From assembly GCA_937900965.1 (NCBI GenBank), contig CALCGJ010000031.1:17341-81340 (forward strand): a DNA stretch of 64,000 nt. Reading direction: 5' to 3'. How positions within the stretch are numbered: the first letter of the stretch is position 1; each line of letters begins with the position of its first letter. The DNA comes from an uncultured Bacteroidota bacterium. Its GTDB lineage: Bacteria > Bacteroidota > Bacteroidia > Bacteroidales > FEN-979. The position numbers were made by a program, and so were the translations under genes. The notes under the pieces are model-generated. The model did not search any database. It was not told the origin of the DNA and saw only the letters and a list, made by a program, of their open reading frames with translations. Positions 1 through 64,000 of the stretch are shown here, piece after piece.

Positions 1-97
1 GGTCGCAATAGAGATAAAGCCCAAGCCAAACAAGGCAGAGAAGATTGCAAATCTCTTGTACATTTTGTACCTTTACCTTGGTTTTATTTCAAAAATA

Positions 98-1633
98 ATG
101 CAATCAACCCGGTTTACTCTCATTTTGTTAATAAGCTTTATGTTTGGTTCACAACTTGGATGCTCATCCCAGAATCCGGATGGGACATCACAAAAACATG
201 ACCGGAAACCTGCAGCGGCTGGCAGGTTTTATTCCGACGACCCCAAAGAACTCCGGTCCATGATTGCAAGTTTCTTGTCCGAAGCGATTCCACGGGAAGA
301 GAATCAGTTAGCGGCCATTATCTCCCCGCATGCCGGTTATGTATTTTCAGGGCAGGTTGCTGCCAATGCATTCAACCAGGTTGACCCGAATCGCTCATTC
401 GACAACGTATTCGTCATTGCCTCGAGCCACCAGGTAGCATTTCCAGGTGCATCTATCTATAACCAGGGTGACTATGTGACACCTCTCGGGACGGTGCCGG
501 TAAATATCCAGCTCGCTAACAAGCTGATGGAGGAGAACCCGCTTTTCATGTTTCATCCGGAAGCCGATAAATATGAACACAGCCTGGAGGTGCAGGTTCC
601 TTTTTTACAGGTGCTTTTGAAGAAGCCCTTTCAGCTCGTACCGATTGTACTTGGAACCCAGTCGGCCGAAACATGCGGGAAGATCGCTGAAGCCCTGAAG
701 CCATGGTTTAACGACCGCAACCTTTTTGTTATCAGCAGTGATTTCGCCCACTATCCCGAATACAAAGATGCCAAAAGTGCCGACCAGGCCACCTGTGATG
801 CCATCGTTGGAAATGACCCTGAAGGTTTCTCCAGGTTTCTTGATAGCTATAAGAAGAATAAGATCCCAAACCTGGCGACCAACTGCTGCGGCTGGACCTC
901 CGTGCTTACTCTCCTTAACCTTACATCAGATGATCCGGATTATACCTATACTCCGCTCTTCTATCAGAATTCGGGAGATTCGGGATATGGAGATAAAAAA
1001 CAGGTTGTAGGATACTGGGCTATCACAGTAACAAGAAACGGTGACAGCAAAGAGGAGAATGCAGATTTTTATCTCTCTGAAAAGGATAAAAAACGATTGC
1101 TGGAAATTGCCCGGAGCACGGTTCAGGGCTATATCCTTAACAAGAAGGTCCCCGGGATAGATGCTGCCAGCCTGTCGGAAAACCTGACGATACAGGCCGG
1201 AGCATTTGTGACTCTCAAAAAGGACGGTGCCCTGCGTGGCTGCATCGGCCGGTTCACGGCAACTATTCCATTGTATCAGGTAATTCAAAATATGGCGGTT
1301 GCCAGCGCTACCCAGGATTACCGCTTCTCCCCGGTTCAGTCCAATGAGGTCGACCGGCTTGAAATTGAGATATCTGTACTCTCACCCATGAAACAAATTT
1401 TTGATATCAGGGAGCTCGAGTTAGGACGGGATGGGATCTATATCAAGAAAGGAAACGCCGCCGGAACTTTCCTGCCACAGGTTGCTCCCGAAACAGGGTG
1501 GACAAAAGAGGAATTTCTGGGGCATTGTGCCCGAGATAAGGCAGGCATTGGCTGGGATGGGTGGAAAGATGCTGAACTCTATACATACCAGGCCATTGTG
1601 TTCTCAGAATCAGAGTTTAGCGGCCACAAATAG
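98..1633 (+). CDS. Fusion of AmmeMemoRadiSam system protein B (MEMO1-like) and protein A (AMMECR1 domain), with N-terminal signal peptide
   Basis: The ORF at 56..1633 starts at a TTG. The first ATG, at 98, gives MQSTRFTLILLISFMFGSQLGC|SSQ (a signal peptide with a Cys). The N-terminal half has the MEMO motif ISPHAGYVFSG. The C-terminal half has the AMMECR1 motif GAFVTLKKDGALRGCIGRF. Confidence 0.8.
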   Translation: MQSTRFTLILLISFMFGSQLGCSSQNPDGTSQKHDRKPAAAGRFYSDDPKELRSMIASFLSEAIPREENQLAAIISPHAGYVFSGQVAANAFNQVDPNRSFDNVFVIASSHQVAFPGASIYNQGDYVTPLGTVPVNIQLANKLMEENPLFMFHPEADKYEHSLEVQVPFLQVLLKKPFQLVPIVLGTQSAETCGKIAEALKPWFNDRNLFVISSDFAHYPEYKDAKSADQATCDAIVGNDPEGFSRFLDSYKKNKIPNLATNCCGWTSVLTLLNLTSDDPDYTYTPLFYQNSGDSGYGDKKQVVGYWAITVTRNGDSKEENADFYLSEKDKKRLLEIARSTVQGYILNKKVPGIDAASLSENLTIQAGAFVTLKKDGALRGCIGRFTATIPLYQVIQNMAVASATQDYRFSPVQSNEVDRLEIEISVLSPMKQIFDIRELELGRDGIYIKKGNAAGTFLPQVAPETGWTKEEFLGHCARDKAGIGWDGWKDAELYTYQAIVFSESEFSGHK

Positions 1634-4514
1634 ATAGATACGGGCAGTAGGTGCATCTCTCTTCTTCCGAAGTTTGGCTGAAAGGCTGATCAGGATCGAA
1701 AATATCAGCAAGTATCCGGCTGAGAATCTCTTCCATTTTTGCGATTTCATACTTCCCGATAGTGGTGGATTTTGGGATCCCATTCTCATCGGGCATGGTA
1801 ACTACAATAAACCCGGTTGACTGGTTCTTCAGAGAGATGATGCCAGCCTGATAATTGGTAACGGAATTTCCCCTGGCCAGCAGCCAGGTATAGGTAAGTA
1901 GCTGGAATCCCTTGTCAAGCACCGGGTCTGAGATCAGATCGTCCCAGTTGTTAACAGCAACATCCTTTTTAACCACGCTCCCGGTTTTGTAATCAATCAC
2001 ACGAGTGACCCCTCCTATCCGGTCAACCCGGTCAACAAACCCCTTGACTCTGACCTCCATATCCGCTCCATTCAGGGAAATAACCATTGATTTTGAAAGT
2101 GGTTTTTCAAGAAGTTCTACGGTAAGGGTCTCCCCTTTTTTTGCCAATTGATCCACAAGTCTTATCTCTCCCCGGATGAATTTCCGTACCATGATCCTGG
2201 CCACTTCAACCAATAACAAATTCTTCCCCGTTTTCACCCCATCCCCCTTGAAAACTTCCCGGAATGCGTTGTCGATCTCCTCATCTATTCCCGGCTCCAA
2301 AGATATGAGATCCTCACAGCTCAGGACTCGTTTGATAAATGGTTTATACAGATTCATCAGGGCATGATGGACTGCTGAACCAAGTGTCCTCGGATCAATC
2401 TCCCCCTCCTCTTCCTCAGGCTCCTTCAAGCCGGCTACTTCAGAAAAATAGAACCTCAGTGAACATGAACGATACGCATTCAGAGAGGTAGGTGCAAACC
2501 CCGATGAGGCTTTATGCCTTAGTTTTTCGATCACTGCACTCTCTTTTTGGATCTCAACGGGAGGGTATCCCTTTGCCCTCTGCAAAGGTGTAACCAGGAC
2601 CTCATTACGTATGTTGATCGATCTGTTATATCCAGGCAGCTCTGTCTCTATCTGCCTGATAAAGCGGCTCGGGTCACCTCCACCCATTTGTCCGGGCTCG
2701 GTATTGTATAACAAATAGATGTGAGTGGATCGCTGCAGCAACCGGTAAAAGTGATAAGCATAAACAGCATCCTTCTGACTGTACAATGGAAGATGAAAAT
2801 CCCTTCTGACATCAAATGGGATGAAAGATTGCAGGTTCTTGCCGGAAGGGAGTATCCCTTCGTTGCAGGAGAGAATAATCACCCTGTCGAAATCAAGTGT
2901 ACGAGTTTCCAGCATCCCCATGATCTGCAGTCCTTTCAGGGGTTCTCCGTAGAATGGCAGCATCGTGGTATCCAGCAATTGTTTCAGAAATTTTGACAGG
3001 CTTTCCCAGGTGAGAAACCCCCTGGATTCATCAATCAGCAACCGAAGCTGACGAAGGATCCGTGCACCGGCATAGGCATATTCTAGCTCTATCTTAGGGG
3101 CTGGCTTACCTTCCGGTTCCTGAAGCGTGGGTTCAGAAGAACCGATGGAAGCCACGAGTGCCTCTACCAGGGTCTGAAGTCCGGTCAAGGCTCCATCATG
3201 AGAATTCCAGGTACCGAACATCAGGTCCAGGAAATTAAGACTGGCGCCAAAGAGGCCTGTATGTTCTGTTTCAAGATCTTTGCGCCGGAGGAATGTCTTT
3301 AGCCCCCTTTTGATCCTCTCTACAAGCTCGCGGAAAGCAAACTGGTTCCCGTCAGCATTAGCCAGGGCGAGGCGCATTGCATAGGGATGTTGCAATACTT
3401 TTAGTACATCCCGGAAGTAGAATCTCCCTGATTCTTTACGCCCGGAGGTCATCCTAATGGCATTGTGATGCATCTCATAAACCAGAACCAGTAGGTCTGC
3501 GAGTGGCGTCTGGCTGAGGGGTAGACCCATGGTAATGTTCACGGCATCCAGACCATCCGGCAATGAGTTTAACAAGGGTAACAGCAGTTTCTCGTCCGGA
3601 AGGATGACAGCGGTCCGTTCATTAAGCAATTTCTGTTGATGCCACTCTTCCAGCAAGTTACCGGTTAACTTTACCTGTCCGATTATATCCGGCACACCAA
3701 TCACTTCAATCTCCTTTGTCCCGGATTTAAAATCTTCAGACTTCCACCGTCCCGACCATTCAGGCCATCTCCTGAACCATTCTCTCAGGTAATCGCCGGC
3801 TTCCTGTTTCGGATCATCCATATAATAGCTATCGGTATCCCAGAGCAGTTCACCGTCACCACGTTTCACAAGGAGATCAATGATTCTCTCTTCGGCAGTA
3901 GTAAGAGCATTGAAGCCTGCAAAAATGATCTTTGTCCAGGGAATCTCAGCTTCTCCGCTCTCCATTTTCTGCCAGGCATGCCGGAAGATCAGTCCCTGAT
4001 AGGCCTCCCCCCGGGATAGAAGTGCTTCTGTTAGTCCTGTATAATATGACAGCAGGGAGTTGTAGAACTTCAGGTAATTCTGCTGAAACTCTGTCAGTGG
4101 TGTATTATCAGGATTCCATACTGTCAATGCGCGAACCTCGTCCAGATATGTGAAAAGATTTGCTGGATCAACCAGGTAGCGATCTATCTCATTGAAATCG
4201 GAAAGCAGTTGACCTCCCCAGTTCAGGAACTCATCAAATGGCTGGGCTTTCTCCCCTTCGGTGCTCTGATGCACTTTATACAACTCAAAAAGGCAATGAA
4301 CCTGTTCCACCTCCTTCAGTCCTGAGACGGAACCAATAAACTCTTCAATTGAAAATAGAGCAGGAGCCCACGAGGTTCCAGGCAGCATTCCCGAGAGATA
4401 TTTTCGCAAAAAAAGTCCGGCCCTCCGGTTGGGAAGGATGATGGCAATCTCCGACAGCTTATCACCATAAGTTTCATGAATGTACTGTGCAGTCTGATAA
4501 AGAAACGGAGGCAT
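1617..4514 (-). CDS. AddB-like PD-(D/E)XK nuclease subunit of a helicase-nuclease complex (degenerate N-terminal ATPase, iron-staple nuclease)
   Basis: 965-aa ORF with an ATG at 4514. The C-terminal nuclease motif is GFVDRVDRI...VIDYKTGS. The Cys pattern YRSC...CTYCPYLSIC is the C-Xn-C-X2-C-X5-C pattern of AddB/Cas4-type Fe-S nucleases. Confidence 0.8.
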   Translation of the reverse strand: MPPFLYQTAQYIHETYGDKLSEIAIILPNRRAGLFLRKYLSGMLPGTSWAPALFSIEEFIGSVSGLKEVEQVHCLFELYKVHQSTEGEKAQPFDEFLNWGGQLLSDFNEIDRYLVDPANLFTYLDEVRALTVWNPDNTPLTEFQQNYLKFYNSLLSYYTGLTEALLSRGEAYQGLIFRHAWQKMESGEAEIPWTKIIFAGFNALTTAEERIIDLLVKRGDGELLWDTDSYYMDDPKQEAGDYLREWFRRWPEWSGRWKSEDFKSGTKEIEVIGVPDIIGQVKLTGNLLEEWHQQKLLNERTAVILPDEKLLLPLLNSLPDGLDAVNITMGLPLSQTPLADLLVLVYEMHHNAIRMTSGRKESGRFYFRDVLKVLQHPYAMRLALANADGNQFAFRELVERIKRGLKTFLRRKDLETEHTGLFGASLNFLDLMFGTWNSHDGALTGLQTLVEALVASIGSSEPTLQEPEGKPAPKIELEYAYAGARILRQLRLLIDESRGFLTWESLSKFLKQLLDTTMLPFYGEPLKGLQIMGMLETRTLDFDRVIILSCNEGILPSGKNLQSFIPFDVRRDFHLPLYSQKDAVYAYHFYRLLQRSTHIYLLYNTEPGQMGGGDPSRFIRQIETELPGYNRSINIRNEVLVTPLQRAKGYPPVEIQKESAVIEKLRHKASSGFAPTSLNAYRSCSLRFYFSEVAGLKEPEEEEGEIDPRTLGSAVHHALMNLYKPFIKRVLSCEDLISLEPGIDEEIDNAFREVFKGDGVKTGKNLLLVEVARIMVRKFIRGEIRLVDQLAKKGETLTVELLEKPLSKSMVISLNGADMEVRVKGFVDRVDRIGGVTRVIDYKTGSVVKKDVAVNNWDDLISDPVLDKGFQLLTYTWLLARGNSVTNYQAGIISLKNQSTGFIVVTMPDENGIPKSTTIGKYEIAKMEEILSRILADIFDPDQPFSQTSEEERCTYCPYLSICGR

Positions 4515-4622
4515 GGGTTAGTATTTACGATTAATTATTCACAGAAATATTAATTCACATTGGTGTTCATGAATGCTGCGCATTTCGCATGTAGATTGAC
4601 GATTGCATGTATGATTTACGAT

Positions 4623-5381
4623 TTAGATTTGGGTCTTGGGTTTTGGGACTTGGGTCTTGGGACTTGGGACTTGGGACTTGGGACTTGGGACTTGGGGCTT
4701 CAACTTTCCGATGTCTTCCCAAACCGGGCTCGTATCGACAAATCCTTTGATTAGATGATCGGAAGCAAGCCGAATATAAAGATCAGTCAGCGAAAATTTA
4801 CCACTCTCCGTCATCCATGAGAAGATATCCGGATGCAGGATCTGTATCCCGCTGAAAGCAAGGCTCCTGATATCATCACCCTCCCTGCTGATCCGCTGTT
4901 CTCCTGTTTTCCGGTTCTCCCATCCGTACAGTGTATTCTTCTTATCAAAGAGGAAATACCGTGAAGTTTCTCGTTCCCTTACCGCCAGGGTGGCAAGTGG
5001 AGATTCATACCGGTGAAAACGCATCATCTTGTTGAGGTCAAGGTCGGAGAGGATATCCACATTCCGAACCACAAATGGTTCGACATCACGAAAGAACCAG
5101 GATGCTTTTTTCACGCCACCACCAGTCTCCAGCAGCTCATCCGACTCATCAGAGATTGTAATCGTCATTCCGAGATTATCATTTAGCCTGAGGAACTCCA
5201 GTATTTTCTCAGGAAAATGGTGCACATTGATAATCACATCGCGTATCCCATAACGCTTAACGTGTTCCAGTGCATGTTGCAGCAATGGTTTCCCATCAAC
5301 TACTACAAGTGCTTTAGGAATGGAATTGGTGATTGGCCGTAACCGTGTCCCCAATCCCGCTGCAAGTATCATCGCTTTCAT
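4623..5381 (-). CDS. Sugar-1-phosphate nucleotidyltransferase, MurU-like (MurNAc-1-P uridylyltransferase family); C-terminal ~24 aa are repeat-encoded
   Basis: The N-terminus MKAMILAAGLGTRLRPIT is the GxGTRL nucleotidyltransferase signature. The gene lies directly downstream of an APH-type (AmgK-like) kinase. The tail KPQVPSPKSQVPSPKTQVPKPKTQI is the translation of the heptamer array at 4629..4698. Confidence 0.75.
   Translation of the reverse strand: MKAMILAAGLGTRLRPITNSIPKALVVVDGKPLLQHALEHVKRYGIRDVIINVHHFPEKILEFLRLNDNLGMTITISDESDELLETGGGVKKASWFFRDVEPFVVRNVDILSDLDLNKMMRFHRYESPLATLAVRERETSRYFLFDKKNTLYGWENRKTGEQRISREGDDIRSLAFSGIQILHPDIFSWMTESGKFSLTDLYIRLASDHLIKGFVDTSPVWEDIGKLKPQVPSPKSQVPSPKTQVPKPKTQI
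4629..4698. repeat. Heptanucleotide tandem array (TTGGGAC/TTGGGTC) x10
   Basis: Read directly: ttgggtc ttgggtt ttgggac ttgggtc ttgggac x5 ttggggc. A degenerate period-7 continuation (gattgac gattgca ... tttacga tttagat) runs back to about 4594. Confidence 0.95.
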
Positions 5382-5396
5382 ATTCTACGAATTTAA

Positions 5397-5449
5397 CCCC
5401 TAAATCCCGTTTGCTTCAGTACGCCTGAGGCGTACTTCGCAAGGGGACT
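5397..5449 (-). repeat. Split copy of the dispersed 25-nt element (R1) carrying an inserted 19-nt hairpin
   Basis: The halves cccctaaatccc and aaggggact are separated by the hairpin agtacgcc-tg-aggcgtact (5418..5436). The copy lies in the spacer between the kinase-fusion stop and the murU-like start. Confidence 0.8.
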
Positions 5450-5475
5450 ACAAATTCCTTATCCCTTCGACCCTA

Positions 5476-5495
5476 GGACGAGGCATGCCTCGTCC
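5476..5495. repeat. Perfect 20-nt palindrome GGACGAGGCATGCCTCGTCC (hairpin family R2)
   Basis: The sequence is self-complementary. It abuts the stop codon at 5496..5498 and is followed by CTACAAT. Near-identical copies are at 10371 and 60579. Confidence 0.9.
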
Positions 5496-7037
5496 CTACA
5501 ATCGGGCAAGGTTTGTATGATTTGTGTTAACAATAATCTTATACCGTTTTATCAGGAACTCCTTCATCCTCTCTGCACAATAAACCGACCGGTGTTGTCC
5601 CCCTGTACACCCGAAGTTGACGAACAGATGTTGAAATCCACGCTCCAGATAATTTATTACGCTCTGATCAACAAGAGCTGTGGCGTTGTGAAGGAACAGG
5701 TCAACCTCAGCTTCATTCTTCAGGAAGTCTATTACGGGTTTATCCTTCCCTGTAAGTTGTTTGTACTCGTCATATCTTCCCGGATTAGGAAGGGCACGGC
5801 AGTCAAACACAAAACCCCCTCCGTTTTCTGTCGGATCTGCAGGGATGCCGTTTTTGTAGGAGAAACTCGTAATGGTTAAGGTAAGGGAACTGATGCCGGA
5901 TGCCGGATGCCGGATGCCGGGTTTTCCCCTCCCTTCATGGGGAGGGGTCAGAGGTGGGGTACCACCGGTTTCCAGTATCCGGGATCCAGGATCTGGAACC
6001 GAAGCGAAGCGGAGTTCGGCGGAGCCAATCAGCTGGTCCAGCAAGCGGAATAGCGTTGGAAGTTCCACACCGAACTCCTTTTTCTCCCACAGAGTTCGCA
6101 GATTCTTCAGGTTATTCAAGGCATATGGTATACTCTGGAGGAAATGACTCTTTTGTTCATAAAACCCACGATAACCGTAGGCTCCTAGCGCCTGGAGAAT
6201 ACGAATCAGGATAAAGCCAGGGAAATAGGTCATAAATTCCATTCTTTTCCCCGGGATATACACTTCCAGTTCATCCAGATAGAATCCAAGAAGATGATCC
6301 CTGACATGCTGAGGCAGGTCGGCTTTGGCATCATACAGCATAGATGCTATGTCATATTGCAGCGGTCCTTTTCTACCTCCCTGATAATCAATATAGTATG
6401 GGTCGTTATTAACCAGCATGATGTTCCTCGACTGAAAATCCCGGTACATAAAATAATCAGCATCAGCCTGAAGCAAGAAGGTCGAAAATGTAGAGAAGTC
6501 CTCCTCCAGGGCCTGTTCATCAAACGGAACATGAGCAAGTTTCAGGAAGTAATATTTGAAGTAGTTCAGATCCCACAGCATCGATTGACTGTCGAATGCA
6601 TGTCGCGGATAACATTTGGCGAAGTCGATCCTTTCCCCACCCCTGATCTGGAATATAGGGAGCCTCTTAAGTACTTGCTCATAAAGATTCAGTATGGCAG
6701 AAGGAAATCCGGATTCCACTTTCTTCTTTGCGACCAGTTCGGAGAATAGTGTCTGATCACCCAGATCCGATAATAAGTAGCAATTTTTCTGCAGATCCTC
6801 TGCTAAGATTTCAGGGACAGGCAGTATAAGGGATTCAAATGTACGGGTGAATGACAGAAAGGCTTCATTCTCTTTCCGGTCGTTGTTGTATACGCCAATT
6901 ACCGTTCCACGCGTTCCGCTAAGTCTGAAATAGAGTCTGTTAGACCCGGAATCCGGAAGCCTGACAATGCCGTCAGCCCTTTCGCCAAACGTTCTTTGAT
7001 ACAGCGCTTTAACCGGTTCTTCGTTGTTCATTTTCAT
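5496..7037 (-). CDS. Two-domain protein: AmgK-like aminoglycoside-phosphotransferase-fold sugar kinase fused to a RapZ C-terminal-like domain
   Basis: The N-terminal ~340 aa look like an APH-type kinase (…YLLSDLGD…, DFQSRNIML, IDYQG). The C-terminal ~130 aa match the RapZ C-terminal domain (LTITSFSYKNGIP, FDCRALPNPGRY, LTGKDKPV, GCTGGQHRSV). The linker is encoded by repeats at 5880..6010. Confidence 0.75.
   Translation of the reverse strand: MKMNNEEPVKALYQRTFGERADGIVRLPDSGSNRLYFRLSGTRGTVIGVYNNDRKENEAFLSFTRTFESLILPVPEILAEDLQKNCYLLSDLGDQTLFSELVAKKKVESGFPSAILNLYEQVLKRLPIFQIRGGERIDFAKCYPRHAFDSQSMLWDLNYFKYYFLKLAHVPFDEQALEEDFSTFSTFLLQADADYFMYRDFQSRNIMLVNNDPYYIDYQGGRKGPLQYDIASMLYDAKADLPQHVRDHLLGFYLDELEVYIPGKRMEFMTYFPGFILIRILQALGAYGYRGFYEQKSHFLQSIPYALNNLKNLRTLWEKKEFGVELPTLFRLLDQLIGSAELRFASVPDPGSRILETGGTPPLTPPHEGRGKPGIRHPASGISSLTLTITSFSYKNGIPADPTENGGGFVFDCRALPNPGRYDEYKQLTGKDKPVIDFLKNEAEVDLFLHNATALVDQSVINYLERGFQHLFVNFGCTGGQHRSVYCAERMKEFLIKRYKIIVNTNHTNLARL
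5892..5919. repeat. Heptanucleotide tandem array (GATGCCG) x4 followed by the hairpin CCCCTCCC-ttcat-GGGAGGGG (5926..5947)
   Basis: Read directly. It lies inside the inter-domain linker of ORF 5496..7037. A further period-7 stretch, atccggg atccagg atctgga, is at about 5976..5996. Confidence 0.9.
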
Positions 7038-7071
7038 GTTTTTTTCATGAGGTTATGAGTCCATTTTATTG

Positions 7072-7096
7072 CCCCTAAATCCCCTGAAGGGGACTT
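7072..7096 (-). repeat. Dispersed 25-nt element R1 (plus strand reads CCCCTAAATCCCCTGAAGGGGACTT)
   Basis: This is the exact reverse complement of the copy at 39170..39194. It overlaps the AddA-like stop codon (7095..7097). A second hairpin, CCCCC-ttta-GGGGG (7100..7113), follows it and is itself translated as …GPLKGE. Confidence 0.9.
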
Positions 7097-10000
7097 ACTC
7101 CCCCTTTAGGGGGCCGGGGTGTGAATAATCCACTACCTCTTCAACGTCAACCTTTCCCCCAACATACACCAATAATTTCCTCACCCGCTGATAGCCCATC
7201 TCCTGAAGAAGCTGGCCGTATCTTTCAATCTGTCTTCGGTGTGATTGCGATCTCTTTCCGGTTTTATAGTCGATTACTGTCACCTCTATTCCATCAAAGA
7301 CTACCCTGTCAGGACGGGATGACTCTCCCTCAGCCTGCAGGATTTCCGGTTCAGTCTTAACCACGACTTCAGCATGAAAATACCTTGCTAGAAGTGGATG
7401 GGATACAACCGTGTCTAACATCTCACGAATAGATGGCTCCTCTTCACGGGATATCATTCCTGAAAGAAGAGCCCTCTTCAAAGCCTCTTCCCGATCCGGG
7501 GCTACCCTGATATCTGCCAGGATTGCGTGAATCCTGCTCCCAAAATCAACTTTTCCTGCAGGATCCTCCATATCCCAGAATTCAGGAGCCCTCTGGCGAA
7601 TTTTTATAGCTTTACGCCAGTCTGACGATGGCATGGATGAGAGTACCCGAATCCCCCCCCGCTTCTTCCGGGATGTTTTTTGCATGGGAGTGAATATTCC
7701 AAACTCATACGTTGATTTAGCCTCTTCCCAAACACCGATTGATTGCAGGTATGCCGAAAAGAAAGCTGGAAGCGATTTCAGCTCCTCCATGTTGGTTGGG
7801 GGCGAAGCAGTTATAATATATAATTGTTCCTGCGGACGGGTCAGAGCGACATAAAGCAAGTTCACCAAATCTAGCATTGATTTGATTTGTTCCTCCCTGA
7901 ACCGGTCAGCATAAACAGTATCCAGCATCTGCTTTTCGACTGGCAAAAAGGCGGATTTAAGTCCTGTCTTGTCTCCAGGGGGCAACTCAACCCACAGATA
8001 ATTCTTATTTGCCTTGAATAGGTTCTCATCTGCAAACGGAAAAATAACAACCGGAAATTCAAGTCCTTTCGCTTTGTGAATTGTCATAATTCTGACAGCA
8101 TCAACTCCTTCGGGTACGACGATAGAGAGTTTCATTTTATGCTGATCCCACCATTCCAGGAAATCGGCAGCGCTATGGGTCTCTTTCTCCACAAATGTTA
8201 TTACGGCATCAAGAAAGAACTGGACATAGGGATCCGCCTCCTGATCCAGACTAAACGTCCGGATCAGCTTTTCACAGAGATCATAAACCGGAAGACTGAG
8301 TAAGGTGTCTTTTTCAAGGTCTAGCCCATTGTTTCTCAGAATCAACATAAGGTTATCTTCCGGGTGAACAGACCGGCCAATTTCAGTTGCCAACATATGA
8401 AAATCCGCTTTCTTCTGTTTGAGTCTTCCGGCATTCATGAGGTAGTTCACAATCGAGGCCTGGATGATGGTATTGGCCGGATCAAACAGGAACCGGATCA
8501 ATTCGGTGATAAACCTTACTTCCGGTGAGTACGACAACAAGAGGGATTCTGATGAGACCACGTCTATCCCACGAAGGATCAGCTCCCTTGCAATTCGTCC
8601 GGCCTGCCTGTTGGTCCTGCATAAAATGGCAATATCCTGGAGTGCATATCCTCCTGTCAGAAGCTTGTTGATTATCTCTTCTGTGCGGTTTATTGTACAT
8701 TCAGCATACGTCAGATCCGGATCCTCCCCGGTGATGACATCCAGACGAATATACCCCCCCTCAGTGAGGGCGGAAGTTTTTTGCTCCAGATCTTTGTAAA
8801 CATCCTGTAAGCCGGGATCCAGGTGCTGAGAAAGCCAACGGAAGAATCGGTTGTTAAAGGTCACGATTTCCGGTGATGACCGGTAGTTAGAGTCAAGATG
8901 ATGTTCGGTAAAATACTGTAAGAAGAGAGTCTCCCGCTGTCGGATCAGTTCATTTTCATCACGGCCGGGAAGGGCCGGCAATGATGTAAACTGCGATACG
9001 TCTCCATTCCTCCATCGGTAAATAGCCTGTTTCCCATCACCAACAACGAGGTTGAAATATCCGCCAGCAAGAGCATTCTCCATAAGCGGGACAAAATTTA
9101 GCCACTGGAGGCGGGATGTATCCTGGAACTCGTCAATCATGAGGTGGTGATACTTCTCACCCAACCGTTCATAAATAAATGGGACAGGTTCGTGCATGAC
9201 GATCCGGGCAATACGGCTGTTGAATTCGGAAATGTGAACCAGGTTATGCTGACGTTTAAATCCCTCAAGTACCCGTCCGATCTCATTCAGGACAGCAAGG
9301 GGATAAATAGTTTTGGTCAATAACTTAGCCAGATGATAGCTTTGTGATTGTGTATTTCGCAACGCTTCAGATTGTTGACAGATCCCGTGCAATTCCGACT
9401 TGATCTCATGTATTGCTGCAATATCAGTTGATGAGGCTTTTGGTCCTGTCCATTTATCCTTTTCCAGTGTGGTAATCACCCGGCTGCCAGGCTCCAGCTT
9501 ATCCATTCTCCCTGTGGCCAGGTATACAAAATACCCAGGGATCCCGGTTTTTCCATAATAGAATGAGCCGTGAGGAATCCCGTTGAGGTCAATCAGCTTC
9601 AGTGCTTTCTCTCCCAGCTCTTTAAACTGTTGTTCAATCCATCGGATCCGGGCATGCAGCTGCTTGCTGATGCTGTTAAAATCATCGAGAGTGAGTGAGG
9701 AAAGTTTTCTCACATGGGTTTCACCCTCTTCATCCATGAGCAGTTTGGCGAAAGAGACCAGTAACCTGTCTATATTCCATCCTTTGTCCTCCTCCATCCT
9801 GGATTCCAGAAAACTGACAAGAAGCCTGGTGAGTTCCTCGTCGGAACCAGCACGCTCCAGCAAGAGGTCCACAGCAGTTGTTAAAAGCTCCTCCGCCTCC
9901 AGCTCCACAGCAAATGAGACCGGCAATCCGAAATCGTGAGCAAAAGCACGGATAATACGATGGGAAAAGCTATCGATGGTTCCTATAGAGAATTCAGAAT

Positions 10001-10313
10001 AGTGATGAAGAATCAGGGATAACGCCTCTCCGGCTCTACGGGACAACTCCACCAGGTCTAACCCGGTCTCCTCAATCAGGCTTAGTTGCATCTGTCCTGA
10101 GGATCCCTCAGGGATGATTTCATGGGTTTGGGAAAGATCGCTCAACGCTTTCATTACCCGATCCTTCATCTCGTTGGCTGCTTTATGAGTGAAGGTGATA
10201 GCCAGAATATGACGGAACCCTTGAGGATGTACCAGTACCATCTTCAAATATTCCTTAACCAGAGAAAATGTTTTTCCTGATCCGGCAGAACTCCTGTAAA
10301 CAGCAAAACTCAT
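7095..10313 (-). CDS. AddA-like UvrD/Rep-family helicase with C-terminal PD-(D/E)XK nuclease domain
   Basis: The Walker A motif is SAGSGKTF. UvrD-type motifs are present (MIDEFQDTS, TIHKAKGLEFPVV). The C-terminal nuclease motif is RPDRVVF…VIDYKTGK. Confidence 0.85.
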   Translation of the reverse strand: MSFAVYRSSAGSGKTFSLVKEYLKMVLVHPQGFRHILAITFTHKAANEMKDRVMKALSDLSQTHEIIPEGSSGQMQLSLIEETGLDLVELSRRAGEALSLILHHYSEFSIGTIDSFSHRIIRAFAHDFGLPVSFAVELEAEELLTTAVDLLLERAGSDEELTRLLVSFLESRMEEDKGWNIDRLLVSFAKLLMDEEGETHVRKLSSLTLDDFNSISKQLHARIRWIEQQFKELGEKALKLIDLNGIPHGSFYYGKTGIPGYFVYLATGRMDKLEPGSRVITTLEKDKWTGPKASSTDIAAIHEIKSELHGICQQSEALRNTQSQSYHLAKLLTKTIYPLAVLNEIGRVLEGFKRQHNLVHISEFNSRIARIVMHEPVPFIYERLGEKYHHLMIDEFQDTSRLQWLNFVPLMENALAGGYFNLVVGDGKQAIYRWRNGDVSQFTSLPALPGRDENELIRQRETLFLQYFTEHHLDSNYRSSPEIVTFNNRFFRWLSQHLDPGLQDVYKDLEQKTSALTEGGYIRLDVITGEDPDLTYAECTINRTEEIINKLLTGGYALQDIAILCRTNRQAGRIARELILRGIDVVSSESLLLSYSPEVRFITELIRFLFDPANTIIQASIVNYLMNAGRLKQKKADFHMLATEIGRSVHPEDNLMLILRNNGLDLEKDTLLSLPVYDLCEKLIRTFSLDQEADPYVQFFLDAVITFVEKETHSAADFLEWWDQHKMKLSIVVPEGVDAVRIMTIHKAKGLEFPVVIFPFADENLFKANKNYLWVELPPGDKTGLKSAFLPVEKQMLDTVYADRFREEQIKSMLDLVNLLYVALTRPQEQLYIITASPPTNMEELKSLPAFFSAYLQSIGVWEEAKSTYEFGIFTPMQKTSRKKRGGIRVLSSMPSSDWRKAIKIRQRAPEFWDMEDPAGKVDFGSRIHAILADIRVAPDREEALKRALLSGMISREEEPSIREMLDTVVSHPLLARYFHAEVVVKTEPEILQAEGESSRPDRVVFDGIEVTVIDYKTGKRSQSHRRQIERYGQLLQEMGYQRVRKLLVYVGGKVDVEEVVDYSHPGPLKGE

Positions 10314-10370
10314 TTCGATTTACGAATTATTTCAGGATTCCTCCATCCCTTCATCCCTTCATGCCCGTTT

Positions 10371-10390
10371 GGACAAGGCATGCCTCGTCC
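10371..10390. repeat. R2 palindrome copy GGACAAGGCATGCCTCGTCC (one mismatch)
   Basis: Read directly. It is the first of three consecutive hairpins in the 159-nt spacer between the T9SS-cargo stop (10473) and the AddA-like start (10313). Confidence 0.85.
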
Positions 10391-10399
10391 CTTTTTGCC

Positions 10400-10419
10400 A
10401 GCCGCAATAAATTGCGGCT
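10400..10419. repeat. Hairpin AGCCGCAAT-aa-ATTGCGGCT (family R3), followed by CTACAATC
   Basis: Read directly. An identical 20-mer recurs at 25468..25487. Confidence 0.9.
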
Positions 10420-10448
10420 CTACAATCTATATCAGCGCCATTCTGTAC

Positions 10449-10468
10449 AGCCGCCATTCATGGCGGCT
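10449..10468. repeat. Hairpin AGCCGCCAT-tc-ATGGCGGCT (R3 variant with a different stem sequence)
   Basis: Read directly. It has the same architecture as R3, with compensated stem changes. Confidence 0.85.
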
Positions 10469-10472
10469 CACA

Positions 10473-11762
10473 TTATTTTATCAATATCACTTTCCCATGA
10501 TATAGCTTATCTTCCGTTACCAACCGGATCAAATACATTCCTGCCGGAAAAGATGAAAGGTCCATTTCAAGGAATATTGCTGTGTTTTTCAGCTCCCTTC
10601 TCAAAATCTCTTTTCCGCTCCAATCAGATACTATCACATCACCTGTTTGAAAAATATCCGGAGTAGATATACGGATAGCCCCATTTGACGGATTCGGGAA
10701 TATGTTTAGCAAGTGGGTCTTCTGTTCCTCTATCCCAGGGGAGACAACAGTAACCAGCTTCTGGTCTGAAACGAATGTATTCAGGCCATCGATGACAACG
10801 ATTCCAAAAGTGGTTGTGGAATCCATCAACACCGTTAACGACTGGGTTGTATCCAACGTGTTCCAGATAAATCTGTAAGGTGGAGCACCTCCTGAGACTG
10901 CTGCATGGAATGTAACCATGGTACCCTTATCCACAGTTGTATCGGGGCCAAGGGAAACGGAGAGCGGAAGTGAGGGAAGCCGGGTGCTGTCGCGATATGT
11001 CGCCGTAACGATCAAACCTTCGCTGTTCACTTGCAAAACAGGGATCCCCATATGTTCAGCTAACCACTTGTATTCAGTTATGTTTCGGTCTGTGCCGATG
11101 CCAAACCCCATGGACTCGATGAAAATGCTGTCGTGTTGGAATAGGTCACACCGAACCCTGATGGATTCGAATGATCCAAACGGTGTGATAACGGTCCCCC
11201 ATCCATCCACAAAAGAGGTACGAGCTCTCTGGGTTGAGTAATAGAACATTCCGGGAAAATCAATTGCAACCGCAGAAGTTGAAGCCCAGCTTGCATTCGT
11301 ATCCACAGGGAAAGCATAGTATTTATCCGGGGTATTAAATTTGGCAGCAATTGGAACGCCCTGAATCTTAAATGCAAAGCCGTTATCCACAAAGGCTTCG
11401 CCTGAACTTTTAAAAAATGTGAACGATTGCGTAACAGGAAGTCCGGGAAATAACTCGCTGTTTCCCCTTGGACTGGCCAGGTTTGAAACTACGTTAGGGA
11501 TAAAATAGAACCAATATTCGGGGGGTGTGCTTGTCATCATTACGAACGTATCTATTCGCTGGTTCATCGGCTCCAGCATTGAAAAGTTCCATGTTGTATC
11601 ACGTCCGGTCTGGTGGTAGTTTCCCGGGACTGTACTTGTCATGCTCACCCGAAGTGTATCTCCGGCATTCGGCATGTCAGTTTCGTCAATTACTACCTGC
11701 GACCACAGTCCCAAAGGGAGAAGTAACAGGAGAAGGTGGGGAATATGGTTTTGAGCTTTCAT
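10473..11762 (-). CDS. T9SS type-A C-terminal sorting domain protein, function unknown
   Basis: The start ATG at 11762 gives the signal peptide MKAQNHIPHLLLLLLPLGLWSQV. The C-terminus NIFPNPSNGAIRIS…GMYLIRLVTEDKLYHGKVILIK is a Por_Secre_tail-type domain. The longer ORF in the track overlaps tamB and is not supported. Confidence 0.8.
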   Translation of the reverse strand: MKAQNHIPHLLLLLLPLGLWSQVVIDETDMPNAGDTLRVSMTSTVPGNYHQTGRDTTWNFSMLEPMNQRIDTFVMMTSTPPEYWFYFIPNVVSNLASPRGNSELFPGLPVTQSFTFFKSSGEAFVDNGFAFKIQGVPIAAKFNTPDKYYAFPVDTNASWASTSAVAIDFPGMFYYSTQRARTSFVDGWGTVITPFGSFESIRVRCDLFQHDSIFIESMGFGIGTDRNITEYKWLAEHMGIPVLQVNSEGLIVTATYRDSTRLPSLPLSVSLGPDTTVDKGTMVTFHAAVSGGAPPYRFIWNTLDTTQSLTVLMDSTTTFGIVVIDGLNTFVSDQKLVTVVSPGIEEQKTHLLNIFPNPSNGAIRISTPDIFQTGDVIVSDWSGKEILRRELKNTAIFLEMDLSSFPAGMYLIRLVTEDKLYHGKVILIK

Positions 11763-11763
11763 A

Positions 11764-14700
11764 TCACTCCTTTTTCTTTGTTTTTGATCTGCGAAACAAT
11801 TCTCCCCATTTGTAAAAATCACGCTGAAAAGAGATCCCGACACCTTGTGTGTAAGGGGCGTTATTATTGAGGAGGTCGATGGTATTGGTCCGGTTGAATG
11901 CCCGTATTCTCCATCTCCTGTTCTTGGTAAGGAGGTATTCAACATTGATATCACCTACGATAGTGCTGGCTTGAGCAGAAGTAGTATTCTTGTAAGATGA
12001 CATACCAAATGTTCCATCTATTAACAACCTGTCATCAAACAGTTGTGTTGAGACAGTCATGTCGATCTCCTGGCCTGCAGTTGAAGATCCTGGCTGATAA
12101 TTGACACCGATGTTCAGATTCTGAGACATCCCCGAGAGCCAACTGTTAATCTGGTTAGTTACAATCGAAAGTGATGCACCGCCTACATCAACTGCTCCAC
12201 CCGAGCCACCTGCGACCGGTTTAAACTGATTCATTACCAGAATGTATAAAACCTGCTGTGTCATCTCCGCAGTATTGCTTGTATCGATAGCATTATAGAC
12301 CATATTTCTCTCACTCTCCTGGGCATATGGTAAGGCTATTCCAAATGACATGATTGGGTTCATCAGCTTTCCGTTGAGGCGTATAATACACTCAACCGGA
12401 ATGCGGCCCTGAATAGTCGATGTCTCAGAACTTAGTCCCGACAGTGGAACTTTTGTCTTGTATATTGCAGATAACGATATATTTGCATCAGTAGGGTCAC
12501 CAGTCCATGAGATAGAACTTCCCTCTTTAATGGCGAAGGGCAACCGAATCAGGTTTTTCATCTGAAAAAGAAATGAGCCCTTGCTGATCGAGTAGCTTCC
12601 ATGAAGGCTGAAAGGGGTGGAAGGGTTCATCCCCATGGAGATGTTCCCGGATCCGTTTGCTTTGATATTTCCAAGTTGACCGGGGAATAATACCTCAACC
12701 TGGGCATCGGGCCTTACGGCAAGGCTAATGGCCAGGGTCAATCCCGTTGAAGAGGCTGGTCTGCTCAGCTTCGTTGCATTCTCAAGAGAATCTCCCCTGG
12801 GTTGCTTGAAAACAATGTAATCCACCTGTCCAACAGCCTGGGTCAGGTTAATCGGTATCGTTACATTGGTGTTCTGGCCAGTGCTGGCATTCGCAGTGAC
12901 AACAATGTAGTCGATAGGACCAACGATTTCAACCGTTCCGCTCGACCTTGCATTCCCGTAGAAGATACTATTCTGGGCATATGTGTTCCTGAAGGCTGAA
13001 AAGTCATCCATTCGGATATTCAGATTCAGGCTTAGATTGCGGAAATAGTTATGATTAAAAGACCCGTTCAGGTAGGCTTTATTTCCCAGGGAGTCGTATA
13101 GAACCATATTGTTAAAGGAAAATTTATCCGGCTCAATGGTGATGATATCGGCAACCGAATAGGGAACATTGAGGTAACTGATATTGAACTCGGTGCGCAT
13201 CAGTCTTAACTCACCCTTTAATGCAGGCTCCTGAAGGGTACCATCAATCCTGATCTCCCCAGATACAAGACCTGTCAGCCTGGACATAAAACCTGAAACA
13301 AACGGTTCAAGCATCTTGAGGTTCAGGTTCTTCAGCTTCAGGTCGAAATCAAAATGCGGATTTGGCGCTGCTGTGTAATAGCTTCCTGTAAGGGAAAACG
13401 GGATACTCTGGCCAATATTTCCGGTATATATTATTTCTGAGACCACATCAAGTTTATCTTCAGCCCTGTTGTAGTTCACCCGAAAAACGGCATCTCCGAG
13501 ATGCTGCCTGTTGAAACTGAAATTGTCAAGCTTCAGATCAGAATAGACTGACAACTCATTATAGACATCTGTGATTTTCAGATCTCCTGACAGGATCCCG
13601 TCGATGTCAATATTGGGATTTGAGAAAAAATAATCCAGTTGAGAGACATTTACCCCATTGAAGGTCAGATCAAGGGTATCCAGAAAATTGCGGGTAAGCC
13701 TCCCATTCAGTGATAACCACTGGTTGCCGCTCATAAAGGTAAGATCGTGAATTACGATCATGGAGGTATCCAGGATCACATAATTATCTTTCGAAATAGT
13801 CCATGGATTACCGGCCAGTTGTAAGTCAAGTTCATCCAGTTTAATTTTCACGCTCCCATCTTCCAGAAAAGTCAGGAATCCTTCAAAAAAGCTGTAGTCT
13901 TCTTCTGAAGCTGAGCTTACCTTGTAAAGGATACTGTCATGACGGGCGCTGGCAGTTAATAAGAGTGTGTCAAGTTGAATATAAACCGTATCTGTTGGTT
14001 TCGACTTATTCATGATCAGCCTGTCACAACCCGTCTGCACGGAGAGATCATCGCTGCGGGTTTCGGCATCAATGGACCAATTTTCCAGCTGCATTTCTCT
14101 GATATGCAGCAAAGGTGACCGACCCGTTAGTGTAAGTATCTTGTCAGCTTCATTATAATTGCCTTTCAGGTATGATTCCGGGGCGATTTCCAGGAATGGG
14201 AGAAAAATGGCTGTAACTTCAGCCGTATTCCTGAACGTTATCTGGTAGTTCAGCTCCTGTCCTGAATAATGGTATTTCATAGTTGAATCCTGTCGCATCT
14301 GAAAGCTGGCCAGGTAATTCCGGATGAAGGTAACTACTGATGGCACAAGTTTACTGAAGGCAAACTCACCGGTAAAATCAGCATCCAGCAGATCAGACCT
14401 CACTTCATAGGTTTTCTGTCCTGACGAGTCAGCGTTTGTCATGATAAGCAGGGAATCAATGAATGCCCTGTTTCTCCCTTCCCAGTATGAGATATTCCGC
14501 AGATCGATTGTCCCGACAATATTATCAATTGAATTTCCTTTGAAGTCGGCCTGCACTGAAGCTGAGAAGATCTCTACCGAGTCTCGTTCTAGTAGATGCA
14601 GGTTGAACAGCTGTGCATGGTCGACCCGTGAGTCGAATTTAAAAACTGCCAGGCTGTCGTTAAAATCGGCCATTCCGTGAAATGTGAGCTGCAAATCGGA

Positions 14701-16317
14701 ATCATCCACAGTTAAATCACCGAAAAATCTCTTCCGGATAAGTGAGCCATTGAGAGTTATGTTTTTGTAATTATACCTGTTTAGCATGGCTGAATCGACC
14801 TTCAATTGCATTAAAAGATCGGCTTCATTAAACGAAAGGCCCTTACCGTCAAGGTTGGCCCGTAAAGTGACCTTGCCTAACATTTCTGAATTTCCAATCA
14901 GTTTTCCTACGTCGAATGAGGTGATCCCCAGCTCACCTTGATATGCCAAAGGTCCCCTTTTTACAGGTTGTTTCAACTGCAGATTTGTTTTTGCGGATCC
15001 GATATCTGTCCGGATTTCCGCCTGGGCTATAAAATCATCAATAAAACCGGTAAAATCGCCCTTTACCCTTATTAGGCCTAAATTCCCGATCAATTCAGGA
15101 ATTTCCACACTCCCGGGATCTCCCGGAATCTTGAAAGCACTGATATCTTTGGCTGTTGTTGTAAAGTTTTTAATACTCATATCAACATAGGATGCGCTGA
15201 TATCGGGAAGTCCAACAATGTAAATATTACCATTAAAGATGGTGTTTTCTTCAAATGCCAGCTTTAAGTTATCTGCTCTGAGCTTAGCCACTGTCCCTGC
15301 TATATCACCATCGAACCTGATACGGTTACGCATTTCCTTTACTTCGGGAGCGAAAAATCCTATATCCGTCATATCAAACTCCGATGGCTGAATGTCGGCC
15401 TCAATCCTTACCTGTTTCAGAAAATCGGTAAACGCGATGAAGCCATTGTAACGGAATGCAAAATCAAGTGAAAGGTTTGAATTGTCGGTTGTCAGCTTCA
15501 GGTCATCCACTGTAATAAACTGATCGCTGACCTTACAATCACCCTGAAAATTATGCAGGTAGATTCCGCATTTTTCCCTGGCCGTGAGGTGATTGATCAT
15601 CGCATTGATCGTATCTCCTTCAATTCTTACGTTAGATATATCCAGATCAATATTCGTTACATCGATGTCGGTATAATCCATTCCTTGAGTTGTACCGGGG
15701 TTGGTTTCATCCTGGTAATGAAACCGGATGCCCTCGAGGATTATCCTTTTACATCTGATCGAAAGGGGTGCTGCAGGTGTTGTATCAGGTATTTTAGGGA
15801 TGGTGTCGGCCGAAGAGAAATGGTTAATAATAGCAACCAGGTTTAGAACTGAATCATTCCTGTGTTTCAGGAGCTGAAACTCCCCCTGGCTGATCAGAAT
15901 TTTCTGCACAGTGATGGTTCTTCCGGAAAGGCTGAACCAGATAGGTTTAATGCTAAGTTGGCGGGCAGAAAAGAGTGTAGTATCATGGTGGTCTTTCACC
16001 AGGATATCTTCGATAGTAAATCCATTGTGAAAGGAGAGGTCAAAGTTCCCGATGCGGAACGTAGCGCCTGTTTCCCGGGAGAGGTAATCAGCGGTCATCT
16101 GTATGGCAAGGCTCTGCACCCAGGTATCACGCAACACCAGATAAAGGGTGAAGACCAAAGCGATCAAGACCGTAACCAGATAGAGCCCTATTTTACCAAC
16201 TGTTTTTATTTTACTTTTGCCTTTTGGAACCTGATAAATAAATTCAATGCCACCCTTTATTCTCGGTATCGAAACTTCATGTGATGACACCTCCGCTTCA
16301 GTGGTTGAAGGAACCAT
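11764..16317 (-). CDS. tamB: Translocation/assembly module protein TamB (DUF490-type giant periplasm-spanning protein)
   Basis: About 1500 aa. There is a single N-terminal TM helix (IGLYLVTVLIALVFTLYLVL) and a repetitive beta-rich body. The C-terminus is …GDINVEYLLTKNRRWRIRAFNRTN…GVGISFQRDF. The start is uncertain: ATG 16317, GTG 16290 and TTG 16356 all overlap tsaD head to head. Confidence 0.8.
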   Translation of the reverse strand: MVPSTTEAEVSSHEVSIPRIKGGIEFIYQVPKGKSKIKTVGKIGLYLVTVLIALVFTLYLVLRDTWVQSLAIQMTADYLSRETGATFRIGNFDLSFHNGFTIEDILVKDHHDTTLFSARQLSIKPIWFSLSGRTITVQKILISQGEFQLLKHRNDSVLNLVAIINHFSSADTIPKIPDTTPAAPLSIRCKRIILEGIRFHYQDETNPGTTQGMDYTDIDVTNIDLDISNVRIEGDTINAMINHLTAREKCGIYLHNFQGDCKVSDQFITVDDLKLTTDNSNLSLDFAFRYNGFIAFTDFLKQVRIEADIQPSEFDMTDIGFFAPEVKEMRNRIRFDGDIAGTVAKLRADNLKLAFEENTIFNGNIYIVGLPDISASYVDMSIKNFTTTAKDISAFKIPGDPGSVEIPELIGNLGLIRVKGDFTGFIDDFIAQAEIRTDIGSAKTNLQLKQPVKRGPLAYQGELGITSFDVGKLIGNSEMLGKVTLRANLDGKGLSFNEADLLMQLKVDSAMLNRYNYKNITLNGSLIRKRFFGDLTVDDSDLQLTFHGMADFNDSLAVFKFDSRVDHAQLFNLHLLERDSVEIFSASVQADFKGNSIDNIVGTIDLRNISYWEGRNRAFIDSLLIMTNADSSGQKTYEVRSDLLDADFTGEFAFSKLVPSVVTFIRNYLASFQMRQDSTMKYHYSGQELNYQITFRNTAEVTAIFLPFLEIAPESYLKGNYNEADKILTLTGRSPLLHIREMQLENWSIDAETRSDDLSVQTGCDRLIMNKSKPTDTVYIQLDTLLLTASARHDSILYKVSSASEEDYSFFEGFLTFLEDGSVKIKLDELDLQLAGNPWTISKDNYVILDTSMIVIHDLTFMSGNQWLSLNGRLTRNFLDTLDLTFNGVNVSQLDYFFSNPNIDIDGILSGDLKITDVYNELSVYSDLKLDNFSFNRQHLGDAVFRVNYNRAEDKLDVVSEIIYTGNIGQSIPFSLTGSYYTAAPNPHFDFDLKLKNLNLKMLEPFVSGFMSRLTGLVSGEIRIDGTLQEPALKGELRLMRTEFNISYLNVPYSVADIITIEPDKFSFNNMVLYDSLGNKAYLNGSFNHNYFRNLSLNLNIRMDDFSAFRNTYAQNSIFYGNARSSGTVEIVGPIDYIVVTANASTGQNTNVTIPINLTQAVGQVDYIVFKQPRGDSLENATKLSRPASSTGLTLAISLAVRPDAQVEVLFPGQLGNIKANGSGNISMGMNPSTPFSLHGSYSISKGSFLFQMKNLIRLPFAIKEGSSISWTGDPTDANISLSAIYKTKVPLSGLSSETSTIQGRIPVECIIRLNGKLMNPIMSFGIALPYAQESERNMVYNAIDTSNTAEMTQQVLYILVMNQFKPVAGGSGGAVDVGGASLSIVTNQINSWLSGMSQNLNIGVNYQPGSSTAGQEIDMTVSTQLFDDRLLIDGTFGMSSYKNTTSAQASTIVGDINVEYLLTKNRRWRIRAFNRTNTIDLLNNNAPYTQGVGISFQRDFYKWGELFRRSKTKKKE
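16212..16219 (+). promoter_or_regulatory. Candidate Bacteroidota -7 box TACTTTTG for tsaD
   Basis: It matches TAnnTTTG and lies 28 nt upstream of the tsaD ATG (16247). Confidence 0.4.
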
Positions 16318-17302
16318 TGTACGGTCGAACGTTACTGCCAACCAGGAGATCCACAAGGAGTTCGGGGGTGTGGTCCCTGAGCTGGCATCCCGTGCTCATC
16401 AGCAAAATATAGTACCGGTGATTGAAGCCGCAATCCGGAGAGCAAATATACGTAAAAATCAACTTGCTGCGGTGGCCTTTACACAGGGCCCGGGGCTTCT
16501 TGGCTCGCTTCTCGTTGGATCATCATTTGCTAAAAGCTTTGCCCTCGCGATGGAGATTCCCCTGATCGAAGTTGACCATATGCAGGCGCACATCCTGGCG
16601 CATTTCCTGGAAGATCCGCAGAACCAGCGTCCTCTGCCTTCATTCCCGTTTGTCTGTCTGACAGTTTCCGGTGGCCATACCCAGATTGTATTGGTGCGTG
16701 ACTATTTTGATATGGAGGTGCTTGGTCAAACCATCGATGATGCTGCAGGAGAGGCTTTTGACAAATCAGCAAAGATCCTTGGACTCCCCTACCCCGGAGG
16801 TCCAATAATCGACAAGCTTGCTGCAGGAGGTGACCCCGTACGGTTTTCCTTCTCCCGCCCGAACATCCCGGCACTTGATTACAGCTTCAGCGGACTTAAA
16901 ACTTCAATCCTTTATTTTATCAGGGATGAGCTGAAAAAGGATCCTGCATTCATCGAGGAAAATAAAAGGGATCTCTGTGCATCGATCCAGGCAACAATTG
17001 TTGAGATATTGATGGGGAAGTTGAAGCTTGCAGTCGAAGAGATACGCGATACGCGATATGCGATCCCGGATCACGGATCGCGGATCGTTGATGTGGCAAT
17101 CGCCGGTGGCGTATCGGCAAACTCTGCCTTAAGGAAGGCACTGCTGGAGACCGCAGACAAGGAGGGCTGGAATGCCTTTATACCGCAGTTTGAGTACACA
17201 ACAGATAATGCAGCGATGATTGCTGTTGCAGGGTATTTCAAATTCCTGAAGGGCGATTTCACGAAGCAGTCTGCAATATCCTATGCCCGAAGCAGATGGT
17301 GA
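16247..17302 (+). CDS. tsaD: tRNA N6-adenosine threonylcarbamoyltransferase TsaD, with an in-frame repeat-derived insertion
   Basis: The N-terminus is MPPFILGIETSCDDT. Other family motifs are VDHMQAHI, LTVSGGHTQ, GEAFDK and AIAGGVSAN. The insertion IRDTRYAIPDHGSRI is encoded by the heptamers at 17041..17089. Confidence 0.92.
   Translation: MPPFILGIETSCDDTSASVVEGTIVRSNVTANQEIHKEFGGVVPELASRAHQQNIVPVIEAAIRRANIRKNQLAAVAFTQGPGLLGSLLVGSSFAKSFALAMEIPLIEVDHMQAHILAHFLEDPQNQRPLPSFPFVCLTVSGGHTQIVLVRDYFDMEVLGQTIDDAAGEAFDKSAKILGLPYPGGPIIDKLAAGGDPVRFSFSRPNIPALDYSFSGLKTSILYFIRDELKKDPAFIEENKRDLCASIQATIVEILMGKLKLAVEEIRDTRYAIPDHGSRIVDVAIAGGVSANSALRKALLETADKEGWNAFIPQFEYTTDNAAMIAVAGYFKFLKGDFTKQSAISYARSRW
17041..17089. 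repeat. Heptanucleotide tandem array (GATACGC GATACGC GATATGC GATCCCG GATCACG GATCGCG GATCGTT) inside tsaD
   Basis: Read directly. The GATCRCG unit is the same one found in the intergenic arrays at 25499..25526 and 25582..25616. Confidence 0.9.
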
Positions 17303-17958
17303 ACTTTATAGAGATCCCTACCGAACAAACTACCGCAGCTACGGATGTTGTTTTGGCACTGGTTGCTCTTGTTGTCTGCGTTCTTACCTTCAAGGCTGGT
17401 AAGCAATTCAATCCGAAAAAAGGTAAGATCTGGACATGGGCATTTGGTTTGCTGGCGTTTGCTGCGTTGACCGGTGCCATCGCTCATGGTTTTCAGATGT
17501 CACACCAGCTGAATTACATTCTCTGGCAGCCTCTGAACCTGGCACTGGGCCTTGCCATCTCAATGTTTGTTGTAGGTGTTACCTTTGACATGACAAAGGG
17601 AGATCTTCCAAAATTTGTCCTTCCTGTTTTGATAGTAACAGGCACCCTGTTTTATCTCGTCACCTTAATAATTCCAGGATCTTTCCTGGTGTTCATTCTA
17701 TATGAAGCAATCGCTATGTTATTTTCTCTTGTGGTCTATATCATCCTGGGATTCAGAAATCAAATTCGGGGTGCCTGGTTCATGGCCCTGGGGATTCTCA
17801 TCACAATAATTGCTGCAGCCATCCAGGCTTCTGAATCAATATCCTTCACATCTATCTGGAAATTCGATCACAACGGCATCTTCCATATCATACAAATTAT
17901 TGGTTTGTTGGTTCTCTATTGGGGTCTTCGTGCAGACCTTAAAAAAAAGAGCTCTTAA
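17296..17958 (+). CDS. Integral membrane protein with about seven TM helices, function unknown
   Basis: Its ATG overlaps the tsaD stop (ATGGTGA). I count seven hydrophobic segments. Conserved-looking His residues occur at AHGF and in FDHNGIFH. Confidence 0.6.
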   Translation: MVNFIEIPTEQTTAATDVVLALVALVVCVLTFKAGKQFNPKKGKIWTWAFGLLAFAALTGAIAHGFQMSHQLNYILWQPLNLALGLAISMFVVGVTFDMTKGDLPKFVLPVLIVTGTLFYLVTLIIPGSFLVFILYEAIAMLFSLVVYIILGFRNQIRGAWFMALGILITIIAAAIQASESISFTSIWKFDHNGIFHIIQIIGLLVLYWGLRADLKKKSS

Positions 17959-17993
17959 ATGGAACCGATAAAACTGGTTTGAAAAAAGAAATC

Positions 17994-18725
17994 ATGAGAA
18001 ATTATATTATCCTGTTCATATTCACACTGGTTAGCTCCGGTGCTTTTTCTCAGGTGATGATCACCGACAGGCCTGATCAGACAGAATCGGCATCGACCGT
18101 TCCGAAATTTCGCTTTCAACTTGAAACTGGTGGATCGTTGGAGGTTATTGATAAATTGAAGATATTGGTGCTTCCAGGAAGTTTGTTCCGGTACGGAATC
18201 GGTAATAACATTGAATTACGATTAACAACATCTTTACGGTACCGTCATCTGGAGACAGATACAGCAAATCAATCGTGGTTTGGTCTTGGGAATATCGATG
18301 TGGGAGCTAAATTCAGGTTGATTAACCGTAAAGTCCAACTGGCAATCCTGACGACCTTCTCCATCCCTTCAGGCACAGAGGGGTTTACATCTAAAAAAGC
18401 GGGGGCAGATGTTCGTCTTGCACTGGCCCACCCCATTGCGAAATTCCTCTCTATAGGGTACAACGTTGGGTATAGCTATTATGGGTTGGGACCAGGAAAT
18501 CTATTCTACTCAGCCTCTCTGGGCTTCAGTTTGACTGAAAAACTTGGATTTTTTACAGAGGTCTACGGTACCCTGGCCGATATGGAATACAATTCTCTCA
18601 GTTACGACAATGGACTCACCTATTTGATCCGGGAAAACCTGCAGGCTGATTTCTCTTTCGGCACCGGGATCAACCACAGGCATAATCTCATCTCAATGGG
18701 AATTAGCTGGAGAATACCGGATTAA
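17994..18725 (+). CDS. Outer-membrane beta-barrel transporter of the MetA-pathway/phenol-degradation-like family
   Basis: The ATG at 17994 gives the signal peptide MRNYIILFIFTLVSSGAFSQ. The mature N-terminus is ITDRPDQTESASTVP. The body has an alternating beta-strand pattern and ends in an aromatic-rich segment. Confidence 0.6.
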   Translation: MRNYIILFIFTLVSSGAFSQVMITDRPDQTESASTVPKFRFQLETGGSLEVIDKLKILVLPGSLFRYGIGNNIELRLTTSLRYRHLETDTANQSWFGLGNIDVGAKFRLINRKVQLAILTTFSIPSGTEGFTSKKAGADVRLALAHPIAKFLSIGYNVGYSYYGLGPGNLFYSASLGFSLTEKLGFFTEVYGTLADMEYNSLSYDNGLTYLIRENLQADFSFGTGINHRHNLISMGISWRIPD

Positions 18726-19357
18726 GTATGACAACTGCATTCGGCGTAGCTCCGTTTCTTTGCTTTTTCCATGGCTTCCATTCCCTCCTTCACGGAAAAC
18801 CAGATGAGTCCGGCAGCACCGATTGCATCGATGTAGGCAAAACCGGTGATTTCATAGATCAGGCTGGAGATCAACAGTACGATCGACATATACAGGCAAA
18901 CCATGGTGCAATTGGCATCAGCTATGACAGGGTCAGAATTGAGTTTTCTTCCAACCCGTTTTTTAGCCCAAACAAGCCAGGTCATCGTGAGGATAGAGAT
19001 CGCTGAGATCACAATTCCCCAGAATGTACTTTCGGGCTTATGCCCCTGGATAAGGTTGATGATTACCCCGGCACCCAATCCGGCCGAGAGAAAGAAAAAC
19101 CCGATACCAGTGATCCGCAATGCCGTGACTTCAAACGATGTGATTGATTTTCCAGGGTTTTTCCAGATACGGATTACCATCATCATAATCCCGATTCCGG
19201 AGATCACTTCAATGAAACTGTCAACACCAAAACCAAACAAAGCCAGGGTTTCATCAGAATAACCCAGAGCCATGGAGATAATACCCTCGATAAGGTTGTA
19301 AACGATGGTGACGATCGCCAGGTAAAAGGCGGATCGGAAAAGGTTTTTATTTCGCAT
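18722..19357 (-). CDS. Cation-efflux (CDF-like) membrane domain protein
   Basis: The start MRNKNLF is at 19357. The TM region is AFYLAIVTIVYNLIEGIISMALGYSDETLALFGFGVDSFIEVISG, typical of the cation_efflux TM domain. No cytoplasmic C-terminal domain is present. Confidence 0.6.
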   Translation of the reverse strand: MRNKNLFRSAFYLAIVTIVYNLIEGIISMALGYSDETLALFGFGVDSFIEVISGIGIMMMVIRIWKNPGKSITSFEVTALRITGIGFFFLSAGLGAGVIINLIQGHKPESTFWGIVISAISILTMTWLVWAKKRVGRKLNSDPVIADANCTMVCLYMSIVLLISSLIYEITGFAYIDAIGAAGLIWFSVKEGMEAMEKAKKRSYAECSCHT

Positions 19358-19434
19358 AGCGGGGCTCCCGTTCAGTTTTTTTTTTACCACATTAGTCACA
19401 ATAGGGCACATTAGTTCTATTGTGTTCTATGTGC

Positions 19435-20433
19435 CTATTGTGGTAACTTTCTTATTTTCCTAATTTCCCTCTTCCCTCTTACGCCATTCAGTGCTCTACA
19501 GCAATCTGCCAGCGCCTTTTCGGCTTCAGGCATTACCTTGCCAAAGATAACGAAGTCGTGGATCTGGCCGGGGTATATTTTCATTGTCACATCCCCACCT
19601 GACTGTTGTAAACGTTTGCCATAGGATTCAGCTTCATCCCGAAGGATATCAAATTCGGCAATCACAATGAAAGCCGGCGGAAGCCCTGACAGGTCTCTGG
19701 CAAGTAGCGGGGAGGCATAGGGATTCTTTACATCTTCAGGATGTTCAAGATAATGGTTTGTGTACCATTGCATCAACACCTCAGGCACCCAAAGACCAAA
19801 ACCAAATTGCCGGTATGAAAGGGTATTTGTCTCAGCCAGGTTAGTGGCCGGACAAATCAGGAGCTGAAAATGCACCGAAGGTCCTCCCCTGTCGCGTGCC
19901 ATTAAGGCGATGACTGTAGCCATATTCCCACCGGCACTGTCGCCGCCAACAGCAATATGCAAGAGATCCACATCAATGGCATCAGCCTGATCAGCTACCC
20001 ATTCCAGCGTGGCATATCCCTCTTCTAAAGCAACCGGGAAACGGGCTTCCGGAGAGAGCTGGTAATCAACAGCTACAACTACATATCCGGAGTTACTGGA
20101 TAAAATGGTGCAAACAGCGTCATAATCGTCAAGCGTTCCAACCACCCATCCGCCTCCATGAAGATAGACCAGCACCGGGAATGGGCCCTCTCCTTCCGGC
20201 GTATAAATCCGCAAGGGAATCTCTCCGAATGGCCCTTCTATCAAGATATTTCGGATAGAAGCAACAGGAACCGGTTTGGAAGAGAAAGCCTTAACGATAT
20301 TCCGCTCACGTGCCAGCTTTGGAGTCAATTCCGATAACGGAGGAAGATCGGCGGCGGCAATAGCTGTGAGAAACTGACTGGCATGAGGATCCAGTTTGCC
20401 CTCTTTGTAAGCAGGATAAAAGATCTCACTCAT
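19435..20433 (-). CDS. Alpha/beta hydrolase, hormone-sensitive-lipase (family IV) type esterase
   Basis: It has the oxyanion motif LHGGGW and the nucleophile elbow GDSAGG. Confidence 0.85.
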   Translation of the reverse strand: MSEIFYPAYKEGKLDPHASQFLTAIAAADLPPLSELTPKLARERNIVKAFSSKPVPVASIRNILIEGPFGEIPLRIYTPEGEGPFPVLVYLHGGGWVVGTLDDYDAVCTILSSNSGYVVVAVDYQLSPEARFPVALEEGYATLEWVADQADAIDVDLLHIAVGGDSAGGNMATVIALMARDRGGPSVHFQLLICPATNLAETNTLSYRQFGFGLWVPEVLMQWYTNHYLEHPEDVKNPYASPLLARDLSGLPPAFIVIAEFDILRDEAESYGKRLQQSGGDVTMKIYPGQIHDFVIFGKVMPEAEKALADCCRALNGVRGKREIRKIRKLPQ

Positions 20434-20447
20434 GATGTCCCCTATGG

Positions 20448-21281
20448 TTAATTGTCTTCGAGCAGTTCAAACCGCTCATCTTCTACCGGGATAAAACTAT
20501 CCCTGTAGCGATTGTAGTGATAATATACCAGGGGTTGGAACCCCTTGGGAAGATTAAACGCAATGTACTGATTGAGGAAAAAATCATACAGGTAGCTGGC
20601 ATGCACTTTCCCCAAATATGCAGATATGTTATTTATATCTTCAATCCCCAGGGAGTCAATTGTATAACTGTATTTAACATGCTGTCGGAAAGGATCTACA
20701 AAAAACTCCCCCTCTAGTTTATCGGAAGCCATGTGGGAAGAATAAAGGATGGTTTTTACTTGATTTGGACCACCTATCTTACTCAATTCCAGCCAAGTAG
20801 AAAAGTCAACTGCATCAAGGTCGAATTTTTTATAAAACAGGGTGTCATAGAAGTATTCCTCATCCTCATAGGGGTAGAAGTATTCATCCACCTGGATCTG
20901 TGCAATTGAAAGCTCATAGGATTGCGGTTGACCCAGCAGGAAAGAATCAGCCTCAGCTCCAATAAAGACAACCAGTTGAAGATTCCGGAGCTCATCCATG
21001 AAACCATTTACATAATTCTCCAGAAACAATGAGTCATTAATATACTGGATAAACCCGCTGGAAAAAAAGAGGGCAGAATCCTGTTCAGCAGAGTTCATCC
21101 GCTTTAGATCCTCTACCAACTCTCCTTTATGGTTGTATTTGAACAGCAATTTAGGAGGGGTAACATGAAAGAAAAATTCCGGTGGGTTTTTACGAAAATC
21201 CTTGGCAAGCCTATACTCAGGAGTACATGCTGTAACTCCGGCAAACAGGATAATAAGAATGTAAGCGAAACCTCTTTGCAT
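20448..21281 (-). CDS. Hypothetical lipoprotein
   Basis: The ATG at 21281 gives MQRGFAYILIILFAGVTAC|TPE (a lipobox). I see no recognisable catalytic motif. Confidence 0.55.
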   Translation of the reverse strand: MQRGFAYILIILFAGVTACTPEYRLAKDFRKNPPEFFFHVTPPKLLFKYNHKGELVEDLKRMNSAEQDSALFFSSGFIQYINDSLFLENYVNGFMDELRNLQLVVFIGAEADSFLLGQPQSYELSIAQIQVDEYFYPYEDEEYFYDTLFYKKFDLDAVDFSTWLELSKIGGPNQVKTILYSSHMASDKLEGEFFVDPFRQHVKYSYTIDSLGIEDINNISAYLGKVHASYLYDFFLNQYIAFNLPKGFQPLVYYHYNRYRDSFIPVEDERFELLEDN

Positions 21282-21329
21282 AATCAATTAACTCGAAATT
21301 CTATCATTTATTATGACGGTTAGCGTCGT

Positions 21330-22550
21330 CTAATCCCTCTTTGCTTCAAGCATCTTCAGTCCGAATGCTTTGCCAAAGTCATGACATTGCTTGATTGTCT
21401 CTTCGTGTGGAGTAAACCGGATCATCAACCCATCGGTAAATACATTCAGCCGGAGAACCTTAAGTGCGGAGTCAATGATTTTAGCAGCTTCCCCGCTCCA
21501 TCCAAAAGATCCAAACGAGGCAGCGATTTTGTTCCGGTCCCTGATTGGGTTAATAAGGGCAAATACCTGGTATACAGGCAATAACACGTTCTGACTGAAG
21601 GTTGGGCTTCCCAGGATAATTCCGGATGCTTCAATAATTTTTTGCTCTATCACCGCTAATTCCATAGTTTCAATATCGCAGAGGTCTACATCAAACGAAC
21701 CAGCCATCCTGATCCCTGCAGCGATCTCTTTAGCAATCAAACCCGTATTTTTATACGCTGAAACATAGCCAATGAAAACCCTGTTGGGAAGTGGAAAAAC
21801 CATAGCCTCTCTGGCATACTGTTCAGAGAGATCCACATACTTTTGCCAATTCTTACGGAGGATAGGACCGTGTCCGGGGCACACTATGTCGATCTCAAGA
21901 GACCGTATCTTACTGATTGCCTGTACCATAAACCGACTGTATGGTTTCATGATCACATCGAAATAATAGCGGTAGGCATCATCAAAATCCCCAACCAGGT
22001 CATCAAACATCTCTTCCCTGGCATAGTGACAACCGAATGAATCACACGTAAACAGGATCTTATCTTCTTCAAGGTATGTATAGATGGAATCGGGCCAGTG
22101 AAGGTTCGGAGCCCCGATAAACCTGAGTTTCTTGTTTCCCAGGTCTAGCGTGTCACCATCCTTTACAATCAGATGAGGCACCTCCATTCCCAATTGATCT
22201 TTCAGGTATCGGATCGCATTTCCGCTTCCCACAACTTTCGCTGAAGGAGCTATCTCAAGCAGATCCTTTAATGTTCCGGAATGATCAGGTTCCGTGTGGT
22301 TCATCACGATGTAGCTGATCTCGGAAGGATCAGTCATTTCCCTCACTTTTGCCAGGTAAGTATCACGGAAAGTAGCTTTTGTGGTTTCAATAATACATTT
22401 CTTATCCGCCCGGATAAAATAGGAGTTATAGGTTGTTCCGAACTCTGTTGCCATCACTACGTCAAACGTGATCAGGTCAGGGTCAAGCACACCGATCCAG
22501 GAAACATCTTTGGTAACCTTTAAGATTTTATTGCCATTCATTGCCATCAT
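21330..22550 (-). CDS. FprA-family flavodiiron protein (metallo-beta-lactamase-like plus flavodoxin-like domains)
   Basis: It has the di-iron motif NHTEPDHSG and a C-terminal flavodoxin-like segment GIILGSPTF. The first codons (MMAMNG) lie within the 9-mer array. Confidence 0.85.
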   Translation of the reverse strand: MMAMNGNKILKVTKDVSWIGVLDPDLITFDVVMATEFGTTYNSYFIRADKKCIIETTKATFRDTYLAKVREMTDPSEISYIVMNHTEPDHSGTLKDLLEIAPSAKVVGSGNAIRYLKDQLGMEVPHLIVKDGDTLDLGNKKLRFIGAPNLHWPDSIYTYLEEDKILFTCDSFGCHYAREEMFDDLVGDFDDAYRYYFDVIMKPYSRFMVQAISKIRSLEIDIVCPGHGPILRKNWQKYVDLSEQYAREAMVFPLPNRVFIGYVSAYKNTGLIAKEIAAGIRMAGSFDVDLCDIETMELAVIEQKIIEASGIILGSPTFSQNVLLPVYQVFALINPIRDRNKIAASFGSFGWSGEAAKIIDSALKVLRLNVFTDGLMIRFTPHEETIKQCHDFGKAFGLKMLEAKRD

Positions 22551-22644
22551 TGTTCATCATTGTTCATCATTGCACATCATTGCCATCATTGCCATCATTG
22601 CCATCATTGCCATCATTGCCATCATTGCCATCATTGCACATCAT
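22528..22644. repeat. Tandem 9/10-nt array (TGCCATCAT x7 perfect, flanked by the 10-mers TGTTCATCAT and TGCACATCAT)
   Basis: Read directly. Together with (TCCCTACT)x3 at 22655..22678, it fills the whole parC-fprA spacer. Confidence 0.95.
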
Positions 22645-22677
22645 TCTCTCCACCTCCCTACTTCCCTACTTCCCCAC

Positions 22678-25452
22678 TTATAGTTCCAGTTCCAGCTGTT
22701 CGTCGCTGATGGTTTTGGGTTCAGCGTTCCGGGTTCCGCGTTTCGCGTTCGGCGTTTTGGGTTCAGCGTTCGGCGTTCCGCGTTTCGCGTTTCGCGTTTG
22801 GCGTTCGGCATTTGGTGTTTCGCGTTTGGCGTTAGGCGTTTCGGTTTCCGGATTGCCGGTTGATGGTTCTTTGGGCTTTTTCCCAACTTTTTTAACCTTC
22901 TCCTCGACCTTCGACCCTGTCACCTCGACCTTCGACCCTGTCACCTCGACCCTGGTCTCCTGTTCCAGCCAATTCACCTTCTTCACCGCGTGACCGGTGA
23001 GTCGTTTCCCTTTTGCTTTATAGCCTTTTAGCCCAATGAATTCGGAGATGTTGATCTCTTCCTCTGCTGCCCCTTTGCTCTTCTGTTTCATATCAAAGAG
23101 AATCTGCAAACGTGGATACAAATCGGCAGAGATAGAGACAAAATGGTCTGAGTCATCGAGGTAGGCAAGCTTTTTCTCTGTTATTTCCGGACTAAACCGT
23201 TTTATGTAATATAACTTCGTCTTTGTATCCTGATAGATCACAGTATAGATTTTCCGGGGATCAAATTTCTCAATCCTGAACATATCTTCATCAAAATGGG
23301 TGGAGAGATCAAAAGAGGTGAACCGGAAGTGGCCTGACCGGGTGAAGGTGATAATCCTGTCGGCTCCTGAAAAAGCTCCGAGAAGGGTACCCCTATCCTC
23401 GGCGTTCAGTCTCATCACAGTATCATCATACCAGATGTTGAGAGATCCCAGTGTGGAGACACCTTCCTGGCGAATCTCGATCTTCTTGATTGCATACTTT
23501 GTAAGAATATTCCCCATGGAACTTCTCCCTTTGATAGCCAGGTCGGCAAAATTAAAATCAAACGAGCTCTTTTTGATCCGGGGTTTCGGCTTCAGGTCGA
23601 CCTTAACGACCTCTGCTTCGCCATTAGGGTTTGCGGAGAAGTAAAGCACTTTTGAGCCCAGGGTCCCCTTGGTTAAGTTATATTCCTTGTCGCGCGTTAC
23701 ACCTGTCACGGCAAAGCGCTTGATCATAATCTTCCCATTCTTACCATCTCTGTAAATCAGATTGTAGATCGTCCGGATGTCATTCTTCATGAAGACCTGA
23801 ATATGGATTACATCGTGACCGATAAAAACCTTGTCGGCTACTTTTGTCACCATAAAAGTGCCGTCACTACGGATGACGATAATGTCGTCAATATCTGAAC
23901 AATCGCATATAAATTCATCACGACGGAGGGAGGTTCCGGCAAATCCCAATTCCCGGTTGATATACAGTTTCACGTTTGCCGCAGCTACCTTTACCGCTTC
24001 AATAGATTCAAAATTGCGCAATTCAGTATGCCTGTCGCGATTTTTCCCGTATTTCTTCCTGATCTGCCGAAAATGCTCGATGGCAAAATCGGTCAGGTGG
24101 GCCAGGTGATTGCTCACCTCTTCTGTCTCCTGCCTGATGCCGTTGATCACATCATCGGCTTTGTTGGAATTAAATTTTGAGATTCGTTCAATGGGGATCT
24201 TCCGGAGTTTTTTGATATCCTCTTCGCTCAGCGGCCTGATGAAATCCTTTTCAAACGGCTTCATCCCGCTCTTGATAGCCTTATCTATATCCTCGTCCGT
24301 CTTGCATTTCTTAATCCCTTCGTAGACCTCATTTTCAATGAAGATTTTTTCGATGGATGCATAATGCAACTGCTCATTCAGCTCCTCCAGCCGTATCTCC
24401 AATTCTCTTTTCAGTAAGTAGACCGTGTGTGCTGTAGATATCCTCAGGATTTCCTTAACACCGACAAATCTTGGCTTTCCATTCTCGATAACACAGCAAT
24501 TGGCGGAAATTGGCACCTCACACTGTGTGAATGCATAGAGAGCATCCATTGTAGTATCCGGAGAGACACCAGGTGTCAGGTGGATCAGAATCTCTACATC
24601 CCTGGCGGTGTTATCATCGATCTTCCGAATCTTGATCTTTCCTTTGTCATTGGCATTGAGGATCGAGTCAATAACAGACTCTGTAGTTGTGCCATATGGG
24701 ATTTCATTGATCACCAATGTCTTTTTATCAACCTGGCTAATCCTGGCACGCAACCGGACCTTCCCGCCTCGCAACCCATCGTTGTACTTTGAGACATCAG
24801 CCAGTCCGCCTGTCGGAAAATCGGGGAAGAGTTCAAAATCCTTCCCCTGCAACACTTTGATGGAGGCATCAATCAGTTCGTTGAAATTATGCGGCAGAAT
24901 CCTGGAAGCAAGTCCCACAGCGATCCCCTCAACTCCCATTGCCAGCAACAGAGGAAACTTAACCGGCAGGGTGACCGGTTCTTTGTTCCGTCCGTCGTAG
25001 GAGGTTTTCCATACCGTAGTCTTTGGGTTGAAAACCACGTCGAGCGAAAATTTAGAGGGGCGTGCTTCAATATACCTTGGTGCTGCAGCACTGTCACCTG
25101 TATGGATATTTCCCCAGTTGCCCTGAGTATCAACCAGGAGATCCTTTTGCCCAAGCTGAACAAGTGCATCCCCAATAGAGGCATCACCATGAGGATGGTA
25201 TTTCATGGTATGTCCGATGATGTTGGCGACCTTGTTATACCGTCCGTCATCCAGCTCTTTCATAGCATGAAGCAAGCGACGCTGGACAGGTTTCAGTCCG
25301 TCAAGAATTTCCGGAACAGCCCGTTCCAGGATAACATAGGAGGCATAATCCAGGAACCAGTTCTGGTACATAACATCCAAATGGATTGCCTCTTCAAGCT
25401 TTCCTGATTCAAGTTCCGGGTGTTCGCCGTTAAGATTTTGTTCGTCGTTCAA
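22678..25452 (-). CDS. parC: DNA topoisomerase IV subunit A (ParC) with a ~95-aa repeat-encoded C-terminal extension
   Basis: The sequence MYQNWFLDYASYVILERAVPEILDGLKPVQRR…HPHGDASI is the Bacteroidota ParC type. I prefer the TTG start at 25452 (MNDEQNLNGEHPE…). The GTG at 25587 would read through hairpin and heptamer repeats. Confidence 0.85.
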   Translation of the reverse strand: MNDEQNLNGEHPELESGKLEEAIHLDVMYQNWFLDYASYVILERAVPEILDGLKPVQRRLLHAMKELDDGRYNKVANIIGHTMKYHPHGDASIGDALVQLGQKDLLVDTQGNWGNIHTGDSAAAPRYIEARPSKFSLDVVFNPKTTVWKTSYDGRNKEPVTLPVKFPLLLAMGVEGIAVGLASRILPHNFNELIDASIKVLQGKDFELFPDFPTGGLADVSKYNDGLRGGKVRLRARISQVDKKTLVINEIPYGTTTESVIDSILNANDKGKIKIRKIDDNTARDVEILIHLTPGVSPDTTMDALYAFTQCEVPISANCCVIENGKPRFVGVKEILRISTAHTVYLLKRELEIRLEELNEQLHYASIEKIFIENEVYEGIKKCKTDEDIDKAIKSGMKPFEKDFIRPLSEEDIKKLRKIPIERISKFNSNKADDVINGIRQETEEVSNHLAHLTDFAIEHFRQIRKKYGKNRDRHTELRNFESIEAVKVAAANVKLYINRELGFAGTSLRRDEFICDCSDIDDIIVIRSDGTFMVTKVADKVFIGHDVIHIQVFMKNDIRTIYNLIYRDGKNGKIMIKRFAVTGVTRDKEYNLTKGTLGSKVLYFSANPNGEAEVVKVDLKPKPRIKKSSFDFNFADLAIKGRSSMGNILTKYAIKKIEIRQEGVSTLGSLNIWYDDTVMRLNAEDRGTLLGAFSGADRIITFTRSGHFRFTSFDLSTHFDEDMFRIEKFDPRKIYTVIYQDTKTKLYYIKRFSPEITEKKLAYLDDSDHFVSISADLYPRLQILFDMKQKSKGAAEEEINISEFIGLKGYKAKGKRLTGHAVKKVNWLEQETRVEVTGSKVEVTGSKVEEKVKKVGKKPKEPSTGNPETETPNAKRETPNAERQTRNAKRGTPNAEPKTPNAKRGTRNAEPKTISDEQLELEL
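22711..22857. repeat. Heptanucleotide tandem array, consensus CGTTYSG, x21 (147 nt)
   Basis: Read directly: ggttttg ggttcag cgttccg ggttccg cgtttcg cgttcgg … cgtttcg gtttccg gattgcc. On the minus strand it is translated as a 7-aa periodic peptide. Confidence 0.95.
22903..22951. repeat. 21-nt (3 x 7) tandem repeat CTCGACC-TTCGACC-CTGTCAC x2.3
   Basis: Read directly. It encodes VEVTGSK VEVTGSK in the ParC tail. Confidence 0.9.
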
Positions 25453-25467
25453 AAGATTTCGGCTTAG

Positions 25468-25487
25468 AGCCGCAATAAATTGCGGCT
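25468..25487. repeat. R3 hairpin AGCCGCAATAAATTGCGGCT (second copy)
   Basis: It is identical to 10400..10419 and lies in the parC 5' leader. Confidence 0.9.
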
Positions 25488-25498
25488 GTACATTCGTA

Positions 25499-25526
25499 GA
25501 TCGCGGATCATGGATCGCACATCGCA
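25499..25526. repeat. Heptanucleotide array GATCGCG GATCATG GATCGCA CATCGCA
   Basis: Read directly. Confidence 0.85.
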
Positions 25527-25529
25527 CTA

Positions 25530-25537
25530 CAAAATTA
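25530..25537 (-). promoter_or_regulatory. Candidate -7 box TAATTTTG (minus strand) for parC
   Basis: The plus strand reads caaaatta, which matches TAnnTTTG on the minus strand. It lies about 77 nt upstream of the TTG at 25452 and downstream of the GTG at 25587, which argues against the long ORF. Confidence 0.35.
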
Positions 25538-25581
25538 CGATTTCCAAAGAAAGCAGGCAGGGTTGTTGATAAAAAGTTGTT

Positions 25582-25616
25582 TATCACGGATCACGGATCG
25601 CGGATCGCGGATCAAA
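25582..25616. repeat. Heptanucleotide array TATCACG GATCACG GATCGCG GATCGCG GATCAAA
   Basis: Read directly. It uses the same unit as the tsaD insertion. Confidence 0.9.
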
Positions 25617-25629
25617 GCATAATTTTCCC

Positions 25630-25637
25630 TATTTTTG
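25630..25637 (+). promoter_or_regulatory. Candidate -7 box TATTTTTG for tRNA-Arg
   Basis: It matches TAnnTTTG and lies 14 nt upstream of the tRNA 5' end. Confidence 0.45.
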
Positions 25638-25650
25638 CATCCGCAATCAG

Positions 25651-25723
25651 GGTCCAGTAGCTCAGGGGATAGAGCAACAGCCTTCTAAGCTGTGGGTCGT
25701 AGGTTCGATTCCTACCTGGATCA
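25651..25723 (+). tRNA. tRNA-Arg (anticodon UCU)
   Basis: I folded the cloverleaf by hand. The acceptor stem is ggtccag/ctggatc, the D arm is gctc-aggggata-gagc, the anticodon arm is acagc-cTTCTaa-gctgt, the variable loop is gggtc, and the T arm is gtagg-ttcgatt-cctac. The discriminator is A and no CCA is encoded. Confidence 0.9.
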
Positions 25724-25724
25724 C

Positions 25725-25997
25725 ATGAGAAGACTGAACAAGATTCAAAAAAGGATTCTGGTAATCGGGATTCTTCTGCTTATTGCAGTGACTGTATACC
25801 TGCCATGGAAAGCAGTAGTAAACCCTCCAGATTATACTATCTCTGAATTTATCGGATACGGGTTCCTTACCCATCCGCCCAACAGTCCAATGGGATATGA
25901 CTCTTTCGTGGTGATAGACTATCTGAGACTCCTCTTCCAATGGACAGGATTGGTAATCCTGATCTGGCTTGGCATCTGGCTTGCCAGAAAAAAATAG
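25725..25997 (+). CDS. Small hypothetical membrane protein (two predicted TM helices)
   Basis: The ATG lies immediately after the tRNA. The sequence is MRRLNKIQKRILVIGILLLIAVTVYLPW…LVILIWLGIWLARKK. I recognise no homology. Confidence 0.35.
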   Translation: MRRLNKIQKRILVIGILLLIAVTVYLPWKAVVNPPDYTISEFIGYGFLTHPPNSPMGYDSFVVIDYLRLLFQWTGLVILIWLGIWLARKK

Positions 25998-26040
25998 TCC
26001 TTTCCCTTGTCAAAATGTTTTCTTTATAACGATAGCAGAC

Positions 26041-26048
26041 TATCTTTG
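26041..26048 (+). promoter_or_regulatory. Candidate -7 box TATCTTTG for porP/sprF-like gene
   Basis: It matches TAnnTTTG and lies 29 nt upstream of the ATG at 26077. Confidence 0.4.
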
Positions 26049-26076
26049 TAAGGATACGATTTCATTCAAACCAGTG

Positions 26077-27006
26077 ATGAAAAAGGGATTGGCGATTGCA
26101 ATGTTTCTTATTTCGGCAGTAACATACAGCCAGCAGGATCCGCTATATACACAATACATGTATAATAAACTGGCGATCAATCCCGCTTATGCCGGCAGTC
26201 ACGAAGTACTTTCAGTAGAGGCCCTGACAAGGATTCAATGGGTTGGGATTACAGGAGCCCCCCGTACAACGTCGTTAACTGCCAGTACCCCTTTACGTAA
26301 TCCACGTATCGCGCTCGGACTCTATACTTACGTTGATAAACTTGGCCCTACAACTGATTATGGAGTGATGGGGAATTTTACATACAGGATTATTTTTGAT
26401 AACAGTAAACTGTGTTTTGGAGTTAATGCAGGGTTCAAATATTACAACATCGACTTTGCCTCTCTTAAGGCGAAAGATCCCGGAGATATTGAACTTATCA
26501 ACCAGGTGACAAACAAAGCAGTGCCTGATGTAGACTTCGGGATCTATTATTATACCCCCCGGTACTATGTAGGTTTATCATCCAAGCATCTGATACAGAA
26601 TCAGATGTCGGTTTCAAGTACTCCTTTACCGGATACCGATGTAAGTTTCTCCAGATTGAAGCGACACTTTTACGGAATAGCCGGTGCTGCTATCCCGTTA
26701 TCAGATAATCTGGTATTGATGCCTTCCCTGTTAATGAAACTGGTTGAAGGAGCCCCTTTTCAAACCGATATCAATGCAAGTATCCTCATTCGTGAAATAT
26801 TTACTATAGGGGCTTCCTACCGAACGAATGCAGCCATTGCCTTTCTGGTTGAAGTCAATATTACGAAGAACCTTTCCATTGGATATTCTTACGATATATG
26901 GTTCAATGCCCTCCAGGGGTATAACAAGGGTTCTCATGAAATCAGGATTGGTTATGATGTAAATCTTTTTGATAATTCACGGATGCTTACTCCCAGGTAT
27001 TTTTAA
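26077..27006 (+). CDS. PorP/SprF-family type IX secretion system membrane protein
   Basis: The ATG at 26077 gives MKKGLAIAMFLISAVTYSQQDPLYTQYMYNKLAINPAYAG, the characteristic PorP/SprF N-terminus. The protein is about 310 aa with beta-barrel-like composition. Confidence 0.85.
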   Translation: MKKGLAIAMFLISAVTYSQQDPLYTQYMYNKLAINPAYAGSHEVLSVEALTRIQWVGITGAPRTTSLTASTPLRNPRIALGLYTYVDKLGPTTDYGVMGNFTYRIIFDNSKLCFGVNAGFKYYNIDFASLKAKDPGDIELINQVTNKAVPDVDFGIYYYTPRYYVGLSSKHLIQNQMSVSSTPLPDTDVSFSRLKRHFYGIAGAAIPLSDNLVLMPSLLMKLVEGAPFQTDINASILIREIFTIGASYRTNAAIAFLVEVNITKNLSIGYSYDIWFNALQGYNKGSHEIRIGYDVNLFDNSRMLTPRYF

Positions 27007-27024
27007 TTATACTATCTCCGGAAA

Positions 27025-29076
27025 ATGAACCAGCGTTCCCTCTTCATCACAATTCTATTTATTGCAGGAATTTGCCTGGTCACTTTTGGTCAGATCAAAA
27101 AGGCAAAAAAACAGATGGCTCTGTATAATTATTCAGAAGCTATGTCGATTCTGAACAGGTCACTGAAAAAAGGCAACACGGATAAACAGGCAGTCATTCT
27201 CCTGATTGCAGAGTGTTACCGGAAGCAAAATGATGTCGAAAATGCCAGAAAATTTTATGAAAAGGCCATAGGATATGGGGCCACAGAGCCTACTACCCTG
27301 TTTAATTACGCACAGGCATTGCGGTCATGCGGAGAGTATAAGCAGGCCAGGAAATACTTTTTAGCGTATTGTGAACTTGTCCCTGGCGATTGCCGTGCGA
27401 AGAGCCTGGCAGATTACTGTGACACTGCCCTTGTATGGCGCGATATCCCACCTGTTTTTGAAATAAAAAATGCCACCTCCCTGAATTCAAAAGAGGCCGA
27501 GTTTGGTCCGGTAATTTTTGAGAACCAGGTTTGTTTCACTTCGGATCGCACGCTCTCAGGAAAAAGCACAGAGAGTTATGGTTGGACCGGTAATGCTTAC
27601 CTCCGTTTATATTTTTCTGTTCCATTGTCTGCGGATGACCTCTATCAGGGCTTTAAAGATATAAAGATGGCCCCCGATTTATTTAATAAGGCATTTCATG
27701 ACGGTCCGGCATCCTTTACATCCGATTTCTCTGAAGTGCTTTTCAACCGTACGCTAACTTATAAGGATAAAGGAAAAAAGGATGAACATAAGATCAGAAC
27801 CCATTTGCTGAAAATTTATCATTCTGAACGAAACGATTCGAAATGGATGAAAGCTGTTCCGTTTTTCCTGAACAGTGACGATTACTCCGTTGGTCATCCG
27901 GCTTTTTCCCCGGATGGGAATGTGCTCTATTTTGTTTCTGACATGGAGGGTGGATATGGCGGGACAGATCTATATATGTGTCATCGTGAAGATTCGAAAT
28001 GGAGCCAGCCGATAAACCTTGGACCAGTCATCAATACGTTCGGCAATGAGATGTTTCCTTTCATGGCTAATGATGAGACCCTTTACTTTGCATCTGATGG
28101 ACATCCGGGATTTGGGGGCCTCGATATATTTCTCACCCAACTTGCAGATAGCACCTGGTTGTTTCCGCAACAAATGGGAATGCCCATTAACACTTCATTT
28201 GATGATTTTTCATTTTTCATCTCGGAAGATAGAGGGCAAGGAATCTTTAGTTCCAACCGACCAGGTGGATTAGGGAGTGATGACCTCTACTTGTTCCGTC
28301 GCTTACCGAAATCCATACAGTCACCAGTTTCAATAACTACTCCCTTTCTTTCAGGGTATGTAAAAGACAAGAGAAACCTCAATCCCATTGATAAAGCAAC
28401 GGTTTTCATTTTTGAAAAGGGAAAAGCTCAGGTTCTTGTCCTTAAAACTGACTCCAATGGGTATTACAGAACCGAAATAACGCCAGGTGAATTATATACT
28501 GTCAAAGCAATGCATACCGCCTATATCGCCGATTGTTTTCAAGTTAAAGCCGACAATTTGAGTGAGGAGGTGGAGCAAAATGCACCGCGTGACCTCCTTC
28601 TTGATGTTCTGGACAGCGACCGTGTCTTTGTGCTTGAGAATATCTATTACGACCTCGATAACTGGAACATCCGCGATGATGCGAAACCCGCACTGGATAA
28701 ACTGGTCGTAGCTATGAAAGAAAATCCGGTTAATATTGAACTCGGATCACATACCGACAGCAGAGCTTCGGATGTTTATAACCTTCAATTATCCCAAAAA
28801 AGGGCTGAGTCGGCCGTAAAATATATTATATCACAGGGAATTAACCCGGATCGGATAACTGCCAAAGGATATGGGGAAACACAACTTGTAAATGGATGCA
28901 AGGATGGAGTATCCTGTAGCGAAGAGGATCACCAACAGAACCGGAGAACCGAATTCAAAGTGATCTCATGGGATAATGACAAGCACGAAGAAACCTTCAA
29001 TCCAGCCAATTACTTTCACGGAGAGATGATTGATGCACTGCTGTTACGCGAAGATTTTTTTATCTTTTGCAAGTAA
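27025..29076 (+). CDS. OmpA-family protein (TPR, TolB-like beta-propeller repeats, carboxypeptidase-regulatory-like domain, OmpA C-terminal peptidoglycan-binding domain)
   Basis: It has PD40-like repeats (FSPDGNVLYFVSD, YFASDGHPGFGGLDIF, SNRPGGLGSDDLY). The C-terminal OmpA motif is NIELGSHTDSRASDVYNLQLSQKRAESAVKY. Confidence 0.85.
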   Translation: MNQRSLFITILFIAGICLVTFGQIKKAKKQMALYNYSEAMSILNRSLKKGNTDKQAVILLIAECYRKQNDVENARKFYEKAIGYGATEPTTLFNYAQALRSCGEYKQARKYFLAYCELVPGDCRAKSLADYCDTALVWRDIPPVFEIKNATSLNSKEAEFGPVIFENQVCFTSDRTLSGKSTESYGWTGNAYLRLYFSVPLSADDLYQGFKDIKMAPDLFNKAFHDGPASFTSDFSEVLFNRTLTYKDKGKKDEHKIRTHLLKIYHSERNDSKWMKAVPFFLNSDDYSVGHPAFSPDGNVLYFVSDMEGGYGGTDLYMCHREDSKWSQPINLGPVINTFGNEMFPFMANDETLYFASDGHPGFGGLDIFLTQLADSTWLFPQQMGMPINTSFDDFSFFISEDRGQGIFSSNRPGGLGSDDLYLFRRLPKSIQSPVSITTPFLSGYVKDKRNLNPIDKATVFIFEKGKAQVLVLKTDSNGYYRTEITPGELYTVKAMHTAYIADCFQVKADNLSEEVEQNAPRDLLLDVLDSDRVFVLENIYYDLDNWNIRDDAKPALDKLVVAMKENPVNIELGSHTDSRASDVYNLQLSQKRAESAVKYIISQGINPDRITAKGYGETQLVNGCKDGVSCSEEDHQQNRRTEFKVISWDNDKHEETFNPANYFHGEMIDALLLREDFFIFCK

Positions 29077-29112
29077 ACTGACAACACAGCTGATTTTTTC
29101 CCTGTTATTATG

Positions 29113-29120
29113 TAAGTTTG
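29113..29120 (+). promoter_or_regulatory. Candidate -7 box TAAGTTTG
   Basis: It matches TAnnTTTG and lies 19 nt upstream of the ATG at 29139. Confidence 0.4.
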
Positions 29121-29138
29121 TTTAACAAAACCCAGAAC

Positions 29139-30080
29139 ATGAAAAAATATTTTATACTTATTATGTTTCTCGTAATCTCCAGCCTGGTTTTAGGGCAGGA
29201 TATCAAAGAAGTTGCTGCGGCCGTCGACAAATCTAAAACAGGTGCCTCTTCCGACAGTATTAAGCACTGGAATGTCAGTGGAATGGGTTCTTTGAGTTTT
29301 GCGCAGGCAGGTTACTCTAACTGGGCCGCGGGGGGGACAAACTCCCTGGGGCTTATTGGAATGATCAACCTGAACATCAACTATTCAAAAGGGAAGCATG
29401 CCTGGGCCAACATCGTAGACCTGGCTTACGGATTCCAGTTTCTCGGTCTTGGCTCCAGCTCGCAGCAATACAATAAAACAGACGACAAAATTGAGCTGAC
29501 TTCCACGTATGGATATGAGATCCATCGAAACAAAAAATGGTATGCATCCGTGCTGGCAAACTTCAAGTCCCAATTCTCAAAAGGGTACAAATATCCTGAC
29601 GACAGCACGGTGATCTCCACCATCATGGCTCCGGGATACCTGGTAGCCGGTATAGGCGTGACCTATGTTCCTGCCAAATGGTTCAGGCTTTACCTCTCAC
29701 CAACCTCTGGCAGATTTACCTTCGTTCTTGACCAGGCATTGTCCGATTCCGGCGCTTTTGGAGTGACACGCGGCAAGAATATCCGTGGTGAGTTTGGAGT
29801 CTATATTCGCGCCGATCTAAATAAGGATCTGGCCAAGAACATCAACCTCACCTCATCACTGGAACTCTTTACCGATTATCTGAATAACTTCGGGAACATC
29901 GATGTTAACTGGAATGTGCTTTTAACATTGAAGGTGAACAAATGGCTTGCGGCAACCATCAATGCCAATTTGATATACGATGACGATGTTAATATCAAAA
30001 ATTCACCAACAGATCCGGGCGGACCGAGGACACAGTTTAAAGAGGTGATTGGGGTCGGAATTTCGTATAAGCTAAACTGA
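29139..30080 (+). CDS. DUF3078-family outer-membrane beta-barrel protein
   Basis: The signal peptide is MKKYFILIMFLVISSLVLGQ. The motif WNVSGMGSLSFAQAGYSNWAAGG is typical of DUF3078. Confidence 0.7.
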   Translation: MKKYFILIMFLVISSLVLGQDIKEVAAAVDKSKTGASSDSIKHWNVSGMGSLSFAQAGYSNWAAGGTNSLGLIGMINLNINYSKGKHAWANIVDLAYGFQFLGLGSSSQQYNKTDDKIELTSTYGYEIHRNKKWYASVLANFKSQFSKGYKYPDDSTVISTIMAPGYLVAGIGVTYVPAKWFRLYLSPTSGRFTFVLDQALSDSGAFGVTRGKNIRGEFGVYIRADLNKDLAKNINLTSSLELFTDYLNNFGNIDVNWNVLLTLKVNKWLAATINANLIYDDDVNIKNSPTDPGGPRTQFKEVIGVGISYKLN

Positions 30081-30137
30081 TGCGGAACAGGATAAAAGTT
30101 GTAAATTGCCAACTAAAACCTATAACCTGAATCCAAT

Positions 30138-30410
30138 ATGGCAACTAAATCACTTTACGACCAGGGTCTTCCTCATGACGAGATAAAGTACCTGGAACAC
30201 TTTCAACGGGGTAATGATTTCTGTAAGATTGAACTCTACCGGTCGGCCCGCGAAGAGTTCAAAGCAGCATTACACTACAAACCCGGCGATGAAGCTTCGA
30301 AAAAGCTGGAGACAGATTGCGAACTCCAGATTAAATCCGACGCAAAAAAGGTGTATGTTATTGTTCCTGTTGTTTTGGCCATTATTGCGGCTGTGATTAT
30401 CTTCGTGTAG
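30138..30410 (+). CDS. Small hypothetical protein with C-terminal TM anchor
   Basis: 90-aa ORF. The C-terminal hydrophobic helix is VYVIVPVVLAIIAAVIIFV. The soluble part is helical and TPR-like. Confidence 0.4.
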   Translation: MATKSLYDQGLPHDEIKYLEHFQRGNDFCKIELYRSAREEFKAALHYKPGDEASKKLETDCELQIKSDAKKVYVIVPVVLAIIAAVIIFV

Positions 30411-30428
30411 CTCTTTTCCCCAGCGCTC

Positions 30429-32447
30429 ATGAAGGAACAAAAACTACGCATCGTCAAAGAGGATCCCTGGCTCGAACAGGCTGAAGCAGAGATCAGCAAC
30501 AGGTACCATCGATACTGTGACCAGCTCAATTCTATAGAATCTGAAGAGGGCTCTCTCACACGTTTTGCTGATGGCTATTTATACTTCGGTATCACTTACA
30601 ACCGGAAACACAAAGGATGGTATTACAGGGAGTGGGCGCCTCACGCAGAAGACCTCTACCTGTTTGGAGACTTCAACGACTGGCAGCGTTACTCCCACCG
30701 GATGAGCCGAATTGAATACGGTGTTTGGGAGATATTTCTACCGGAAGAGGAGTATAGGGAGCGGTTTACACATCAAAGTAAAATCAAAGTACTGGTTCAT
30801 TCCGAAACGGGATGGCAGGAGAGGATTCCAGCGTATATCAGAAGGGTTGTACAGGATCCAATCAGTCTTGATTACACAGGTCAGGTGTGGCTTCCACCTA
30901 AACCATTCAACTGGGAAAAAGATAATTTTTCCATTGGACGGCTGAAAGAGTTGGTGATCTATGAAACACATCCCGGAATGTCGCAGGAACGGGAAGGTGT
31001 TGGCACATTTGTCGAGTTCGCCGATTACCTTATTCCCTACATAAAGAATGCGGGCTATAATGTAATTCAACTGATGGCGGTTGCCGAACATCCCTATTAT
31101 GGCTCCTTCGGATATCATGTCACCAATTTTTTCGCAGTATCCAGCCGGTTTGGCACACCTGAAGATCTGAAATACCTCATCAAAAAGGCTCACGAACAGG
31201 ATATAGCAGTGATCATGGACGTGGTTCACTCCCATGCTGCCAAGAATACCCTGGAGGGGCTGAATGGATTTGATGGTTCCGGTCATCAGTATTTTCACGC
31301 AGATGAACGCGGGAACCATCCTCACTGGGACTCTAAGATTTTTGATTACGGCAAACGTGAAGTCCTTCGTTTTCTCCTTTCAAATCTAAAATTCTGGTTG
31401 AAGGAGTTTCATTTTGACGGTTTCCGCTTCGATGGTGTAACCAGCATGATCTATTTTGATCATGGCTTCCGGGAAATATGGGACCTGAAAGGATTTTTCA
31501 AAGAGGGAGTAGAGTGGGATGCCCTCACCTACCTCCAACTAGCCAACACATTGGTACACAGGATCAAGCCAAAATCGGTTACAATAACAGAGGAGGTCAG
31601 CGGTATGCCAGGCATGTGCTGGCCTATAAAGGATGGGGGCATTGGCTTTGATTACCGTTTGGGTATGGCAATTCCCGACTATTGGATCCGGCTTCTCAAA
31701 GAGAAACAGGATGAAGATTGGAATATTCATGATCTCTGGCACACATTGAATGATCACCTGCCCTCTGTTAAAACAGTAGCCTATTGCGAGTCCCACGACC
31801 AGGCATTGGTTGGAGACCAGACCCTCGCATTCAGGTTGATGCAATCAGAGATCTATTTCAATATGTCAAAACACGATCAGAGCGTAGTCATTGACCGGGG
31901 GCTGGCACTTCACAAGATGATCCGGTTGATCACGATCTCACTTGGTGGACAAGCTTACCTGAACTTTATGGGAAATGAGTTCGGCCATCCCGAATGGATC
32001 GATTTCCCCCGGGAGGGCAATAACTGGAGTTTCTATCATGCCCGCCGGCAATGGTCTCTGGTGGAAAATCCGGATCTGAAATACCACTTTCTTGCTGAAT
32101 TTGACCGAAAGATGCTAAGTATTGTCAAAGCACATCATATTCTTTCTCAAAATTACGGACAGCAAATCAACATGGATGAAGAGAATAAAACCATTGTGTT
32201 TGAGAAAGAGGGACTGATCTTTGTCTTTAACTTCCACCCCGACCGCTCAATCCCCGGCTACTCTTTTCAGTTGCCGGAACCAGGAGATTATATCCCTGTG
32301 TTAAATACCGATAGTCCTGAATTCGGTGGCCAGGGAAGGATCGACGAATTACAAAAACACATCACCACATTCGATATAAAAACCAGGACCCACTGGCTTA
32401 CAATCTACAACACCAACCGCACCGCACAGATCTTCAAACGGGTTTAA
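30429..32447 (+). CDS. glgB: 1,4-alpha-glucan branching enzyme, GH13 (eukaryote-like GH13_8 type), cytoplasmic
   Basis: The four GH13 regions are DVVHSHA, GFRFDGVTSM, TITEEVSGMP and AYCESHDQALVGD. No signal peptide is present. Confidence 0.88.
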   Translation: MKEQKLRIVKEDPWLEQAEAEISNRYHRYCDQLNSIESEEGSLTRFADGYLYFGITYNRKHKGWYYREWAPHAEDLYLFGDFNDWQRYSHRMSRIEYGVWEIFLPEEEYRERFTHQSKIKVLVHSETGWQERIPAYIRRVVQDPISLDYTGQVWLPPKPFNWEKDNFSIGRLKELVIYETHPGMSQEREGVGTFVEFADYLIPYIKNAGYNVIQLMAVAEHPYYGSFGYHVTNFFAVSSRFGTPEDLKYLIKKAHEQDIAVIMDVVHSHAAKNTLEGLNGFDGSGHQYFHADERGNHPHWDSKIFDYGKREVLRFLLSNLKFWLKEFHFDGFRFDGVTSMIYFDHGFREIWDLKGFFKEGVEWDALTYLQLANTLVHRIKPKSVTITEEVSGMPGMCWPIKDGGIGFDYRLGMAIPDYWIRLLKEKQDEDWNIHDLWHTLNDHLPSVKTVAYCESHDQALVGDQTLAFRLMQSEIYFNMSKHDQSVVIDRGLALHKMIRLITISLGGQAYLNFMGNEFGHPEWIDFPREGNNWSFYHARRQWSLVENPDLKYHFLAEFDRKMLSIVKAHHILSQNYGQQINMDEENKTIVFEKEGLIFVFNFHPDRSIPGYSFQLPEPGDYIPVLNTDSPEFGGQGRIDELQKHITTFDIKTRTHWLTIYNTNRTAQIFKRV

Positions 32448-32480
32448 CCCCGGTTCTGCAAAAATCTGAGAGAAAACGAT

Positions 32481-32488
32481 TACTTTTG
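32481..32488 (+). promoter_or_regulatory. Candidate -7 box TACTTTTG
   Basis: It matches TAnnTTTG and lies 23 nt upstream of the ATG at 32511. Confidence 0.4.
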
Positions 32489-32510
32489 CATTATCTATAA
32501 TCCCACGAAT

Positions 32511-34118
32511 ATGAACAATTCTGCAACCAGGTTTGTGCTAATACTGCTTCTGCTTACTCCCTTAAGTGTTTTGCAAGCTTCAGGCGAAATCGCCGACACG
32601 TCATACAACTTCCTGTTCAAGCTGAACATGACCAAAGCCGTCCAGGATAGCCTTTTTAATCCCAACTCCGACACCGTCTATGTCCATTTCGAAGAGAACA
32701 TTCCTGACCTTCAACTATTTGAAGGCTCAGACCGGGTTTTCAGCGGTCTGATTCAGCAGGGGCTTGATTCGGGTGCTACATATCACTTCAGATACCGCAT
32801 CATCAGTGGCAATGATACAATTGATGAGTCAATCAGCAGAGAGGTTACAGCAATGCCGGGAGTAACAGAGATTTTCGCCTGGTGGAATGATGAATACCTG
32901 AATACTACAACCTTTCGCGTAAATTTCTCGGGAACTCCGGATTCAGTTTTCCACATCGGTGTGGATACAATACAGATCATGGGTGATATGACAGAGTGGG
33001 AACCAATCCAGCTCCAGCGTGCAGGATCCACCTCTGACTACGATATCTCATTCCACCTTGATCCCTCCCTTCTTTATGAATATATCTTCAGGATCATCCG
33101 GGATAGTATAATAACCTATGAGGACTTTGGAGGCCTGAGCCGGATGTTTTTACCACCTGACACTACGATCACTGTTATTCAGTATTTTAACAATCAGGAT
33201 ACAACGAAAATATTGTTGACTCTTGAATGCAACATGAACATCCAGACTGAATTTGGGAACTTTAATCCACTAACCGACTTTCTCGATGTGGCAGGAAATT
33301 TCAACGACTGGGGAGCGTGGGATCTTCTATACGACCCTTATCAAACCGGTCGGTATACGATCTCAAAGTTGTTTGACAATACACTGATTGGAGGAGCTCC
33401 CGTCGAATTCAAATTCCGGATTAACGGATCCTGGGCTACCGCTGAGCTTGACAGCCTGGATCCCCGTTCATATGTACTTCAACCGATTGACACAAACGGA
33501 AACCCCAATACGTACATTTGCTGGTATAACAATATAGGCCCTGTTGTTCCCTCACCACCCTGGGTAACGGATTTGTACATCCAGGGGTTAATAGAGGTGA
33601 AGCAGATTCTCACCGGATCATACCTCTATCATAATCTGAGCGGAATTCCTGAGGGAAACTCTCTTTACAAGTGGTACCGGGCCGATTCTGTAGGAGGGAC
33701 ACTGGAACCGATCGATAGCGCATGGACCGTCAATTACACGACCGACACCATTGCTGATATGGGGAAATACCTTGTGTTTGAGGTTACTCCTGTTGCATCT
33801 TCCGGCGAAGATACACTGGGTTTGCCTGTACAGGTTTATACCACAGGCCGTATCGGTGGCGTCGGCATTCAGGAATTTGCGCAGAACCCTATCCGTATCT
33901 ATCCCAATCCAGCAGAGTATGCAATTATATGCGAAGGTTTATATCCTATCAATCAGGTTGAGATATTCTCCCTTGTAGGCCAGGTTGTATTCAGAGCAAC
34001 TCATTTTGATGAGAAAAGTGTCAGGCTTGATATTTCCACGCTTCCTCCGGGTTTGTATCTGTTGAAAGCCTATAGCGCGGATCACCTGCCTGCGCTTCAG
34101 AGGTTTATTAAACAGTGA
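32511..34118 (+). CDS. T9SS-secreted protein with repeated putative glycan-binding (CBM-like) modules; paralog of 50703..52712
   Basis: It has a signal peptide. The internal modules are LDVAGNFNDWGAW…EFKFRINGSWATAEL. The C-terminal T9SS domain is IRIYPNPAEY…GLYLLKAY…FIKQ. A block of about 120 aa is shared with ORF 50703. Confidence 0.75.
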   Translation: MNNSATRFVLILLLLTPLSVLQASGEIADTSYNFLFKLNMTKAVQDSLFNPNSDTVYVHFEENIPDLQLFEGSDRVFSGLIQQGLDSGATYHFRYRIISGNDTIDESISREVTAMPGVTEIFAWWNDEYLNTTTFRVNFSGTPDSVFHIGVDTIQIMGDMTEWEPIQLQRAGSTSDYDISFHLDPSLLYEYIFRIIRDSIITYEDFGGLSRMFLPPDTTITVIQYFNNQDTTKILLTLECNMNIQTEFGNFNPLTDFLDVAGNFNDWGAWDLLYDPYQTGRYTISKLFDNTLIGGAPVEFKFRINGSWATAELDSLDPRSYVLQPIDTNGNPNTYICWYNNIGPVVPSPPWVTDLYIQGLIEVKQILTGSYLYHNLSGIPEGNSLYKWYRADSVGGTLEPIDSAWTVNYTTDTIADMGKYLVFEVTPVASSGEDTLGLPVQVYTTGRIGGVGIQEFAQNPIRIYPNPAEYAIICEGLYPINQVEIFSLVGQVVFRATHFDEKSVRLDISTLPPGLYLLKAYSADHLPALQRFIKQ

Positions 34119-34120
34119 TG

Positions 34121-34187
34121 AGGTGACAAGGTAACAAGGTGAAAAGGTGACAAGGTACAAATTCACGTTATTCACGTTATTCACGAT
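34121..34187. repeat. Tandem 8-mer (AGGTGACA-type x5) followed by 9-mer (ATTCACGTT x3)
   Basis: Read directly: aggtgaca aggtaaca aggtgaaa aggtgaca aggtacaa | attcacgtt attcacgtt attcacgat. It fills the spacer between the stop at 34118 and the ATG at 34200. Confidence 0.9.
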
Positions 34188-34199
34188 TACTACTGACGC

Positions 34200-35513
34200 A
34201 TGACCAAAAAACCAGCGTTATCGTTCTGGCAAATCTGGAACATGAGTTTCGGTTTCCTTGGGATCCAGTTTGGTTGGGGGCTTCAGATGGCAAATATGAG
34301 CGCCATCTACGAATACCTGGGAGCTGAACCTGATCAAATTCCATTACTCTGGCTGGCTGCGCCTTTAACCGGGTTGATCGTGCAGCCTATAATCGGAAAC
34401 ATGAGTGACCGCACCTGGAACCGCATGGGTCGCCGTCGCCCCTATTTTCTTGTCGGGGCTCTTCTCTCTTCTGCAGCGCTCATTTTCATGCCCAACTCTT
34501 CGGCGTTATGGATGGCCGCCGGATTACTCTGGGTACTGGATGCCTCAATCAACATTTCGATGGAACCATTTCGCGCTTTTGTAGCCGATATGTTACCTGA
34601 AAAACAACGGGCAAGGGGATTTGCTATGCAGAGTATCTTTATTGGGTTGGGAGCTATAATTGCATCAGCTCTTCCCTGGATACTTACGAACCTGTTCGAC
34701 GTGCAAGGCGGGAGTAGTGAAGGTTCAGTCATACCCCTATCCGTAAAACTTTCTTTTTACGTAGGAGCTGCTGCTTTCTTCGGAGCAGTCCTCTGGACTA
34801 TCATCCGTACCAAAGAGTACCCCCCTGAGGATATGGAAGCATTCAGAGCAAAAAATACGGAAAGGCGCAGCATCGGCCAGTTTTTTACCGAGATATTTCA
34901 GGATATTCTTCACATGCCTGCGGCAATGAAAAGACTGGCCTGGGTTCAGATATTTTCCTGGCTCGGACTTTTTTGTATGTGGCTCTATTTTCCTGTTGCT
35001 GTTGCACGGAATGTGTTTGGTGCTCCCTCAGAGACTTCTGAGATCTACCAGCAAGGAATCGAATGGGCCGGTCTCTGTTTTGCCATGTATTCTCTCGTTT
35101 GCTTTGGATTCGCTTTCCTGCTACCCCTAATCGCAACGCGGATCGGGATGGCGTGGACCCATATCATCAGTCTGGCCTGTGGCGCTGCAGGGCTTATATC
35201 GGTTGCTGTCATCCACGACCCCTGGCTTCTTATGCTCTCCATGACTGGAGTTGGCATTGCCTGGGCAAGTATCCTCTCCATGCCATATGCCATCCTTTCA
35301 GGATCTTTACCTCCGGAAAAAACAGGTGTTTACATGGGGATATTCAACTTTTTCATTGTTCTTCCGGAGATCTTTGCCTCACTGGTATTCGGATGGGTGA
35401 TGCTGAACATCCTTGACAATAACCGTATGGCCGCCGTGATTGCCGGAGGAGTCTGCATGCTGATCGCCGCAGGGTTTATGTTGCGGGTCAGGGACGAAGG
35501 AAATAGCGCATAG
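34200..35513 (+). CDS. MFS sugar transporter, SLC45/GPH-like (probable maltose/malto-oligosaccharide:H+ symporter)
   Basis: It has 12-TM composition and the signature [21 protein letters not shown]. It lies in an alpha-glucan locus. Confidence 0.8.
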
Positions 35514-35578
35514 CGCAGAGCACAGAGCACAGATTAGTTTTGTTTAATCCTGAGCCCTGTGCCCTGAGCCCTGCGCAA
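35503..35578. repeat. Two heptamer arrays forming an imperfect inverted pair (ATAGCGC ATAGCGC AGAGCAC AGAGCAC … TGAGCCC TGTGCCC TGAGCCC TGCGCAA)
   Basis: Read directly. It starts inside the last codons of the MFS gene (stop at 35511..35513). A related word, GCTCAGGGCACAGG, recurs at about 60624..60637. Confidence 0.85.
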
Positions 35579-35618
35579 CAATTCTTTAACGGCTCAAATT
35601 ATAATCTAAATACACAAT

Positions 35619-37121
35619 ATGATAGAAGAACGTGCCAGCGGGATTCTCCTGCACCCCACTTCACTTCCGGGAAAATACGGGATCGGGACACTGGGAAAAG
35701 CTGCAACCGACTTTATTGACTTCCTTGTACGATCGAAACAGAAATACTGGCAGATCCTTCCACTGGGTCCAACCGGATATGCCGATTCGCCATACCAGTG
35801 TTATTCAGCCCATGCAGGTAACCCGAATCTGATTGATCTGGAGATTCTGGTCAAGGAACGTTTGCTTAGCTTCGAAGATCTGAATGAATTTCCCGTTTCT
35901 GATAATGGCCCAGTCGACTTCGACATGGTTCAGAAAGCAAGAAAACCATTCCTCTATAAAGCTTATAAAAACTTCAGTGAAAGGAATGATCCAACTGCAA
36001 AACTGAAATTCCGGAACTTCCTGAAAGAGAATTACTCCTGGCTGAATGATTATGCCCTGTTTGTAGCCATTAAAAACAACCTTGAGTTCAAACCATGGTA
36101 TGACTGGGAAGAAGATATCAAAAAGCGGCAACCCGAAGCATTGAAACACTATGAGGATCTGGTCCGGGATGAGATCGATTACAATAAATTCACCCAGTAT
36201 ATCTTTTTCCGGCAATGGACTTCTGTTAAAGAGTATGCCCATCAGAGATCGGTCCGGATCATCGGCGATATTCCACTCTATATCTCCCCCGACAGCGCCG
36301 ATGCATGGACCAATCCCGGAATCTTCGAATATGATGAAGAACTCAACCCCATCCATGTCGGGGGTGTCCCTCCCGACTATTTCAGTGAAACGGGTCAACT
36401 CTGGGGGAATCCTCTTTTCCGTTGGGAAGAAAAAACAGAAGAGGTCTTCCGTTGGTGGGCCGACCGGATACAGAGTAATTTGAACATGTTTGACATCATC
36501 CGGATTGATCATTTTCGCGGATTTGCAGCTTATTGGGCTGTACCCTATGGCGAGACCACCGCAATCAACGGCAATTGGGTTGATGGGCCGGGGAAGGAGT
36601 TCTTCACAGCCATGGTTGAACGGCTTGGTAATCTGCCGGTCATAGCAGAAGATCTGGGTGTGATCACCCCTGATGTTGAAGAACTTCGCGATGAATTTGG
36701 TTTCCCCGGAATGAAAGTCCTCGAGTTTGCTTTTGATTCAGCCGAGACAAATGATTACCTGCCATTCAACTATACAAAAAACTGTATTGTATATACGGGG
36801 ACGCATGATAATGACACCGTAAAGGGGTGGTTTGCCGCTGCCAGTGATTCTGACCGGGCCTGCACACTCAATTATCTCAATACAACAGGAGAAGATATCC
36901 ACTGGGATATGATCAGACTCGCTTTGTCTTCTGTTGCGAATACAGCTATTATTCCCCTGCAGGATCTGCTGGGGCTGGATTCATCGGGGCGGATGAATGT
37001 ACCTGGAACGACAAACAACAACTGGCGATGGAGAGCCCTTACAGAGGACTTTACAGATGAACTGGCGGCAAAACTGGCAAAGCTGACAGTGCTATTTGGA
37101 AGATATAACGAGGGAAAGTGA
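35619..37121 (+). CDS. malQ: 4-alpha-glucanotransferase (amylomaltase), GH77
   Basis: The N-terminus is RASGILLHPTSLPGKYGIGTLG. It also has IIGDIPLYI, RIDHFRGF and TGTHDNDT. Confidence 0.9.
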   Translation: MIEERASGILLHPTSLPGKYGIGTLGKAATDFIDFLVRSKQKYWQILPLGPTGYADSPYQCYSAHAGNPNLIDLEILVKERLLSFEDLNEFPVSDNGPVDFDMVQKARKPFLYKAYKNFSERNDPTAKLKFRNFLKENYSWLNDYALFVAIKNNLEFKPWYDWEEDIKKRQPEALKHYEDLVRDEIDYNKFTQYIFFRQWTSVKEYAHQRSVRIIGDIPLYISPDSADAWTNPGIFEYDEELNPIHVGGVPPDYFSETGQLWGNPLFRWEEKTEEVFRWWADRIQSNLNMFDIIRIDHFRGFAAYWAVPYGETTAINGNWVDGPGKEFFTAMVERLGNLPVIAEDLGVITPDVEELRDEFGFPGMKVLEFAFDSAETNDYLPFNYTKNCIVYTGTHDNDTVKGWFAAASDSDRACTLNYLNTTGEDIHWDMIRLALSSVANTAIIPLQDLLGLDSSGRMNVPGTTNNNWRWRALTEDFTDELAAKLAKLTVLFGRYNEGK

Positions 37122-37145
37122 TCTGTTTTTATTAGAACATTGATG

Positions 37146-37216
37146 ACACAGATAACACATGATCTTCACTGATTTATTATCTGTGATTATCAGTAGAAAT
37201 CAGTATAATCTGTGTG
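37146..37216. repeat. 9-nt periodic ACACAGAT-type direct/inverted repeat block
   Basis: acacagata acacatgat … tatctgtga … taatctgtgtg. It belongs to the same word family as 44627..44715. Confidence 0.75.
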
Positions 37217-37274
37217 CCATATTTTCTTTAATTTAACAGCCTCAAAAGAATATCAACCAGAAAGATCAGAAAAC

Positions 37275-39137
37275 ATGCTACGGAGTGTAATAGTGATCAT
37301 CGCAGGATTTCTGAGCCTGACCCTTGTCGCACAGAAAAACCAGGAATTACGTGTAGAGCCTACATTCTGGTGGACTGGATTTCAACATCCGGAACTTCAG
37401 CTTCTTGTCCATGCAAATAACATCTCTGCAACTACTGTCGCTTTCTCCTATCCGGGAGTCGAAGTGGCCAGTATTGAGACGGTAAAGAATCCGAACTACC
37501 TCTTTATCAACCTCCTTATCTCTGACGAAGCCAAACCCGGGAAATTTCAGGTTCGGTTCATGAAAGAGAAAGCCGTGGTTGAGGAATATTCCTATGAATT
37601 GAGGCAACGGGATCTCAGCAGAAAGTATCACCGGGGTTTCGATGCTTCCGATGTGATCTATCTCCTGATGCCCGACCGGTTTGCCAATGGTGATACAACC
37701 AACGACAATGCCCCAGGTATGAGAGAAGATGCTGACCGGGCAAACCCAAACGGCCGTCATGGCGGAGATATCAAGGGAATTACCGATCACCTTGATTACC
37801 TGGAAGAACTTGGGGTTACGACTCTCTGGATAAATCCCCTGCTTGAGAACAACCAGGAAATATATTCCTACCACGGATATTCCACTACCGACTATTACAA
37901 AATAGATCCGCGATTTGGCACAAATGAAGATTATGTTGCCCTCTCTAATGCGATCCATGCCCGCGGAATGAAACTGGTTATGGATATGATCTTCAACCAT
38001 TGCGGCAGCTTCCACTGGTGGATGAAAGACCTCCCTTCGGATGACTGGATCAACGAATGGCCGGAATTTACCCGTACTTCATACCGGGCAGGTACGGTTT
38101 CTGATCCTTATGCCTCTCCTGCCGACAGTGAGAAATTTGTCAGGGGCTGGTTTGACCAAACTATGCCCGATCTCAACCAGCACAACTCCTACCTGAAGAA
38201 TTACCTGATCCAGAACAGCATCTGGTGGACCGAATTCGCTCATCTTGACGGCATCAGACAGGACACCCATCCTTATCCCTTCAAGGATATGATGGCGGAA
38301 TGGGGGAAACGAATGAAGGATGAATATCCCCATTTTAACATCATTGGCGAATGCTGGATGGCATATCCCTCCACCGTAGCTTACTGGCAACAGGATGCCC
38401 CCAATAAAGACGGATACAATTCATACCTCCCCAGCGTGTTTGATTTTCCCATGTACGACGCACTACGTGAGGCCTTCACCCAACCCGAAGGCTGGAATAC
38501 AGGGATCCTTCACCTGTACGAGGTGCTGTCGCAGGATGGGGCCTATCCGGATCCAATGAATGTGGTCACCTTTGCCGACAATCACGATGTGAACAGGTAT
38601 CTGAAAACGCAGCAGAATGATGTTCGTAACCTGAAAATGGCCATGGCTTTTATCCTGACCACGCGAGGTATTCCCCAGATCTTTTACGGCACCGAGATGC
38701 TGATGACCACCGGAGAAGATGAGGGGCATGGCGCCCTCAGGCATGATGTCCACGGAGGCTGGCCCGGTGACGTTCGGGATGCATTTACCGAAAAAGGAAG
38801 AACTCCGGAGGAGCAGGATATGTTTTCCTACCTGCAAACCATTCTGCGATGGCGAAAAAATAATCCGGTAATTCATTCCGGGCAACTGAGTCATTACATT
38901 CCACAGGATGGCGTTTACGTCTATTTTAGGTATAATGAAACAGATACGGTGATGGTGGTGATAAATAAGAATGACGAAATAAAAGCCCTCGATACAAGTC
39001 GATTCTCAGACTTTCTGAGTAGCCATTCCATAGGAAATGAGATCATTACCGGGCAACAAATAAACCAACTGAATCCCATTACTCTTGCTCCGAAATCAGT
39101 GAAGATTATTGAAATAAATCACCAATCAATAGAATGA
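37275..39137 (+). CDS. Periplasmic GH13 alpha-amylase-family enzyme, SusA-like neopullulanase/cyclomaltodextrinase type
   Basis: The ATG at 37275 gives an SPI-type signal peptide, MLRSVIVIIAGFLSLTLVAQ. The GH13 regions are DMIFNHCG, GIRQDTHPY, IIGECW and FADNHDVNR. Confidence 0.85.
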   Translation: MLRSVIVIIAGFLSLTLVAQKNQELRVEPTFWWTGFQHPELQLLVHANNISATTVAFSYPGVEVASIETVKNPNYLFINLLISDEAKPGKFQVRFMKEKAVVEEYSYELRQRDLSRKYHRGFDASDVIYLLMPDRFANGDTTNDNAPGMREDADRANPNGRHGGDIKGITDHLDYLEELGVTTLWINPLLENNQEIYSYHGYSTTDYYKIDPRFGTNEDYVALSNAIHARGMKLVMDMIFNHCGSFHWWMKDLPSDDWINEWPEFTRTSYRAGTVSDPYASPADSEKFVRGWFDQTMPDLNQHNSYLKNYLIQNSIWWTEFAHLDGIRQDTHPYPFKDMMAEWGKRMKDEYPHFNIIGECWMAYPSTVAYWQQDAPNKDGYNSYLPSVFDFPMYDALREAFTQPEGWNTGILHLYEVLSQDGAYPDPMNVVTFADNHDVNRYLKTQQNDVRNLKMAMAFILTTRGIPQIFYGTEMLMTTGEDEGHGALRHDVHGGWPGDVRDAFTEKGRTPEEQDMFSYLQTILRWRKNNPVIHSGQLSHYIPQDGVYVYFRYNETDTVMVVINKNDEIKALDTSRFSDFLSSHSIGNEIITGQQINQLNPITLAPKSVKIIEINHQSIE

Positions 39138-39147
39138 CCCCTCCTAA

Positions 39148-39194
39148 CCTCCCATTAAAGGGGAGGATTAAGTCCCCTTCAGGGGATTTAGGGG
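39148..39194 (+). repeat. Composite: hairpin CCTCCC-attaaag-GGGAGG followed by the R1 element AAGTCCCCTTCAGGGGATTTAGGGG (39170..39194)
   Basis: Read directly. The same hairpin+R1 composite is at 55768..55810. It lies between the GH13 stop (39137) and the MFS start (39215). Confidence 0.9.
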
Positions 39195-39214
39195 TTAAAA
39201 CGTAATTTGAAATC

Positions 39215-40447
39215 ATGTTAGCGATCCAGAAAAAACTCAGCAATATATTTTACGTGATCCTTGGCCTCCCATCCACCGCCATGGGATTTGCCCTGTCGAT
39301 CCAGATAGCTGTATTAAGCTGGATTCTTTATACAAAGTACGGACTGGATATCCATGAGATCGGGATCGTGTGGGCGGCAGGACCTATTGCCGGGATTATC
39401 GGACAACCGATCATCGGATTGATCAGCGACAAGATCTGGTTCTGGGGTGGGCGGCGACGACCTTTCATAATCATCGGTGGAGTCCTTGCTGCCCTTATGA
39501 TTCTTGCCCTCCCTAACCTGGATAAGATCAACGATTTTTTCGGGATCGGAAGTCTGATGGCAGTTGCTATCACCGTGGCGCTAACCCTCGATCTCTCCAT
39601 CAATATAAGTTTCAATCCCACCCGGTCAATCATTGCCGACGTAACCCCTGACGGGCAACCCAGAACCAAAGGATTCACCTGGATGCAATCTACTTCCAAC
39701 CTCTTCGGTAGTCTTGCTTATCTCACCGGTGCCCTTCTGGGCAACTATACCCTGATCTATGCGGGTGTTGCTGTTGTCTTTCTCTTTTCCATAGGCCCTC
39801 TCTTTTTCATCAGAGAACCCCGTGCACTTACCGAAACCAATAAACAAGTTGCCACGCGAACCCAATGGGGGGAACTTTTCAAACTCTATTTCGCTCATAG
39901 CTTCTCCTGGCTTGGGATTCAAACTATGTTTATCTACATTATAGCTTTCATTGAACAGAAGATCCATCCTGAAACCGCAATTCAGACAGGCCAGATCATC
40001 GGATGGTCCTTCTTTATCCTGAATGCGGTTGGATTCATATGGCCCGCATTCCTGCTGGAGCCTCTGAGTAAAAAGATCGGCAGGGTTCCTACGCAGGCAA
40101 TCTGTGTTGCCTCCATGTCGCTGGGCTATTTTGGCATTGTCCTCTGGGCTCATAACGCCATCTTACTATACATCCTGATGGGGGTACTCACCTTTGGATG
40201 GGCAGCCGTGGTCAGTCTGCCATTTGCCATCATGTCGGAAATGGTGAACAAAGCCAGGATGGGATTTTTCATGGGGATATTCAACCTCTCGGTAGTACTA
40301 CCACAGCTTGTCGCCAGCTTTGTGATCGGAAGCATTGTTATGCGATCAGCCAATAAAAACATCATCTTCATTATCAGCGGAGTATCACTGGCCGTTTCGG
40401 CCCTTCTCTGGCTCACAGTCAGGGAGAAGAAAAAGACAGGTTCTTAG
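39215..40447 (+). CDS. Second SLC45/GPH-like MFS sugar transporter (paralog of 34200..35513)
   Basis: It has the signature LISDKIWFWGGRRRPFIIIGG and 12-TM composition. Confidence 0.8.
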   Translation: MLAIQKKLSNIFYVILGLPSTAMGFALSIQIAVLSWILYTKYGLDIHEIGIVWAAGPIAGIIGQPIIGLISDKIWFWGGRRRPFIIIGGVLAALMILALPNLDKINDFFGIGSLMAVAITVALTLDLSINISFNPTRSIIADVTPDGQPRTKGFTWMQSTSNLFGSLAYLTGALLGNYTLIYAGVAVVFLFSIGPLFFIREPRALTETNKQVATRTQWGELFKLYFAHSFSWLGIQTMFIYIIAFIEQKIHPETAIQTGQIIGWSFFILNAVGFIWPAFLLEPLSKKIGRVPTQAICVASMSLGYFGIVLWAHNAILLYILMGVLTFGWAAVVSLPFAIMSEMVNKARMGFFMGIFNLSVVLPQLVASFVIGSIVMRSANKNIIFIISGVSLAVSALLWLTVREKKKTGS

Positions 40448-40469
40448 ATAAACCCAAAAAGCATGTGAA

Positions 40470-40760
40470 ATGAAGAAGGAAAAAATCATAGTAAAAGGAA
40501 CTGAGATTTCAGTTTTACAGTTTAATAGAGAAGACTTCATTTCTCTCACTGATATTGCAAGATACAAAGATGCTAACCGTACAGATTATATTATACAAAA
40601 CTGGTTAAGAAACAGGAATACTATTGAGTTACTTGGCTTTTGGGAACAAATCTATAATCCTGATTTTAAACCCATCGAATTCGATGGGTTTAGAAAAAAA
40701 GATAAAGTCATTGCTTCAAAATGTAACATTGAAAAAACTAAAGTAGATTATGATAGATAG
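40470..40760 (+). pseudogene. Truncated KilA-N domain gene (N-terminal ~75 aa only)
   Basis: KIIVKGTEISVLQFNREDFISLTDIARYK…IQNWLRNRNTIELLGFWEQIYNPDFKPIEFDGF matches the N-terminal half of Bacteroidota KilA-N proteins. The frame then degenerates and stops. The local sequence is AT-rich. Confidence 0.65.
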
Positions 40761-42222
40761 AGTTTTTAATAAAGGCAGAGTTATGCTGATGCAAACCATT
40801 TGCCTGATCTCTTTAACCGGGCTCCACATAACGGGTTCACAGGCTCAGAGCTTTCAGCAGTTCATCGATTACCTCAATGCCCTGCCAGAGGAACAGCGGC
40901 AGGCAAAAGTGGACAGCTTCATGAGTGCCGGGCATTCATTCCCCTACACCGAAATGGATTCCCTCGTTGCCTTTGTATACCAGGGAACTGCAGTGAAAAT
41001 TGCTGTAGCCGGCGACGCCACCGGCTGGTCTCCTGACCTGGACCTGGAAAAGGTTGCAGGGACCGACTTCTGGTATTACCAGGCAGTATATGAACCTGAT
41101 GCCCGACTCGATTATAAATTCGTGAAGAACGGGGTTACCTGGCTCCTCGACCCGCTCAATCCCTATACCTGCACAGGTGGGTATGGTCCCAATTCAGAAC
41201 TCAGGATGCCCGCATGCACGATTCCTCCCGAAATCGCCTACTATCCTGCCATTCCTCACGGTACACTTCACGACACCCTTCTTTACAGCACAAACCTGGG
41301 AAACAGCCGGAGTATAAAGATCTACCTGCCACCCGGATATGATACTACCACCAGGAGTTACCCGGTTATCCTCTTTCATGACGGGCTGGAATACATCACC
41401 CTGGGAGAAGCGCCAAACATCCTCGACTACCTGATTGCACACCTGGAGATCGTTCCGGTGATCGCGATCTTTGTTCCCCCTGTCAACCGGAACCAGGAGT
41501 ATGCCGGATCCCTGAAGGAACCATTCAGGAAATTTATCATCGAAGAGCTGATGCCGGTATTTGATGAACAATACCGGATCGAAACCGATCCACAGAAGAG
41601 AGCCATGTTAGGTGCCTCCAATGGCGGGAACATCTCCCTCTATATCGGCATGAAAAACCCTGAATCATTTGGAAAGATAGCAGCACAATCCAGCAACATC
41701 CAGACAGAAATTTCCAATACTTTCCAGGGAAGTGACAAACTTGACCTGGAGCTGTACCTGGATATCGGGAAGTACGACATCCCGATGTTGATTCCGTTGG
41801 TGGCAAACCTGGTTTCCATTCTCGAAGCCAAACAATATGATTTTCAGCATTTCATTTTCAATGAAGGCCACAGCTATTGTAACTGGCGGGACCATTTACG
41901 GCTGCCTCTTGTTCAGTTCTTTCCATTCAACACAGGTATTCAGGAAAACCGGGGTCAGCTCAACTTTAAACTCGATCAGAATTATCCCAATCCTTTCAGG
42001 GAGCAGACCACTATTCCATTCTCCCTGACACCGGGAGCAGAAGCTTCATTGATTTTACAAACCATGAGCGGACAACATCTCGAAACACTTGTATCCGGGC
42101 GATTTGATCAACCCATAAATAACTTCGTGTTCCATAATAAGAATTATCCTGCCGGATCCTACAGTTATACCCTGATCGTGCAGGGCGCCTCAAAATCAAA
42201 AACCTTAACCATAATCAGATAA
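40750..42222 (+). CDS. Putative esterase (esterase D/enterochelin-esterase-like alpha/beta hydrolase) with N-terminal E-set/CBM48-like module and T9SS C-terminal sorting domain
   Basis: The N-terminal module is VKIAVAGDATGWSP…YKFVKNGVTWLLDPLNP. The esterase core is IYLPPGYD…YPVILFHDG…GASNGG. The C-terminus is NYPNPFREQTTIPFSL…YSYTLIV…LTIIR. An alternative start is the ATG at 40783. Confidence 0.75.
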   Translation: MIDRVFNKGRVMLMQTICLISLTGLHITGSQAQSFQQFIDYLNALPEEQRQAKVDSFMSAGHSFPYTEMDSLVAFVYQGTAVKIAVAGDATGWSPDLDLEKVAGTDFWYYQAVYEPDARLDYKFVKNGVTWLLDPLNPYTCTGGYGPNSELRMPACTIPPEIAYYPAIPHGTLHDTLLYSTNLGNSRSIKIYLPPGYDTTTRSYPVILFHDGLEYITLGEAPNILDYLIAHLEIVPVIAIFVPPVNRNQEYAGSLKEPFRKFIIEELMPVFDEQYRIETDPQKRAMLGASNGGNISLYIGMKNPESFGKIAAQSSNIQTEISNTFQGSDKLDLELYLDIGKYDIPMLIPLVANLVSILEAKQYDFQHFIFNEGHSYCNWRDHLRLPLVQFFPFNTGIQENRGQLNFKLDQNYPNPFREQTTIPFSLTPGAEASLILQTMSGQHLETLVSGRFDQPINNFVFHNKNYPAGSYSYTLIVQGASKSKTLTIIR

Positions 42223-42233
42223 CATCAGGCATC

Positions 42234-44615
42234 ATGAAGAAAATGGTTCGTTTTAGTACTATACTTTTCTCCATCCTGGTTCTGACAACCTGTAATCCCA
42301 GGCAACTTATCCAGGTATCTGACAACCCACTGATGAAAAAGATCGCCCCACCTGTTGTACTCGGGGAGGATTCTACGATTATCATACTGGCTGACTATTT
42401 CACGCAACCCGGCCTGATTGATTCTGTTACCACCGGATCTTTTCTGACCGTTAATTTTTCCGGCGACCATTCCCAATTGATCCTGAAACCTTCCGGGAGC
42501 ATGATCCCTCAGCTGTCGGTCCTGACCTGCTGGGGAGAGGGAGTTCCCTATGCGTTGCTCATCAAGCGTTCCTCTGTAATTCCCGTGACCTTCATATTCG
42601 ACCCACATGGAAAGCGTTACAATAAGGTACGGATCGCAGGCCAGATCAATGACTGGAATCCGGATAGGAATCCCATGCAATTCAACGGAAATACCTGGGA
42701 AACAAAAGTCTTGCTAACTCCGGGCAACTATCAGTATAAATTGGTGGTTGATGACGACTGGATCTTAGACCCGGGGAATCCCGATACAATCAGTAACGGC
42801 ATCGGTGGATATAACTCCCTGCTCAGGGCCGGGAACCTGATGTCGGAAGAGAGACCTTTTCTCTATACCCTCGATGCTACGGAGAACACAATCCTTGTTG
42901 GCGGCATGGAACTGGTTGATGAGGTTATTGTATTCTGGCAAAACTATCAGGTACCTGAACATCTACTTTACAGGGATAGCAGCACGCTGATCATCAGCCT
43001 GCCCCATGCGGCATCAGGGGAGGAACAGAGCTTCATAAGGGTTTGGGGCAGCAACGAAACAGGTGTTGGCAACGACCTTCTCATCCCGTTGAGAAAGAGG
43101 CATGTAATCACACGCCCTGATGAACTGTCGCGTTCTGATAAAGAGACCATGATCCTCTACTTCATGATGCTGGACCGGTTCAGGAATGGAAATCCACACA
43201 ATGATCAGCCTGTTGATGATCCGGAAGTCGATCCAAGGGTAAACTACCTGGGAGGTGATCTTCAGGGAATTATTGACAAGCTGGATGATGGCTACTTTAC
43301 AAACCTTGGCATCAATACACTCTGGCTATCGCCTGTGACCCAGAATCCCCTTTCGGCTTTCAGGGAGTACCCCGAACCACACCGCAAGTTCTCCGGCTAT
43401 CATGGTTACTGGCCACTCACGCTGACAACTGTAGATACCCGTTTCGGGACAGCAGAGGAGCTGAAGCAGCTGGTGAAAGAGGCTCACTCCAGGGATGTAG
43501 GCGTTATCCTTGATTTTGTAGCTCATCATGTTCATGAAAATTATCCCCTCCTGAAGGAACACCCTGATTGGATTACGCAACTGGATCTACCTGACGGGCG
43601 GAAGAATATCCGTTTGTGGGATGAATACCGCCTGAGCACCTGGTTCGACATTTTCCTCCCTACACTCGACCTTTCGAAACCCGAAGTATATGAACTGGTA
43701 TCCGATTCGGCTCTCTTTTGGATTGAGGAGTACCAGCTGGATGGATTCCGGCATGATGCCGCAAAACATGTCCCGCAGATTTTCTGGCGCACGCTCACAC
43801 GAAAACTGGACTCAATCCTGGAACCCGGGGGACGATCCATTTACCAGATCGGGGAGACTTTTGGCAGCCGTGAGCTGATTGGCAGTTACATCAATCCGGG
43901 AATGCTCGATGCCCAATTTGATTTTAACCTTTACTGGGAAGCAAAACTTGCATTTGCTTCCCCTGGTAGCTCGTTTCAGGATCTGAACATTGCTTTGCTG
44001 CAATCTCTCTCCTTTTTCGGATACCACAATCTTATGGGTAACATCACCGGGAACCAGGATATGGCAAGGTTCATCTCATACGCAGGAGGTGCGCTGAAAC
44101 CAAATGAAGACGATCGTGAAGCTGGCTGGCTGCGTGAGATAAAGGTAGTAGATACTATAGGCTACAGAAGGCTTGCCTCCCTGATGGCATTTAACATGAC
44201 CATCCCCGGGATCCCCGTCATTTATTATGGCGACGAATATGGTTTACCCGGAGCAAACGACCCTGATAACCGTCGGATGATGCAGTTCGAAGGCCTGACA
44301 AACCATGAGCAACGGACGCTTGATATCACAAAGAAACTAACCCACCTGCGCAGTGAGCACCTCCCGCTGTTATACGGAGACCTGGTACCGCTGGTTGTGA
44401 GTGACAGAAGATATGCCTACATGCGCGTCTACATGGGAGAGGCTGCAATTGTTGTTTTCAACAAAGATACAGAGAGTCAAACAGTGGAGATCGAACTGCC
44501 GGCATGGCTTCGTGAAGCCAGGTTGAAGGGACATTTCGGCTCCGAATTCAAGAAAAACGGTAATCTTCTAAAAGTACCATTAACCGGAAATTCATTTGAA
44601 ATATTAACACACTAA
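42234..44615 (+). CDS. GH13 alpha-amylase-family lipoprotein with CBM48-like module
   Basis: The lipobox is LVLTTC|N. The CBM48-like module is VRIAGQINDWNPDRNPMQFNGNTWETKVLLTPGNYQYKLVVDDDWILDPGNP. The GH13 regions are LDFVAHHV, GFRHDAAKH, IGETFG and GNQDMARF. Confidence 0.85.
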   Translation: MKKMVRFSTILFSILVLTTCNPRQLIQVSDNPLMKKIAPPVVLGEDSTIIILADYFTQPGLIDSVTTGSFLTVNFSGDHSQLILKPSGSMIPQLSVLTCWGEGVPYALLIKRSSVIPVTFIFDPHGKRYNKVRIAGQINDWNPDRNPMQFNGNTWETKVLLTPGNYQYKLVVDDDWILDPGNPDTISNGIGGYNSLLRAGNLMSEERPFLYTLDATENTILVGGMELVDEVIVFWQNYQVPEHLLYRDSSTLIISLPHAASGEEQSFIRVWGSNETGVGNDLLIPLRKRHVITRPDELSRSDKETMILYFMMLDRFRNGNPHNDQPVDDPEVDPRVNYLGGDLQGIIDKLDDGYFTNLGINTLWLSPVTQNPLSAFREYPEPHRKFSGYHGYWPLTLTTVDTRFGTAEELKQLVKEAHSRDVGVILDFVAHHVHENYPLLKEHPDWITQLDLPDGRKNIRLWDEYRLSTWFDIFLPTLDLSKPEVYELVSDSALFWIEEYQLDGFRHDAAKHVPQIFWRTLTRKLDSILEPGGRSIYQIGETFGSRELIGSYINPGMLDAQFDFNLYWEAKLAFASPGSSFQDLNIALLQSLSFFGYHNLMGNITGNQDMARFISYAGGALKPNEDDREAGWLREIKVVDTIGYRRLASLMAFNMTIPGIPVIYYGDEYGLPGANDPDNRRMMQFEGLTNHEQRTLDITKKLTHLRSEHLPLLYGDLVPLVVSDRRYAYMRVYMGEAAIVVFNKDTESQTVEIELPAWLREARLKGHFGSEFKKNGNLLKVPLTGNSFEILTH

Positions 44616-44626
44616 TTCTTATTGAA

Positions 44627-44715
44627 ACACAGATTACACAGAAAACACAGATTAACACAGATAATGAAATCCGTGATCATCTGTGTTGCCGAAGGCATCT
44701 GTGTCATCCGTGTTC
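44627..44715. repeat. Four direct ACACAGAWW 9/10-mers followed by inverted copies (ATCTGTGT x2, CCGTGAT/CCGTGTT)
   Basis: Read directly: acacagatt acacagaaa acacagatta acacagataa tgaaatccgtgatcatctgtgttgccgaaggcatctgtgtcatccgtgttc. It could fold as a long imperfect stem-loop. Confidence 0.85.
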
Positions 44716-44736
44716 TAAAATTAAAAAACAAAACCC

Positions 44737-46107
44737 ATGAAACAAGTGAGAGAATTAACTTCTTCAGCAATCCTGGTACTGTTTGCGATCATCTTCTTAT
44801 CATTAAATTCATGTACATCATGGACATCCGGAGATTTTGTCCCTTCCCGGCATCCTGAATGGAGCAAAAACGCCACTATTTACGAAGTCAATATCCGGCA
44901 ATTCACACCGGAAGGTACCTTTGCAGCATTTGAGGAGCACCTGCCGCGACTTCAGAAGATGGGGATCAAGATCCTGTGGCTTATGCCTATCCAGCCAATC
45001 GGTGTCGTAAACCGGAAGGGAACCCTTGGAAGTTATTATTCTGTTAAGGACTACCTTTCAGTCAATCCTGAATACGGGACCCTTGATGATTTCAAACAGC
45101 TTGTGAATAAAACACATAAGATGGGGATGTATCTCATCATCGACTGGGTTGCTAACCACACAGCATGGGACAATGCTCTAATCACCGAACACCCTGAATG
45201 GTATAAGCACAACGAGGAAGGAAATATTATTCCACCTGTTGCCGACTGGACCGATGTGGCCTGGCTGGATTACAATCAACCCGAGGTATGGAATTATATG
45301 AATGATGCACTTCAATTCTGGATCAAAGAGTGTGATATTGATGGCTATCGCTGTGATGTGGCCGGAATGGTACCTGTAGCTTTCTGGGACACAGTTGTTC
45401 CGCAATTAAAAGCGATCAGGGAGTTGTTTATGCTGGCCGAATGGGAGACACCCGATATGCACGACACGGCTTTCGATGCCACCTACTCATGGGATCTTTA
45501 TCACCTAATGAACCAGATCGCGAAAGGAGAAAAAAGTGCAAACGTCATTGATACATTGTTAATAACGGAGCGGAACACTTATCCTCCGCATGCATATCGT
45601 ATGCGTTTCACAACCAACCACGATGAGAACTCGTGGAACGGAACGGTATTCGAAAGACTGGGAGAAGGAGCTGAAGCCTTTGCAGCCTTCACCTTTACTT
45701 TCCCGGGTATCCCTTTGATCTATTCAGGCCAGGAAGCCGCACTGGATAAGCGGCTGTCATTCTTTGAAAAGGACTCCATCGCGTGGGGAGAAATTCCATT
45801 GGGTGACTTTTACGCCAGGCTTGTCCGGTTAAAAGCCTGCCATCCTTCACTCCGGAGTGGTGACGACGGAGGAGAGTTTACCCGGGTTACGACATCAGCT
45901 GATACTGCGGTGTACGCATTTCTCAGAACCCTGGGTGACGACCGGGTACTATCCGTATTCAACTTCACTCCTGTGACACAATCATTCTCCTTAACAAGCG
46001 AGGCTATCAATGGAACCTATAAGGAGGTCTTCACGGATAAAGATTGGACATTCGAAGGTAATGATACCATTTCGTTAGGTCCCTGGGGATTTTTAATTCT
46101 GCTGTAA
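44737..46107 (+). CDS. GH13 alpha-amylase-family lipoprotein (compact ~430-aa catalytic core)
   Basis: The lipobox is LSLNSC|T. The GH13 regions are IIDWVANHT, GYRCDVAGM, MLAEWE and FTTNHDENS. Confidence 0.85.
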   Translation: MKQVRELTSSAILVLFAIIFLSLNSCTSWTSGDFVPSRHPEWSKNATIYEVNIRQFTPEGTFAAFEEHLPRLQKMGIKILWLMPIQPIGVVNRKGTLGSYYSVKDYLSVNPEYGTLDDFKQLVNKTHKMGMYLIIDWVANHTAWDNALITEHPEWYKHNEEGNIIPPVADWTDVAWLDYNQPEVWNYMNDALQFWIKECDIDGYRCDVAGMVPVAFWDTVVPQLKAIRELFMLAEWETPDMHDTAFDATYSWDLYHLMNQIAKGEKSANVIDTLLITERNTYPPHAYRMRFTTNHDENSWNGTVFERLGEGAEAFAAFTFTFPGIPLIYSGQEAALDKRLSFFEKDSIAWGEIPLGDFYARLVRLKACHPSLRSGDDGGEFTRVTTSADTAVYAFLRTLGDDRVLSVFNFTPVTQSFSLTSEAINGTYKEVFTDKDWTFEGNDTISLGPWGFLILL

Positions 46108-47430
46108 ATTCGGATTGACATCAATCTCCCGCTGAGGGATCAGGTATATCAAACTTCGGTCGTTCCATGGGAGGTCCTTGCCTGATATTTTATCCCTTTT
46201 CAAACGCTTCATGTTAAAGAAGTTATCACCCTGAAAGCAGAGCTCTTTGAAACGTTCGTAATAGATCCATGTAGAATTTATACTTGTCGAATCTTTTACA
46301 CCAGCACGTTTCCTGACTACATTGAGATCCTCCAAAGCACCCTGGGCATCCCCCTGGTTGAAGCGGGACTCACAACGATTAAGGTAGACCTCAGCCAGCC
46401 GGATCAGTGGAATATTCATATACCGGTCGTCGAACATAGAGGTAAAGTATTTCCCATCTTTAGAAAAGAAAAACTTGGTATATCGTTGATCATCTGGTCC
46501 ACCTGTAAATGTAAAAACTTTCAGTACACCTGTGGAGGGGCTGAATTTGCCATTGCTGGCCAGCCGGTAATAACCGTTCAGTGTACCTGCTGATGTACTG
46601 GTCTGTGTGCTGAGTACCGCAAAAATTATCTCTGAGGTCACAGTACTACCGAAGTTATCCACCACACTGTCGACCAGTTTGAAACCGCCATCATTGATAA
46701 CCTCTGTGGAGATATCAATGCAATTCTGGTACTGGTCAAGGTAAAAATAGACACGAGACAACAACGCTTTTGCCGACCATTTCGTGGCCCGGTTGCTGTT
46801 GGAAGCCGGCAACAGATCAGCTGCTAAAGTCAGGTCCGTTACGATCTGAGCATACACTTCATCAACAGTATTTCTGGATGGCCTGGCATCAATTCCTGTT
46901 GGTGCCAGGATCAAAGGAACTCCCAGTCCATTTGCTGATGATCCAGGTACTGAATTTCCCAGGTATCTGACCATATCGAAATAGATCATGGCACGTATAA
47001 AGAGGCATTCGCCGCGAAGCCGGTTTGCATCTTCCTCGGCAGGAGCCACTAAAGGAACTGCCTCAATGATAGAGTTGGCCATATTGATCGTGAAGTAGCA
47101 TCGGTCCCAGAAAGAGGCTGACAAACGGTTATCGGGCGACATGTTCTTCTCCAGCATCTGGGTCTCTTCGTAAACGATGTTTCCCTGTCCCGAATTCTTT
47201 ACGTTATTGCAGAGCATATCACCACAGGCCCAGATGTTTCCACCATACAGGTCCCCGTTCTGAAGGGCGTTGTAGGTTCCCAGTAATGCAGCCTGCAAGC
47301 CGTCGTAGGTGGTCAGGGCTGTTTCATCTGAAATGCTTTTGCTGGGTACTTTGTTGGTTATCTTCTCACAGGCTGTAAGTACAATGAGAATCAAAACAAA
47401 TCCTAGAGTCAGGTTTAATATCTTTTTCAT
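46093..47430 (-). CDS. susD: SusD/RagB-family nutrient-binding outer-membrane lipoprotein
   Basis: The lipobox is IVLTAC|E. It has a TPR-like helical composition and lies immediately downstream of the SusC-like gene. Its 3' end overlaps the convergent GH13 gene by 15 nt. Confidence 0.85.
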   Translation of the reverse strand: MKKILNLTLGFVLILIVLTACEKITNKVPSKSISDETALTTYDGLQAALLGTYNALQNGDLYGGNIWACGDMLCNNVKNSGQGNIVYEETQMLEKNMSPDNRLSASFWDRCYFTINMANSIIEAVPLVAPAEEDANRLRGECLFIRAMIYFDMVRYLGNSVPGSSANGLGVPLILAPTGIDARPSRNTVDEVYAQIVTDLTLAADLLPASNSNRATKWSAKALLSRVYFYLDQYQNCIDISTEVINDGGFKLVDSVVDNFGSTVTSEIIFAVLSTQTSTSAGTLNGYYRLASNGKFSPSTGVLKVFTFTGGPDDQRYTKFFFSKDGKYFTSMFDDRYMNIPLIRLAEVYLNRCESRFNQGDAQGALEDLNVVRKRAGVKDSTSINSTWIYYERFKELCFQGDNFFNMKRLKRDKISGKDLPWNDRSLIYLIPQREIDVNPNLQQN

Positions 47431-47448
47431 GATTCTTCGGTTTTGAGA

Positions 47449-50400
47449 TTAAAAATTAAGATTCACTCCGAACGAAAAGGTCTTCGCCTGCGGAGGGCTG
47501 AGATAGGTAACCCCTTGTGTGATGTTACCGCTTTGGTCGCGGTTGACTTCAGGATCCCACCCGCCGTATTTAGTCCATGTCCACCAGTTCTGAGCCAGGA
47601 AATAGACACGGATACTGGACATCGCAATTGTCTTTGACCAGTTGGATGGCAGCGTATACCCGATGGTAAATGTCTTCAGCCGGATAAAAGCGCCATCATC
47701 CAGGTACCTTGTAGAGTTGTGGGTAGAATAGGTATTTTCCCAAAGCAGTTGTGGTGTCTCTGCATCATCGCCAGGTTTCGTCCAGTGGTTCTCGATCGTG
47801 GTCATCTGGTTCCAGTTTGCTCCGATCGAGCCACCTTCGAAAAACTTTCCATCATCACGGTAGACATCATTTCCCCACTGAAAGGTGAACAGGATTGAGG
47901 CATCGATGCCTTTCCATGAAAAGATATTATTGAAACCTCCAAACCAGGAAGGATAGGGATTTCCGGTCACTTTTGCATTGTTGGCAAAAAAGTCAGGATC
48001 TCCGTCATCCCATGGACCGATAGTTCCATCAGCCAGAACGAACAATTCCGTTCCTGTCTGCGGATCTACACCATAGTACTCAACAAGCCTCCATGCTCCT
48101 ACCGGGCTCCCCTCCTGTGCATAGTTGTTACCATAGTTCTCTCCGGCCACAATTTGTCCCTGGATATCAAGGATCTCATTTTTGTTGTTGTTGATGTTGA
48201 ATTCAGTCTGCCACTTGAATTTACCCACCAGGTTATTGCTGGTGATAAACAACTCGACCCCTCTGTTCTGCATGGTTCCCACGTTCATGGTTACGCTGGA
48301 TGCCCCGCTGGTTTGCGGGATATTGACATTCAACAACATATCGGAAGTATACTTATAGTAATAATCAAATCCTCCCGAGATCCGTCCACCCCATAATGCG
48401 TAGTCAAGACCCACATCAAGCTGGGAGGTCTTTTCCCAACCAAGGTTTGGATTTCCGATAATATCCAGCTTGATTCCCGGTTCACCGTTGTAACGGGTTG
48501 AATTATAGGAGCCGAAATAGCGGTAATTCCCGATTTCTGCATTCCCGGTCATTCCGTAGCTTGTCCTGAATTTCAGATAGGAAAGTACTTTTTTCATACC
48601 TTCCGGATAGAACTTCTCTTCAGTAATAGTCCATCCGATTGAGGTAGCGGGGAACCATCCCCATTTATTTCCGGGACCAAACCTGGAAGAGGCATCACGA
48701 CGCAAACTGAAGGTAAAATAATACCTGTTGGCGAAGTTATAAGTGGCCCGCCCGATATAAGATAAAAACCCATAAGATTCCGTCCAGTTATCGGCAGTGA
48801 TAATGGAAGCGCTTCCGGGTTGGGTGAGGTCAGGGCTTGGAAAATCGGAACCGGTTATCCAGTTTCCATACTCATTGCTGTTTTGCACCTGAAAACCGAG
48901 GAATGCGGACAAGGCATGCTTGTTAAAGGTCTTATCGATATTGAGTGATAGCAGGTTTGTATATGACTCAACCTGAACCCTCCGGTCGGTAGCAACAGCA
49001 TTTTCATGGGTGATTGTCCCTTCATATTTATAATCTTTCAGGTACATGTTGTTCAAACCGAAATCATTCCGCAGTGATAACCATTTGGTGAAATGAAACT
49101 CGCCAAATACATTTCCGATGATGGAAAAAGTATTCGCTGAATAGGTAAGGTCATCCCGGGTAGCAACCACATTTGTGAAATTTGAGCTCTTAGGTGCAAA
49201 AAAGCCTCCTGTGGAGGTATAGACCGGCATAATTGGCAATGAGCGGCTTTGAGCTGTTCCAATTCCCCCGGCCCAGCCGGTTGGTACCCGGTTGTTGATC
49301 GTGTAGGACACTCCAACATTGGCTCCGAATTTAAACTTGTCAGATGCAATGTGAGAAAAATTTACCCTTCCGTTGATCCTCTTGAACTTATTATCCTGGA
49401 TAAATCCCTTTTCACCATAATAGGCTCCGTTTATGAAATACTGGGTTTTGGCAGTTCCTCCGGTAGCCGAAAGGGAGGCATTTTGCAGGAACCCAGTGTT
49501 AAGCATCTCATCGAGCCAGTTTGTGTTGGTATTATCAATAACGTTCTTATTGGCATCATAGGTTTCCATTTTCTGCTGGTCGGAAAAGCTATTGTAATCT
49601 CCTTCAAAAAGGAGGTTGGTATTGTAAATACCGTATGGTAACTGTTCATAGTATTCCTGTTCCGTACCCATGGTGGAGTTGAACCAGGCCTCTTTGGTAA
49701 GCCTCAGGTAAGCAGGACCGTCAAGGATCTTCAATCGGTTGGTTACGGTATTGAAACCAGCCCAGTAATTGAAACTGAAAAGGGTCTTTGGTTCACCTTT
49801 GCCAAGTTTTCCCTGTTTTGTTGTGATAAGAACCACACCATTCGATGACCGGGCTCCATATATAGCAGCCGCAGCCGCATCTTTCAGAATCTCAATCGAA
49901 GCAATATCGGCCGGATCGATCTGGGAGAGGACATTAGACTTATCCGGAAATCCCGATTCATTGGTATAACTCCCCGAGATGGCTGGAACTCCATCGACAA
50001 CATAAAGAGGTTCACTACTGGCCAGAATGGAGGAGGTTCCACGGATACGGAAGGTAACAGCCCCCCCCGGAAGTCCATTATCACTTGTTATTTGAACTCC
50101 GGGTGTACGACCTTGCAATGCCTTCCCAAAATTCTCCACGGGTATTGACTCGATCTCTTTGGCCTTCACTGTAGTGATAGAGCTTGTAATATCCCGCTTT
50201 CGTTCGGTACCATATCCAACCACCACTATCTCGTCCAGCATCAGGTTATCCTCAGCGATTTTAAAATTCTGGATCACTGTCTTCCCCTGAACGATTGTTA
50301 TCGGTGCAGACATTGTCTGATACCCTATATAACTGCATACCAGCACCTGATTTCCTGCAGGTGCATCAAAGGAGTATTGCCCATCAAGATTTGTGGACAC

Positions 50401-50568
50401 CCCAATGGTCGTCCCTTCAATGTATACGTTGGCTCCGGGAATTTTCTCCCCTGTCTGCGAATCCTCAACAATCCCGGTAATCACGCCGGTTTGTGAGAAA
50501 CCACTCAGCCCGCAGAGCACCAAAACGATAGAAACGAACCATGACTTCAAACGTACAATTTTCCTCAT
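47449..50568 (-). CDS. susC: SusC/RagA-family TonB-dependent outer-membrane transporter
   Basis: It has a signal peptide, a carboxypeptidase-regulatory-like domain (ITGIVEDSQTGEKIPGANVYIEGTTIGVSTNLDGQYSF), a plug (DEIVVVGYGT…) and a C-terminal beta-barrel ending …GVNLNF. Confidence 0.92.
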   Translation of the reverse strand: MRKIVRLKSWFVSIVLVLCGLSGFSQTGVITGIVEDSQTGEKIPGANVYIEGTTIGVSTNLDGQYSFDAPAGNQVLVCSYIGYQTMSAPITIVQGKTVIQNFKIAEDNLMLDEIVVVGYGTERKRDITSSITTVKAKEIESIPVENFGKALQGRTPGVQITSDNGLPGGAVTFRIRGTSSILASSEPLYVVDGVPAISGSYTNESGFPDKSNVLSQIDPADIASIEILKDAAAAAIYGARSSNGVVLITTKQGKLGKGEPKTLFSFNYWAGFNTVTNRLKILDGPAYLRLTKEAWFNSTMGTEQEYYEQLPYGIYNTNLLFEGDYNSFSDQQKMETYDANKNVIDNTNTNWLDEMLNTGFLQNASLSATGGTAKTQYFINGAYYGEKGFIQDNKFKRINGRVNFSHIASDKFKFGANVGVSYTINNRVPTGWAGGIGTAQSRSLPIMPVYTSTGGFFAPKSSNFTNVVATRDDLTYSANTFSIIGNVFGEFHFTKWLSLRNDFGLNNMYLKDYKYEGTITHENAVATDRRVQVESYTNLLSLNIDKTFNKHALSAFLGFQVQNSNEYGNWITGSDFPSPDLTQPGSASIITADNWTESYGFLSYIGRATYNFANRYYFTFSLRRDASSRFGPGNKWGWFPATSIGWTITEEKFYPEGMKKVLSYLKFRTSYGMTGNAEIGNYRYFGSYNSTRYNGEPGIKLDIIGNPNLGWEKTSQLDVGLDYALWGGRISGGFDYYYKYTSDMLLNVNIPQTSGASSVTMNVGTMQNRGVELFITSNNLVGKFKWQTEFNINNNKNEILDIQGQIVAGENYGNNYAQEGSPVGAWRLVEYYGVDPQTGTELFVLADGTIGPWDDGDPDFFANNAKVTGNPYPSWFGGFNNIFSWKGIDASILFTFQWGNDVYRDDGKFFEGGSIGANWNQMTTIENHWTKPGDDAETPQLLWENTYSTHNSTRYLDDGAFIRLKTFTIGYTLPSNWSKTIAMSSIRVYFLAQNWWTWTKYGGWDPEVNRDQSGNITQGVTYLSPPQAKTFSFGVNLNF

Positions 50569-50651
50569 AGCTGCTATGTTTAATGATTACTATTCGTTGT
50601 TGTAAAAATAAAAAAAAATGTTGTCACAAGATAATATCTTTTTATTTTAAT

Positions 50652-50659
50652 TATATTTG
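50652..50659 (+). promoter_or_regulatory. Candidate -7 box TATATTTG
   Basis: It matches TAnnTTTG. It lies in the AT-rich divergent spacer, 44 nt upstream of the ATG at 50703. Confidence 0.4.
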
Positions 50660-50702
50660 TGTACGATAAACCGTCAAAAAATCAACATTAATCCAAACGC
50701 GT

Positions 50703-52712
50703 ATGAAAAAATTTACTTTGAACTTATTAAAAAGCATGCTGGTGCTGGTTGCATTTGCTGCTGTTTTGAGTGTTTCCCATGCACAGATGCCCGCCGCTAT
50801 CACGATTGAGCCGGCCGGCGCAACCGTGTTTGATGACATTACTCTCACCTTCAACCCCGAGATGGCCTGCTTCCAGAATGCATCCCTTGCCGGTGTACCC
50901 CTGGTTTATATGCATTCAGGTGTAAGAATTGGTGGAAATAACTGGCAGAATGTTGTGGAATACAATGCGGTTGGCGCCAACGGAGAGTCACCACACCTGC
51001 AACCCAATGGCGACGGCACTTACTCTATTTCTTATAATCCCGCCGCTTTCTATGACATCGCCCCAGGAACCATTGTGACACATATTTGTGCCGTGTTCAA
51101 TGATGGCCAATGGGATTCCAAGGATGGACGTGATTTCGATCCTGCCAATCCGCCGAATTGCATGGACTTCTTCATTCCTTTGGCATTCACCTCCACTGAT
51201 CCAAAATTCTCGTTCAAAGTGAATATGAATAAAGCTTTTAACGAAGGGATCTTTGATCCTGTTTCCGATGATGTTTATGCCATCGTTGCTGAAAGGGTCG
51301 ATCCCATTCTCCTTGATCCGAGCGTAGATCTTATCTATACGGGCACCCTGGAAGCAGGACTCGATTCAGGTGTGGTATACAACATCCATTTCAGGATCAA
51401 TGATGACCTGAACGAAGATGTAACCCGTCCCTATACAGCGGTCCCGGGAAATGTCGAAATCGATGTTTGGTGGAACGACGATCCGATCAATGCAGTCGTT
51501 TTCCAGTGCGATATGACATACCAGGTTGACCTGGGTACCTTTGATCCGGCTGTTGACTTCCTGGATATAGCAGGAAGTATGAATGGCTGGTCAGGATCAC
51601 CTCATATGGCCCAGGTTGGCACATCATTCGTTTACGAGATCTCATACACCCTTGAGGCCGGAACAATTTATGAATACAAATACCGGATCAACGGTGACTG
51701 GGCCACCTCCGAGTTCCCTGACGGAGGCCCCAACCGGATGTTCCTCGCTCCTTCCGAGCCCAAAACAGTTCTGAACATTTACAACGATTTCAACCCGGCT
51801 ACCATCCCGATGCTGTTCCAGTGCAACATGTCCTACCAGATCTCGGCAGGTCATTTTGATCCTATGGTCGACTATCTCGACATTGCCGGAAATATGAACG
51901 GATGGGGAGCATACGACGTTTGTTTCGACCGGGGTAACGATCAAGTCTATGTGATTACCATGATGATCGATACGATCAATGTTGGCGGATCTCCCATTGA
52001 GTTTAAATTCAGGTTTAACGGCGACTGGGGCACATCAGAATTCCCGGGAGGCGGCCCAAACCGTAAATACAACCTCCAGGATACTACGGGTGGATTTATG
52101 AATACCTATTATTGCTGGTATTCCGATCTGGACCCAAGTGTAGCTACTCCTCCCTGGGCCTATGACCTGATGATCGATGGAACACTTACTGTCGGGAATG
52201 AACTGACTGGTGTTTATACCTATGAGAATGTCAATGGGATCCCCGAGGGAGCTTCAACATTCAAGTGGTACTGGGCTGATGATAACGCAGGCACCAACCT
52301 TACTGAGATTCCTGATGCCACCACCAAAAACTACACAACGCTAACTGCTGAGATCGGAAAATATGTCGCTTTTGAGGTGACCCCGATCGCTGCAAGTGGT
52401 GACTCAGCTGTAGGTTTGCCTGTGATGGTTTATACAGACGAACCAATTGGTGGCCTGGCTATCCAGGATGTAGGCAACACCTGGGTCAACTTCTACCCCA
52501 ACCCGGTAACTGACAAGATTACATTTGAGCACCTTGGCCAGATAACACGTATTGCTGTGTACAACCTCATGGGCCAGGAAGTAATGTCGGTAAGCAATGT
52601 CGCAACCCAAAAACTTACACTACCAACGACCACGCTGAAGGCTGGAGTCTATTTTGTGAGGTTCTTCACTCATGATCAAAGTATGGGTACTGCGAAGTTC
52701 CTGAAATTATAA
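50703..52712 (+). CDS. T9SS-secreted protein with several putative glycan-binding (CBM-like) modules; paralog of 32511..34118
   Basis: It has a signal peptide. The repeated modules are LDIAGSMNGWSGS…YKYRINGDWATSEFPDGGPNRMF and LDIAGNMNGWGAY…FKFRFNGDWGTSEFPGGGPNRKY. The T9SS tail is VNFYPNPVTDKITF…GVYFVRFF…AKFLKL. Confidence 0.75.
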   Translation: MKKFTLNLLKSMLVLVAFAAVLSVSHAQMPAAITIEPAGATVFDDITLTFNPEMACFQNASLAGVPLVYMHSGVRIGGNNWQNVVEYNAVGANGESPHLQPNGDGTYSISYNPAAFYDIAPGTIVTHICAVFNDGQWDSKDGRDFDPANPPNCMDFFIPLAFTSTDPKFSFKVNMNKAFNEGIFDPVSDDVYAIVAERVDPILLDPSVDLIYTGTLEAGLDSGVVYNIHFRINDDLNEDVTRPYTAVPGNVEIDVWWNDDPINAVVFQCDMTYQVDLGTFDPAVDFLDIAGSMNGWSGSPHMAQVGTSFVYEISYTLEAGTIYEYKYRINGDWATSEFPDGGPNRMFLAPSEPKTVLNIYNDFNPATIPMLFQCNMSYQISAGHFDPMVDYLDIAGNMNGWGAYDVCFDRGNDQVYVITMMIDTINVGGSPIEFKFRFNGDWGTSEFPGGGPNRKYNLQDTTGGFMNTYYCWYSDLDPSVATPPWAYDLMIDGTLTVGNELTGVYTYENVNGIPEGASTFKWYWADDNAGTNLTEIPDATTKNYTTLTAEIGKYVAFEVTPIAASGDSAVGLPVMVYTDEPIGGLAIQDVGNTWVNFYPNPVTDKITFEHLGQITRIAVYNLMGQEVMSVSNVATQKLTLPTTTLKAGVYFVRFFTHDQSMGTAKFLKL

Positions 52713-52754
52713 CATGACCTGATTACATAATCCCATTCCAAATGGGTCATTGAA

Positions 52755-52791
52755 CGTAGGGGCAATTCATGAATTGCCCCTACGTTTTTTT
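52755..52791 (+). terminator. Rho-independent terminator: perfect 30-nt palindrome plus T7
   Basis: cgtaggggcaattca|tgaattgcccctacg is exactly self-complementary and is followed by ttttttt. It lies 43 nt after the stop of 50703..52712. Confidence 0.8.
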
Positions 52792-52819
52792 ACCCGACGA
52801 TAATTGTAATCCCATCATG

Positions 52820-52837
52820 GGCGATTCATAAATCGCC
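52820..52837. repeat. Hairpin GGCGATT-cata-AATCGCC followed by TCTACAAT
   Basis: Read directly. It has the same hairpin+CTACAAT architecture as R2 and R3. Confidence 0.8.
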
Positions 52838-52861
52838 TCTACAATATCCCTGCAGATTTCG

Positions 52862-52869
52862 TACCTTTG
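52862..52869 (+). promoter_or_regulatory. Candidate -7 box TACCTTTG
   Basis: It matches TAnnTTTG and lies 22 nt upstream of the ATG at 52891. Confidence 0.45.
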
Positions 52870-52890
52870 CTGTAATTTAACGAATTGACC

Positions 52891-55710
52891 ATGAAGAGAC
52901 TAAAACTACTCCTGATGCTTTTTTTTCTGGCAACTGCATTGCCTCTTTTCTCACAGGTTGTTGTTACCAATCCGGAATTCGCTGTTGATATTGACTCCTG
53001 CGACGTCATATTCGACGCTACCCAGGGAAATGGTGAACTGGCGAATGTGGCCCCTCCGATTTATGCCCATACCGGGGTAATCACGAATCTCAGCACCTCT
53101 CCAACCGATTGGAAATACGTGGTGGCCGGCTGGACACAGAACATCCCGAAAGCTATGCTGATCCCTCTTGGAAACAATATCTACAAACTTAAAGTAACAC
53201 CTTCTATAAGAGAATATTATGGAGTGCCTGTATCTGAACAGATCTTGAAAATGGCATTTGTCTTCCGGAACTCCGATGGGTCAAAAGTAGGCAGGGACAG
53301 TGACGGCAGTGATATCTTCGCCGATGTCTATCCGGCCTATACAAGTGTTAACATCATCCAGCCTGTTGAAAATAACCTGCTTGTAAACCAGGGAGACAGC
53401 ATTCCTGTAGAAGCTTTTAGTCCGCTTGCCGACTCGCTCTTCCTGATCATGAATAATACAGTAGTAAAATCGGTAGCCGGACAGCTGCTGACCGATACCA
53501 TCCTGGCAGATAACTTTGGTCAGGACTGGATGGATCACTACGTTAAGATCCTGGTAAGCAACGATACAGCATCAGCCGCAGATTCATTTGCCTATATGGT
53601 GATCCCACCTTCTCCTATAGCAGCCCTGCCACAGGGTATCGTTGATGGGATCAATTACATCAACGAAACAACCGTTGTCCTCTCCCTGTTTGCACCGGGA
53701 AAACAAAACTGTTTTGTGATAGGGGATTTCAACGACTGGGAATTCGACTCGCTCTTCTATATGTATAAAACACCTGACGGAAACCGGTTCTGGATAGAGC
53801 TAACCGGTCTCATCCCTCAGAAAGAGTATATTTTTCAATACCTGGTTAACGGCACACTCAGAGTTGGAGATCCCTATGCCGATAAAGTCAGTGACTATGA
53901 CGACAGGTACATTTCAAACAGTACGTACCCGAACCTGATCCCTTATCCAACCGGTAAAACGACAGGTATTGCCACGGTCCTCCAAACCGCACAGGATCCC
54001 TATCCATGGAAACCAACCTCATTCACTCCTCCCGATGTCACCGACCTGGTTATCTATGAGTTATTGATCCGGGATTTTACTGCTCAACACGATTTCCAAT
54101 CCCTGATAGATACCCTGGATTACCTGAAGAGACTGGGTGTAAATGCTGTTGAACTGATGCCGATCATGGAGTTTGAAGGAAATATCAGCTGGGGGTATAA
54201 CCCCGATTTCAGTTTCGCCGTGGATAAATACTACGGGCCAAAAAACAGCTGCAAACAATTCGTGGAAGCAGCCCATGCCAAAGGGATAGCAGTAATCCTG
54301 GATATCGTTTGCAATCACCACTTCGGGCAATCTCCGCTGGTAAGGTTATACTGGGATGGAGCCAGCCAGCGACCAGCCCAAGATAATCCCTGGTTTAACC
54401 AGATCCCAAAGCATCCTTACAATGTTGGCTATGATTTTAACCACGAGAGCATCTACACAAAGAACTACATGGAACGGTTGATCCGTTACTGGATCAGTGA
54501 GTACCATATTGATGGATACCGTTTCGACCTCTCCAAGGGATTAACACAAAAAGATTCATACCCGAATAATGTAAGCCTCTGGGGGAAGTATGATCAATCA
54601 CGTATAGATATTCTGAAAAACTACGCAAACGCAATCTGGTCAATAAGTCCGAAAGCATATGTCATTCTTGAACATTTCGCTGATAACGACGAAGAGATCG
54701 TGCTGGCAGCTGACGACATGCTGATTTGGGGAAACATGACCGGCTCCTATGGAGACGGATCCATGGGATGGAACCAGAATGGTAAATCAAATCTCTCATG
54801 GGCCTCCTATATGCAGCGTGGCTGGGACGAGCCAAACCTTGTTGTATATATGGAGAGCCATGATGAAGAACGGATGATGTATAAAAATATCACCTGGGGC
54901 AATACTACCTCAGGTTACTCAATCAAGGATACTGCAACCGGCCTGAAAAGAATCGAACTGGCAGCCAATTTCTTCTTCGGCATCCCTGGGCCAAAGATGA
55001 TCTGGCAGTTCGGGGAGCTCGGTTACGACTATTCGATCAACTGGCCTACCGGAACGAATGAATCACGGCTCACTCCAAAACCTATCCGCTGGGATTACTT
55101 TTCCCAACCGCAGAGAAAACACGTTTACAATATCTTTGCGTCACTTGCAAATCTAAAAAAGAATCAACCCGCGTTCAAAACGACCAACTTTACACTGAAT
55201 GTTGCCAATGCCATGAAGTCGATCGTTCTGAGAAATGACAATATGGATGTGGTAATCCTTGGAAATTTTGATTTGTCCGAGAATGAGATTATCCCCAACT
55301 TTACAACTACGGGTAAATGGTATGACTACTGGACGGGGGATTCACTTGATGTAACCGATACCGGGATGCCAATCCTGTTGACTGAAGGCGAATACCGGTT
55401 ATATACCTCCAAAAAGCTACCCTCTCCTCCTTTCCTAGGAATCAATGATTCTGATTATAATACTGATAATAAAATACTTAACGCACATATTTATCCAAAT
55501 CCAACCTCCGGGATTCTGCATATCGAAACCCGGGAACAAGAGCTCCAGGTAGTTGTATCAGATCAGAGTGGCAGGCAACTTATTCAAACGACTATTTATG
55601 GAGAAGCTAAATCAACACTTGATCTTGGGTCGCTGAAGCCAGGGATGTATTTCATCCGTTTCACAGCTCAGGGAAAAGCGCAAATTGTGGGGAAAGTCAT
55701 TAAATACTAA
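52891..55710 (+). CDS. Secreted GH13 alpha-amylase-family enzyme with N-terminal binding modules and T9SS C-terminal sorting domain
   Basis: The signal peptide is MKRLKLLLMLFFLATALPLFSQ. The CBM48-like module is FVIGDFNDWEFD…YIFQYLVNG. The GH13 regions are LDIVCNHH, GYRFDLSKG, VILEHFA and YMESHDEER. The T9SS tail is HIYPNPTSGILHIE…GMYFIRF…GKVIKY. Confidence 0.88.
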   Translation: MKRLKLLLMLFFLATALPLFSQVVVTNPEFAVDIDSCDVIFDATQGNGELANVAPPIYAHTGVITNLSTSPTDWKYVVAGWTQNIPKAMLIPLGNNIYKLKVTPSIREYYGVPVSEQILKMAFVFRNSDGSKVGRDSDGSDIFADVYPAYTSVNIIQPVENNLLVNQGDSIPVEAFSPLADSLFLIMNNTVVKSVAGQLLTDTILADNFGQDWMDHYVKILVSNDTASAADSFAYMVIPPSPIAALPQGIVDGINYINETTVVLSLFAPGKQNCFVIGDFNDWEFDSLFYMYKTPDGNRFWIELTGLIPQKEYIFQYLVNGTLRVGDPYADKVSDYDDRYISNSTYPNLIPYPTGKTTGIATVLQTAQDPYPWKPTSFTPPDVTDLVIYELLIRDFTAQHDFQSLIDTLDYLKRLGVNAVELMPIMEFEGNISWGYNPDFSFAVDKYYGPKNSCKQFVEAAHAKGIAVILDIVCNHHFGQSPLVRLYWDGASQRPAQDNPWFNQIPKHPYNVGYDFNHESIYTKNYMERLIRYWISEYHIDGYRFDLSKGLTQKDSYPNNVSLWGKYDQSRIDILKNYANAIWSISPKAYVILEHFADNDEEIVLAADDMLIWGNMTGSYGDGSMGWNQNGKSNLSWASYMQRGWDEPNLVVYMESHDEERMMYKNITWGNTTSGYSIKDTATGLKRIELAANFFFGIPGPKMIWQFGELGYDYSINWPTGTNESRLTPKPIRWDYFSQPQRKHVYNIFASLANLKKNQPAFKTTNFTLNVANAMKSIVLRNDNMDVVILGNFDLSENEIIPNFTTTGKWYDYWTGDSLDVTDTGMPILLTEGEYRLYTSKKLPSPPFLGINDSDYNTDNKILNAHIYPNPTSGILHIETREQELQVVVSDQSGRQLIQTTIYGEAKSTLDLGSLKPGMYFIRFTAQGKAQIVGKVIKY

Positions 55711-55722
55711 TACCCCTTCCTG

Positions 55723-55810
55723 CCCCTAAATCCCCTAAAGGGGACTTGCTCCGCTTCGCGGGTCTATCCTCCCGAAGGGAGGGGTAAGTCCCCTTCAGGG
55801 GATTTAGGGG
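55723..55810. repeat. Inverted pair of R1 elements (55723..55747 and 55786..55810) flanking the hairpin CCTCCC-gaa-GGGAGG; probable bidirectional terminator between convergent genes
   Basis: cccctaaatcccctaaaggggactt … aagtccccttcaggggatttagggg. A further hairpin, GGGGTTTT-caaca-AAAACCCC, is at 55807..55827. The right half lies inside the 3' end of the pepE ORF. Confidence 0.85.
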
Positions 55811-56546
55811 TTTTCAACAAAAACCCCAGATCATCCCTTGCATTCACTTCCCGGGTCTCTTCTCCGTATTTAAATATCCGTAAAGGACGTTCTCCTATCA
55901 GTTCCATGTTATCATCAGTAACTTTCAGCAAACAGCCTTCACGCAATCCGGCAACATAGATGTCCCTGTTCACCGTGAGGAACTCAAGAATCCGTTGCTC
56001 CCTGGTCTCACCGGCATGACCGGCAGGATTTGCATCAAGATAATGTGGATTGATCTGAAAAGGGATCAGGTTCAAACAGTTAAATGAAGGAGGTTCACTG
56101 ATCGGCATGTCGTTGGTCGTCTTCATGGTAGGACAGGCAACATTCGAACCAGCACTCCATCCGGCATAGGGAATCCCCTGCAGAACCCGCTCACGGATAG
56201 CATCCATCGCTCCTGTGGCCTGCATCATCATAACAAGGTGAAAGGTATTTCCCCCTCCCACGGCAATCGCTTCAGCATTCATTACTGCAGCAATAGGATC
56301 AGACTCCCGGTGAATGGAATGAATACCAAGGCCAAGGTCATTGAATACACCAGCAACCCTCTTTTCATATATATCAAAGGAATCCGCTACACTGTCGGGA
56401 GCCAGGTTAACCCCGGCATAGGGGACGAAAAGAATATTTTTTACGCCATATCCCTGATAAAAGGATTTCAGGTGTTGTCGGGGCCAGGCGAGATAGTCCT
56501 CGCCAGCATTGGTTGAATTGCTTATCAGCAATAGGTTTCTGTTCAT
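55764..56546 (-). CDS. pepE: Dipeptidase E (peptidase S51) with a ~16-aa repeat-encoded C-terminal tail
   Basis: It has LLLISNSTNAG, GGNTFHL and the nucleophile motif GWSAGSNV. The tail KTPKSPEGDLPLPSGG is the translation of the R1/hairpin repeats. Confidence 0.85.
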   Translation of the reverse strand: MNRNLLLISNSTNAGEDYLAWPRQHLKSFYQGYGVKNILFVPYAGVNLAPDSVADSFDIYEKRVAGVFNDLGLGIHSIHRESDPIAAVMNAEAIAVGGGNTFHLVMMMQATGAMDAIRERVLQGIPYAGWSAGSNVACPTMKTTNDMPISEPPSFNCLNLIPFQINPHYLDANPAGHAGETREQRILEFLTVNRDIYVAGLREGCLLKVTDDNMELIGERPLRIFKYGEETREVNARDDLGFLLKTPKSPEGDLPLPSGG

Positions 56547-56549
56547 ATT

Positions 56550-59246
56550 TTATGGTGTTTTGAGTAACTGTTCCGTTTGAAGTTGCCGCCACCTGCTGGT
56601 ATATGCGTTTGCAAATTTAACAAACCAACGGTTTCCTCCCGTATAACTTCTGACACGATTTTCGGGATCTCCATCTGGAAATGCCCTGAAATCTGAGATT
56701 GACAATGCATTCCCAACTCTCTCCTGGAGCTCCCTGACATCCCTTGCTTCCATATCTTCCCGTTTAAGCCAGGTCAGGCAAATCCAGGCTGAGTTCACAT
56801 CTCCGGTTTGAAGGAAAAAAGTAACAGCTTCAATATACATAGGCACTCTCGATGACTGAGCTACAAAATCAAGGGTAGTAACTTTTGGGACTCCAAATTG
56901 CTCAAGTTGTGTATTAAGGTAAAAGCGATCGTTGTCATTAGCAAGTTTCATTGCAGCCTGAAAATTTCCTATAGTAAGCTGGTTAAGAGCCTGCTGCTGT
57001 TTCTCCAAATAGAAAGCTGCCGAAATATATTTTTTGATGGTATCATCGTATGCCTGGAGATCGAGTTCACATTCAGGGTGTTGTCTGGCTTTCTGGCGAG
57101 CGTCACCCAGCTGCTTGACAGCCAGGTCAAACTGCTTCAGTTCAATATTCCGCCACGCCCTGATAGCGAGCATATCTGCCTCCTCTTTTGCACTGAGGCA
57201 GATCTTCAGGTCGATCTTACGGCGATAACTGCTGAGAGCCGATTGCAGGTCGGGATCCATATCCAGATTATACAGGTCCATTACACTCTCCACCTCCTGT
57301 ACGTACTCTTTTGCCATCTCAAGTTCGTTCTTCCAGATCATCCCAGTTGCCATAGATATCTCATTCAGCATATGGTGCTTGTAGCTTTCCAGGGCCATAC
57401 GTTCGAGGGCTGTATCCAGTGGCATCCCAAGAACCGTGCCCACCTCCTTCATCCGGTTGAATGTTTTATATGCCTCCTCATGGTTGTAGGTCATATACAG
57501 GTATGTTCCCCTGTCGGCCAGGTGCTGGTATCGGATCGGCAATATCCTGTTATTCAGCTCATCACACGCAGACTGGATCTCCGGATCATTCTTGATCAGA
57601 TCGGAATACCGGCATACATTATCATAGCTTGCAAGTGCACTGTCTGTCAACCGTTGACGTACAAAAAGAAGTGTTTGGTCTCTCTCTTTAAAAAACAACC
57701 CCTTCAACGCCTCCATCTCCCTGGATTCCAGGTGGTCTTCAACATATGCAATCATCTCCGGCGGATAACTAAGAGAGAAGAGCTGGTAACAATCGAGTGC
57801 TTCCTGGTATTGTTTCTCTCCCAATATAAAGTCGCACCCCTGAAGCCGCTGGTCGAACAACTTTCGAAACACCCGTTGAAACATTGTGTCAGTTGGAATT
57901 ACTCCTTCATAACCAGCCAGGTAATCTCCTGCATGGCTGATATAATCTTCAGCCATTTGAAATTTCCGGAGGTTGATGCAACTTTCAGCTATACCGAGAT
58001 ATGATGCATAGATCCCCTTGACAGCTTCACCCTGCAACGGTTTATTATCGGGCTCCATCTGCATCGGAACCTGCTCTTTATAGGCACTGGCATGTTCCAG
58101 GAGAGTGATAGCACCTACATAATTGGATTCGTCAATCAACTGTCTTGCTCCTTGCAAATAGGCATCCCACACAGTTTGTGTGATACTATGTAACCTGTTG
58201 GTCGGATCTTCTGAAGGATACATCTTTTTAACCAGGTCATTTAATGTTTCCTTCTCATTCGTGAAGCCTGTGCTCAGAAACCAGGAGTCAAGATATTCCT
58301 TGTAGAGGTCTCCCCGGATGTCGTTTAACAGCATCGATCTCCGGATGTAGGATATAAGATGTAAGATATAGGTCTCTGCCAGATCTGTCAATGATCCTTT
58401 CCAGTCAATCAGGGCTGGATCTGCCAGTTGTTGTACGAAGGTCATGGTAGCACTTCGTGAGAATTTATCAAGTTTCAGGAACTTCCCGGCAAATTGTTCC
58501 GGATCATTTCCATTAAGATGGAGCTGCACGTCAAAATTATGATCACGGATTAAACGAACAATTCTGTTGACCTCCATCAGGAGAATATATTTTTCAGGCA
58601 GGTCCGCTGTGGATAATGGATTGTAATTATCCGTAGCCTCAAGAAGATAATCAGTCAGGGCAGCCGCAGCAAAGTAGTCGTTGACCAACTGAATTCTGCT
58701 CCGAAACTTCTCAAAGGCAGCATCGCTGAAATGGAAAGTGATGTCGCTCAGGGTAACAGAGAATTTTCCGGGTACCACAACAGGGATATCAGAGCTGGTA
58801 TAACCCGTTACAAGTTGACTGACACTCAGGTTTGTCAGGTTGTATTGCCGGAGGATGTTGCTGTCGGGGAGGTCGATCAGGTTGAGGTTACAGGTCAGCA
58901 GGTCGGGACTGAGCACCTCATTCATAGAGAAGCCCCGGTATAAAGGGGAGCTGAAAGAATGAATGTCATTAAAACGGATGTTCACTTCCGGGCTCTTCAT
59001 CGCCGGAAGTCTCACTTCCAGAATCTCCGAGTACGCAACACCGATTTTAAGTCGCTTTGGACTTTCATCCAGTGCTGAAGCCAGTTTGATCAGGATAGCA
59101 TTGCTATTGGAATGTGTTGATGAGGCGGGTTGTTGAAAAAAAATGAAGGTATGCTGTTCAGTCAATCGATTATACGTTGCTTCCTGCCCATACAAAAAGA
59201 ACGGGAACCAGAAGATTGCAGCAATAAAAACGTTTTTAAATATCAT
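56550..59246 (-). CDS. Large hypothetical exported/membrane-anchored protein rich in TPR-like helical repeats
   Basis: The ATG at 59246 gives MIFKNVFIAAIFWFPFFLYGQE. The protein is about 900 aa and helical. Its stop lies 3 nt before the pepE ATG (TAAaatATG). I recognise no catalytic motif. Confidence 0.6.
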   Translation of the reverse strand: MIFKNVFIAAIFWFPFFLYGQEATYNRLTEQHTFIFFQQPASSTHSNSNAILIKLASALDESPKRLKIGVAYSEILEVRLPAMKSPEVNIRFNDIHSFSSPLYRGFSMNEVLSPDLLTCNLNLIDLPDSNILRQYNLTNLSVSQLVTGYTSSDIPVVVPGKFSVTLSDITFHFSDAAFEKFRSRIQLVNDYFAAAALTDYLLEATDNYNPLSTADLPEKYILLMEVNRIVRLIRDHNFDVQLHLNGNDPEQFAGKFLKLDKFSRSATMTFVQQLADPALIDWKGSLTDLAETYILHLISYIRRSMLLNDIRGDLYKEYLDSWFLSTGFTNEKETLNDLVKKMYPSEDPTNRLHSITQTVWDAYLQGARQLIDESNYVGAITLLEHASAYKEQVPMQMEPDNKPLQGEAVKGIYASYLGIAESCINLRKFQMAEDYISHAGDYLAGYEGVIPTDTMFQRVFRKLFDQRLQGCDFILGEKQYQEALDCYQLFSLSYPPEMIAYVEDHLESREMEALKGLFFKERDQTLLFVRQRLTDSALASYDNVCRYSDLIKNDPEIQSACDELNNRILPIRYQHLADRGTYLYMTYNHEEAYKTFNRMKEVGTVLGMPLDTALERMALESYKHHMLNEISMATGMIWKNELEMAKEYVQEVESVMDLYNLDMDPDLQSALSSYRRKIDLKICLSAKEEADMLAIRAWRNIELKQFDLAVKQLGDARQKARQHPECELDLQAYDDTIKKYISAAFYLEKQQQALNQLTIGNFQAAMKLANDNDRFYLNTQLEQFGVPKVTTLDFVAQSSRVPMYIEAVTFFLQTGDVNSAWICLTWLKREDMEARDVRELQERVGNALSISDFRAFPDGDPENRVRSYTGGNRWFVKFANAYTSRWRQLQTEQLLKTP

Positions 59247-59275
59247 TTCTGAACAGAAGATAAGGGGTAAGCGGA

Positions 59276-59283
59276 CAAAAATA
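59276..59283 (-). promoter_or_regulatory. Candidate -7 box TATTTTTG (minus strand) for the 900-aa gene/pepE operon
   Basis: The plus strand reads caaaaata. It lies 29 nt upstream of the ATG at 59246, which supports that start over the TTG at 59288. Confidence 0.4.
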
Positions 59284-59309
59284 ATCAATATTAATCAGAT
59301 TATTTTTTT

Positions 59310-59317
59310 TACATTTG
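59310..59317 (+). promoter_or_regulatory. Candidate -7 box TACATTTG for the RND efflux operon
   Basis: It matches TAnnTTTG and lies 50 nt upstream of the ATG at 59368. Confidence 0.4.
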
Positions 59318-59367
59318 AAATGAAAAACTCAGCAATTCCTTTCAATAGAAATAAATTTCACTTGATT

Positions 59368-60546
59368 ATGAAGAACAGATTGATTCTCTATAGACTAGCG
59401 TTCATTTTCGTTTCCTTACTTTTTTTGTATCCGGGCTGTAAGCCCAAAACTGAGGAGCAACAGGCGCCCCCTGCCCTTAACGTGATGGCCATAAAGGGAA
59501 CCCGTGTTCCCCTATCAATGAATATGGTTGGCCTGGCCGAAGGGATTCCCACAGTCGAGATCCGCGCACGTGTGGAGGGATATCTGGAAAACTGGTCATT
59601 TCGTGAAGGATCCATTGTACAGAAAGGGCAGGTTCTCTTTACAATAGAGAAAGCTGAATACATCAATAATCTCGATTACGCAACTGCCGATCTGGCTAAC
59701 AAAGAAGCAGCCTGGGAGTATGCTCAGCTCAATGTGGCCAGGCTAAAACCTCTGGTTGCTGCCAATGCCATCAGTCAGAATGACTATGACGTTGCTATGA
59801 CCCAGGAGAAACAGGCAAAGGCAGCTGTAGCCAGTGCGAAAGCTGATCTGCAGCAGGCAAATCTAAACCTCTCATACACCACCATGGCCTCCCCCATTAC
59901 AGGATATATCGGCTCCGTGCAAATCCGCCCGGGAAACCTTGTCGGGCGGGGTGAAAGCACTCTGCTTGCGACTGTTTCTGCCATTGATCCCATTTATGTT
60001 AATTTCCAGATGAATGAAACCAGTTATCTGTCGATCATGAGTTGGATAATCGAGAACAAAGCCAAACTGAAAGGGAAAGAGCAGCTTAAGGATAATAATT
60101 CTATCCCTGTTTACATGCTACTCTCTACCAAACAAACGTATCCCTTTGGAGGGACCATTGATTTCATCGGACGAGCTATCGATCCAGCAACAGGAACCAT
60201 TGCGTTGAGAGCAGAGTTCCCAAACAAAGACGGACTTATCAAACCAGGGTCCTATAGTGAGATCACATTGATCCTTGGAGTGGAGGATAACGGGATTCTC
60301 ATCCCGCAATCCAGTGTACAGCCAATCCAGGACAGAAATTTTGTTTTTATTCTCGATTCAGCCAATAAGGTCAAACGGCTACCAATTATTACAGGACAAC
60401 ATATCGAAAACATGGTTGTTGTGATGAAAGGGTTGAACATTGGAGACCGGATCCTTCTGGAGGGATATCAGAAAATACGGGATGGGATGGAAGTAACGCC
60501 CATTATGGTAAAAGATACATTGAGGGTGCCTGAGATCATAAAGTAG
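59368..60546 (+). CDS. Efflux RND transporter periplasmic adaptor (membrane fusion protein) lipoprotein
   Basis: The ATG at 59368 gives MKNRLILYRLAFIFVSLLFLYPGC|KP. The HlyD/AcrA-type motifs are RVEGYLENWSFREGSIVQKGQVLFTIE and ASPITGYIG. Confidence 0.88.
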   Translation: MKNRLILYRLAFIFVSLLFLYPGCKPKTEEQQAPPALNVMAIKGTRVPLSMNMVGLAEGIPTVEIRARVEGYLENWSFREGSIVQKGQVLFTIEKAEYINNLDYATADLANKEAAWEYAQLNVARLKPLVAANAISQNDYDVAMTQEKQAKAAVASAKADLQQANLNLSYTTMASPITGYIGSVQIRPGNLVGRGESTLLATVSAIDPIYVNFQMNETSYLSIMSWIIENKAKLKGKEQLKDNNSIPVYMLLSTKQTYPFGGTIDFIGRAIDPATGTIALRAEFPNKDGLIKPGSYSEITLILGVEDNGILIPQSSVQPIQDRNFVFILDSANKVKRLPIITGQHIENMVVVMKGLNIGDRILLEGYQKIRDGMEVTPIMVKDTLRVPEIIK

Positions 60547-60579
60547 GGTTGAGGGTCAAAGGTCAAGGGTCAAGGTAGA
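60545..60579. repeat. Heptanucleotide array AGGGTTG AGGGTCA AAGGTCA AGGGTCA AGGTAGA
   Basis: Read directly. It starts within the MFP stop codon. The same unit occurs at 63797..63831. Confidence 0.9.
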
Positions 60580-60598
60580 GACGAGGCATGCCTCGTCT
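60579..60598. repeat. R2 palindrome copy AGACGAGGCATGCCTCGTCT
   Basis: It is a perfect 20-nt palindrome with the same core as 5476 and 10371. Confidence 0.9.
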
Positions 60599-60638
60599 TA
60601 GGGAAGAAGAATAAATAGCGCCGAGCTCAGGGCACAGG

Positions 60639-60661
60639 AAGTCCCCTTTAGGATTTAGGGG
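60639..60661 (+). repeat. Degenerate R1 element AAGTCCCCTTTAGG-ATTTAGGGG
   Basis: It has 23 of the 25 positions of R1 (a 2-nt deletion and one substitution), in the same orientation relative to the downstream gene as the other intra-operon copies. Confidence 0.8.
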
Positions 60662-60662
60662 T

Positions 60663-60697
60663 GAATTCGTAAATCGTAAATCGAAATTTGAAATATG
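60663..60697 (+). repeat. Heptanucleotide leader array GAATTCG TAAATCG TAAATCG AAATTTG AAATATG ending in the permease start codon
   Basis: Read directly. The related word ATTCGTAAATCGAAATG directly precedes the AddA-like start (minus strand, 10311..10330). Confidence 0.85.
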
Positions 60698-63600
60698 CTA
60701 CAACAATTTATACAACGCCCGATTCTCTCTTTCGTAATAGCCATTCTGATCACCCTGGTAGGTGTGCTGAGCCTGATGGTCCTTCCTGTCGCACAATATC
60801 CTGATGTTGTTCCGCCTACGGTCCAGGTAACGGCTTATTACCCTGGCGCCAGCGCTGAGGTGGTGCAAAAGACTGTTGCAGTCCCTCTGGAGGAACAGAT
60901 CAACGGTGTGGAGAACATGATGTACATGACTTCCCAATGTGCCAACGACGGATCCTGTAACATCACCGTCTATTTCGAAGTGGGGACAGATCCTGATATG
61001 GCAACGGTTAACACCCAGAATCGTGCACAACGTGCGTTTAGTGTACTGCCTGCTGCAGTTACACAGGGAGGGGTGATCGTTATGAAACGAAATCCGAGTA
61101 TCCTTATGCTCTATGCACTTACTTCGACGGATACTTCGTACAATTTTGAATTTCTGTCCAACTATGCCCAGATCAATATTGTCAATACGATGAAGCGTAT
61201 TGAGGGTGTAGGGGATGTATCTCTGCTCGGGGGTGACGACTATGCCATGCGCATCTGGCTCAACCCCGACCGGATGGCCGGTCTCAGTATCACTACCGAT
61301 GATGTAGCCAGCGCTATAATGGATCAGAACCTGGAAGCAGCTGCCGGGGCTATCGGCAAAAATCCAGCTATCCCCGGACAGGAACTCGCCTATATCATTC
61401 GGGCTGAAGGCAGGTTACAATCTATTGAGGAGTTTAACAACATCATCATCAAAACAAAAATTGACGGCTCCATCGTGCGGATGGAAGATATTGCCAGGGT
61501 AGAACTTGGGCTGAAAACATACGATGTTCGTACCCGATTCAATCAAAAGCCCTCCCCTTTCATTGCTGTATACCAGTCACCCGGATCCAATGCAACCCAG
61601 ATACGGGCAGATTGTGACGCAATGATGATGAGTCTGGCCAGCCAGTTTCCGCCCGGACTGGAGTATGAGATAGGGCTCGACACGGTTGAATTTGTGGATG
61701 CATCTGTCCATGATGTACTGAAGACACTTCTTGAAGCATTTATACTTGTTTTTCTCGTCGTCTTCATCTTTCTCCAGGATTGGCGGGCAACCCTGATTCC
61801 TGCCGTTACTGTACCTGTCTCCCTGATTGGTGCATTAGCTGCATTCTCGCTTTTCGGCTTTTCGATCAATATGCTTACCCTCTTTGCACTGGTATTGGCT
61901 ATCGGCATCGTGGTGGATGACGCGATTGTGGTCCTTGAGGCGGTGCAGGAGAAGATAGATGAACATGGAATGAGTCCGCTGGAGGCCACCCGAGAGACCA
62001 TGAAAGAGATCGCTCCGGCGATCTTCACCATCACCCTGGTTCTTTCTGCGGTCTTTATCCCAGTATCGTTCCTTGGAGGAACCACCGGGCAAATGTATAA
62101 ACAGTTCGCACTCACCCTCACCTCCTCGATCGTCATATCCGGATTGCTTGCACTTACCTTAAGTCCGGCGATGTGTGTCCTGCTTCTGAAGCCGAAACCT
62201 GAACGAAAAGGGCTGATCGGTAAATTCTTCGATGGATTTGACAGAGGATTCAATTACACGACAAATAAATACATCGCTATTGTAAACAACTTCCTGCATC
62301 ACATCAGCAGACCTCTCATTTTCCTTGGGATAGTCACCATCCTGGTAGTGGTTGTCATGAAGCTCCTGCCAACCGGATTTTTACCTGAAGAAGACCAGGG
62401 GTATTTCTTTGTCAATGTGATCTCTCCTAAAGGGGTCTCGCTACAGATGACCGACCAGGTGATGCATAGTATTGAAAAAATACTTGAAGAGACTCCGGGT
62501 GTTCAGTCCTACTCCTCCGTCCCGGGGTACAGCATCCTTGACGGGACCGTGAGTACCACGAGTGGAGCGGTCTTTGTCAAACTCCTCCCGTGGGATCAGC
62601 GAACGAAAGATTCGTTGCAAGTGGAGTCGATCATCGCCAGGTTACAGACGAAACTTAACCAAATCCCTAACGGAATTTGTATGGCATTCAATGCACCTGC
62701 AATCTCCGGTTTGGGAACCACCGGAGGTCTTGAGTTACAGTTGGAAGACAAGATCGGCGCCGGTCTGGATAAACTGGCAGAGGTTACAACTAATTTTGCA
62801 GTAGCAGCCATGCAGAACAAAACGCTTTCTAATGTATTCACCGGTTTCCGGGTCGATATCCCACAATATTTCCTTACGGTAAATAAAGATAAAGCCAAAA
62901 CGATGGGGGTCCCGGTCAGTGATATCTACGGTGCTCTCCAGGCCCAGTTCGGAAGCCTCTATATCAACGATTACAACCAATTTGGAAAGTCCTACAGGGT
63001 GATTATTCAGGCCGATGCGGTCTACCGGTCCAACCCCGAAGATGTGAACCTGATCTATGTCAGGTCCAGCAGGGGTGACATGGTGCCACTGGGGACACTT
63101 GTCAGCCTTGAACCGATTGAAGGCCCGGATGTGGTGAGGCGGTTCAACCTCTTTAGCTCTTCCAGTTTTACTATTGCACCTGCACCTGGATACTCATCCG
63201 GACAGGCTATCGAAGCTGTTGCAGAGATAGCAAAAACGACTTTGCCTTTCGGATTTGGTTACGAATATTCGGGACTGACACGACAGGAGTTGATTGCAGG
63301 AAACCAGGCCCCGTTTGTTTTTGCACTCTGTTTCGTCTTTGTCTACCTGCTCCTGGCTGCCAAATATGAGAGCTGGTTCCTTCCGATACCCATCCTGCTT
63401 GCAATGCCTTTCGGCATCTTAGGCGCTTTCGGATTGCAGTGGATAAGTGGTTTGCAGAACAACATTTACGCACAAATCGGACTGATCATGCTGATCGGAC
63501 TGGTGGCAAAGAACGCCATTCTCATTATCGAATATGCCAGGCAAAAGCATGAAGAGGGCATGGATCTGATCAAAGCCGCTGAAGTAGCTGCGCGGCTCCG

Positions 63601-63859
63601 TTTCAGGCCTATCCTGATGACCTCTTTCGCTTTCATCCTGGGTGTGGTACCATTGGTTATTGCAGGTGGAGCCGGTGCTGCCAGCAGGCATGCACTCGGA
63701 ACCTCAGTGTTTGGCGGAATGCTGTTGGCCACTATCTGCGGTGTCCTTGTGGTACCTGCTCTCTATGTGGTATTTCAGCGACTTGAGAATTGGATAAAGG
63801 GTAAGGGTCAAGGGTCGAGGGTCGAGGGTCAAGAAAAAAATGGCAATTCATGGCAATAA
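60695..63859 (+). CDS. Efflux RND transporter permease (HAE1/AcrB family) with a ~20-aa repeat-encoded C-terminal tail
   Basis: The N-terminus is FIQRPILSFVIAILITLVG. It is 12-TM and about 1035 aa of AcrB-type sequence (…VVDDAIVVLE…, …GLVAKNAILIIEYA…). The tail KGKGQGSRVEGQEKNGNSWQ is encoded by the heptamers. Confidence 0.92.
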   Translation: MLQQFIQRPILSFVIAILITLVGVLSLMVLPVAQYPDVVPPTVQVTAYYPGASAEVVQKTVAVPLEEQINGVENMMYMTSQCANDGSCNITVYFEVGTDPDMATVNTQNRAQRAFSVLPAAVTQGGVIVMKRNPSILMLYALTSTDTSYNFEFLSNYAQINIVNTMKRIEGVGDVSLLGGDDYAMRIWLNPDRMAGLSITTDDVASAIMDQNLEAAAGAIGKNPAIPGQELAYIIRAEGRLQSIEEFNNIIIKTKIDGSIVRMEDIARVELGLKTYDVRTRFNQKPSPFIAVYQSPGSNATQIRADCDAMMMSLASQFPPGLEYEIGLDTVEFVDASVHDVLKTLLEAFILVFLVVFIFLQDWRATLIPAVTVPVSLIGALAAFSLFGFSINMLTLFALVLAIGIVVDDAIVVLEAVQEKIDEHGMSPLEATRETMKEIAPAIFTITLVLSAVFIPVSFLGGTTGQMYKQFALTLTSSIVISGLLALTLSPAMCVLLLKPKPERKGLIGKFFDGFDRGFNYTTNKYIAIVNNFLHHISRPLIFLGIVTILVVVVMKLLPTGFLPEEDQGYFFVNVISPKGVSLQMTDQVMHSIEKILEETPGVQSYSSVPGYSILDGTVSTTSGAVFVKLLPWDQRTKDSLQVESIIARLQTKLNQIPNGICMAFNAPAISGLGTTGGLELQLEDKIGAGLDKLAEVTTNFAVAAMQNKTLSNVFTGFRVDIPQYFLTVNKDKAKTMGVPVSDIYGALQAQFGSLYINDYNQFGKSYRVIIQADAVYRSNPEDVNLIYVRSSRGDMVPLGTLVSLEPIEGPDVVRRFNLFSSSSFTIAPAPGYSSGQAIEAVAEIAKTTLPFGFGYEYSGLTRQELIAGNQAPFVFALCFVFVYLLLAAKYESWFLPIPILLAMPFGILGAFGLQWISGLQNNIYAQIGLIMLIGLVAKNAILIIEYARQKHEEGMDLIKAAEVAARLRFRPILMTSFAFILGVVPLVIAGGAGAASRHALGTSVFGGMLLATICGVLVVPALYVVFQRLENWIKGKGQGSRVEGQEKNGNSWQ
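63797..63838. repeat. Heptanucleotide array AAGGGTA AGGGTCA AGGGTCG AGGGTCG AGGGTCA AGAAAAA, followed by ~10-nt repeats (ATGGCAATTC-type, 63839..63880)
   Basis: Read directly. Confidence 0.9.
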
Positions 63860-63870
63860 ATGTACAATTC

Positions 63871-64000
63871 ATGGTAAATAAAAAATATTCTTCAAAATTT
63901 CTGGTATATAGTTTACTGCTTCTCTTCATTGCCGGTTGCAAGGTGGGTCCGAACTACAAGCGGCCGGATATTGATACTGGGAAAGAGTTTCGGTTTTCCG
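63871..64000 (+). CDS. Efflux transporter outer-membrane factor lipoprotein (NodT/TolC family), 5' part only; runs off the window
   Basis: Hand translation gives MVNKKYSSKFLVYSLLLLFIAGC|KVGPNYKRPDIDTGKEFRFS. This has a lipobox and the characteristic C-x-VGP-x-Y-x-RP start of NodT-family OMFs. Confidence 0.75.
   Translation, partial: MVNKKYSSKFLVYSLLLLFIAGCKVGPNYKRPDIDTGKEFRFS

Follow-up and report, generated by a model that had tools for sequence, protein, structure and literature searches.

Heptanucleotide repeat arrays in gene spacers and protein tails of an uncultured Bacteroidales genome

The 64-kb stretch of DNA analysed here (the window) belongs to the genome of an uncultured freshwater Bacteroidales and contains numerous tandem arrays of 7-nt units. 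These arrays are probably heptamer microsatellites of the LSSR/STRR kind, generated by slippage and kept only where selection tolerates them. The Bacteroidota origin that had been proposed for the segment is borne out by its closest genomes, which are Bacteroidales and Bacteroidota MAGs, and by the presence of SusC/SusD, PorP/SprF and Por_Secre_tail genes.

Census and placement of the arrays

TRF returned 18 period-7 rows in the window, an approximately 14-fold excess over the chance baseline: 40 third-order Markov shuffles of the window averaged 1.3 such rows, and none gave more than 4. Period 8 gave 6 rows and period 9 gave 8, against 1.4 each in the shuffles. The heptamer tracts listed in the original prediction all exist within a few bases of their claimed coordinates, as judged by TRF and inspection of the sequence; the tract at 25499-25526 falls under the TRF threshold and was seen in the sequence and as repeat family D4. 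The 7-nt periodicity, which had been called strict, is real, but matches range from 74 to 100%. At 37146-37216 and over most of 44663-44715, proposed as further arrays, ACACAGAT words are scattered in direct and inverted orientation and form no tandem repeat. In non-coding DNA from which the TRF tracts had been removed the period-7 autocorrelation was 0.296 against a baseline of ~0.265, which points to decayed arrays.

Only 4.5% of the window is non-coding. Tracts that are mostly non-coding nevertheless number 14 of 40 at a TRF score ≥30 (1.7 expected) and 9 of 19 at a score ≥40 (0.8 expected), values reached in none of 5000 random placements (p<2e-4 in both cases), and the enrichment at gene ends relative to random positions is thereby confirmed. 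The claim that arrays sit at almost every gene boundary is overstated because only ~11 of the 38 junctions bear one; at junctions of at least 100 nt a TRF tract is present in 7 of 14. Exact limits at start and stop codons also fail as a rule, with many tracts not stopping at these codons and six heptamer tracts lying within coding sequence. Every intragenic heptamer array falls in a tail, linker or loop, as defined by Pfam domain limits and PDB alignment, the sites being the ParC-like, MurU-like and RND tails, the APH/PapZ_C linker and a TsaD loop. Folded alone as RNA, the arrays give z values of 0 to +1.8, no better than shuffles or worse than them, and the suggestion that they form RNA 3'-end or processing structures is not supported. 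Arrays close to start codons are rich in A/T and have unusually little structure (z = +1.2 to +1.8); these could be selected rather than merely tolerated.

Arrays at individual loci

The features are listed in Table 1. A MurU-like nucleotidyltransferase owes its C-terminal tail of 25 residues, KPQVPSPKSQVPSPKTQVPKPKTQI, to the TTGGGAC array, which on the + strand matches the G3N4 quadruplex motif by regular expression. MurU-like homologues of 226-236 aa are without the array tail, two of them bearing a short seed tail, and relatives at 71-79% identity carry a short KPQIPGSKTQNP tail compared with the 10 units of the window, a series that may represent the birth and expansion of the array. An allele shorter by 7 nt, found in L087 and in proteins P0122 and P0125, ends in ...QVPRPKSQNPRPKSKS, stays at 252 aa and is Pro/Lys/Ser/Gln-rich as before. 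Two TAA codons 7 nt apart (4623-4625 and 4616-4618) close the two successive frames in which the window allele and the -7 nt allele are read, and as a result of this phasing the latter keeps a full-length protein. The GATGCCG array is found in the APH/PapZ_C inter-domain linker at residues ~371-380 (Pfam: APH 23-254, PapZ_C 384-507), which also contains a weaker TCCAGGA tract at 5971-5993. The 88-nt cassette is present in the window and in L087, and missing from L088, L089, L091 and L092. It carries AGGGTCG-type seeds, its junction folds as RNA with z = -3.55, and it is a candidate vehicle for spreading repeat seeds.

Table 1. Repeat features of the window, with the evidence for each
Position	Strand	Feature	Basis
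4587..4623	-	decayed heptamer tract TAAATCG TAAATCA ...	sequence; TRF 19-mer row
4629..4700	-	TTGGGAC x10.3 (+ strand); sense (GTCCCAA)x10	TRF, translation
5405..5492	-	88-nt cassette: nested hairpins and proto-array AGGGTCGAAGGGATAAGG, GGGA direct repeat on either side	strain comparison, sequence
5892..5920	-	(GATGCCG)x4 (TRF x4.1), perfect copies	TRF, Pfam, translation
17041..17087	+	(GATACGC)x3.4 then (GATCGCG)x3.7 in tsaD	TRF, translation
22530..22645	-	(GATGGCAAT)x12, sense	TRF score 173, sequence
22655..22679	-	(AGTAGGGA)x3, sense; TAG within unit; directly 3' of ParC-like stop codon	TRF, sequence
22714..22850	-	~20 heptamer units (CGAAACG, CCGAACG, CGGAACG ...)	TRF periods 7, 14, 28; translation
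22902..22951	-	21-mer GGTCGAG GTGACAG GGTCGAA, x2.4	TRF, 100% matches
25499..25526	.	GATCGCG-family units, ~4, degenerate	sequence, repeat family D4
25583..25614	.	(ATCACGG/ATCGCGG)x4.6	TRF
34121..34185	+	(AGGTGACA)x5 then (ATTCACGTT)x2.8	TRF, sequence, junction table
35503..35573	+	ATAGCGC/AGAGCAC (35503-35533) and CCTGAGC/CCTGTGC (35549-35573) units	TRF, sequence, motif scan
44625..44662	+	(ACACAGATT)x3.9; inverted ATCTGTGT copies further downstream	TRF, inverted repeat I15
60545..60579	+	AGGGTCA-family units, ~4-5	TRF row 60552-60575; sequence; gene map
60665..60692	+	(TCGTAAA)x3 = TAAATCG array, immediately 5' of RND pump start codon	TRF row 60667-60687; cassette alignment
63797..63833	+	(AAGGGTC)x5.4	TRF, Pfam
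63840..63874	+	(ATGGCAATTC)x3.4 across RND stop and outer-membrane factor (OEP) start codons	TRF 69% matches, sequence

The tsaD tract coincides with a 12-residue loop insertion relative to E. coli TsaD (alignment to PDB 4ydu). The GATGGCAAT array runs as far as the ODP/flavodoxin start codon, and the N-terminus of the gene product, MAMNGN, is array-derived; the array RNA is less structured than shuffles (z = +1.82), and L001 has one additional 9-nt unit (+9 nt; proteins P0147/P0148). The ~20 heptamer units encode a linker, ETPNAKRETPNAERQTRNAKRGTPNAEPKT..., within the tail of the ParC-like protein (topoisomerase IV subunit A); the frame is maintained across it, so that the C-terminal motif ...EQLELEL is kept. 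Motifs of the QM[KS]LE[LF] type end the ParC tails of 80 Bacteroidota loci and the motif class is conserved. The 21-mer encodes VEVTGSK repeats in the same tail, and P0130, of 917 aa as opposed to 924 aa, represents an allele that is shorter by precisely 21 nt (7 residues). Upstream, the degenerate GATCGCG-family units lie in the parC-like 5' leader region and adjoin a TAnnTTTG-type -7 box at 25530, while the ATCACGG/ATCGCGG array separates the divergent promoters of parC-like and tRNA-Arg (tRNA 25651-25724; -7 box 25630), the boxes being located by motif scan.

The AGGTGACA array begins 3 nt past the TGA of a Por_Secre_tail gene and together with ATTCACGTT occupies the spacer before an MFS gene. 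The TAG stop of the latter is spanned by the ATAGCGC/AGAGCAC units, which are partly complementary to the CCTGAGC/CCTGTGC units on the other side of a TAGTTTTG box (RNA fold z = -2.69); an inverted single-copy version is found at 60612-60638 (inverted pair I21). The ACACAGATT/ATCTGTGT feature (RNA fold z = -5.89) differs in kind from the heptamer arrays. At the RND locus, AGGGTCA-family units start at the TAG stop of the adaptor (MFP) gene. The AAGGGTC array encodes KGKGQGSRVEGQ in the pump tail, past the end of ACR_tran at residue 1028 (compare the tails of P0131-P0133), and matches the G3N4 quadruplex motif. The ATGGCAATTC array has the word ATGGCAAT in common with the array at 22.5 kb. On inspection of the sequences, most units close to a stop codon were judged to include a stop triplet.

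Strain variation and recurrence of words

Pairwise comparison of strains ~99.9% identical over ~220 kb, with one length difference read from clustered proteins, gave five distinct length differences. Three are whole-unit changes within arrays (-7 nt in TTGGGAC, +9 nt in the 9-mer and the in-frame -21 nt in the ParC-like 21-mer), and the other two are the 88-nt cassette and a single base. Arrays therefore do change by whole units, as had been put forward for checking, and the pattern of these indels argues for slippage as the cause, in line with the slippage-prone part of the original prediction. Most arrays are invariant among the near-identical strains sampled. The closest relative, L007 (81% ParC identity), has 7.1 arrays per 10 kb, more than the window, with different units at different positions; conservation of window arrays was not found in it except in the ParC-like tail, where a related AGGGTCG/GGTCACG array occupies the position equivalent to the 21-mer. 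In L025, L032, L045 and L084 the ParC tails are coded by heptamers of unrelated units. Array turnover is fast.

The recurrence of words at distant loci is statistically real, with seven pairs of arrays in the window having the identical unit in common where 1.17 would be expected (p ~0.0005). Alignment reveals a hairpin-plus-leader cassette 5' of three start codons, in one copy of which TAAATCG is expanded, and five of the seven TAAATCG occurrences are non-coding; a seed within this dispersed cassette has expanded locally into the TAAATCG array. The earlier argument for dispersal or copying in addition to slippage is upheld in that there is evidence of both, through this three-copy cassette and the 88-nt cassette present or absent among strains.

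Some words also form arrays elsewhere. AGGGTCR x3 arrays occur in at least 120 metagenome contigs of 36-74% GC and coincide with TAAATCG-class arrays in four, one of them Thermodesulfobacteriota-like; AGGGTCA, TCGTAAA and AGGGGCA arrays are found together in one Thermodesulfobacteriota-like contig, and GGATGCC adjoins CGACCCT in contigs of ~70% GC. A TTGGGAC-class array of 16 units is present in L009, and AATTACG in L007 and L019. Some metagenome matches are eukaryote telomere-like, and the cross-genome statistics of word sharing are weak after allowing for base-composition bias. Identical words forming arrays in other phyla are not predicted by random local slippage alone.

Origin of the arrays and comparison with known repeats

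Replication slippage would make the arrays, in a lineage that prefers 7-nt units; the preference for seven is left without explanation by this reading. Arrays would expand and contract continually and survive only where harm is small: in the DNA between genes as far as the flanking start and stop codons and, within proteins, in disordered tails at the C-terminus, in linkers between domains and in loops at the surface. The arrays are located in such places, and this distribution suggests the selective filter. Where a stop codon forms part of the seed, the array would repeat that stop in all three frames and so insulate the gene end. Within a tail, a heptamer array would give the same 7-residue repeat whatever the frame, so that a one-unit change would do no harm ahead of phased stops, the situation in the MurU-like tail; in the ParC-like protein, where a conserved C-terminal motif is to be kept, only three-unit (21-nt) changes are seen. 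Seeds may ride on small cassettes scattered between genes, each a hairpin with an A/T-rich leader, and then be expanded on site, a route observed for TAAATCG and presumed for the other words. The arrays themselves are probably without a dedicated function, and their side effects are unstructured spacers or leaders and low-complexity protein tails.

It is unlikely that the arrays are instead mRNA cis-elements, acting as multivalent sites for RNA-binding proteins (S1, Csp, CsrA-like) or as deliberately unstructured spacers, and in either case adjusting the initiation of translation and the coupling between cistrons in a phylum without Shine-Dalgarno pairing. Such a role, proposed by MacGregor et al. 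as an RNA-binding-protein site for TAACTGA arrays, would suit the start codons abutted by TAAATCG (RND pump), GATGGCAAT (ODP/flavodoxin) and ATGGCAATTC (OEP), the poor folding of these regions, the non-coding enrichment of TAAATCG and the co-directional gene pairs at 9 of 10 array-bearing junctions, although 30 of all 38 junctions are co-directional. However, there are at least 12 unrelated units, too many for one binding specificity to fit; L007 keeps neither the units nor their positions, copy number varies among near-identical strains, and arrays also occur past stop codons, in coding tails and in the TsaD loop. A sequence-specific generator or mobile micro-element that writes a small set of heptamers and spreads it, perhaps between phyla through horizontal transfer, with local slippage secondary, is quite improbable. 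The unit-sharing pairs, both cassettes and the arrays in metagenome contigs, L009, L007 and L019 favour it, but the majority of units are private to one array, length changes are the single- or three-unit steps typical of slippage, and the window shows no candidate enzyme or transposase associated with its arrays. Sharing across phyla, with its telomere-like matches and compositional bias, could also reflect convergent sequence preferences, for G3N4 units among others.

In E. coli K1, neuO undergoes phase variation driven by heptanucleotide repeats, and with this precedent the unit-number polymorphism might indicate contingency loci at which genes are switched on and off. That is very improbable, and this switching part of the original prediction is largely refuted: the arrays occupy 3' ends, linkers and spacers of housekeeping genes (parC-like, tsaD, murU-like) rather than the promoter spacers or 5' coding parts of genes for surface antigens, the -7 nt MurU-like allele is still full-length, and the ParC-like change is in frame. 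Short-read contigs do end at arrays (L002 at 22530, L003 and L004 at 25515), but the arrays are almost certainly not assembly or sequencing artefacts as numerous samples, assembled independently with different pipelines (ENA MEGAHIT and SPAdes; Logan), yield them base for base.

As slippage-generated microsatellites, the window repeats are best read as members of the LSSR (long simple sequence repeat) class, which includes the cyanobacterial STRRs. They resemble the latter in their tandem heptamer units, and the label STRR-like is fair in that period 7 is dominant, units are diverse and arrays stand back to back in spacers. None of the published heptamer units occurs in tandem within the 64-kb window. 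The case for novelty in Bacteroidota, for which the original prediction knew of no equivalent description, is weakened, since heptamer arrays, TAACTGA and others, were previously described in five Bacteroidetes (PMC4679880), and over-representation of heptamers across prokaryotes was reported by Mrazek 2007, according to the accounts of that work in PMC4679880 and PMC4692102. The last two papers give the same repeat class and the same slippage explanation. Heptamer arrays are already known from cyanobacteria, Xanthomonas, Beggiatoaceae and these five Bacteroidetes, and this genome is therefore a good example of the class rather than the source of a new kind of element.

Abundance and placement of the arrays

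The gene calls, taken from metagenome contigs 99.5-100% identical to the window, comprise 39 features. One group of genes encodes AddA/AddB-like nucleases, a MurU-like nucleotidyltransferase, an APH/PapZ_C protein, TamB and TsaD. The window also contains a ParC-like topoisomerase IV subunit A and a tRNA-Arg, PorP/SprF and OmpA genes, an RND efflux operon, and a large locus for starch utilisation, which includes SusC/SusD and several amylases with Por_Secre_tail domains. Bacteroidota hallmark genes are found, and the closest GTDB genome is the MAG 'Bacteroidetes bacterium PowLak16_MAG5' (ParC identity 81%), followed by MAGs of Bacteroidales and Lentimicrobiaceae, none above 69%. On sequence relatedness, these matches assign the segment to an uncultured freshwater Bacteroidales-like bacterium.

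Tandem Repeats Finder (TRF) recovers all of the heptamer tracts of the original prediction except one degenerate tract, which is visible in the sequence itself. Eighteen TRF rows have a period of 7, compared with a mean of 1.3 (maximum 4) in 40 third-order Markov shuffles of the window. For periods 8 and 9 the counts are 6 and 8 (1.4 each in the shuffles), so that period 7 is the commonest; the sequence covered is the 64 kb and a few kb of flanks. Two of the predicted longer-unit arrays, in contrast, are not tandem, being made up of ACACAGAT words scattered in direct and inverted orientation. The element to which these words belong may be an operator or attenuator.

Non-coding DNA makes up 4.5% of the window, and the tracts are concentrated in it, as expected from the proposed enrichment at gene ends. 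At a TRF score of >=30, 14 of 40 tracts are mostly non-coding (1.7 expected, p<2e-4), and at >=40 this applies to 9 of 19 (0.8 expected, p<2e-4). The description of arrays at almost every gene boundary was nevertheless overstated, since only about 11 of the 38 junctions contain one; of the 14 junctions 100 nt or longer, 7 contain a TRF tract. The period-7 autocorrelation of non-coding DNA lacking TRF tracts is 0.296 against a baseline of ~0.265, and decayed arrays may make up much of the spacer DNA.

The uncalled ORF that follows the tRNA-Arg probably encodes a small membrane protein, and this long junction is therefore not truly non-coding. Short-read metagenome contigs begin or end repeatedly at arrays or hairpin modules, so that the repeats fragment assemblies of the source organism. 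Caution is warranted in general, as such arrays split short-read contigs and displace gene-call ends in MAGs.

Positions of the features discussed (window coordinates unless another contig is named; z, RNA fold relative to shuffles)
Feature	Position	Description
Array-bearing spacer	4515-4622	z = +1.2
TTGGGAC, quadruplex pattern	4631-4682
Structured junction	5382-5495	z = -3.6
88-nt cassette	5405-5492	Intergenic; nested hairpins, GGACGAGGCATGCCTCGTCC plus AGTACGCCTCAGGCGTACT inserted within a AGTCCCCTT...GGGATTTAGGGG module; flanked by a GGGA direct repeat
Hairpin modules (families AGTCCCCTTCAGGGGATTTAGGGG, GGACGAGGCATGCCTCGTCC, CAGCCGCAATAAATTGCGGCT, GTAGGGGCAATTCATGAATTGCCCCTAC)	5392-5408, 7070-7111, 39161-39196, 55721-55752, 55777-55812, 60640-60662; 5476, 10371, 60579; 10399, 25465; 52757-52784	Short GC stems dispersed in spacers
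GATCGCG/GATCACG family	17.0 kb; twice at 25.5 kb
1-nt insertion	19375	In two strains (contigs L088, L089); start call of the cation-efflux gene displaced, 211 vs 229 residues
9-mer array	22530-22645	z = +1.8 (region)
ParC-like C-terminal linker	22678-22720	Homologues at loci L008-L086
AGGGTCR family	22.9, 60.5, 63.8 kb	Also in the 88-nt cassette and the ParC-like tail of L007
Degenerate tract	25499-25526	Missed by TRF
Uncalled ORF	25725-26030	In the 352-nt 'spacer' after tRNA-Arg; starts MRRLNKIQKRILVIGILLL...
Structured junction	35514-35618	z = -2.7
ATAGCGC and CCTGAGC arrays	35.5 kb	Inverted single-copy counterpart at 60.6 kb
ACACAGAT/ATCTGTGT element	37132-37216; 44625-44718	Direct and inverted words with a common 22-nt element TTAGAACAYKGATGACACAGAT; found upstream of two starch-locus genes of the amylase family; strong predicted hairpin in the 44.6-kb copy, z = -5.9
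Predicted longer-unit arrays	37146-37216; most of 44663-44715	Not tandem
Structured junction	44616-44736	z = -5.9
Contig ends	22530, 25515, 39172, ~58300-58380	Contigs L002, L003 and L004, L097, L102-L105
AGGGTCR, quadruplex pattern	63799-63821
ParC-like ORF of L007	L007 12581-12709	Continues through 54-nt repeats to the contig end; hairpin GTCATTGCGAGGAACGCAGTGACGAAGCAA and peptide NVIARNAVTKQ inside the repeats
folC of L155	L155 2140-3588	In-frame AGGGTCA, AGGGGCA, TCGTAAA and ATTTTCG array insertions

Arrays within genes and their variation

Six heptamer tracts are intragenic, each located in a part of the protein that is able to vary. By translation, the array at the end of the MurU-like gene encodes a 25-residue tail, KPQVPSPKSQVPSPKTQVPKPKTQI, that is absent from homologues of 226-236 aa. 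Most homologues have no such tail, relatives at 71-79% identity carry a short one of the KPQIPGSKTQNP type and the window reaches ten units, a series that shows the birth and growth of an array. Two tracts in the ParC-like tail encode VEVTGSK and ETPNAKR... repeats. The remaining three lie in the RND pump tail past the end of the ACR_tran domain, in the linker between the APH and PapZ_C domains, and in a TsaD loop, where the array coincides with 12 residues inserted in comparison with E. coli TsaD. Because a 7-nt repeat gives the same heptapeptide in all three frames, such arrays can be absorbed into essential genes, here into the topoisomerase IV tail, the TsaD loop and the MurU-like tail.

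The ParC-like protein ends in ...EQLELEL, and a QM[KS]LE[LF]-type C-terminal motif terminates the otherwise hypervariable ParC tails of 80 Bacteroidota homologues. This arrangement suggests that the C-terminus serves as a docking peptide held by a flexible tether. Length changes in the tail have to preserve the frame, and the one observed is exactly three units. The linkers of Bacteroidota ParC-like proteins are 6-187 residues long, acidic or lysine-rich and hypervariable, and end in a conserved short motif such as DDPAQMKLEL, GQMSLF or EQLELEL.

Strains ~99.9% identical to the window were compared over ~220 kb of pairwise alignment and through clustered protein sequences, giving five distinct length differences. 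Three are whole-unit changes in arrays, as anticipated if unit number is polymorphic: one unit less in the TTGGGAC array (-7 nt, contig L087), one unit more in the 9-mer array (+9 nt, contig L001), and the loss of one 21-mer of three heptamers from the ParC-like tail (-21 nt; deduced from the shorter protein P0130, 917 aa vs 924 aa). The others are the presence or absence of the 88-nt cassette and a single base. The -7 nt allele ends in ...QVPRPKSQNPRPKSKS, with unchanged composition and a protein still of 252 aa; it is harmless because TAAATCG-like units come after the array and place TAA codons 7 nt apart.

The arrays also turn over rapidly. The window has 2.8 period-7 rows per 10 kb and its closest relative, the 12.7-kb locus L007, has 7.1, compared with a mean of 0.70 in 79 other Bacteroidota loci (1.35 Mb), 38 of which have none. 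The few other array-rich lineages include Croceimicrobium (L077), a Lentimicrobiaceae MAG (L055) and L040. DNA-level alignment between the window and L007 is confined to the ParC-like gene and the tRNA, and outside the ParC-like tail L007 has no units or positions in common with the window. Within this tail, related AGGGTCG and GGTCAC units of L007 begin at the same codon as in the window. Four further loci (L025, L032, L045 and L084) have ParC tails coded by heptamers with unrelated units, which indicates repeated, independent origins.

Recurrent words and the origin of the arrays

The original prediction had argued for dispersal or copying in addition to slippage, and the evidence supports this. 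Exact units are shared by seven array pairs (1.17 expected, p ~0.0005); when one mismatch is allowed there are 21 pairs against a null mean of 18. The hairpin modules often directly follow stop codons, and at three genes one of them runs into an A/T-rich leader that reaches the start codon. In the RND pump copy of this module and leader, a TCGTAAA seed has grown to three units. This expansion, together with the inverted single-copy counterpart of the 35.5-kb arrays, supports copying plus local slippage. No exact copies of the modules were found in 80 related GTDB loci. Both the window and L087 have the 88-nt cassette, which is missing from four strains ~99.5% identical to the window; in its organization it is reminiscent of very small mobile repeats.

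Some of the words extend beyond the phylum. A metagenome scan for AGGGTCR x3 returned at least 120 contigs, with a GC content of 36-74% among the matches listed, and in the contigs listed period 7 accounts for 399 rows, periods 8 and 9 for 94 and 124. In L155, a Thermodesulfobacteriota-like contig whose AccD is up to 89% identical to proteins of Deltaproteobacteria/Thermodesulfobacteriota MAGs, folC contains in-frame array insertions. Judged from such matches, heptamer words common to different phyla appear to be real. The neighbouring accD of L155 has a heptamer-coded tail, and the words in this contig are the same as those in the window. Three other matches (L123, L170, L176) contain long AAACCCT arrays of the plant/algal telomere type mixed with ACCCTCG and CCCTGAG variants, and are probably eukaryotic subtelomeres, not bacterial DNA.

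The arrays are probably heptamer microsatellites generated by slippage and filtered by selection, because they show unit-wise polymorphism, rapid turnover, independent origins and confinement to dispensable sequence, and because stop codons adjoin stop-containing units and the tails are frame-robust. Assembly or sequencing error, a concern attached to the original prediction, has a negligible likelihood: many samples, assembled independently, yield arrays of identical sequence, which are therefore not artefacts. The unit-number alleles might instead reflect contingency switching, as was suggested earlier. A contingency locus has its simple sequence repeat in the promoter spacer or 5' coding region, where a change in unit number switches expression, typically of surface or virulence genes. 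The arrays described here are associated with housekeeping genes, in whose 3' tails, linkers and spacers they lie, and the -7 nt and -21 nt alleles retain full-length proteins; phase-variable loci were rejected on this basis and switching is considered very unlikely. CRISPR and other spaced-repeat arrays were ruled out by the head-to-tail units without spacers and by the Rfam scan.

A role as cis-regulatory RNA elements is unlikely. Three junctions do fold better than shuffles, with a structure predicted to come from hairpin modules or inverted array pairs, but arrays taken by themselves have no more predicted structure than shuffles (z = +0.2 for the ParC-like array). Predicted to be unstructured as RNA, they were rejected as terminators or processing structures, one of the functions first put forward. 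At gathering thresholds the Rfam scan matched tRNA-Arg alone, so the arrays are not explained by any known RNA family. Three of the four canonical G4 motifs (by motif match) fall in TTGGGAC or AGGGTCR arrays; the G3-4 N3-4 pattern with at least four G-tracts fits only these two, most arrays not being G-rich. When units were compared by eye with the strand of their genes and with GC skew, the G-rich ones showed no consistent preference for the sense strand or for one replication strand. Bacteroidetes-type TAnnTTTG boxes occur mostly in array-free junctions, and most array-bearing junctions may therefore lie within operons. A sequence-specific or mobile generator of the arrays, to which the shared exact units and strain-variable cassette could be attributed, is quite unlikely. 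In its widest form, a small vocabulary (AGGGTCR, TAAATCG/ATTTTCG, GATGCCG/GGATGCC) carried on tiny strain-variable hairpin cassettes and common to the Bacteroidales lineage, the Thermodesulfobacteriota-like MAG and ~70% GC contigs would represent an unrecognised, sequence-specific repeat-writing or micro-mobile-element system that spreads horizontally, and not plain slippage. This proposal is unlikely; if true, the system would also seed new disordered tails and loops in essential genes.

Read as slippage products under selection, the arrays provide a population-resolved example of heptamer microsatellites that fill the spacers of a compact bacterial genome up to codon boundaries and change in whole units faster than other kinds of indel. 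They also offer a concrete route for the origin of low-complexity protein tails and linkers.

Comparison with known heptamer systems

The STRR (short tandemly repeated repetitive) heptamers, reportedly described by Mazel et al. in 1990 from Calothrix, Nostoc and Anabaena, have no known function; PMC4692102 also mentions these sequences. They resemble the window in having tandem heptamers with several units per genome, mostly in non-coding spacers and often as adjacent differing arrays, and the window does contain tandem heptanucleotide arrays dispersed in non-coding DNA. However, the hosts of STRRs are heterocystous (filamentous) cyanobacteria and not Bacteroidota, and several window arrays are coding, giving rise to protein tails, linkers or loops. 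The units of STRR1-3 (CCCCAGT, TTGGTCA, CAACAGT) form no tandem dimer in the window in any register on either strand. A literature search on STRRs and Elhai-type small dispersed repeats gave nothing useful. In the phase-variable neuO of an E. coli K1 prophage, a translated 7-nt repeat at the 5' end switches the enzyme on or off. As in the window, the product is a heptapeptide repeat whose frame is kept by three-unit changes alone, whereas the window repeats lie in 3' tails or linkers and involve no gene switching.

The long simple sequence repeats (LSSRs) of Mrazek, Guo and Shah (2007), as summarized in later papers, have units of 5-11 nt with heptamers commonest and slippage as the proposed origin, and a polymerase footprint was suggested by these authors for the 7-nt preference (PMC4679880, PMC4692102). 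In these summaries, LSSRs exceed the length expected by chance, are intergenic and phylogenetically sporadic, and are richest among the genomes listed in Burkholderia, cyanobacteria, actinobacteria and Xanthomonas; the survey so described did not sample the lineage of the window. The window arrays are similar in their excess over shuffles at periods 7, 8 and 9, within the 1-11 nt unit range, and in being mainly heptameric and enriched in intergenic DNA. The G-rich heptamers GGGAATC of Xanthomonas and GGGGAYT of Nostoc (Rehm et al., 2015; PMC4692102) likewise form arrays near ORF ends that vary in length between close relatives, and TTGGGAC and AGGGTCR match the same G3N4 quadruplex pattern (motif match). 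In those genomes one unit is dominant, whereas the window has a dozen, most of them not G-rich, and neither GGGAATC nor GGGGAYT occurs as a tandem in it.

A precedent within the phylum is the TAACTGA direct repeat, found in marine Beggiatoaceae, cyanobacteria and five Bacteroidetes (MacGregor, 2015; PMC4679880), the same word thus occurring in distant phyla. Many of these arrays are directly upstream of start codons, a placement also found here, and further heptamer arrays occur in spacers of Gramella and Aequorivita (PMC4679880), so the class was already recorded in Bacteroidetes. The window differs in belonging to a freshwater Bacteroidales-like MAG and in its many units and coding insertions; TAACTGA itself is present as five single copies, none in tandem. 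The novelty originally claimed for Bacteroidota is thereby weakened, and the findings open no new element class and leave the preference for a unit length of 7 unexplained. STRRs, heptamer-dominated LSSRs, GGGAATC/GGGGAYT (PMC4692102) and TAACTGA with other heptamers in five Bacteroidetes (PMC4679880) are already known; new in detail are the lineage, the wide range of units, and coding insertions documented with their alleles in the population.

Follow-up and report, generated by a model that had tools for sequence, protein, structure and literature searches.

Five proteins encoded in the window, a 64,000-nucleotide stretch of DNA from an uncultured, Prolixibacteraceae-like freshwater Bacteroidota, end in peptides coded by repeat DNA, and we consider it probable (roughly 70%) that these tails are near-neutral by-products of rapidly turning-over arrays that fill the spacers, without any targeting of stop codons. 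The five (a MurU-like protein, an AddA/RecB-like protein, PepE, an RND permease, and an HSL esterase; Table 1) had been singled out by an earlier, sequence-only reading, which was right that their ORFs end in repeat DNA and that the tails are not conserved parts of their families, as orthologue alignments and family models end before them. Every feature it named stands at the coordinates it gave. Its further proposal that the repeats insert right at the 3' ends of genes found no support, and its proposal that they remove or replace the native stop stood in part: the working stop lies inside or beyond repeat DNA, but the arrays were already there in relatives and are not fresh insertions.

The intergenic spacers of this genome are full of short tandem repeats that evolve quickly and are for the most part heptamers (57 of the 76 arrays of the clade loci), and small GC-rich palindromic units (R1 and its partners) also occupy the spacers of the window. 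The clade loci have 2.3 arrays per 10 kb, the rest of the fetched loci 0.46 per 10 kb; in the window, tandem arrays make up 1.7% of the sequence, and repeats extend through the spacer as far as the last codon under constraint in the upstream gene. Seven of 35 stop codons lie ≤6 nt from a tandem array (P = 2e-6 given the 1.7% coverage), but against a null of tolerated DNA, comprising intergenic DNA and the last 30 codons of each gene, stop-array proximity showed no significant excess (P = 0.11), and thus no targeting of 3' ends is needed. Short spacers are largely filled by arrays, so proximity to stops is forced, and many gene pairs are without any array. The gene for the RND adaptor (MFP) has no tail because its stop precedes the adjacent array. 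We therefore judge it unlikely that mobile repeats, or a process acting at gene 3' ends or stops such as slippage duplication of the last bases together with the stop codon, actively replace the native stop, although many units look like four bases followed by a stop triplet (GACGTAA, GAGGTAA, GACGTGA, GGACTGA), the stop often falls in the first unit, and array starts cluster from -21 to +5 nt from stops (about 20 cases at 12 loci). Neither a transposase nor a target-site duplication nor a terminal inverted repeat was seen.

Table 1. Genes, repeat-coded tails, linkers, and repeat arrays of the window
Feature	Position	Strand	Remarks
MurU-like gene	4623-5381	-	252 aa
MurU-like tail, residues 227-252 (LKPQVPSPKSQVPSPKTQVPKPKTQI), and stop TAA 4623-4625	4623-4703	-	coded by (GTCCCAA)n array
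(GTCCCAA)n array of MurU-like tail	4629-4700		TRF
Inter-domain linker of AmgK-like/RapZ-C fusion protein (5496-7037)	5880-6010	-	expanded, ~35-40 aa
AddA/RecB-like gene	7095-10313	-	1072 aa
AddA/RecB-like tail DYSHPGPLKGE and stop TAA 7095-7097	7095-7130	-	about 8-11 extra residues
HSL esterase gene	19435-20433	-	332 aa
Esterase run-on EIRKIRKLPQ and stop TAG 19435-19437	19435-19467	-	10 residues; degenerate (ATTAGGAA)n array
9-mer array (GATGGCAAT)n	22530-22645	-	TRF; upstream of and overlapping FprA
ParC hypervariable linker	22681-22960	-	7-, 14-, 21-, and 28-nt arrays, then conserved terminal peptide ...SDEQLELEL
(AGGTGACA)n and (ATTCACGTT)n arrays	34115-34185	+	first unit holds stop TGA of gene 32511-34118
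(AGCGCAK/AGCACAG)n array	35503-35576	+	overlaps stop TAG (35511-35513) of gene 34200-35513
Imperfectly inverted (CCTGWGC)n array after the preceding array	within 35503-35576		pair forms 27-nt, 78% complementary hairpin
Forward R1 copy and CCGCGAAGCGG hairpin	55721-55763	.	between convergent PepE and amylase genes
PepE gene	55764-56546	-	260 aa
PepE tail KTPKSPEGDLPLPSGG and stop TAG 55764-55766	55764-55814	-	inverted R1 copy (55781-55810) and hairpin CCCTCCCTTCGGGAGG
(GGTCAAG)n array	60547-60575	+	begins immediately after stop TAG of RND adaptor (MFP) gene
RND permease gene	60695-63859	+	1054 aa
RND permease tail GQGSRVEGQEKNGNSWQ and stop TAA 63857-63859	63806-63859	+	about 17 residues
10-mer array (ATGGCAATTC)n	63840-63874	+	contains RND stop

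The clearest record of turnover comes from the RND permease and the esterase. The profile match of the permease stops at residue 1029 of 1054, and four orthologues share sequence as far as ...(E/D)W(I/V/T)K, mostly followed by G(K/R), so that KGK, formerly counted with the tail, is native, while about 17 residues are indeed repeat-coded: an (AAGGGTC)n array (63797-63833) supplies the first of them and the opening units of the (ATGGCAATTC)n array the rest. This 10-mer array also contains the probable start ATG (63871-63873) of the outer-membrane factor (OMF) gene that follows. At the 3' end of the permease gene, L173 carries (GAGGTAA)n and L177 (GACGTGA)n, with the stop inside a unit in both (1041 aa), and L180 carries (GGACGAA/GACGTAA)n (1046 aa); the arrays of L175 and of the window are stop-free, (GGGACGA)n giving L175 a 27-aa tail (1064 aa). 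In the esterase, the LipP1 model match stops at residue 315 of 332, and the tail, previously offered as a possibility, is now established as a 10-residue run-on: codon GAA (19465-19467), where (GAGGGAA)2 (19465-19480) precedes the decayed (ATTAGGAA)n array, aligns exactly with the stop TAG of the relative L095. The 3'-end arrays of its relatives are built of GACGTAA (L093), GGACGTR (L094, tail of about 10 aa), GAGACGT/ACGAAAT (L115), ATTAGGAA (L095), and GCCAAGA (L158). Altogether, an array with a different unit occupies the same position in 5/5 RND and 6/6 esterase orthologues (75-90% protein identity). For the esterase, the position of an ancestral stop can thus be seen directly (TAG in L095, GAA in the window). 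Because orthologous positions carry arrays with different units, the arrays at gene ends are, judged from these alignments, old and fast-evolving spacer residents rather than fresh insertions, and tails at sites that hold arrays in all relatives examined do not represent insertion events.

In the MurU-like protein, family homology stops at residue 226 of 252 (positions 1-216 of the 226 in the NCBIfam MurU model). Twenty syntenic homologues finish either in a helix-like GKPExLxxAE... segment or in short unrelated sequences, and the array takes the place of the family's C-terminal ~10-18 residues instead of being a mere addition. A second TAA lies 7 nt downstream of the stop (4616-4618). A within-species allele, L179, has one GTCCCAA unit fewer and a frameshifted tail of equal length (...KSQVPRPKSQNPRPKSKS versus ...KSQVPSPKTQVPKPKTQI in the window), residues 1-239 being identical and the last 13 different. 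The AddA/RecB-like protein is predicted to continue in frame through the hairpin GGCCCCCTAAAGGGGGAG (7098-7115), up to a TAA with which the adjoining R1 copy, TAAGTCCCCTTCAGGGGATTTAGGGG (7070-7097), opens; six relatives end 0-4 residues past ...VEVEE(V/I), and L014 stops at the first TGA of a (TGAAGAA)n array.

PepE offers a case of real insertion relative to a relative, L174. Nearly all of the best 120 homologues listed are 242-256 aa long, and the 17 that were aligned mostly end in ...GFLL plus 0-5 residues, the exception having an unrelated 16-aa tail. In L174, the closest simple relative, the protein ends ...ANH-TAA with a single R1, the forward copy, directly after. In the window, a composite element of ~65 nt (an inverted R1 and two small hairpins) lies over this ANH-TAA position, and its R1 copy forms with the forward one a 30-nt inverted pair, 90% complementary, spanning 55723-55810. 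This insertion speaks for targeting, and so does the fact that R1 and the hairpin that partners it recur at loci of other genera (L019 and L059, from Draconibacterium MAGs). The composite element is shared by L180, in which the entry phase puts CCCC-TAA-ATCC in frame; its 247-aa PepE and the 260-aa PepE of the window are one base of phase apart.

Repeats were also found within and at the start of genes, and arrays identical to those at stops in internal linkers and at 5' ends argue against a process confined to 3' ends. The FprA start codons do lie inside the 9-mer array, as the sequence-only reading had it, with candidate ATGs at 22548-50, 22545-47, and 22539-41; gene callers give the protein 403 or 405 aa, and L182 is a copy-number variant of the array (7 versus 6 perfect units). 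ParC, formerly the leading example, has no displaced stop: relatives keep its extreme C-terminus, (S/D)D(E/D)QLELEL, and its repeats make up a linker that is internal and in frame. The linker of the AmgK-like/RapZ-C fusion protein is likewise expanded by heptamer arrays and a hairpin, CCCTCCCCATGAAGGGAGGG, all in frame.

It is scarcely credible that repeat mis-assembly in MAGs or wrong ORF calls created the tails. Short-read contigs often break at repeats (L011 and L012 begin 27 nt before MurU, and L183, L188, and L189 inside the 9-mer array), and one spacer differs between assemblies by an 84-nt segment or a run of N. However, the exact 252-, 1072-, 332-, 260-, and 1054-aa proteins are encoded again on 8-24 independent contigs, which come from many metagenome samples and different assemblers, the tails lie in uninterrupted reading frames that offer no other in-frame stop, and independently assembled relatives have the same architecture.

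We also consider it very unlikely that selection keeps the tails as useful K/P/G/E/R-rich peptides, whether disordered solubility or spacing tails or localisation signals. Relatives have tails too (the L175 permease and the L094 esterase), a long charged repeat linker is retained in all ParC relatives, and protein lengths are constant among within-species variants (8 of MurU, 4 full-length of AddA besides 2 contig-truncated fragments, 2 of the esterase, and 3 of RND), but the 7-nt spacing of stops and the near-clonality of the population sampled (99.9% DNA identity) account for the equal lengths. The tails show no sequence relation between species, close relatives at 90% identity have none (as with the two PepE lengths), and the two MurU alleles are frameshifted in an otherwise identical protein. 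Given this frameshifted allele and the lack of conservation between species, the tails, which are short and fast-changing, are probably functionless.

The polarity of the arrays is less obviously the behaviour of a neutral filler. In 3'-end arrays, the sense strand of the upstream gene is purine-rich in 30/35 (mean 70%), and stop triplets are carried more often on the sense than on the antisense strand (17 versus 5), several sites in both counts being orthologous and not all independent. Those of the window all lie between co-directional genes, the convergent PepE/amylase pair having palindromic R1 units instead. The same unit families are found again at unrelated loci and genomes, GACGTAA-like at stops and ATGGCAAT at starts (FprA in the window, L093, and L094; the OMF gene in the window), and this recurrence hints at a function or a copying mechanism. 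The arrays could accordingly be intercistronic elements kept for an RNA or DNA role, with tails as a side effect of units that have lost their stop; candidate roles are all-frame translational stops, start-codon arrays, and unstructured purine-rich spacers or protein-binding sites that would help re-initiation where, as in this lineage, Shine-Dalgarno use is weak. A translational role was proposed for TAACTGA heptamers beside start codons (MacGregor 2015, PMC4679880), and arrays persist at orthologous sites between species although their units turn over completely. We regard such a function as possible but on balance doubtful, since unit sequences at the same site differ between species, copy number varies within the species of the window, no Rfam match was found, terminator-like sites are at chance level, and many gene pairs do without an array; the polarity could also reflect transcription-associated mutation bias or selection against long tails alone.

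With the arrays as spacer residents, the presence of a tail is set by the stop content of the unit and the phase of entry. Successive heptamers present all three phases to an incoming frame, so that wherever the unit has TAA, TAG, or TGA on the sense strand, the ORF ends no later than the third unit. Where the unit is stop-free, the frame stays open to the far end of the array, and the predicted tail repeats every 7 residues. The first in-frame stop is moved by slippage of a single unit, by a 1-nt change in entry phase, or by a single substitution in the stop triplet, and tails are thereby added, removed, or frameshifted. Such tails, whose translation is predicted from the reading frame only, would be near-neutral by-products tolerated on dispensable C-termini and not selected, and the repeats would fill all tolerated stretches (spacers, gene ends, disordered linkers, and first codons) without targeting stops.

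Several known repeat systems resemble this one. The REP and BIME sequences of proteobacteria are GC-rich imperfect palindromes of 20-40 nt, intergenic, rarely translated, and often arranged as inverted pairs between convergent or co-directional genes; the R1 inverted pair at PepE resembles them, though R1 belongs to another phylum and differs in sequence. Heptamers known as STRR were reportedly described in cyanobacteria by Mazel et al. in 1990, but the organism here is one of the Bacteroidota and its units are unrelated to the STRR consensus sequences. Long simple sequence repeats (LSSR), including those of heptanucleotides (Mrazek et al. 2007; summary in PMC4679880), are arrays in which units of 5-11 nt follow one another head to tail, heptamers being by far the commonest, and according to that summary they share a mostly intergenic position, lineage-specific abundance, and copy number shifting by slippage; the coding-region units of that survey are, as summarised, mainly triplet multiples, whereas the arrays of the window abut or cross ORF ends and place non-triplet units inside ORFs as tails and linkers. 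TAACTGA direct repeats of marine Beggiatoaceae, some Cyanobacteria, and five Bacteroidetes (MacGregor 2015, PMC4679880) also form intergenic heptamer arrays beside start and stop codons, and in some Bacteroidetes long TAACTGA arrays occur alongside other heptamer repeats (PMC4679880). No TAACTGA array was found in the DNA searched here, the lineage of the window has many different units instead of one, and that paper did not focus on stop-free units that give translated tails. Ordinary enzymes with repeat-coded tails are a side effect already known in other repeat-rich bacteria, with close precedents in these heptamers, Coxiella QMITEs, and Rickettsia RPEs. Repeats with open frames occur fused to ORFs and stop-rich ones stay intergenic (PMC2229807; for heptamers, PMC4679880), and small palindromic repeats reach 1-50 bp into functional genes at their 3' ends (Coxiella QMITE1/2, PMC5896051; Rickettsia RPE and others, PMC2229807), the reviewed ORF-fusing elements being Rickettsia RPE, Correia, ERIC, and YPAL (PMC2229807). 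R1 and its partners differ from MITEs in size (about 20-60 nt) and show no transposon-type terminal inverted repeats or target-site duplications, and 3/5 tails of the window come from tandem arrays, not palindromic elements. In Coxiella strain Dugway, enhC gains 33 C-terminal residues through an indel that joins it to a QMITE2 copy, while in strain RSA 493 a stop lies just before that element (PMC5896051), the same switch as that between PepE of the window and of L180.

The sequence-only reading had held that five unrelated open reading frames (ORFs) run past the native ends of their families into repeat DNA; this observation is confirmed, each tail lying where it had been placed and being coded by the repeat named for it, and the interpretation attached to it is partly supported. 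Family ends were set by curated full-length profiles, all of which stop short of the ORF end (see table), and the orthologue alignments that the reading had called for agree with the profiles. Nearly all PepE proteins among the best 120 homologues listed are 242-256 aa long, and those aligned, among them one with 90% identity to the protein of the window, end for the most part in ...GFLL plus 0-5 residues. AddA relatives (n = 6, 46-78% identical) end 0-4 residues past ...VEVEE(V/I), and the AddA and PepE tails are both in-frame reads through R1, a short GC-rich palindromic repeat, or its partner hairpins. MurU homologues carry their own C-terminal segment, GKPExLxxAE, or in the nearest relatives short unrelated ends, so the heptamer tail replaces the native end rather than merely extending it. 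RND permease orthologues share ...(E/D)W(I/V/T)K, followed in most by G(K/R); thus only ~17 of the 20 residues first assigned to this tail are non-native, the rest being native and common to orthologues. In five syntenic relatives the esterase stops 1-11 residues past ...CC(R/K)AL, and the search for an ancestral stop succeeded in relative L095, where TAG stands exactly at the window's GAA. The predicted tail peptides include ...WEDIGKLKPQVPSPK and ...GFLLKTPKSPEGDLPLPSGG. The tails are not assembly errors, since each full-length tailed protein was found in identical form on 8-24 contigs that come from different samples.

Repeat-associated features (window positions unless a fetched locus, L-number, is named; (-), reverse strand)
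Feature	Position	Unit or element	Outcome
MurU-like ORF	4623-5381		homology ends at residue 226; ORF 252 aa
RecB/AddA-like ORF	7095-10313		homology ends at residue ~1052; ORF 1072 aa
Esterase ORF	19435-20433		homology ends at residue 315; ORF 332 aa
PepE ORF	55764-56546		homology ends at residue 241; ORF 260 aa
RND permease ORF	60695-63859	AAGGGTC, stop-free	homology ends at residue 1029; tail, ~17 residues non-native; ORF 1054 aa
RND 3' end, L173		GAGGTAA then GAGGTGA	stop within unit; 1041 aa
RND 3' end, L177		GACGTGA	stop within unit; 1041 aa
RND 3' end, L180		GGACGAA/GACGTAA	short repeat-coded tail, stop in GACGTAA unit; 1046 aa
RND 3' end, L175		GGGACGA, stop-free	27-aa tail; 1064 aa
Head-to-tail arrays, examples	4629-4700; 63797-63833; 60552-75; 22738-22841	tandem, by TRF	
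R1 sites	39138-39214; 60620-60694; 5382-5460; 7038-7094; L019 2970-3090; L059 ~12280-12460	R1	
Start-codon arrays	63840-63874; 22530-22645; L093 3980-4019; L094 ~230-262	ATGGCAAT family	
ParC linker	22681-22960 (-)		
AmgK-like/RapZ-C linker	5880-6010 (-), in ORF 5496-7037	GGATCCN; CCGGCAT x4; CCCTCCCCATGAAGGGAGGG hairpin	
Hairpin block, 84 nt	5404-5487	GGACGAGGCATGCCTCGTCC and others	
Inverted pair	55723-55810	two R1 copies	

The window (G+C ~46%) holds ~35 ordinary genes, including those for a TamB-like protein, ParC, FprA, SusC/D-type proteins, an RND efflux operon and proteins with T9SS C-terminal sorting domains. The nearest genomic relatives of its proteins belong to uncultured Prolixibacteraceae/Bacteroidales MAGs, and its exact proteins were found again in many aquatic metagenome assemblies; syntenic loci of relatives were obtained by scanning genomes with the AmgK-like/RapZ-C protein and metagenomes with FprA, and by looking up PepE homologues. 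Nearly all spacers longer than ~40 nt are occupied by tandem arrays with units of 7, 8, 9 or 10 nt and by small GC-rich palindromes, namely R1 (GTCCCCTTCAGGGGATTTAGGGG; four copies against 0.01 expected), GGACGAGGCATGCCTCGTCC (three copies), AGCCGCAATAAATTGCGGCT (two copies) and CCCTCCCTTCGGGAGG-type hairpins. TRF found 20 arrays with units of 5-11 nt and at least 3 copies, or 23 at a looser cut-off of at least 2.5 copies, and heptamers dominate, with a period of 7 in 57 of the 76 arrays of the window and 15 clade loci. An Rfam scan of the whole window returned a single tRNA and no match for R1 or the arrays. Scans of positions 1-20000 for intrinsic terminators and sigma-70 promoters gave counts at the level of shuffled sequence; thus the hairpins are not canonical terminators. 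Within 25583-25723 an (ATCACGG)n array overlaps the region annotated as the GTG start of ParC and lies 37 nt upstream of an opposite-strand tRNA gene (25651-25723), and akin units (ATCGCGG and others) recur within a gene at 17041-17092.

Reading along a heptamer array passes through all three phases; the fate of an ORF that enters one therefore follows a simple rule on the stop content of the unit, and this rule was borne out in every tabulated case: where the unit holds a stop the ORF ends within three units, and where it is stop-free the ORF continues to the end of the array. At the 3' end of the RND permease gene a heptamer array begins at the same codon in five of five genomes, with a different unit in each. 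The esterase 3' end carries arrays in all six genomes compared (units GACGTAA, GGACGTR, GAGACGT with ACGAAAT, ATTAGGAA twice, and GCCAAGA), the stop lying before, inside or beyond the array, and the AddA stop in L014 is the first TGA of (TGAAGAA)n.

Orthologous and within-species comparisons show the tail switch in the act. The same-species MurU allele of L179 is one GTCCCAA unit shorter than that of the window; its residues 1-239 are identical and its last 13 are frameshifted, and a second TAA exactly 7 nt further on keeps the protein at 252 residues. The array upstream of FprA has seven perfect ATGATGGCA units in L182, also of the same species, and six in the window, and copy-number polymorphism of this kind is consistent with slippage. 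The PepE gene of relative L174 ends ...ANH-TAA with a single R1 directly after it; in the window and in L180 an extra inverted R1 and two small hairpins stand ahead of that R1. The phase of entry in L180 makes CCCC-TAA-ATCC a stop, giving 247 aa, whereas the window gene enters one base out of phase and runs for 13 more codons. Comparison by eye with L174 brought out no target-site duplication at the PepE insertion, and the inverted pair there consists of two R1 copies, not the ends of one transposon-like unit.

Repeats are also translated in tolerant internal regions. The ParC linker is hypervariable, ranging from ~25 to >100 aa across the window and relatives L093, L095, L115, L158 and L096-L099, and in close relatives it is built of 7-, 14-, 21- and 28-nt arrays. 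The ParC stop had likewise been taken as displaced; every close relative, however, retains the terminal ...(S/D)D(E/D)QLELEL after the repeat linker (...QMELPL or ...IQIEF(D/E)F in more distant ones), so this stop is native. Non-triplet arrays inside an essential gene whose product has a conserved end must keep frame, and slippage by a single unit would remove that end. In the AmgK-like/RapZ-C protein, heptamer arrays and a hairpin code for the linker between the two domains, which exceeds that of Mariniphaga, Maribellus and Draconibacterium homologues by 35-40 aa; the linker is also expanded in L013, L014 and L026, with different arrays in the first two. We considered whether this protein is itself a repeat-made gene fusion and rejected the idea, since it has two domains in 80 of the 80 loci retrieved, mostly from Bacteroidota and allied phyla, and the expansion by repeats is confined to its linker.

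The sequence-only reading had further proposed that repeats insert right at the 3' ends of genes, and here the evidence went the other way. Arrays make up 1.7% of the window, and seven of its 35 stops have one within 6 nt, an excess that is significant against a whole-window null (P = 2e-6) and not against a null of tolerated DNA, comprising intergenic DNA and the last 30 codons (P = 0.11); since only the whole-window comparison is significant, the 3'-end-targeting claim was dropped. Arrays mostly fill short spacers and are thus pressed against stops. Besides the two linkers, repeats stand at the 5' ends of FprA and of the outer-membrane factor (OMF) gene. We conclude that the tails are not the product of a process aimed at stops; repeats would instead fill all tolerated DNA, the tails being their overflow into coding sequence.

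At 5' ends, arrays of the ATGGCAAT family (plus 1-2 nt) supply the ATG itself to unrelated genes, namely FprA in three genomes and the OMF gene that follows the RND permease, whose start (63871) lies 11 nt from the RND stop within one 10-mer array. The FprA start codons do lie inside a 9-mer array, as had been noted and as TRF defined it; gene callers differ over the start ATG (403 vs 405 aa), and same-species contigs break at this array. As a rule R1 lies 20-60 nt ahead of the ATG of the next gene, in the same orientation; a CCCCTCC...GGGGAGG hairpin often stands before it, and at several genes a TTCGTAAATCGAAAT- or TAATTTGAAAT-like stretch comes after it. The hairpin plus R1 composite also occurs in two Draconibacterium MAG loci (L019, L059) and is therefore conserved beyond the species. 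At 35506-35576 (27 nt, 78%) and 44627-44714 (36 nt, 72% complementary) a second array, made of the complementary unit and imperfectly inverted, comes after the first, and by base complementarity the two would fold into long imperfect hairpins just past the stops of ORFs 34200-35513 and 42234-44615. The 84-nt hairpin block in the spacer between ORF 5496-7037 and MurU is absent from the assemblies L007, L008 and L010. A GGGA direct repeat contains the junction, at which L009 shows Ns; the difference is either a real presence/absence polymorphism or an assembly collapse. Same-species contigs also differ in a poly-A tract (A10 vs A11, ~19376-19385 (-)) in the 5' region of ORF 18722-19411 (cation-efflux family), which shifts the called start of that downstream gene (229 vs 211 aa).

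The 3'-end arrays are polar. Across the window and 11 related loci, 30 of 35 have a purine-rich sense strand, taken relative to the upstream gene (mean 70%), and stop triplets number 17 in sense and 5 in antisense (P = 0.017), P values for polarity being optimistic as the sites are partly orthologous. In the window all of them lie between co-directional genes, and the same unit families turn up at loci unrelated to each other, GACGTAA-like units at stops, ATGGCAAT at starts and ATTAGGAA in several spacers. Polarity, recurring units and the R1 composite shared with Draconibacterium MAGs fit selection against long tails, a transcription-linked mutation bias or an intercistronic function. In the last case the arrays would form a polar intercistronic system that is maintained in a Shine-Dalgarno-poor lineage of Bacteroidota, which we consider unlikely, at somewhat under one chance in five. 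Under this intercistronic reading, purine-rich heptamer arrays at the stop codons of polycistronic mRNAs could act as stops in every frame and as unstructured spacers, or could offer binding platforms; start codons may be supplied or tuned by the 9- and 10-mer arrays that bear ATG; concerted evolution would homogenise units while position and polarity were conserved; and the tails and the heptamer-built ParC and AmgK/RapZ-C linkers would be the visible spill-over into coding sequence.

Non-triplet tandem repeats and small palindromes here offer a clean natural case of the reshaping of protein ends, in which one question, whether or not the unit holds a stop, predicts the tail. The case also carries a warning for MAG annotation in repeat-rich lineages, where C- and N-terminal residues and linker lengths are repeat-driven and unstable and where contigs break at these sites, and a Bacteroidota clade with unusually dense, polar heptamer arrays could serve to test whether arrays play any part in operon expression.

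Among known repeat systems, heptanucleotide arrays are given as the commonest class of long simple sequence repeats (LSSRs) in prokaryotes, mostly intergenic, in the work of Mrazek et al. (2007) as relayed in PMC4679880. The window arrays fit this class in their head-to-tail units, heptamer dominance and copy-number polymorphism. Cyanobacterial STRRs have the consensus units CCCCAGT, TTGGTCA and CAACAGT; the window arrays differ in host (Prolixibacteraceae-like Bacteroidota) and in unit (GTCCCAA, AAGGGTC, GACGTAA and others). TAACTGA heptamers, known from Beggiatoaceae, Cyanobacteria and five Bacteroidetes, overlap upstream stop codons in 13 cases and hold stops in all frames (MacGregor, PMC4679880); the window has no tandem TAACTGA (no match to TAACTGATAACTGA with at most one mismatch), and its arrays thus differ from that system. 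R1 (~24-36 nt) and its composites (~60-90 nt) are too small for classical MITEs (~100-200 bp with terminal inverted repeats), but they share with MITE-like elements the in-frame fusion to 3' ends of conserved genes (AddA, PepE). Palindromic elements fused to ORFs have been reviewed, those with open frames being fused and stop-rich ones remaining intergenic (PMC2229807), and many functional genes of Coxiella are overlapped at their 3' ends by QMITE copies; in one strain an indel has joined enhC to a QMITE2 copy and lengthened the protein by 33 residues, and in another strain a stop stands just ahead of the same element (PMC5896051), the same switch as that of PepE here. R1 and the other palindromes resemble REP/BIME sequences in being short, GC-rich, imperfect, dispersed between genes and present as an inverted pair. 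The repeats thus fit the broad LSSR class together with a REP-like class, and the tails are a known kind of side effect, newly well resolved in a Bacteroidota lineage whose heptamer arrays are unusually dense and polar.

Follow-up and report, generated by a model that had tools for sequence, protein, structure and literature searches.

Microsatellites built from units that three does not divide are usually viewed as poison for coding sequence, with phase-variable genes as the exception. Tolerance of such repeats in an essential gene has nevertheless a reported precedent, because in 1997 Vioque is said to have described heptamers of the STRR type in heterocyst-forming cyanobacteria, inside the gene for RNase P RNA. 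Among the long simple sequence repeats (LSSR, with units of 5-11 nt) of repeat-rich prokaryotes, heptanucleotides form the commonest class, with polymerase slippage being the proposed mechanism, as the survey is quoted in a later study (Mrazek 2007, in PMC4679880). As quoted there, the same survey found coding regions most likely to hold units with a length divisible by three (Mrazek, Guo and Shah 2007, in PMC4679880). Heptamer arrays have been described as mostly intergenic, with an intragenic minority, and the G-rich heptamers GGGAATC and GGGGA(T/C)T are known from Xanthomonas and Nostoc (PMC4692102), while TAACTGA repeats occur in Beggiatoaceae, Cyanobacteria and five Bacteroidetes (PMC4679880). 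Regulatory or G-quadruplex roles were proposed for these two systems (PMC4692102, PMC4679880). When repeat indels do affect proteins, they are tolerated at termini and loops (PMC3315296).

The case presented here was found in a 64,000-nucleotide stretch of a metagenome-derived Bacteroidales genome (the window), inside tsaD, the gene for the tRNA t6A37 threonylcarbamoyltransferase subunit (16247 to 17302, + strand, 351 aa). The intact ORF scores 383.3 bits against NCBIfam TIGR03723, above the curated equivalog cutoff of 296.1, with residues 5-333 aligned to essentially the full profile (positions 1-313 of 314), and it also matches Pfam PF00814 (297.8 bits). The product combines an ASKHA fold, a His-His-Asp metal site and the adenosine motif GGVSAN: H111, H115 and D320, as metal ligands, and the AIAGGV-AN motif are invariant in alignment A1, and the AF2 model compares with the solved TsaD structures 3zet, 4ydu and 6n9a at TM 0.75-0.80. 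Moreover, the TamB-tsaD-DUF6962 gene order is conserved and dN/dS against relatives is 0.03-0.08. tsaD is an intact housekeeping gene under strong purifying selection, and its product is predicted to act as t6A transferase with TsaB/TsaE. Public gene calls for this tsaD are truncated at the N-terminus.

Repeats are prone to mis-assembly and the genome derives from a metagenome, which could raise the suspicion of an assembly artefact, or of a decaying tsaD pseudogene with a second copy as backup. This is scarcely credible. The DNA is identical in 10 contigs from independent ENA and Logan assemblies, the reading frame is unbroken and retains every catalytic residue, the low dN/dS and the conserved gene order are not those expected of a decaying copy, and no assembly among the 80 best GTDB matches gave two loci.

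The repeat itself occupies positions 17041 to 17089 and consists of seven tandem heptamers (GATACGC, GATACGC, GATATGC, GATCCCG, GATCACG, GATCGCG and GATCGTT) running in frame through tsaD, as an earlier sequence-only reading of the window had noted. Statistics agree with that description: TRF reports two period-7 arrays (17041-17064 and 17062-17087), and 33 of 42 lag-7 positions match, whereas 200 shuffles of the whole window with dinucleotides preserved gave 26 at most, so that the array has the head-to-tail units beyond chance by which LSSR/microsatellites are recognized. The word GATCRCG, to which that reading had assigned the units, shows no excess in the window (14 occurrences for 11.4 expected), its tandem arrangement alone being non-random. 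The array is also degenerate, with six different sequences among the seven units and at most two identical neighbours. In the protein it falls within the segment ...KLKLAVEE-IRDTRYAIPDHGSRI-VDVAIAGGVSAN. The first three units (sub-array A, 17041 to 17061, + strand) encode (E)IRDTRYA and the last four (sub-array B, 17062 to 17089, + strand) encode IPDHGSRIV, while a degenerate eighth unit, GATGTGG (17090-17096), corresponds to native Asp-Val codons of tsaD.

The array and the net insertion are not coextensive. The 3' units extend over codons that correspond to T-G-I-x-x-V of the native sequence, and alignment with orthologues, while confirming an insertion of about 12 aa relative to typical TsaD, refined its boundaries to 17042 to 17077 (+ strand, I266-G277), that is, to 12 codons or 36 nt net instead of the 49 nt of the array, which is no multiple of 3. 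In the HMMER alignment, E. coli TsaD (4ydu) is gapped by 9+3 = 12 residues exactly at the array, and the DLCAS-AIAGGV spacing amounts to 48 aa in the source TsaD versus the standard 36 aa, the latter being found in 39 metagenome loci and in each of the 39 more distant Bacteroidales loci from GTDB in which the motif could be located. An intein, a MITE or another mobile-element insertion was rejected because the segment is purely tandem, lacks inverted repeats and target duplication, and has a length that varies continuously from relative to relative. A role in RNA structure was likewise dropped, as the predicted fold of positions 17025-17105 is not exceptional (z = -0.68).

The site of the insert follows the long helix ending with ...KLKLAVEE and precedes the strand DVAIAGGV. 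In the AF2 model the helix (residues 235-268) runs into the insert and is followed by a loop (269-281) of low confidence, with a mean pLDDT of 52 for residues 271-280 and values below 50 for residues 275-277. The model places the insert in a poorly ordered loop, in keeping with the loop location that had been envisaged for it. This loop would lie away from the active site and from the partner and tRNA surfaces, a placement that rests on secondary structure, pLDDT and the published tRNA-contact elements of TsaD, namely the alpha1-alpha2 hairpin, FSFSGLK/alpha7 and the hDDs loop (PMC13276492).

The same loop carries a tandem array in every species of an uncultured Bacteroidales clade defined by a TsaD identity of at least 74%, the closest array-bearing species being represented by loci L001-L009, L082, L084, L086, L171, L173, L174 and L175. 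The inserts add 5 to 31 aa, and both units and lengths vary by species. Among the units are GAATTAC, GATCCCG, CATCCAG, GATGCCG, AAATCCC, CAGTCCT and the 8-mer CACCACTG, with GATCCCG arrays present at this very site in L001, L004, L009, L173 and L175. Every clade locus keeps an intact tsaD frame, no member is fully devoid of the insert (minimum +5 aa), and perfect dimers of the tsaD units were found at clade loci only. Wider relatives, with 68-73% TsaD identity, show at this site a non-repetitive extension of 7 to 11 aa. The presence of an array in the whole clade and of a non-repetitive extension in the wider group indicates that the tsaD site is an old, indel-tolerant loop. It had been proposed that an intergenic-type repeat invaded tsaD; the in-frame heptamer insertion and the intergenic occurrence of its unit family stand, but a one-off event does not, given that the site is occupied clade-wide. 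The opposite possibility, that the segment is conserved in length and sequence among relatives, does not hold either, as units and lengths differ.

How fast the arrays change is seen in the pair L086 and L175, in which the tsaD DNA upstream is 96% identical and the arrays only 78% (Fisher P = 1e-5). The two arrays differ by exactly 21 nt, or three units, with the frame kept. Such a whole-unit length change between close relatives is the signature of slippage, here seen in a single pair. It was the sole natural length change observed among close relatives. Some clade relatives also have fairly pure arrays in tsaD: L086 contains GATGCCG four times without mismatch, and L006 has 5.7 units at 96%.

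The 5' end of the insert behaves differently from the remainder. A unit type encoding IRDxxY at this end is common to most clade relatives, the pattern I-R-D-x-x-Y being found in the window, L171, L003, L007, L173, L084 and others at dS >1, whereas the distal part of the inserts shows no sequence conservation. Because this start is kept despite saturated synonymous sites, at least the IRDxxY part may be constrained and not neutral. One could go further and regard the insert, or at least its IRDxxY start, as an adaptation that serves TsaD function, by extending the helix or by offering a new surface for contacts, and for which the repeats were just the origin, considering that the AF2 helix continues to residue 268, inside the insert, and that the insert was never lost completely in the clade. 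Such an adaptation is nonetheless improbable in view of the span of insert lengths, the unconserved distal part and the low model confidence for the loop; besides, the published tRNA-contact elements are located elsewhere (PMC13276492), and unrelated proteins are decorated by the same repeat process.

Since a 7-nt unit is not a multiple of 3, slippage by a single unit would shift the frame, and the sequence-only reading had stressed the hazard that a change of one or two units would pose to tsaD. This hazard is arithmetically real, but it is tempered by the degeneracy of the array and by its identity at the DNA level in 10 independent assemblies/contigs from at least 8 samples, produced by the ENA and Logan pipelines. 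No polymorphism in array length was detected among cluster members and these 10 same-species contigs, which are consensus sequences retrieved by exact protein identity and at least 99.96% identical overall; as the sampled population is nearly clonal, the length-variation test has little power. A scan of JGI metagenomes gave no same-species contigs, the best match being 83% identical.

The same arithmetic could suggest a contingency locus, in which adding or dropping one or two units would reversibly frameshift tsaD and switch t6A off and on in subpopulations, the more so as some relatives have 4-6 nearly perfect units. We consider this very unlikely, and no evidence for phase variation of tsaD was found. 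The source array has no more than two identical adjacent units and is the same in the near-clonal assemblies mentioned above; all clade loci are in intact frame, and the length change observed between relatives, 21 nt, preserves it. The sole broken tsaD copy found (P0122/P0123) breaks near residues 225-256, away from the array. Furthermore, the array corresponds to residues 265-281 of 351, at 75% of gene length, while typical phase-variable repeats lie near the N-terminus (PMC3315296), and tsaD is a housekeeping gene with a dN/dS of about 0.05.

The tsaD array has counterparts elsewhere in the window. The GATCRCG-type intergenic arrays reported near parC are real: the first, GATCGCG, GATCATG, GATCGCA and CATCGCA, lies in the intergenic/5'-leader region upstream of parC (25499 to 25526, + strand), and the second, with (G)ATCACG twice and GATCGCG twice (25583 to 25614, + strand), is located 37 nt upstream of tRNA-Arg(TCT) (25651-25724). 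The exact 21-nt string CGGATCACGGATCGCGGATCG is common to the latter (25587-25607) and to tsaD (17067-17087). Coding regions of the window hold at least five arrays, tsaD included. Ten heptamers, reading TTGGGAC on the + strand, form the C-terminal tail QVPSPKSQVPSPKTQVPKPKTQI, up to the stop, of an NTP_transferase protein (4629 to 4700, - strand; ORF 4623-5381), which has 252 aa versus 231 aa in the L171 orthologue. The interdomain linker of an APH-PapZ_C protein contains two arrays (5892 to 5993, - strand; ORF 5496-7037), with coding-strand units GATGCCG, four times, at 5892-5920 and of the GATCCTG/GATCCCG type at 5971-5993; in L171 other arrays occupy this linker, which is 18 aa shorter in total. 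The C-terminal tail of ParC is made of about 19 heptamers (NRAACGC) and a 21-mer repeat (22714 to 22951, - strand; ORF 22678-25587), the L171 orthologue having other units. Finally, five AAGGGTC units make up the C-terminal tail of an AcrB-family pump (63797 to 63833, + strand; ORF 60695-63859), in which the ACR_tran domain ends at residue 1028. For these four proteins, the arrays at the corresponding sites of L171 are not the same.

The window has eight period-7 regions against no more than one at any other period between 4 and 12. In tsaD-centred loci, the density of period-7 arrays is 17.0 per 100 kb in the clade versus 1.16 in other Bacteroidales (a difference of about 15-fold, with 1.6 Mb of loci in the comparison set), and that of period-8 arrays is 5.3 versus 0.31, which amounts, for the tsaD-centred loci sampled, to a lineage-specific excess of heptanucleotide LSSR. 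The 7- and 8-nt arrays of the clade, whose members are uncultured Bacteroidales of anoxic lake and marine water, are mostly intergenic; many begin right at stop codons, and often within 8 nt of the tsaD stop. What tsaD shows locally is found across the lineage, in which 7- and 8-base repeats have spread and turned into loops, linkers and tails that several housekeeping proteins tolerate.

Units are shared between loci as well. Those of tsaD match other arrays in 10 instances, when 2.4 are expected from composition (P about 0.001). The 8-mer mentioned above is present in tsaD (L008 and L006) and, in L007 and L006, in an unrelated intergenic spacer too. GATACGC/GATACGG and GATGCCG are both present in tsaD and in the APH/PapZ_C linker, in different species, with the sub-array A unit type being also found in this linker in L171. 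That identical units reappear in different species, and at loci that are not linked, is left unexplained by local slippage alone. It could be understood if a shared family of heptamer units spread between loci, by ectopic gene conversion or templated addition, seeding or repeatedly renewing arrays for which the tsaD loop would be one landing site among many, instead of owing its insert to local slippage on native codons alone. The 21-nt identity between tsaD and an intergenic array 8.5 kb away would fit such a spread, as would the fact that dispersed single-unit arrays are a hallmark of the STRR, TAACTGA and GGGAATC systems.

We nevertheless think such a spread rather unlikely. Matches within genomes are not significantly commoner than between genomes (10 vs 6.1, P = 0.12 by genome permutation, in a small sample of 5-64 kb per genome), the arrays come without an associated enzyme or mobile element, and the common vocabulary could reflect a unit-specific propensity for slippage or a filter for stop-free, benign units. 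Genome-specific homogenisation of units is not claimed, since the within-genome excess is non-significant. The more ambitious proposal, that sequence-directed spread of a heptamer/octamer vocabulary repeatedly writes new translated segments into permissive sites of essential proteins, is in our opinion doubtful; if true, it would constitute a natural engine for making de novo linkers, loops and tails from non-triplet repeats.

The tsaD segment is probably a slippage-born, fast-evolving heptanucleotide microsatellite of LSSR/STRR type that a poorly ordered loop tolerates and selection keeps in frame. In this model, the heptamer array would have grown through replication slippage inside the insertion-tolerant loop of TsaD. 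An array located in a disordered loop, linker or tail would have all three frames of its unit read, yielding a hydrophilic peptide with a periodicity of seven residues. Selection on TsaD would remove every array length not divisible by 3, would admit stop-free units only, and would probably favour degenerate arrays, which are less prone to slip; within these limits the array may drift fast in unit sequence and length. Slippage would account for the growth of the array, and the insert peptide would be functionally neutral. The pure arrays of L086 and L006 fit poorly with strong selection for degeneracy.

A whole lineage accommodates in-frame non-triplet arrays in proteins of essential or housekeeping function (TsaD, ParC, an AcrB pump, a nucleotidyltransferase and an APH/PapZ_C fusion), with the sites remaining occupied between species at synonymous saturation even as the repeats that they contain are replaced. 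It offers a natural system for studying how new disordered protein segments are born from repeats read in three frames, at which loops a universally conserved enzyme can take up 5-31 additional residues, and what causes both the preference for 7-nt units and their recurrence at unlinked loci. From a practical standpoint, such insertions can mislead orthologue length filters and alignment trimming.

With respect to described systems, the tsaD array has in common with the contingency loci of Haemophilus, Neisseria and others the presence of a non-triplet tandem repeat in coding sequence. It differs from them in being degenerate, with no long pure tract, in lying late in a housekeeping gene for a tRNA-modification enzyme and not close to the start of a gene for surface, restriction-modification or other accessory functions, and in showing no length polymorphism in 10 near-clonal assemblies. 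The GGGAATC and TAACTGA systems consist of genome-wide heptamers with a preference for places near start or stop codons, and clade arrays are similarly often found near the tsaD stop. Those systems are, however, dominated by one unit each, whereas in the clade many units coexist, none of the tsaD units is G4-prone, and several arrays are translated.

The cyanobacterial STRRs, as they are reported, resemble the clade arrays in forming dispersed heptamer arrays with a small unit vocabulary and in being tolerated in an essential gene at a permissive peripheral element, with number and type varying by strain. The resemblance is one of behaviour: the units GATACGC and GATCNCG presumably differ from those of cyanobacterial STRRs, and membership in the STRR proper, with its specific units and heterocystous hosts, is not claimed for repeats of other sequence in another phylum. 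In addition, tsaD is protein-coding, which demands a total length divisible by 3 and units free of stops in three frames.

A close match is the prokaryotic LSSR class, with which the clade arrays share head-to-tail 7-nt units (the clade adding some of 8 nt), a strong lineage-specific excess, a mainly intergenic location and slippage as the proposed mechanism. Uncultured Bacteroidales are not among the lineages described in the LSSR survey as it is quoted in PMC4679880. The clade further departs from that class in placing non-triplet arrays in frame within housekeeping proteins, one essential enzyme included, and in having arrays that hold a single site across species while their units turn over.

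Direct reading of window positions 17041-17089 gives seven heptamers (GATACGC GATACGC GATATGC GATCCCG GATCACG GATCGCG GATCGTT), the GATGTGG immediately 3' of them corresponding to native Asp-Val codons. They lie in a plus-strand ORF (16247-17302; product ...KLKLAVEE IRDTRYAIPDHGSRI VDVAIAGGVSAN...) that is identified as TsaD by NCBIfam TIGR03723 (383 bits; cutoff 296), matches Pfam PF00814 and has the E. coli, Salmonella and Thermotoga TsaD proteins as its top relatives of solved structure, which bears out the sequence-only reading that a heptamer run sits in frame inside tsaD. The repeat is genuine and beyond chance, since TRF reports two period-7 arrays (17041-17064 and 17062-17087) and 33 of the 42 positions compared at lag 7 agree, against a maximum of 26 in 200 dinucleotide-preserving shuffles of the whole window. 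With six different sequences among seven units the array is degenerate, and slippage should therefore be rare.

In the HMMER alignment to E. coli TsaD, gaps of 9 and 3 residues fall precisely at the array. The spacing between the DLCAS and AIAGGV motifs, used as a ruler of insert length, is 48 aa in the window protein and 36 aa in 39 of 39 more distant GTDB Bacteroidales loci with the motif found, as well as in 39 metagenome loci. The earlier estimate that typical TsaD, as in E. coli, is about 12 aa shorter was thus accurate, and the two measures together place the net insertion at I266-G277 (12 codons, 36 nt, 17042-17077). The 3' units overlap S-R-I-V-D-V, equivalent to the standard T-G-I-x-x-V, so that an array of 7 x 7 = 49 nt, not a multiple of three, poses no paradox.

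Related loci (L handles) were gathered by a scan of GTDB species representatives, a JGI metagenome scan and look-ups of individual homologues. Every collected TsaD at least 74% identical to the window's, the level that delimits its clade of uncultured Bacteroidales, carries a tandem array at the same loop. The closest relative, L171 (84% identity), has GATACGC-type units then GATCCCG (+17 aa); L001 has GAATTAC x3 then GATCCCG/A x7 (+28 aa), L007 GATACGA x3 then CATCCAG x6 (+16 aa), L003 runs of GATACGG, GATGCCG and AAATCCC (+31 aa), L005 and L006 CAGTCCT x5 with CACCACTG and CACTGGT (+29 aa), L004 and L009 GATCCCG x6 (+24 aa), L086 GGATACC/GGATGCC x8.6 (+26 aa), L008 five copies of the 8-mer CACCACTG (+17 aa), L002 CATCCAG x4 (+6 aa), and L082 and L084 a short form retaining heptamer periodicity (+5 aa). 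At 68-73% identity the extension is non-repetitive (+7 to +11 aa), and more distant loci have none at this loop. Because arrays are found in all loci at or above 74% and a non-repetitive extension at 68-73%, the loop is an old, indel-tolerant site, with heptamer arrays belonging to one clade. The segment is conserved neither in length nor in sequence among relatives, so the insertion reading stands; of the proposed invasion of a coding region by a repeat, the in-frame insertion held, whereas a single recent event did not, the arrays being clade-wide and continually remodelled. Bacteroidales of about 70% identity (proteins P0057, P0026 and P0063; locus L089) have other low-complexity inserts in the same loop, for example DPGVDPRAGPRADPRADPRV, which repeats every 4 aa (12 nt), so that the loop attracts repeats of other periods too.

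Outside the insert, comparison of the window tsaD with eleven relatives gives dN/dS of 0.03-0.08 (dS >1); the TsaD protein alignment (A1) shows no variation at the metal ligands or in the adenosine motif, and in ten same-species contigs, drawn from eight or more samples and assembled by two pipelines, tsaD is identical in DNA including the array, with flanks at least 99.96% identical. Together these effectively exclude an artefact or a pseudogene. The sole broken copy in the TsaD protein cluster is interrupted near residues 225-256, away from the array, and no two tsaD loci from one assembly were found among the top 80 GTDB hits. The lack of variation across the ten assemblies also counts against the array being a phase-variable switch of t6A, which is unlikely given that the tract is degenerate and late in the gene and that all loci are in frame. 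Between loci L086 and L175, with TsaD proteins 92% identical and upstream tsaD DNA 96% identical, array length differs by exactly 21 nt (three units, seven codons), the sole length step observed, which keeps the frame. The aligned array part is 78% identical, and because mismatches amount to 11/49 there versus 31/774 in the flank (Fisher P = 1e-5), arrays evolve faster than the surrounding gene.

An AlphaFold2 model of the window protein from alignment A1 (mean pLDDT 78, pTM 0.80; TM 0.75-0.80 to solved TsaD structures) shows helix 235-268 extending into the first insert residues, a loop at 269-281 (mean pLDDT 52 at 271-280, <50 at 275-277) and a strand at 282-287 preceding the GGVSAN nucleotide motif. 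Judging from ASKHA topology, the loop would face away from the active site. The published tRNA-contact elements, namely the alpha1-alpha2 hairpin, the FSFSGLK motif with helix alpha7 and the hDDs loop, all lie elsewhere in the sequence than the insert (PMC13276492). The conserved IRDxxY motif with which the insert opens may have a functional role, though with low probability; the array region gave no unusual RNA fold (z = -0.68).

The best-supported account is that of a slippage-generated heptanucleotide microsatellite tolerated in a permissive loop. Replication slippage would generate the repeat, and selection on the essential TsaD would filter it both by frame (total length a multiple of three) and by content (units without stops in all three frames). 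The claim that the same unit family forms intergenic arrays near parC proved right, GATCRCG being found both in tsaD and, 8.5 kb away, in an intergenic array that shares 21 identical nt. Likewise, CACCACTG is found within tsaD (L008 and L006) as well as in an unrelated L007 spacer, and the tsaD units GATACGC and GATGCCG turn up again in the APH/PapZ_C linker. Unit matches exceed a composition-preserving null (10 vs 2.4 expected, P about 0.001) but not a genome-permutation null (10 vs 6.1, P = 0.12); a unit vocabulary thus spans the clade, and the permutation test gives no support for ongoing homogenisation within genomes. Local slippage does not explain why the same units recur between unlinked loci and across species.

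The tsaD array is better seen as a single case of lineage-wide non-triplet repeats tolerated in frame in housekeeping proteins. Clade loci (247 kb) hold 17.0 period-7 and 5.3 period-8 arrays per 100 kb, versus 1.16 and 0.31 in other Bacteroidales tsaD loci (1.6 Mb); the window has eight strongly self-matching regions at period 7 and no more than one at any other period between 4 and 12. Perfect dimers of the tsaD units were seen in clade loci only, with none in 1.77 Mb of other loci. Four further window proteins contain translated arrays: the NTP_transferase C-terminal tail (10 units, QVPSPKSQVPSPKTQVPKPKTQI*), the APH/PapZ_C interdomain linker (ORF 5496-7037, two arrays), the ParC C-terminal tail (~19 units, TPNAKRETPNAERQTRNAKRG...) and the tail of an AcrB-family pump (5 units). 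In the syntenic L171 the linker and the ParC tail bear arrays at the same places, though their units and lengths differ. Around the parC 3' end and adjoining spacer, repeats run unbroken for ~420 nt (22530-22951): a 9-mer array in the spacer (ATTGCCATC x12, 22530-22645), an 8-mer array (TCCCTACT x3, 22655-22679) followed by the parC stop, and, both translated as part of the ParC tail, a run of ~19 heptamers (22714-22850) and 2.4 copies of a perfect 21-mer (22902-22951); beyond the repeats the tail finishes with the non-repetitive ISDEQLELEL*. Further intergenic 7-, 8- and 9-nt arrays, between convergent or co-directional genes (34121-34185, 35503-35573, 60552-60575, 60667-60687, 44625-44662), pack several different units side by side, such as ATAGCGC, AGCACAG and CCTGAGC within 70 nt at 35503-35573.

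A purine-rich heptamer array (GGACGTG, GGGACGA or GGAAGAG) opens no more than 8 nt from the tsaD stop in 8 of 16 clade loci (L002:11039, L004:11091, L005:11109, L006:7938, L007:7533, L084:7036 with 18 units, L171:11082, L173:1549). The ORF of L007, and probably that of L001, has taken the array in as a short C-terminal tail (GRRTRDEG, RKMRDEKPKM). That one family of units keeps reappearing at a single gene boundary suggests that gene 3' ends are a hotspot or that the arrays have a function there. Upstream of parC in the window, tRNA-Arg(TCT) (25651-25724) lies 37 nt downstream of a GATCRCG array; counting a second array (25499-25526), the divergent spacer between parC and tRNA-Arg (25499-25724) is mostly repeats, whose GATC-containing units place Dam-type sites at 7-bp distances. 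L172 (19433-20635) and L171 encode an identical TsaD (P0003) and have a common gene order up to parC, diverging just upstream of it (a phage-type integrase, PF00589, in one and MscL in the other), and this region may be an integration hotspot. In the region 16247-16553, public calls of this exact tsaD (P0036, P0121) begin at an internal GTG (333 aa) or ATG (250 aa) and omit the N-terminal GIETSCDD motif, likely due to a long opposite-strand TamB ORF call (11764-16356) that extends over the true start (16247); a 15-billion-protein collection does not contain the full 351-aa protein.

Overall, the sequence-only reading was correct in observation and right in outline in interpretation. The clade offers a natural setting in which to study how peptide segments are born from repeats, what makes 7-nt units predominate and why vocabularies of units are shared. 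The behaviour of heptanucleotide long simple sequence repeats (LSSRs), as relayed in PMC4679880 (Mrazek 2007), matches the account given for tsaD, and so does that of the heptamer families dispersed through Cyanobacteria, Xanthomonas and Beggiatoaceae genomes (PMC4692102, PMC4679880). The one paper found that connects heptanucleotide repeats with Bacteroidetes concerns TAACTGA in five cultured species, and repeats resembling LSSRs or the cyanobacterial heptamer class (STRR) are not known to have been described in this lineage. In L005 (762-779) the unit of a short array (2.6 copies of TGGTCAT) is the cyanobacterial STRR unit TTGGTCA in another rotation, a likeness that may well be due to chance with ~100 arrays examined. 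The nearest precedent for an array in an essential host gene is that of STRR arrays inside cyanobacterial RNase P RNA, reportedly described by Vioque in 1997.
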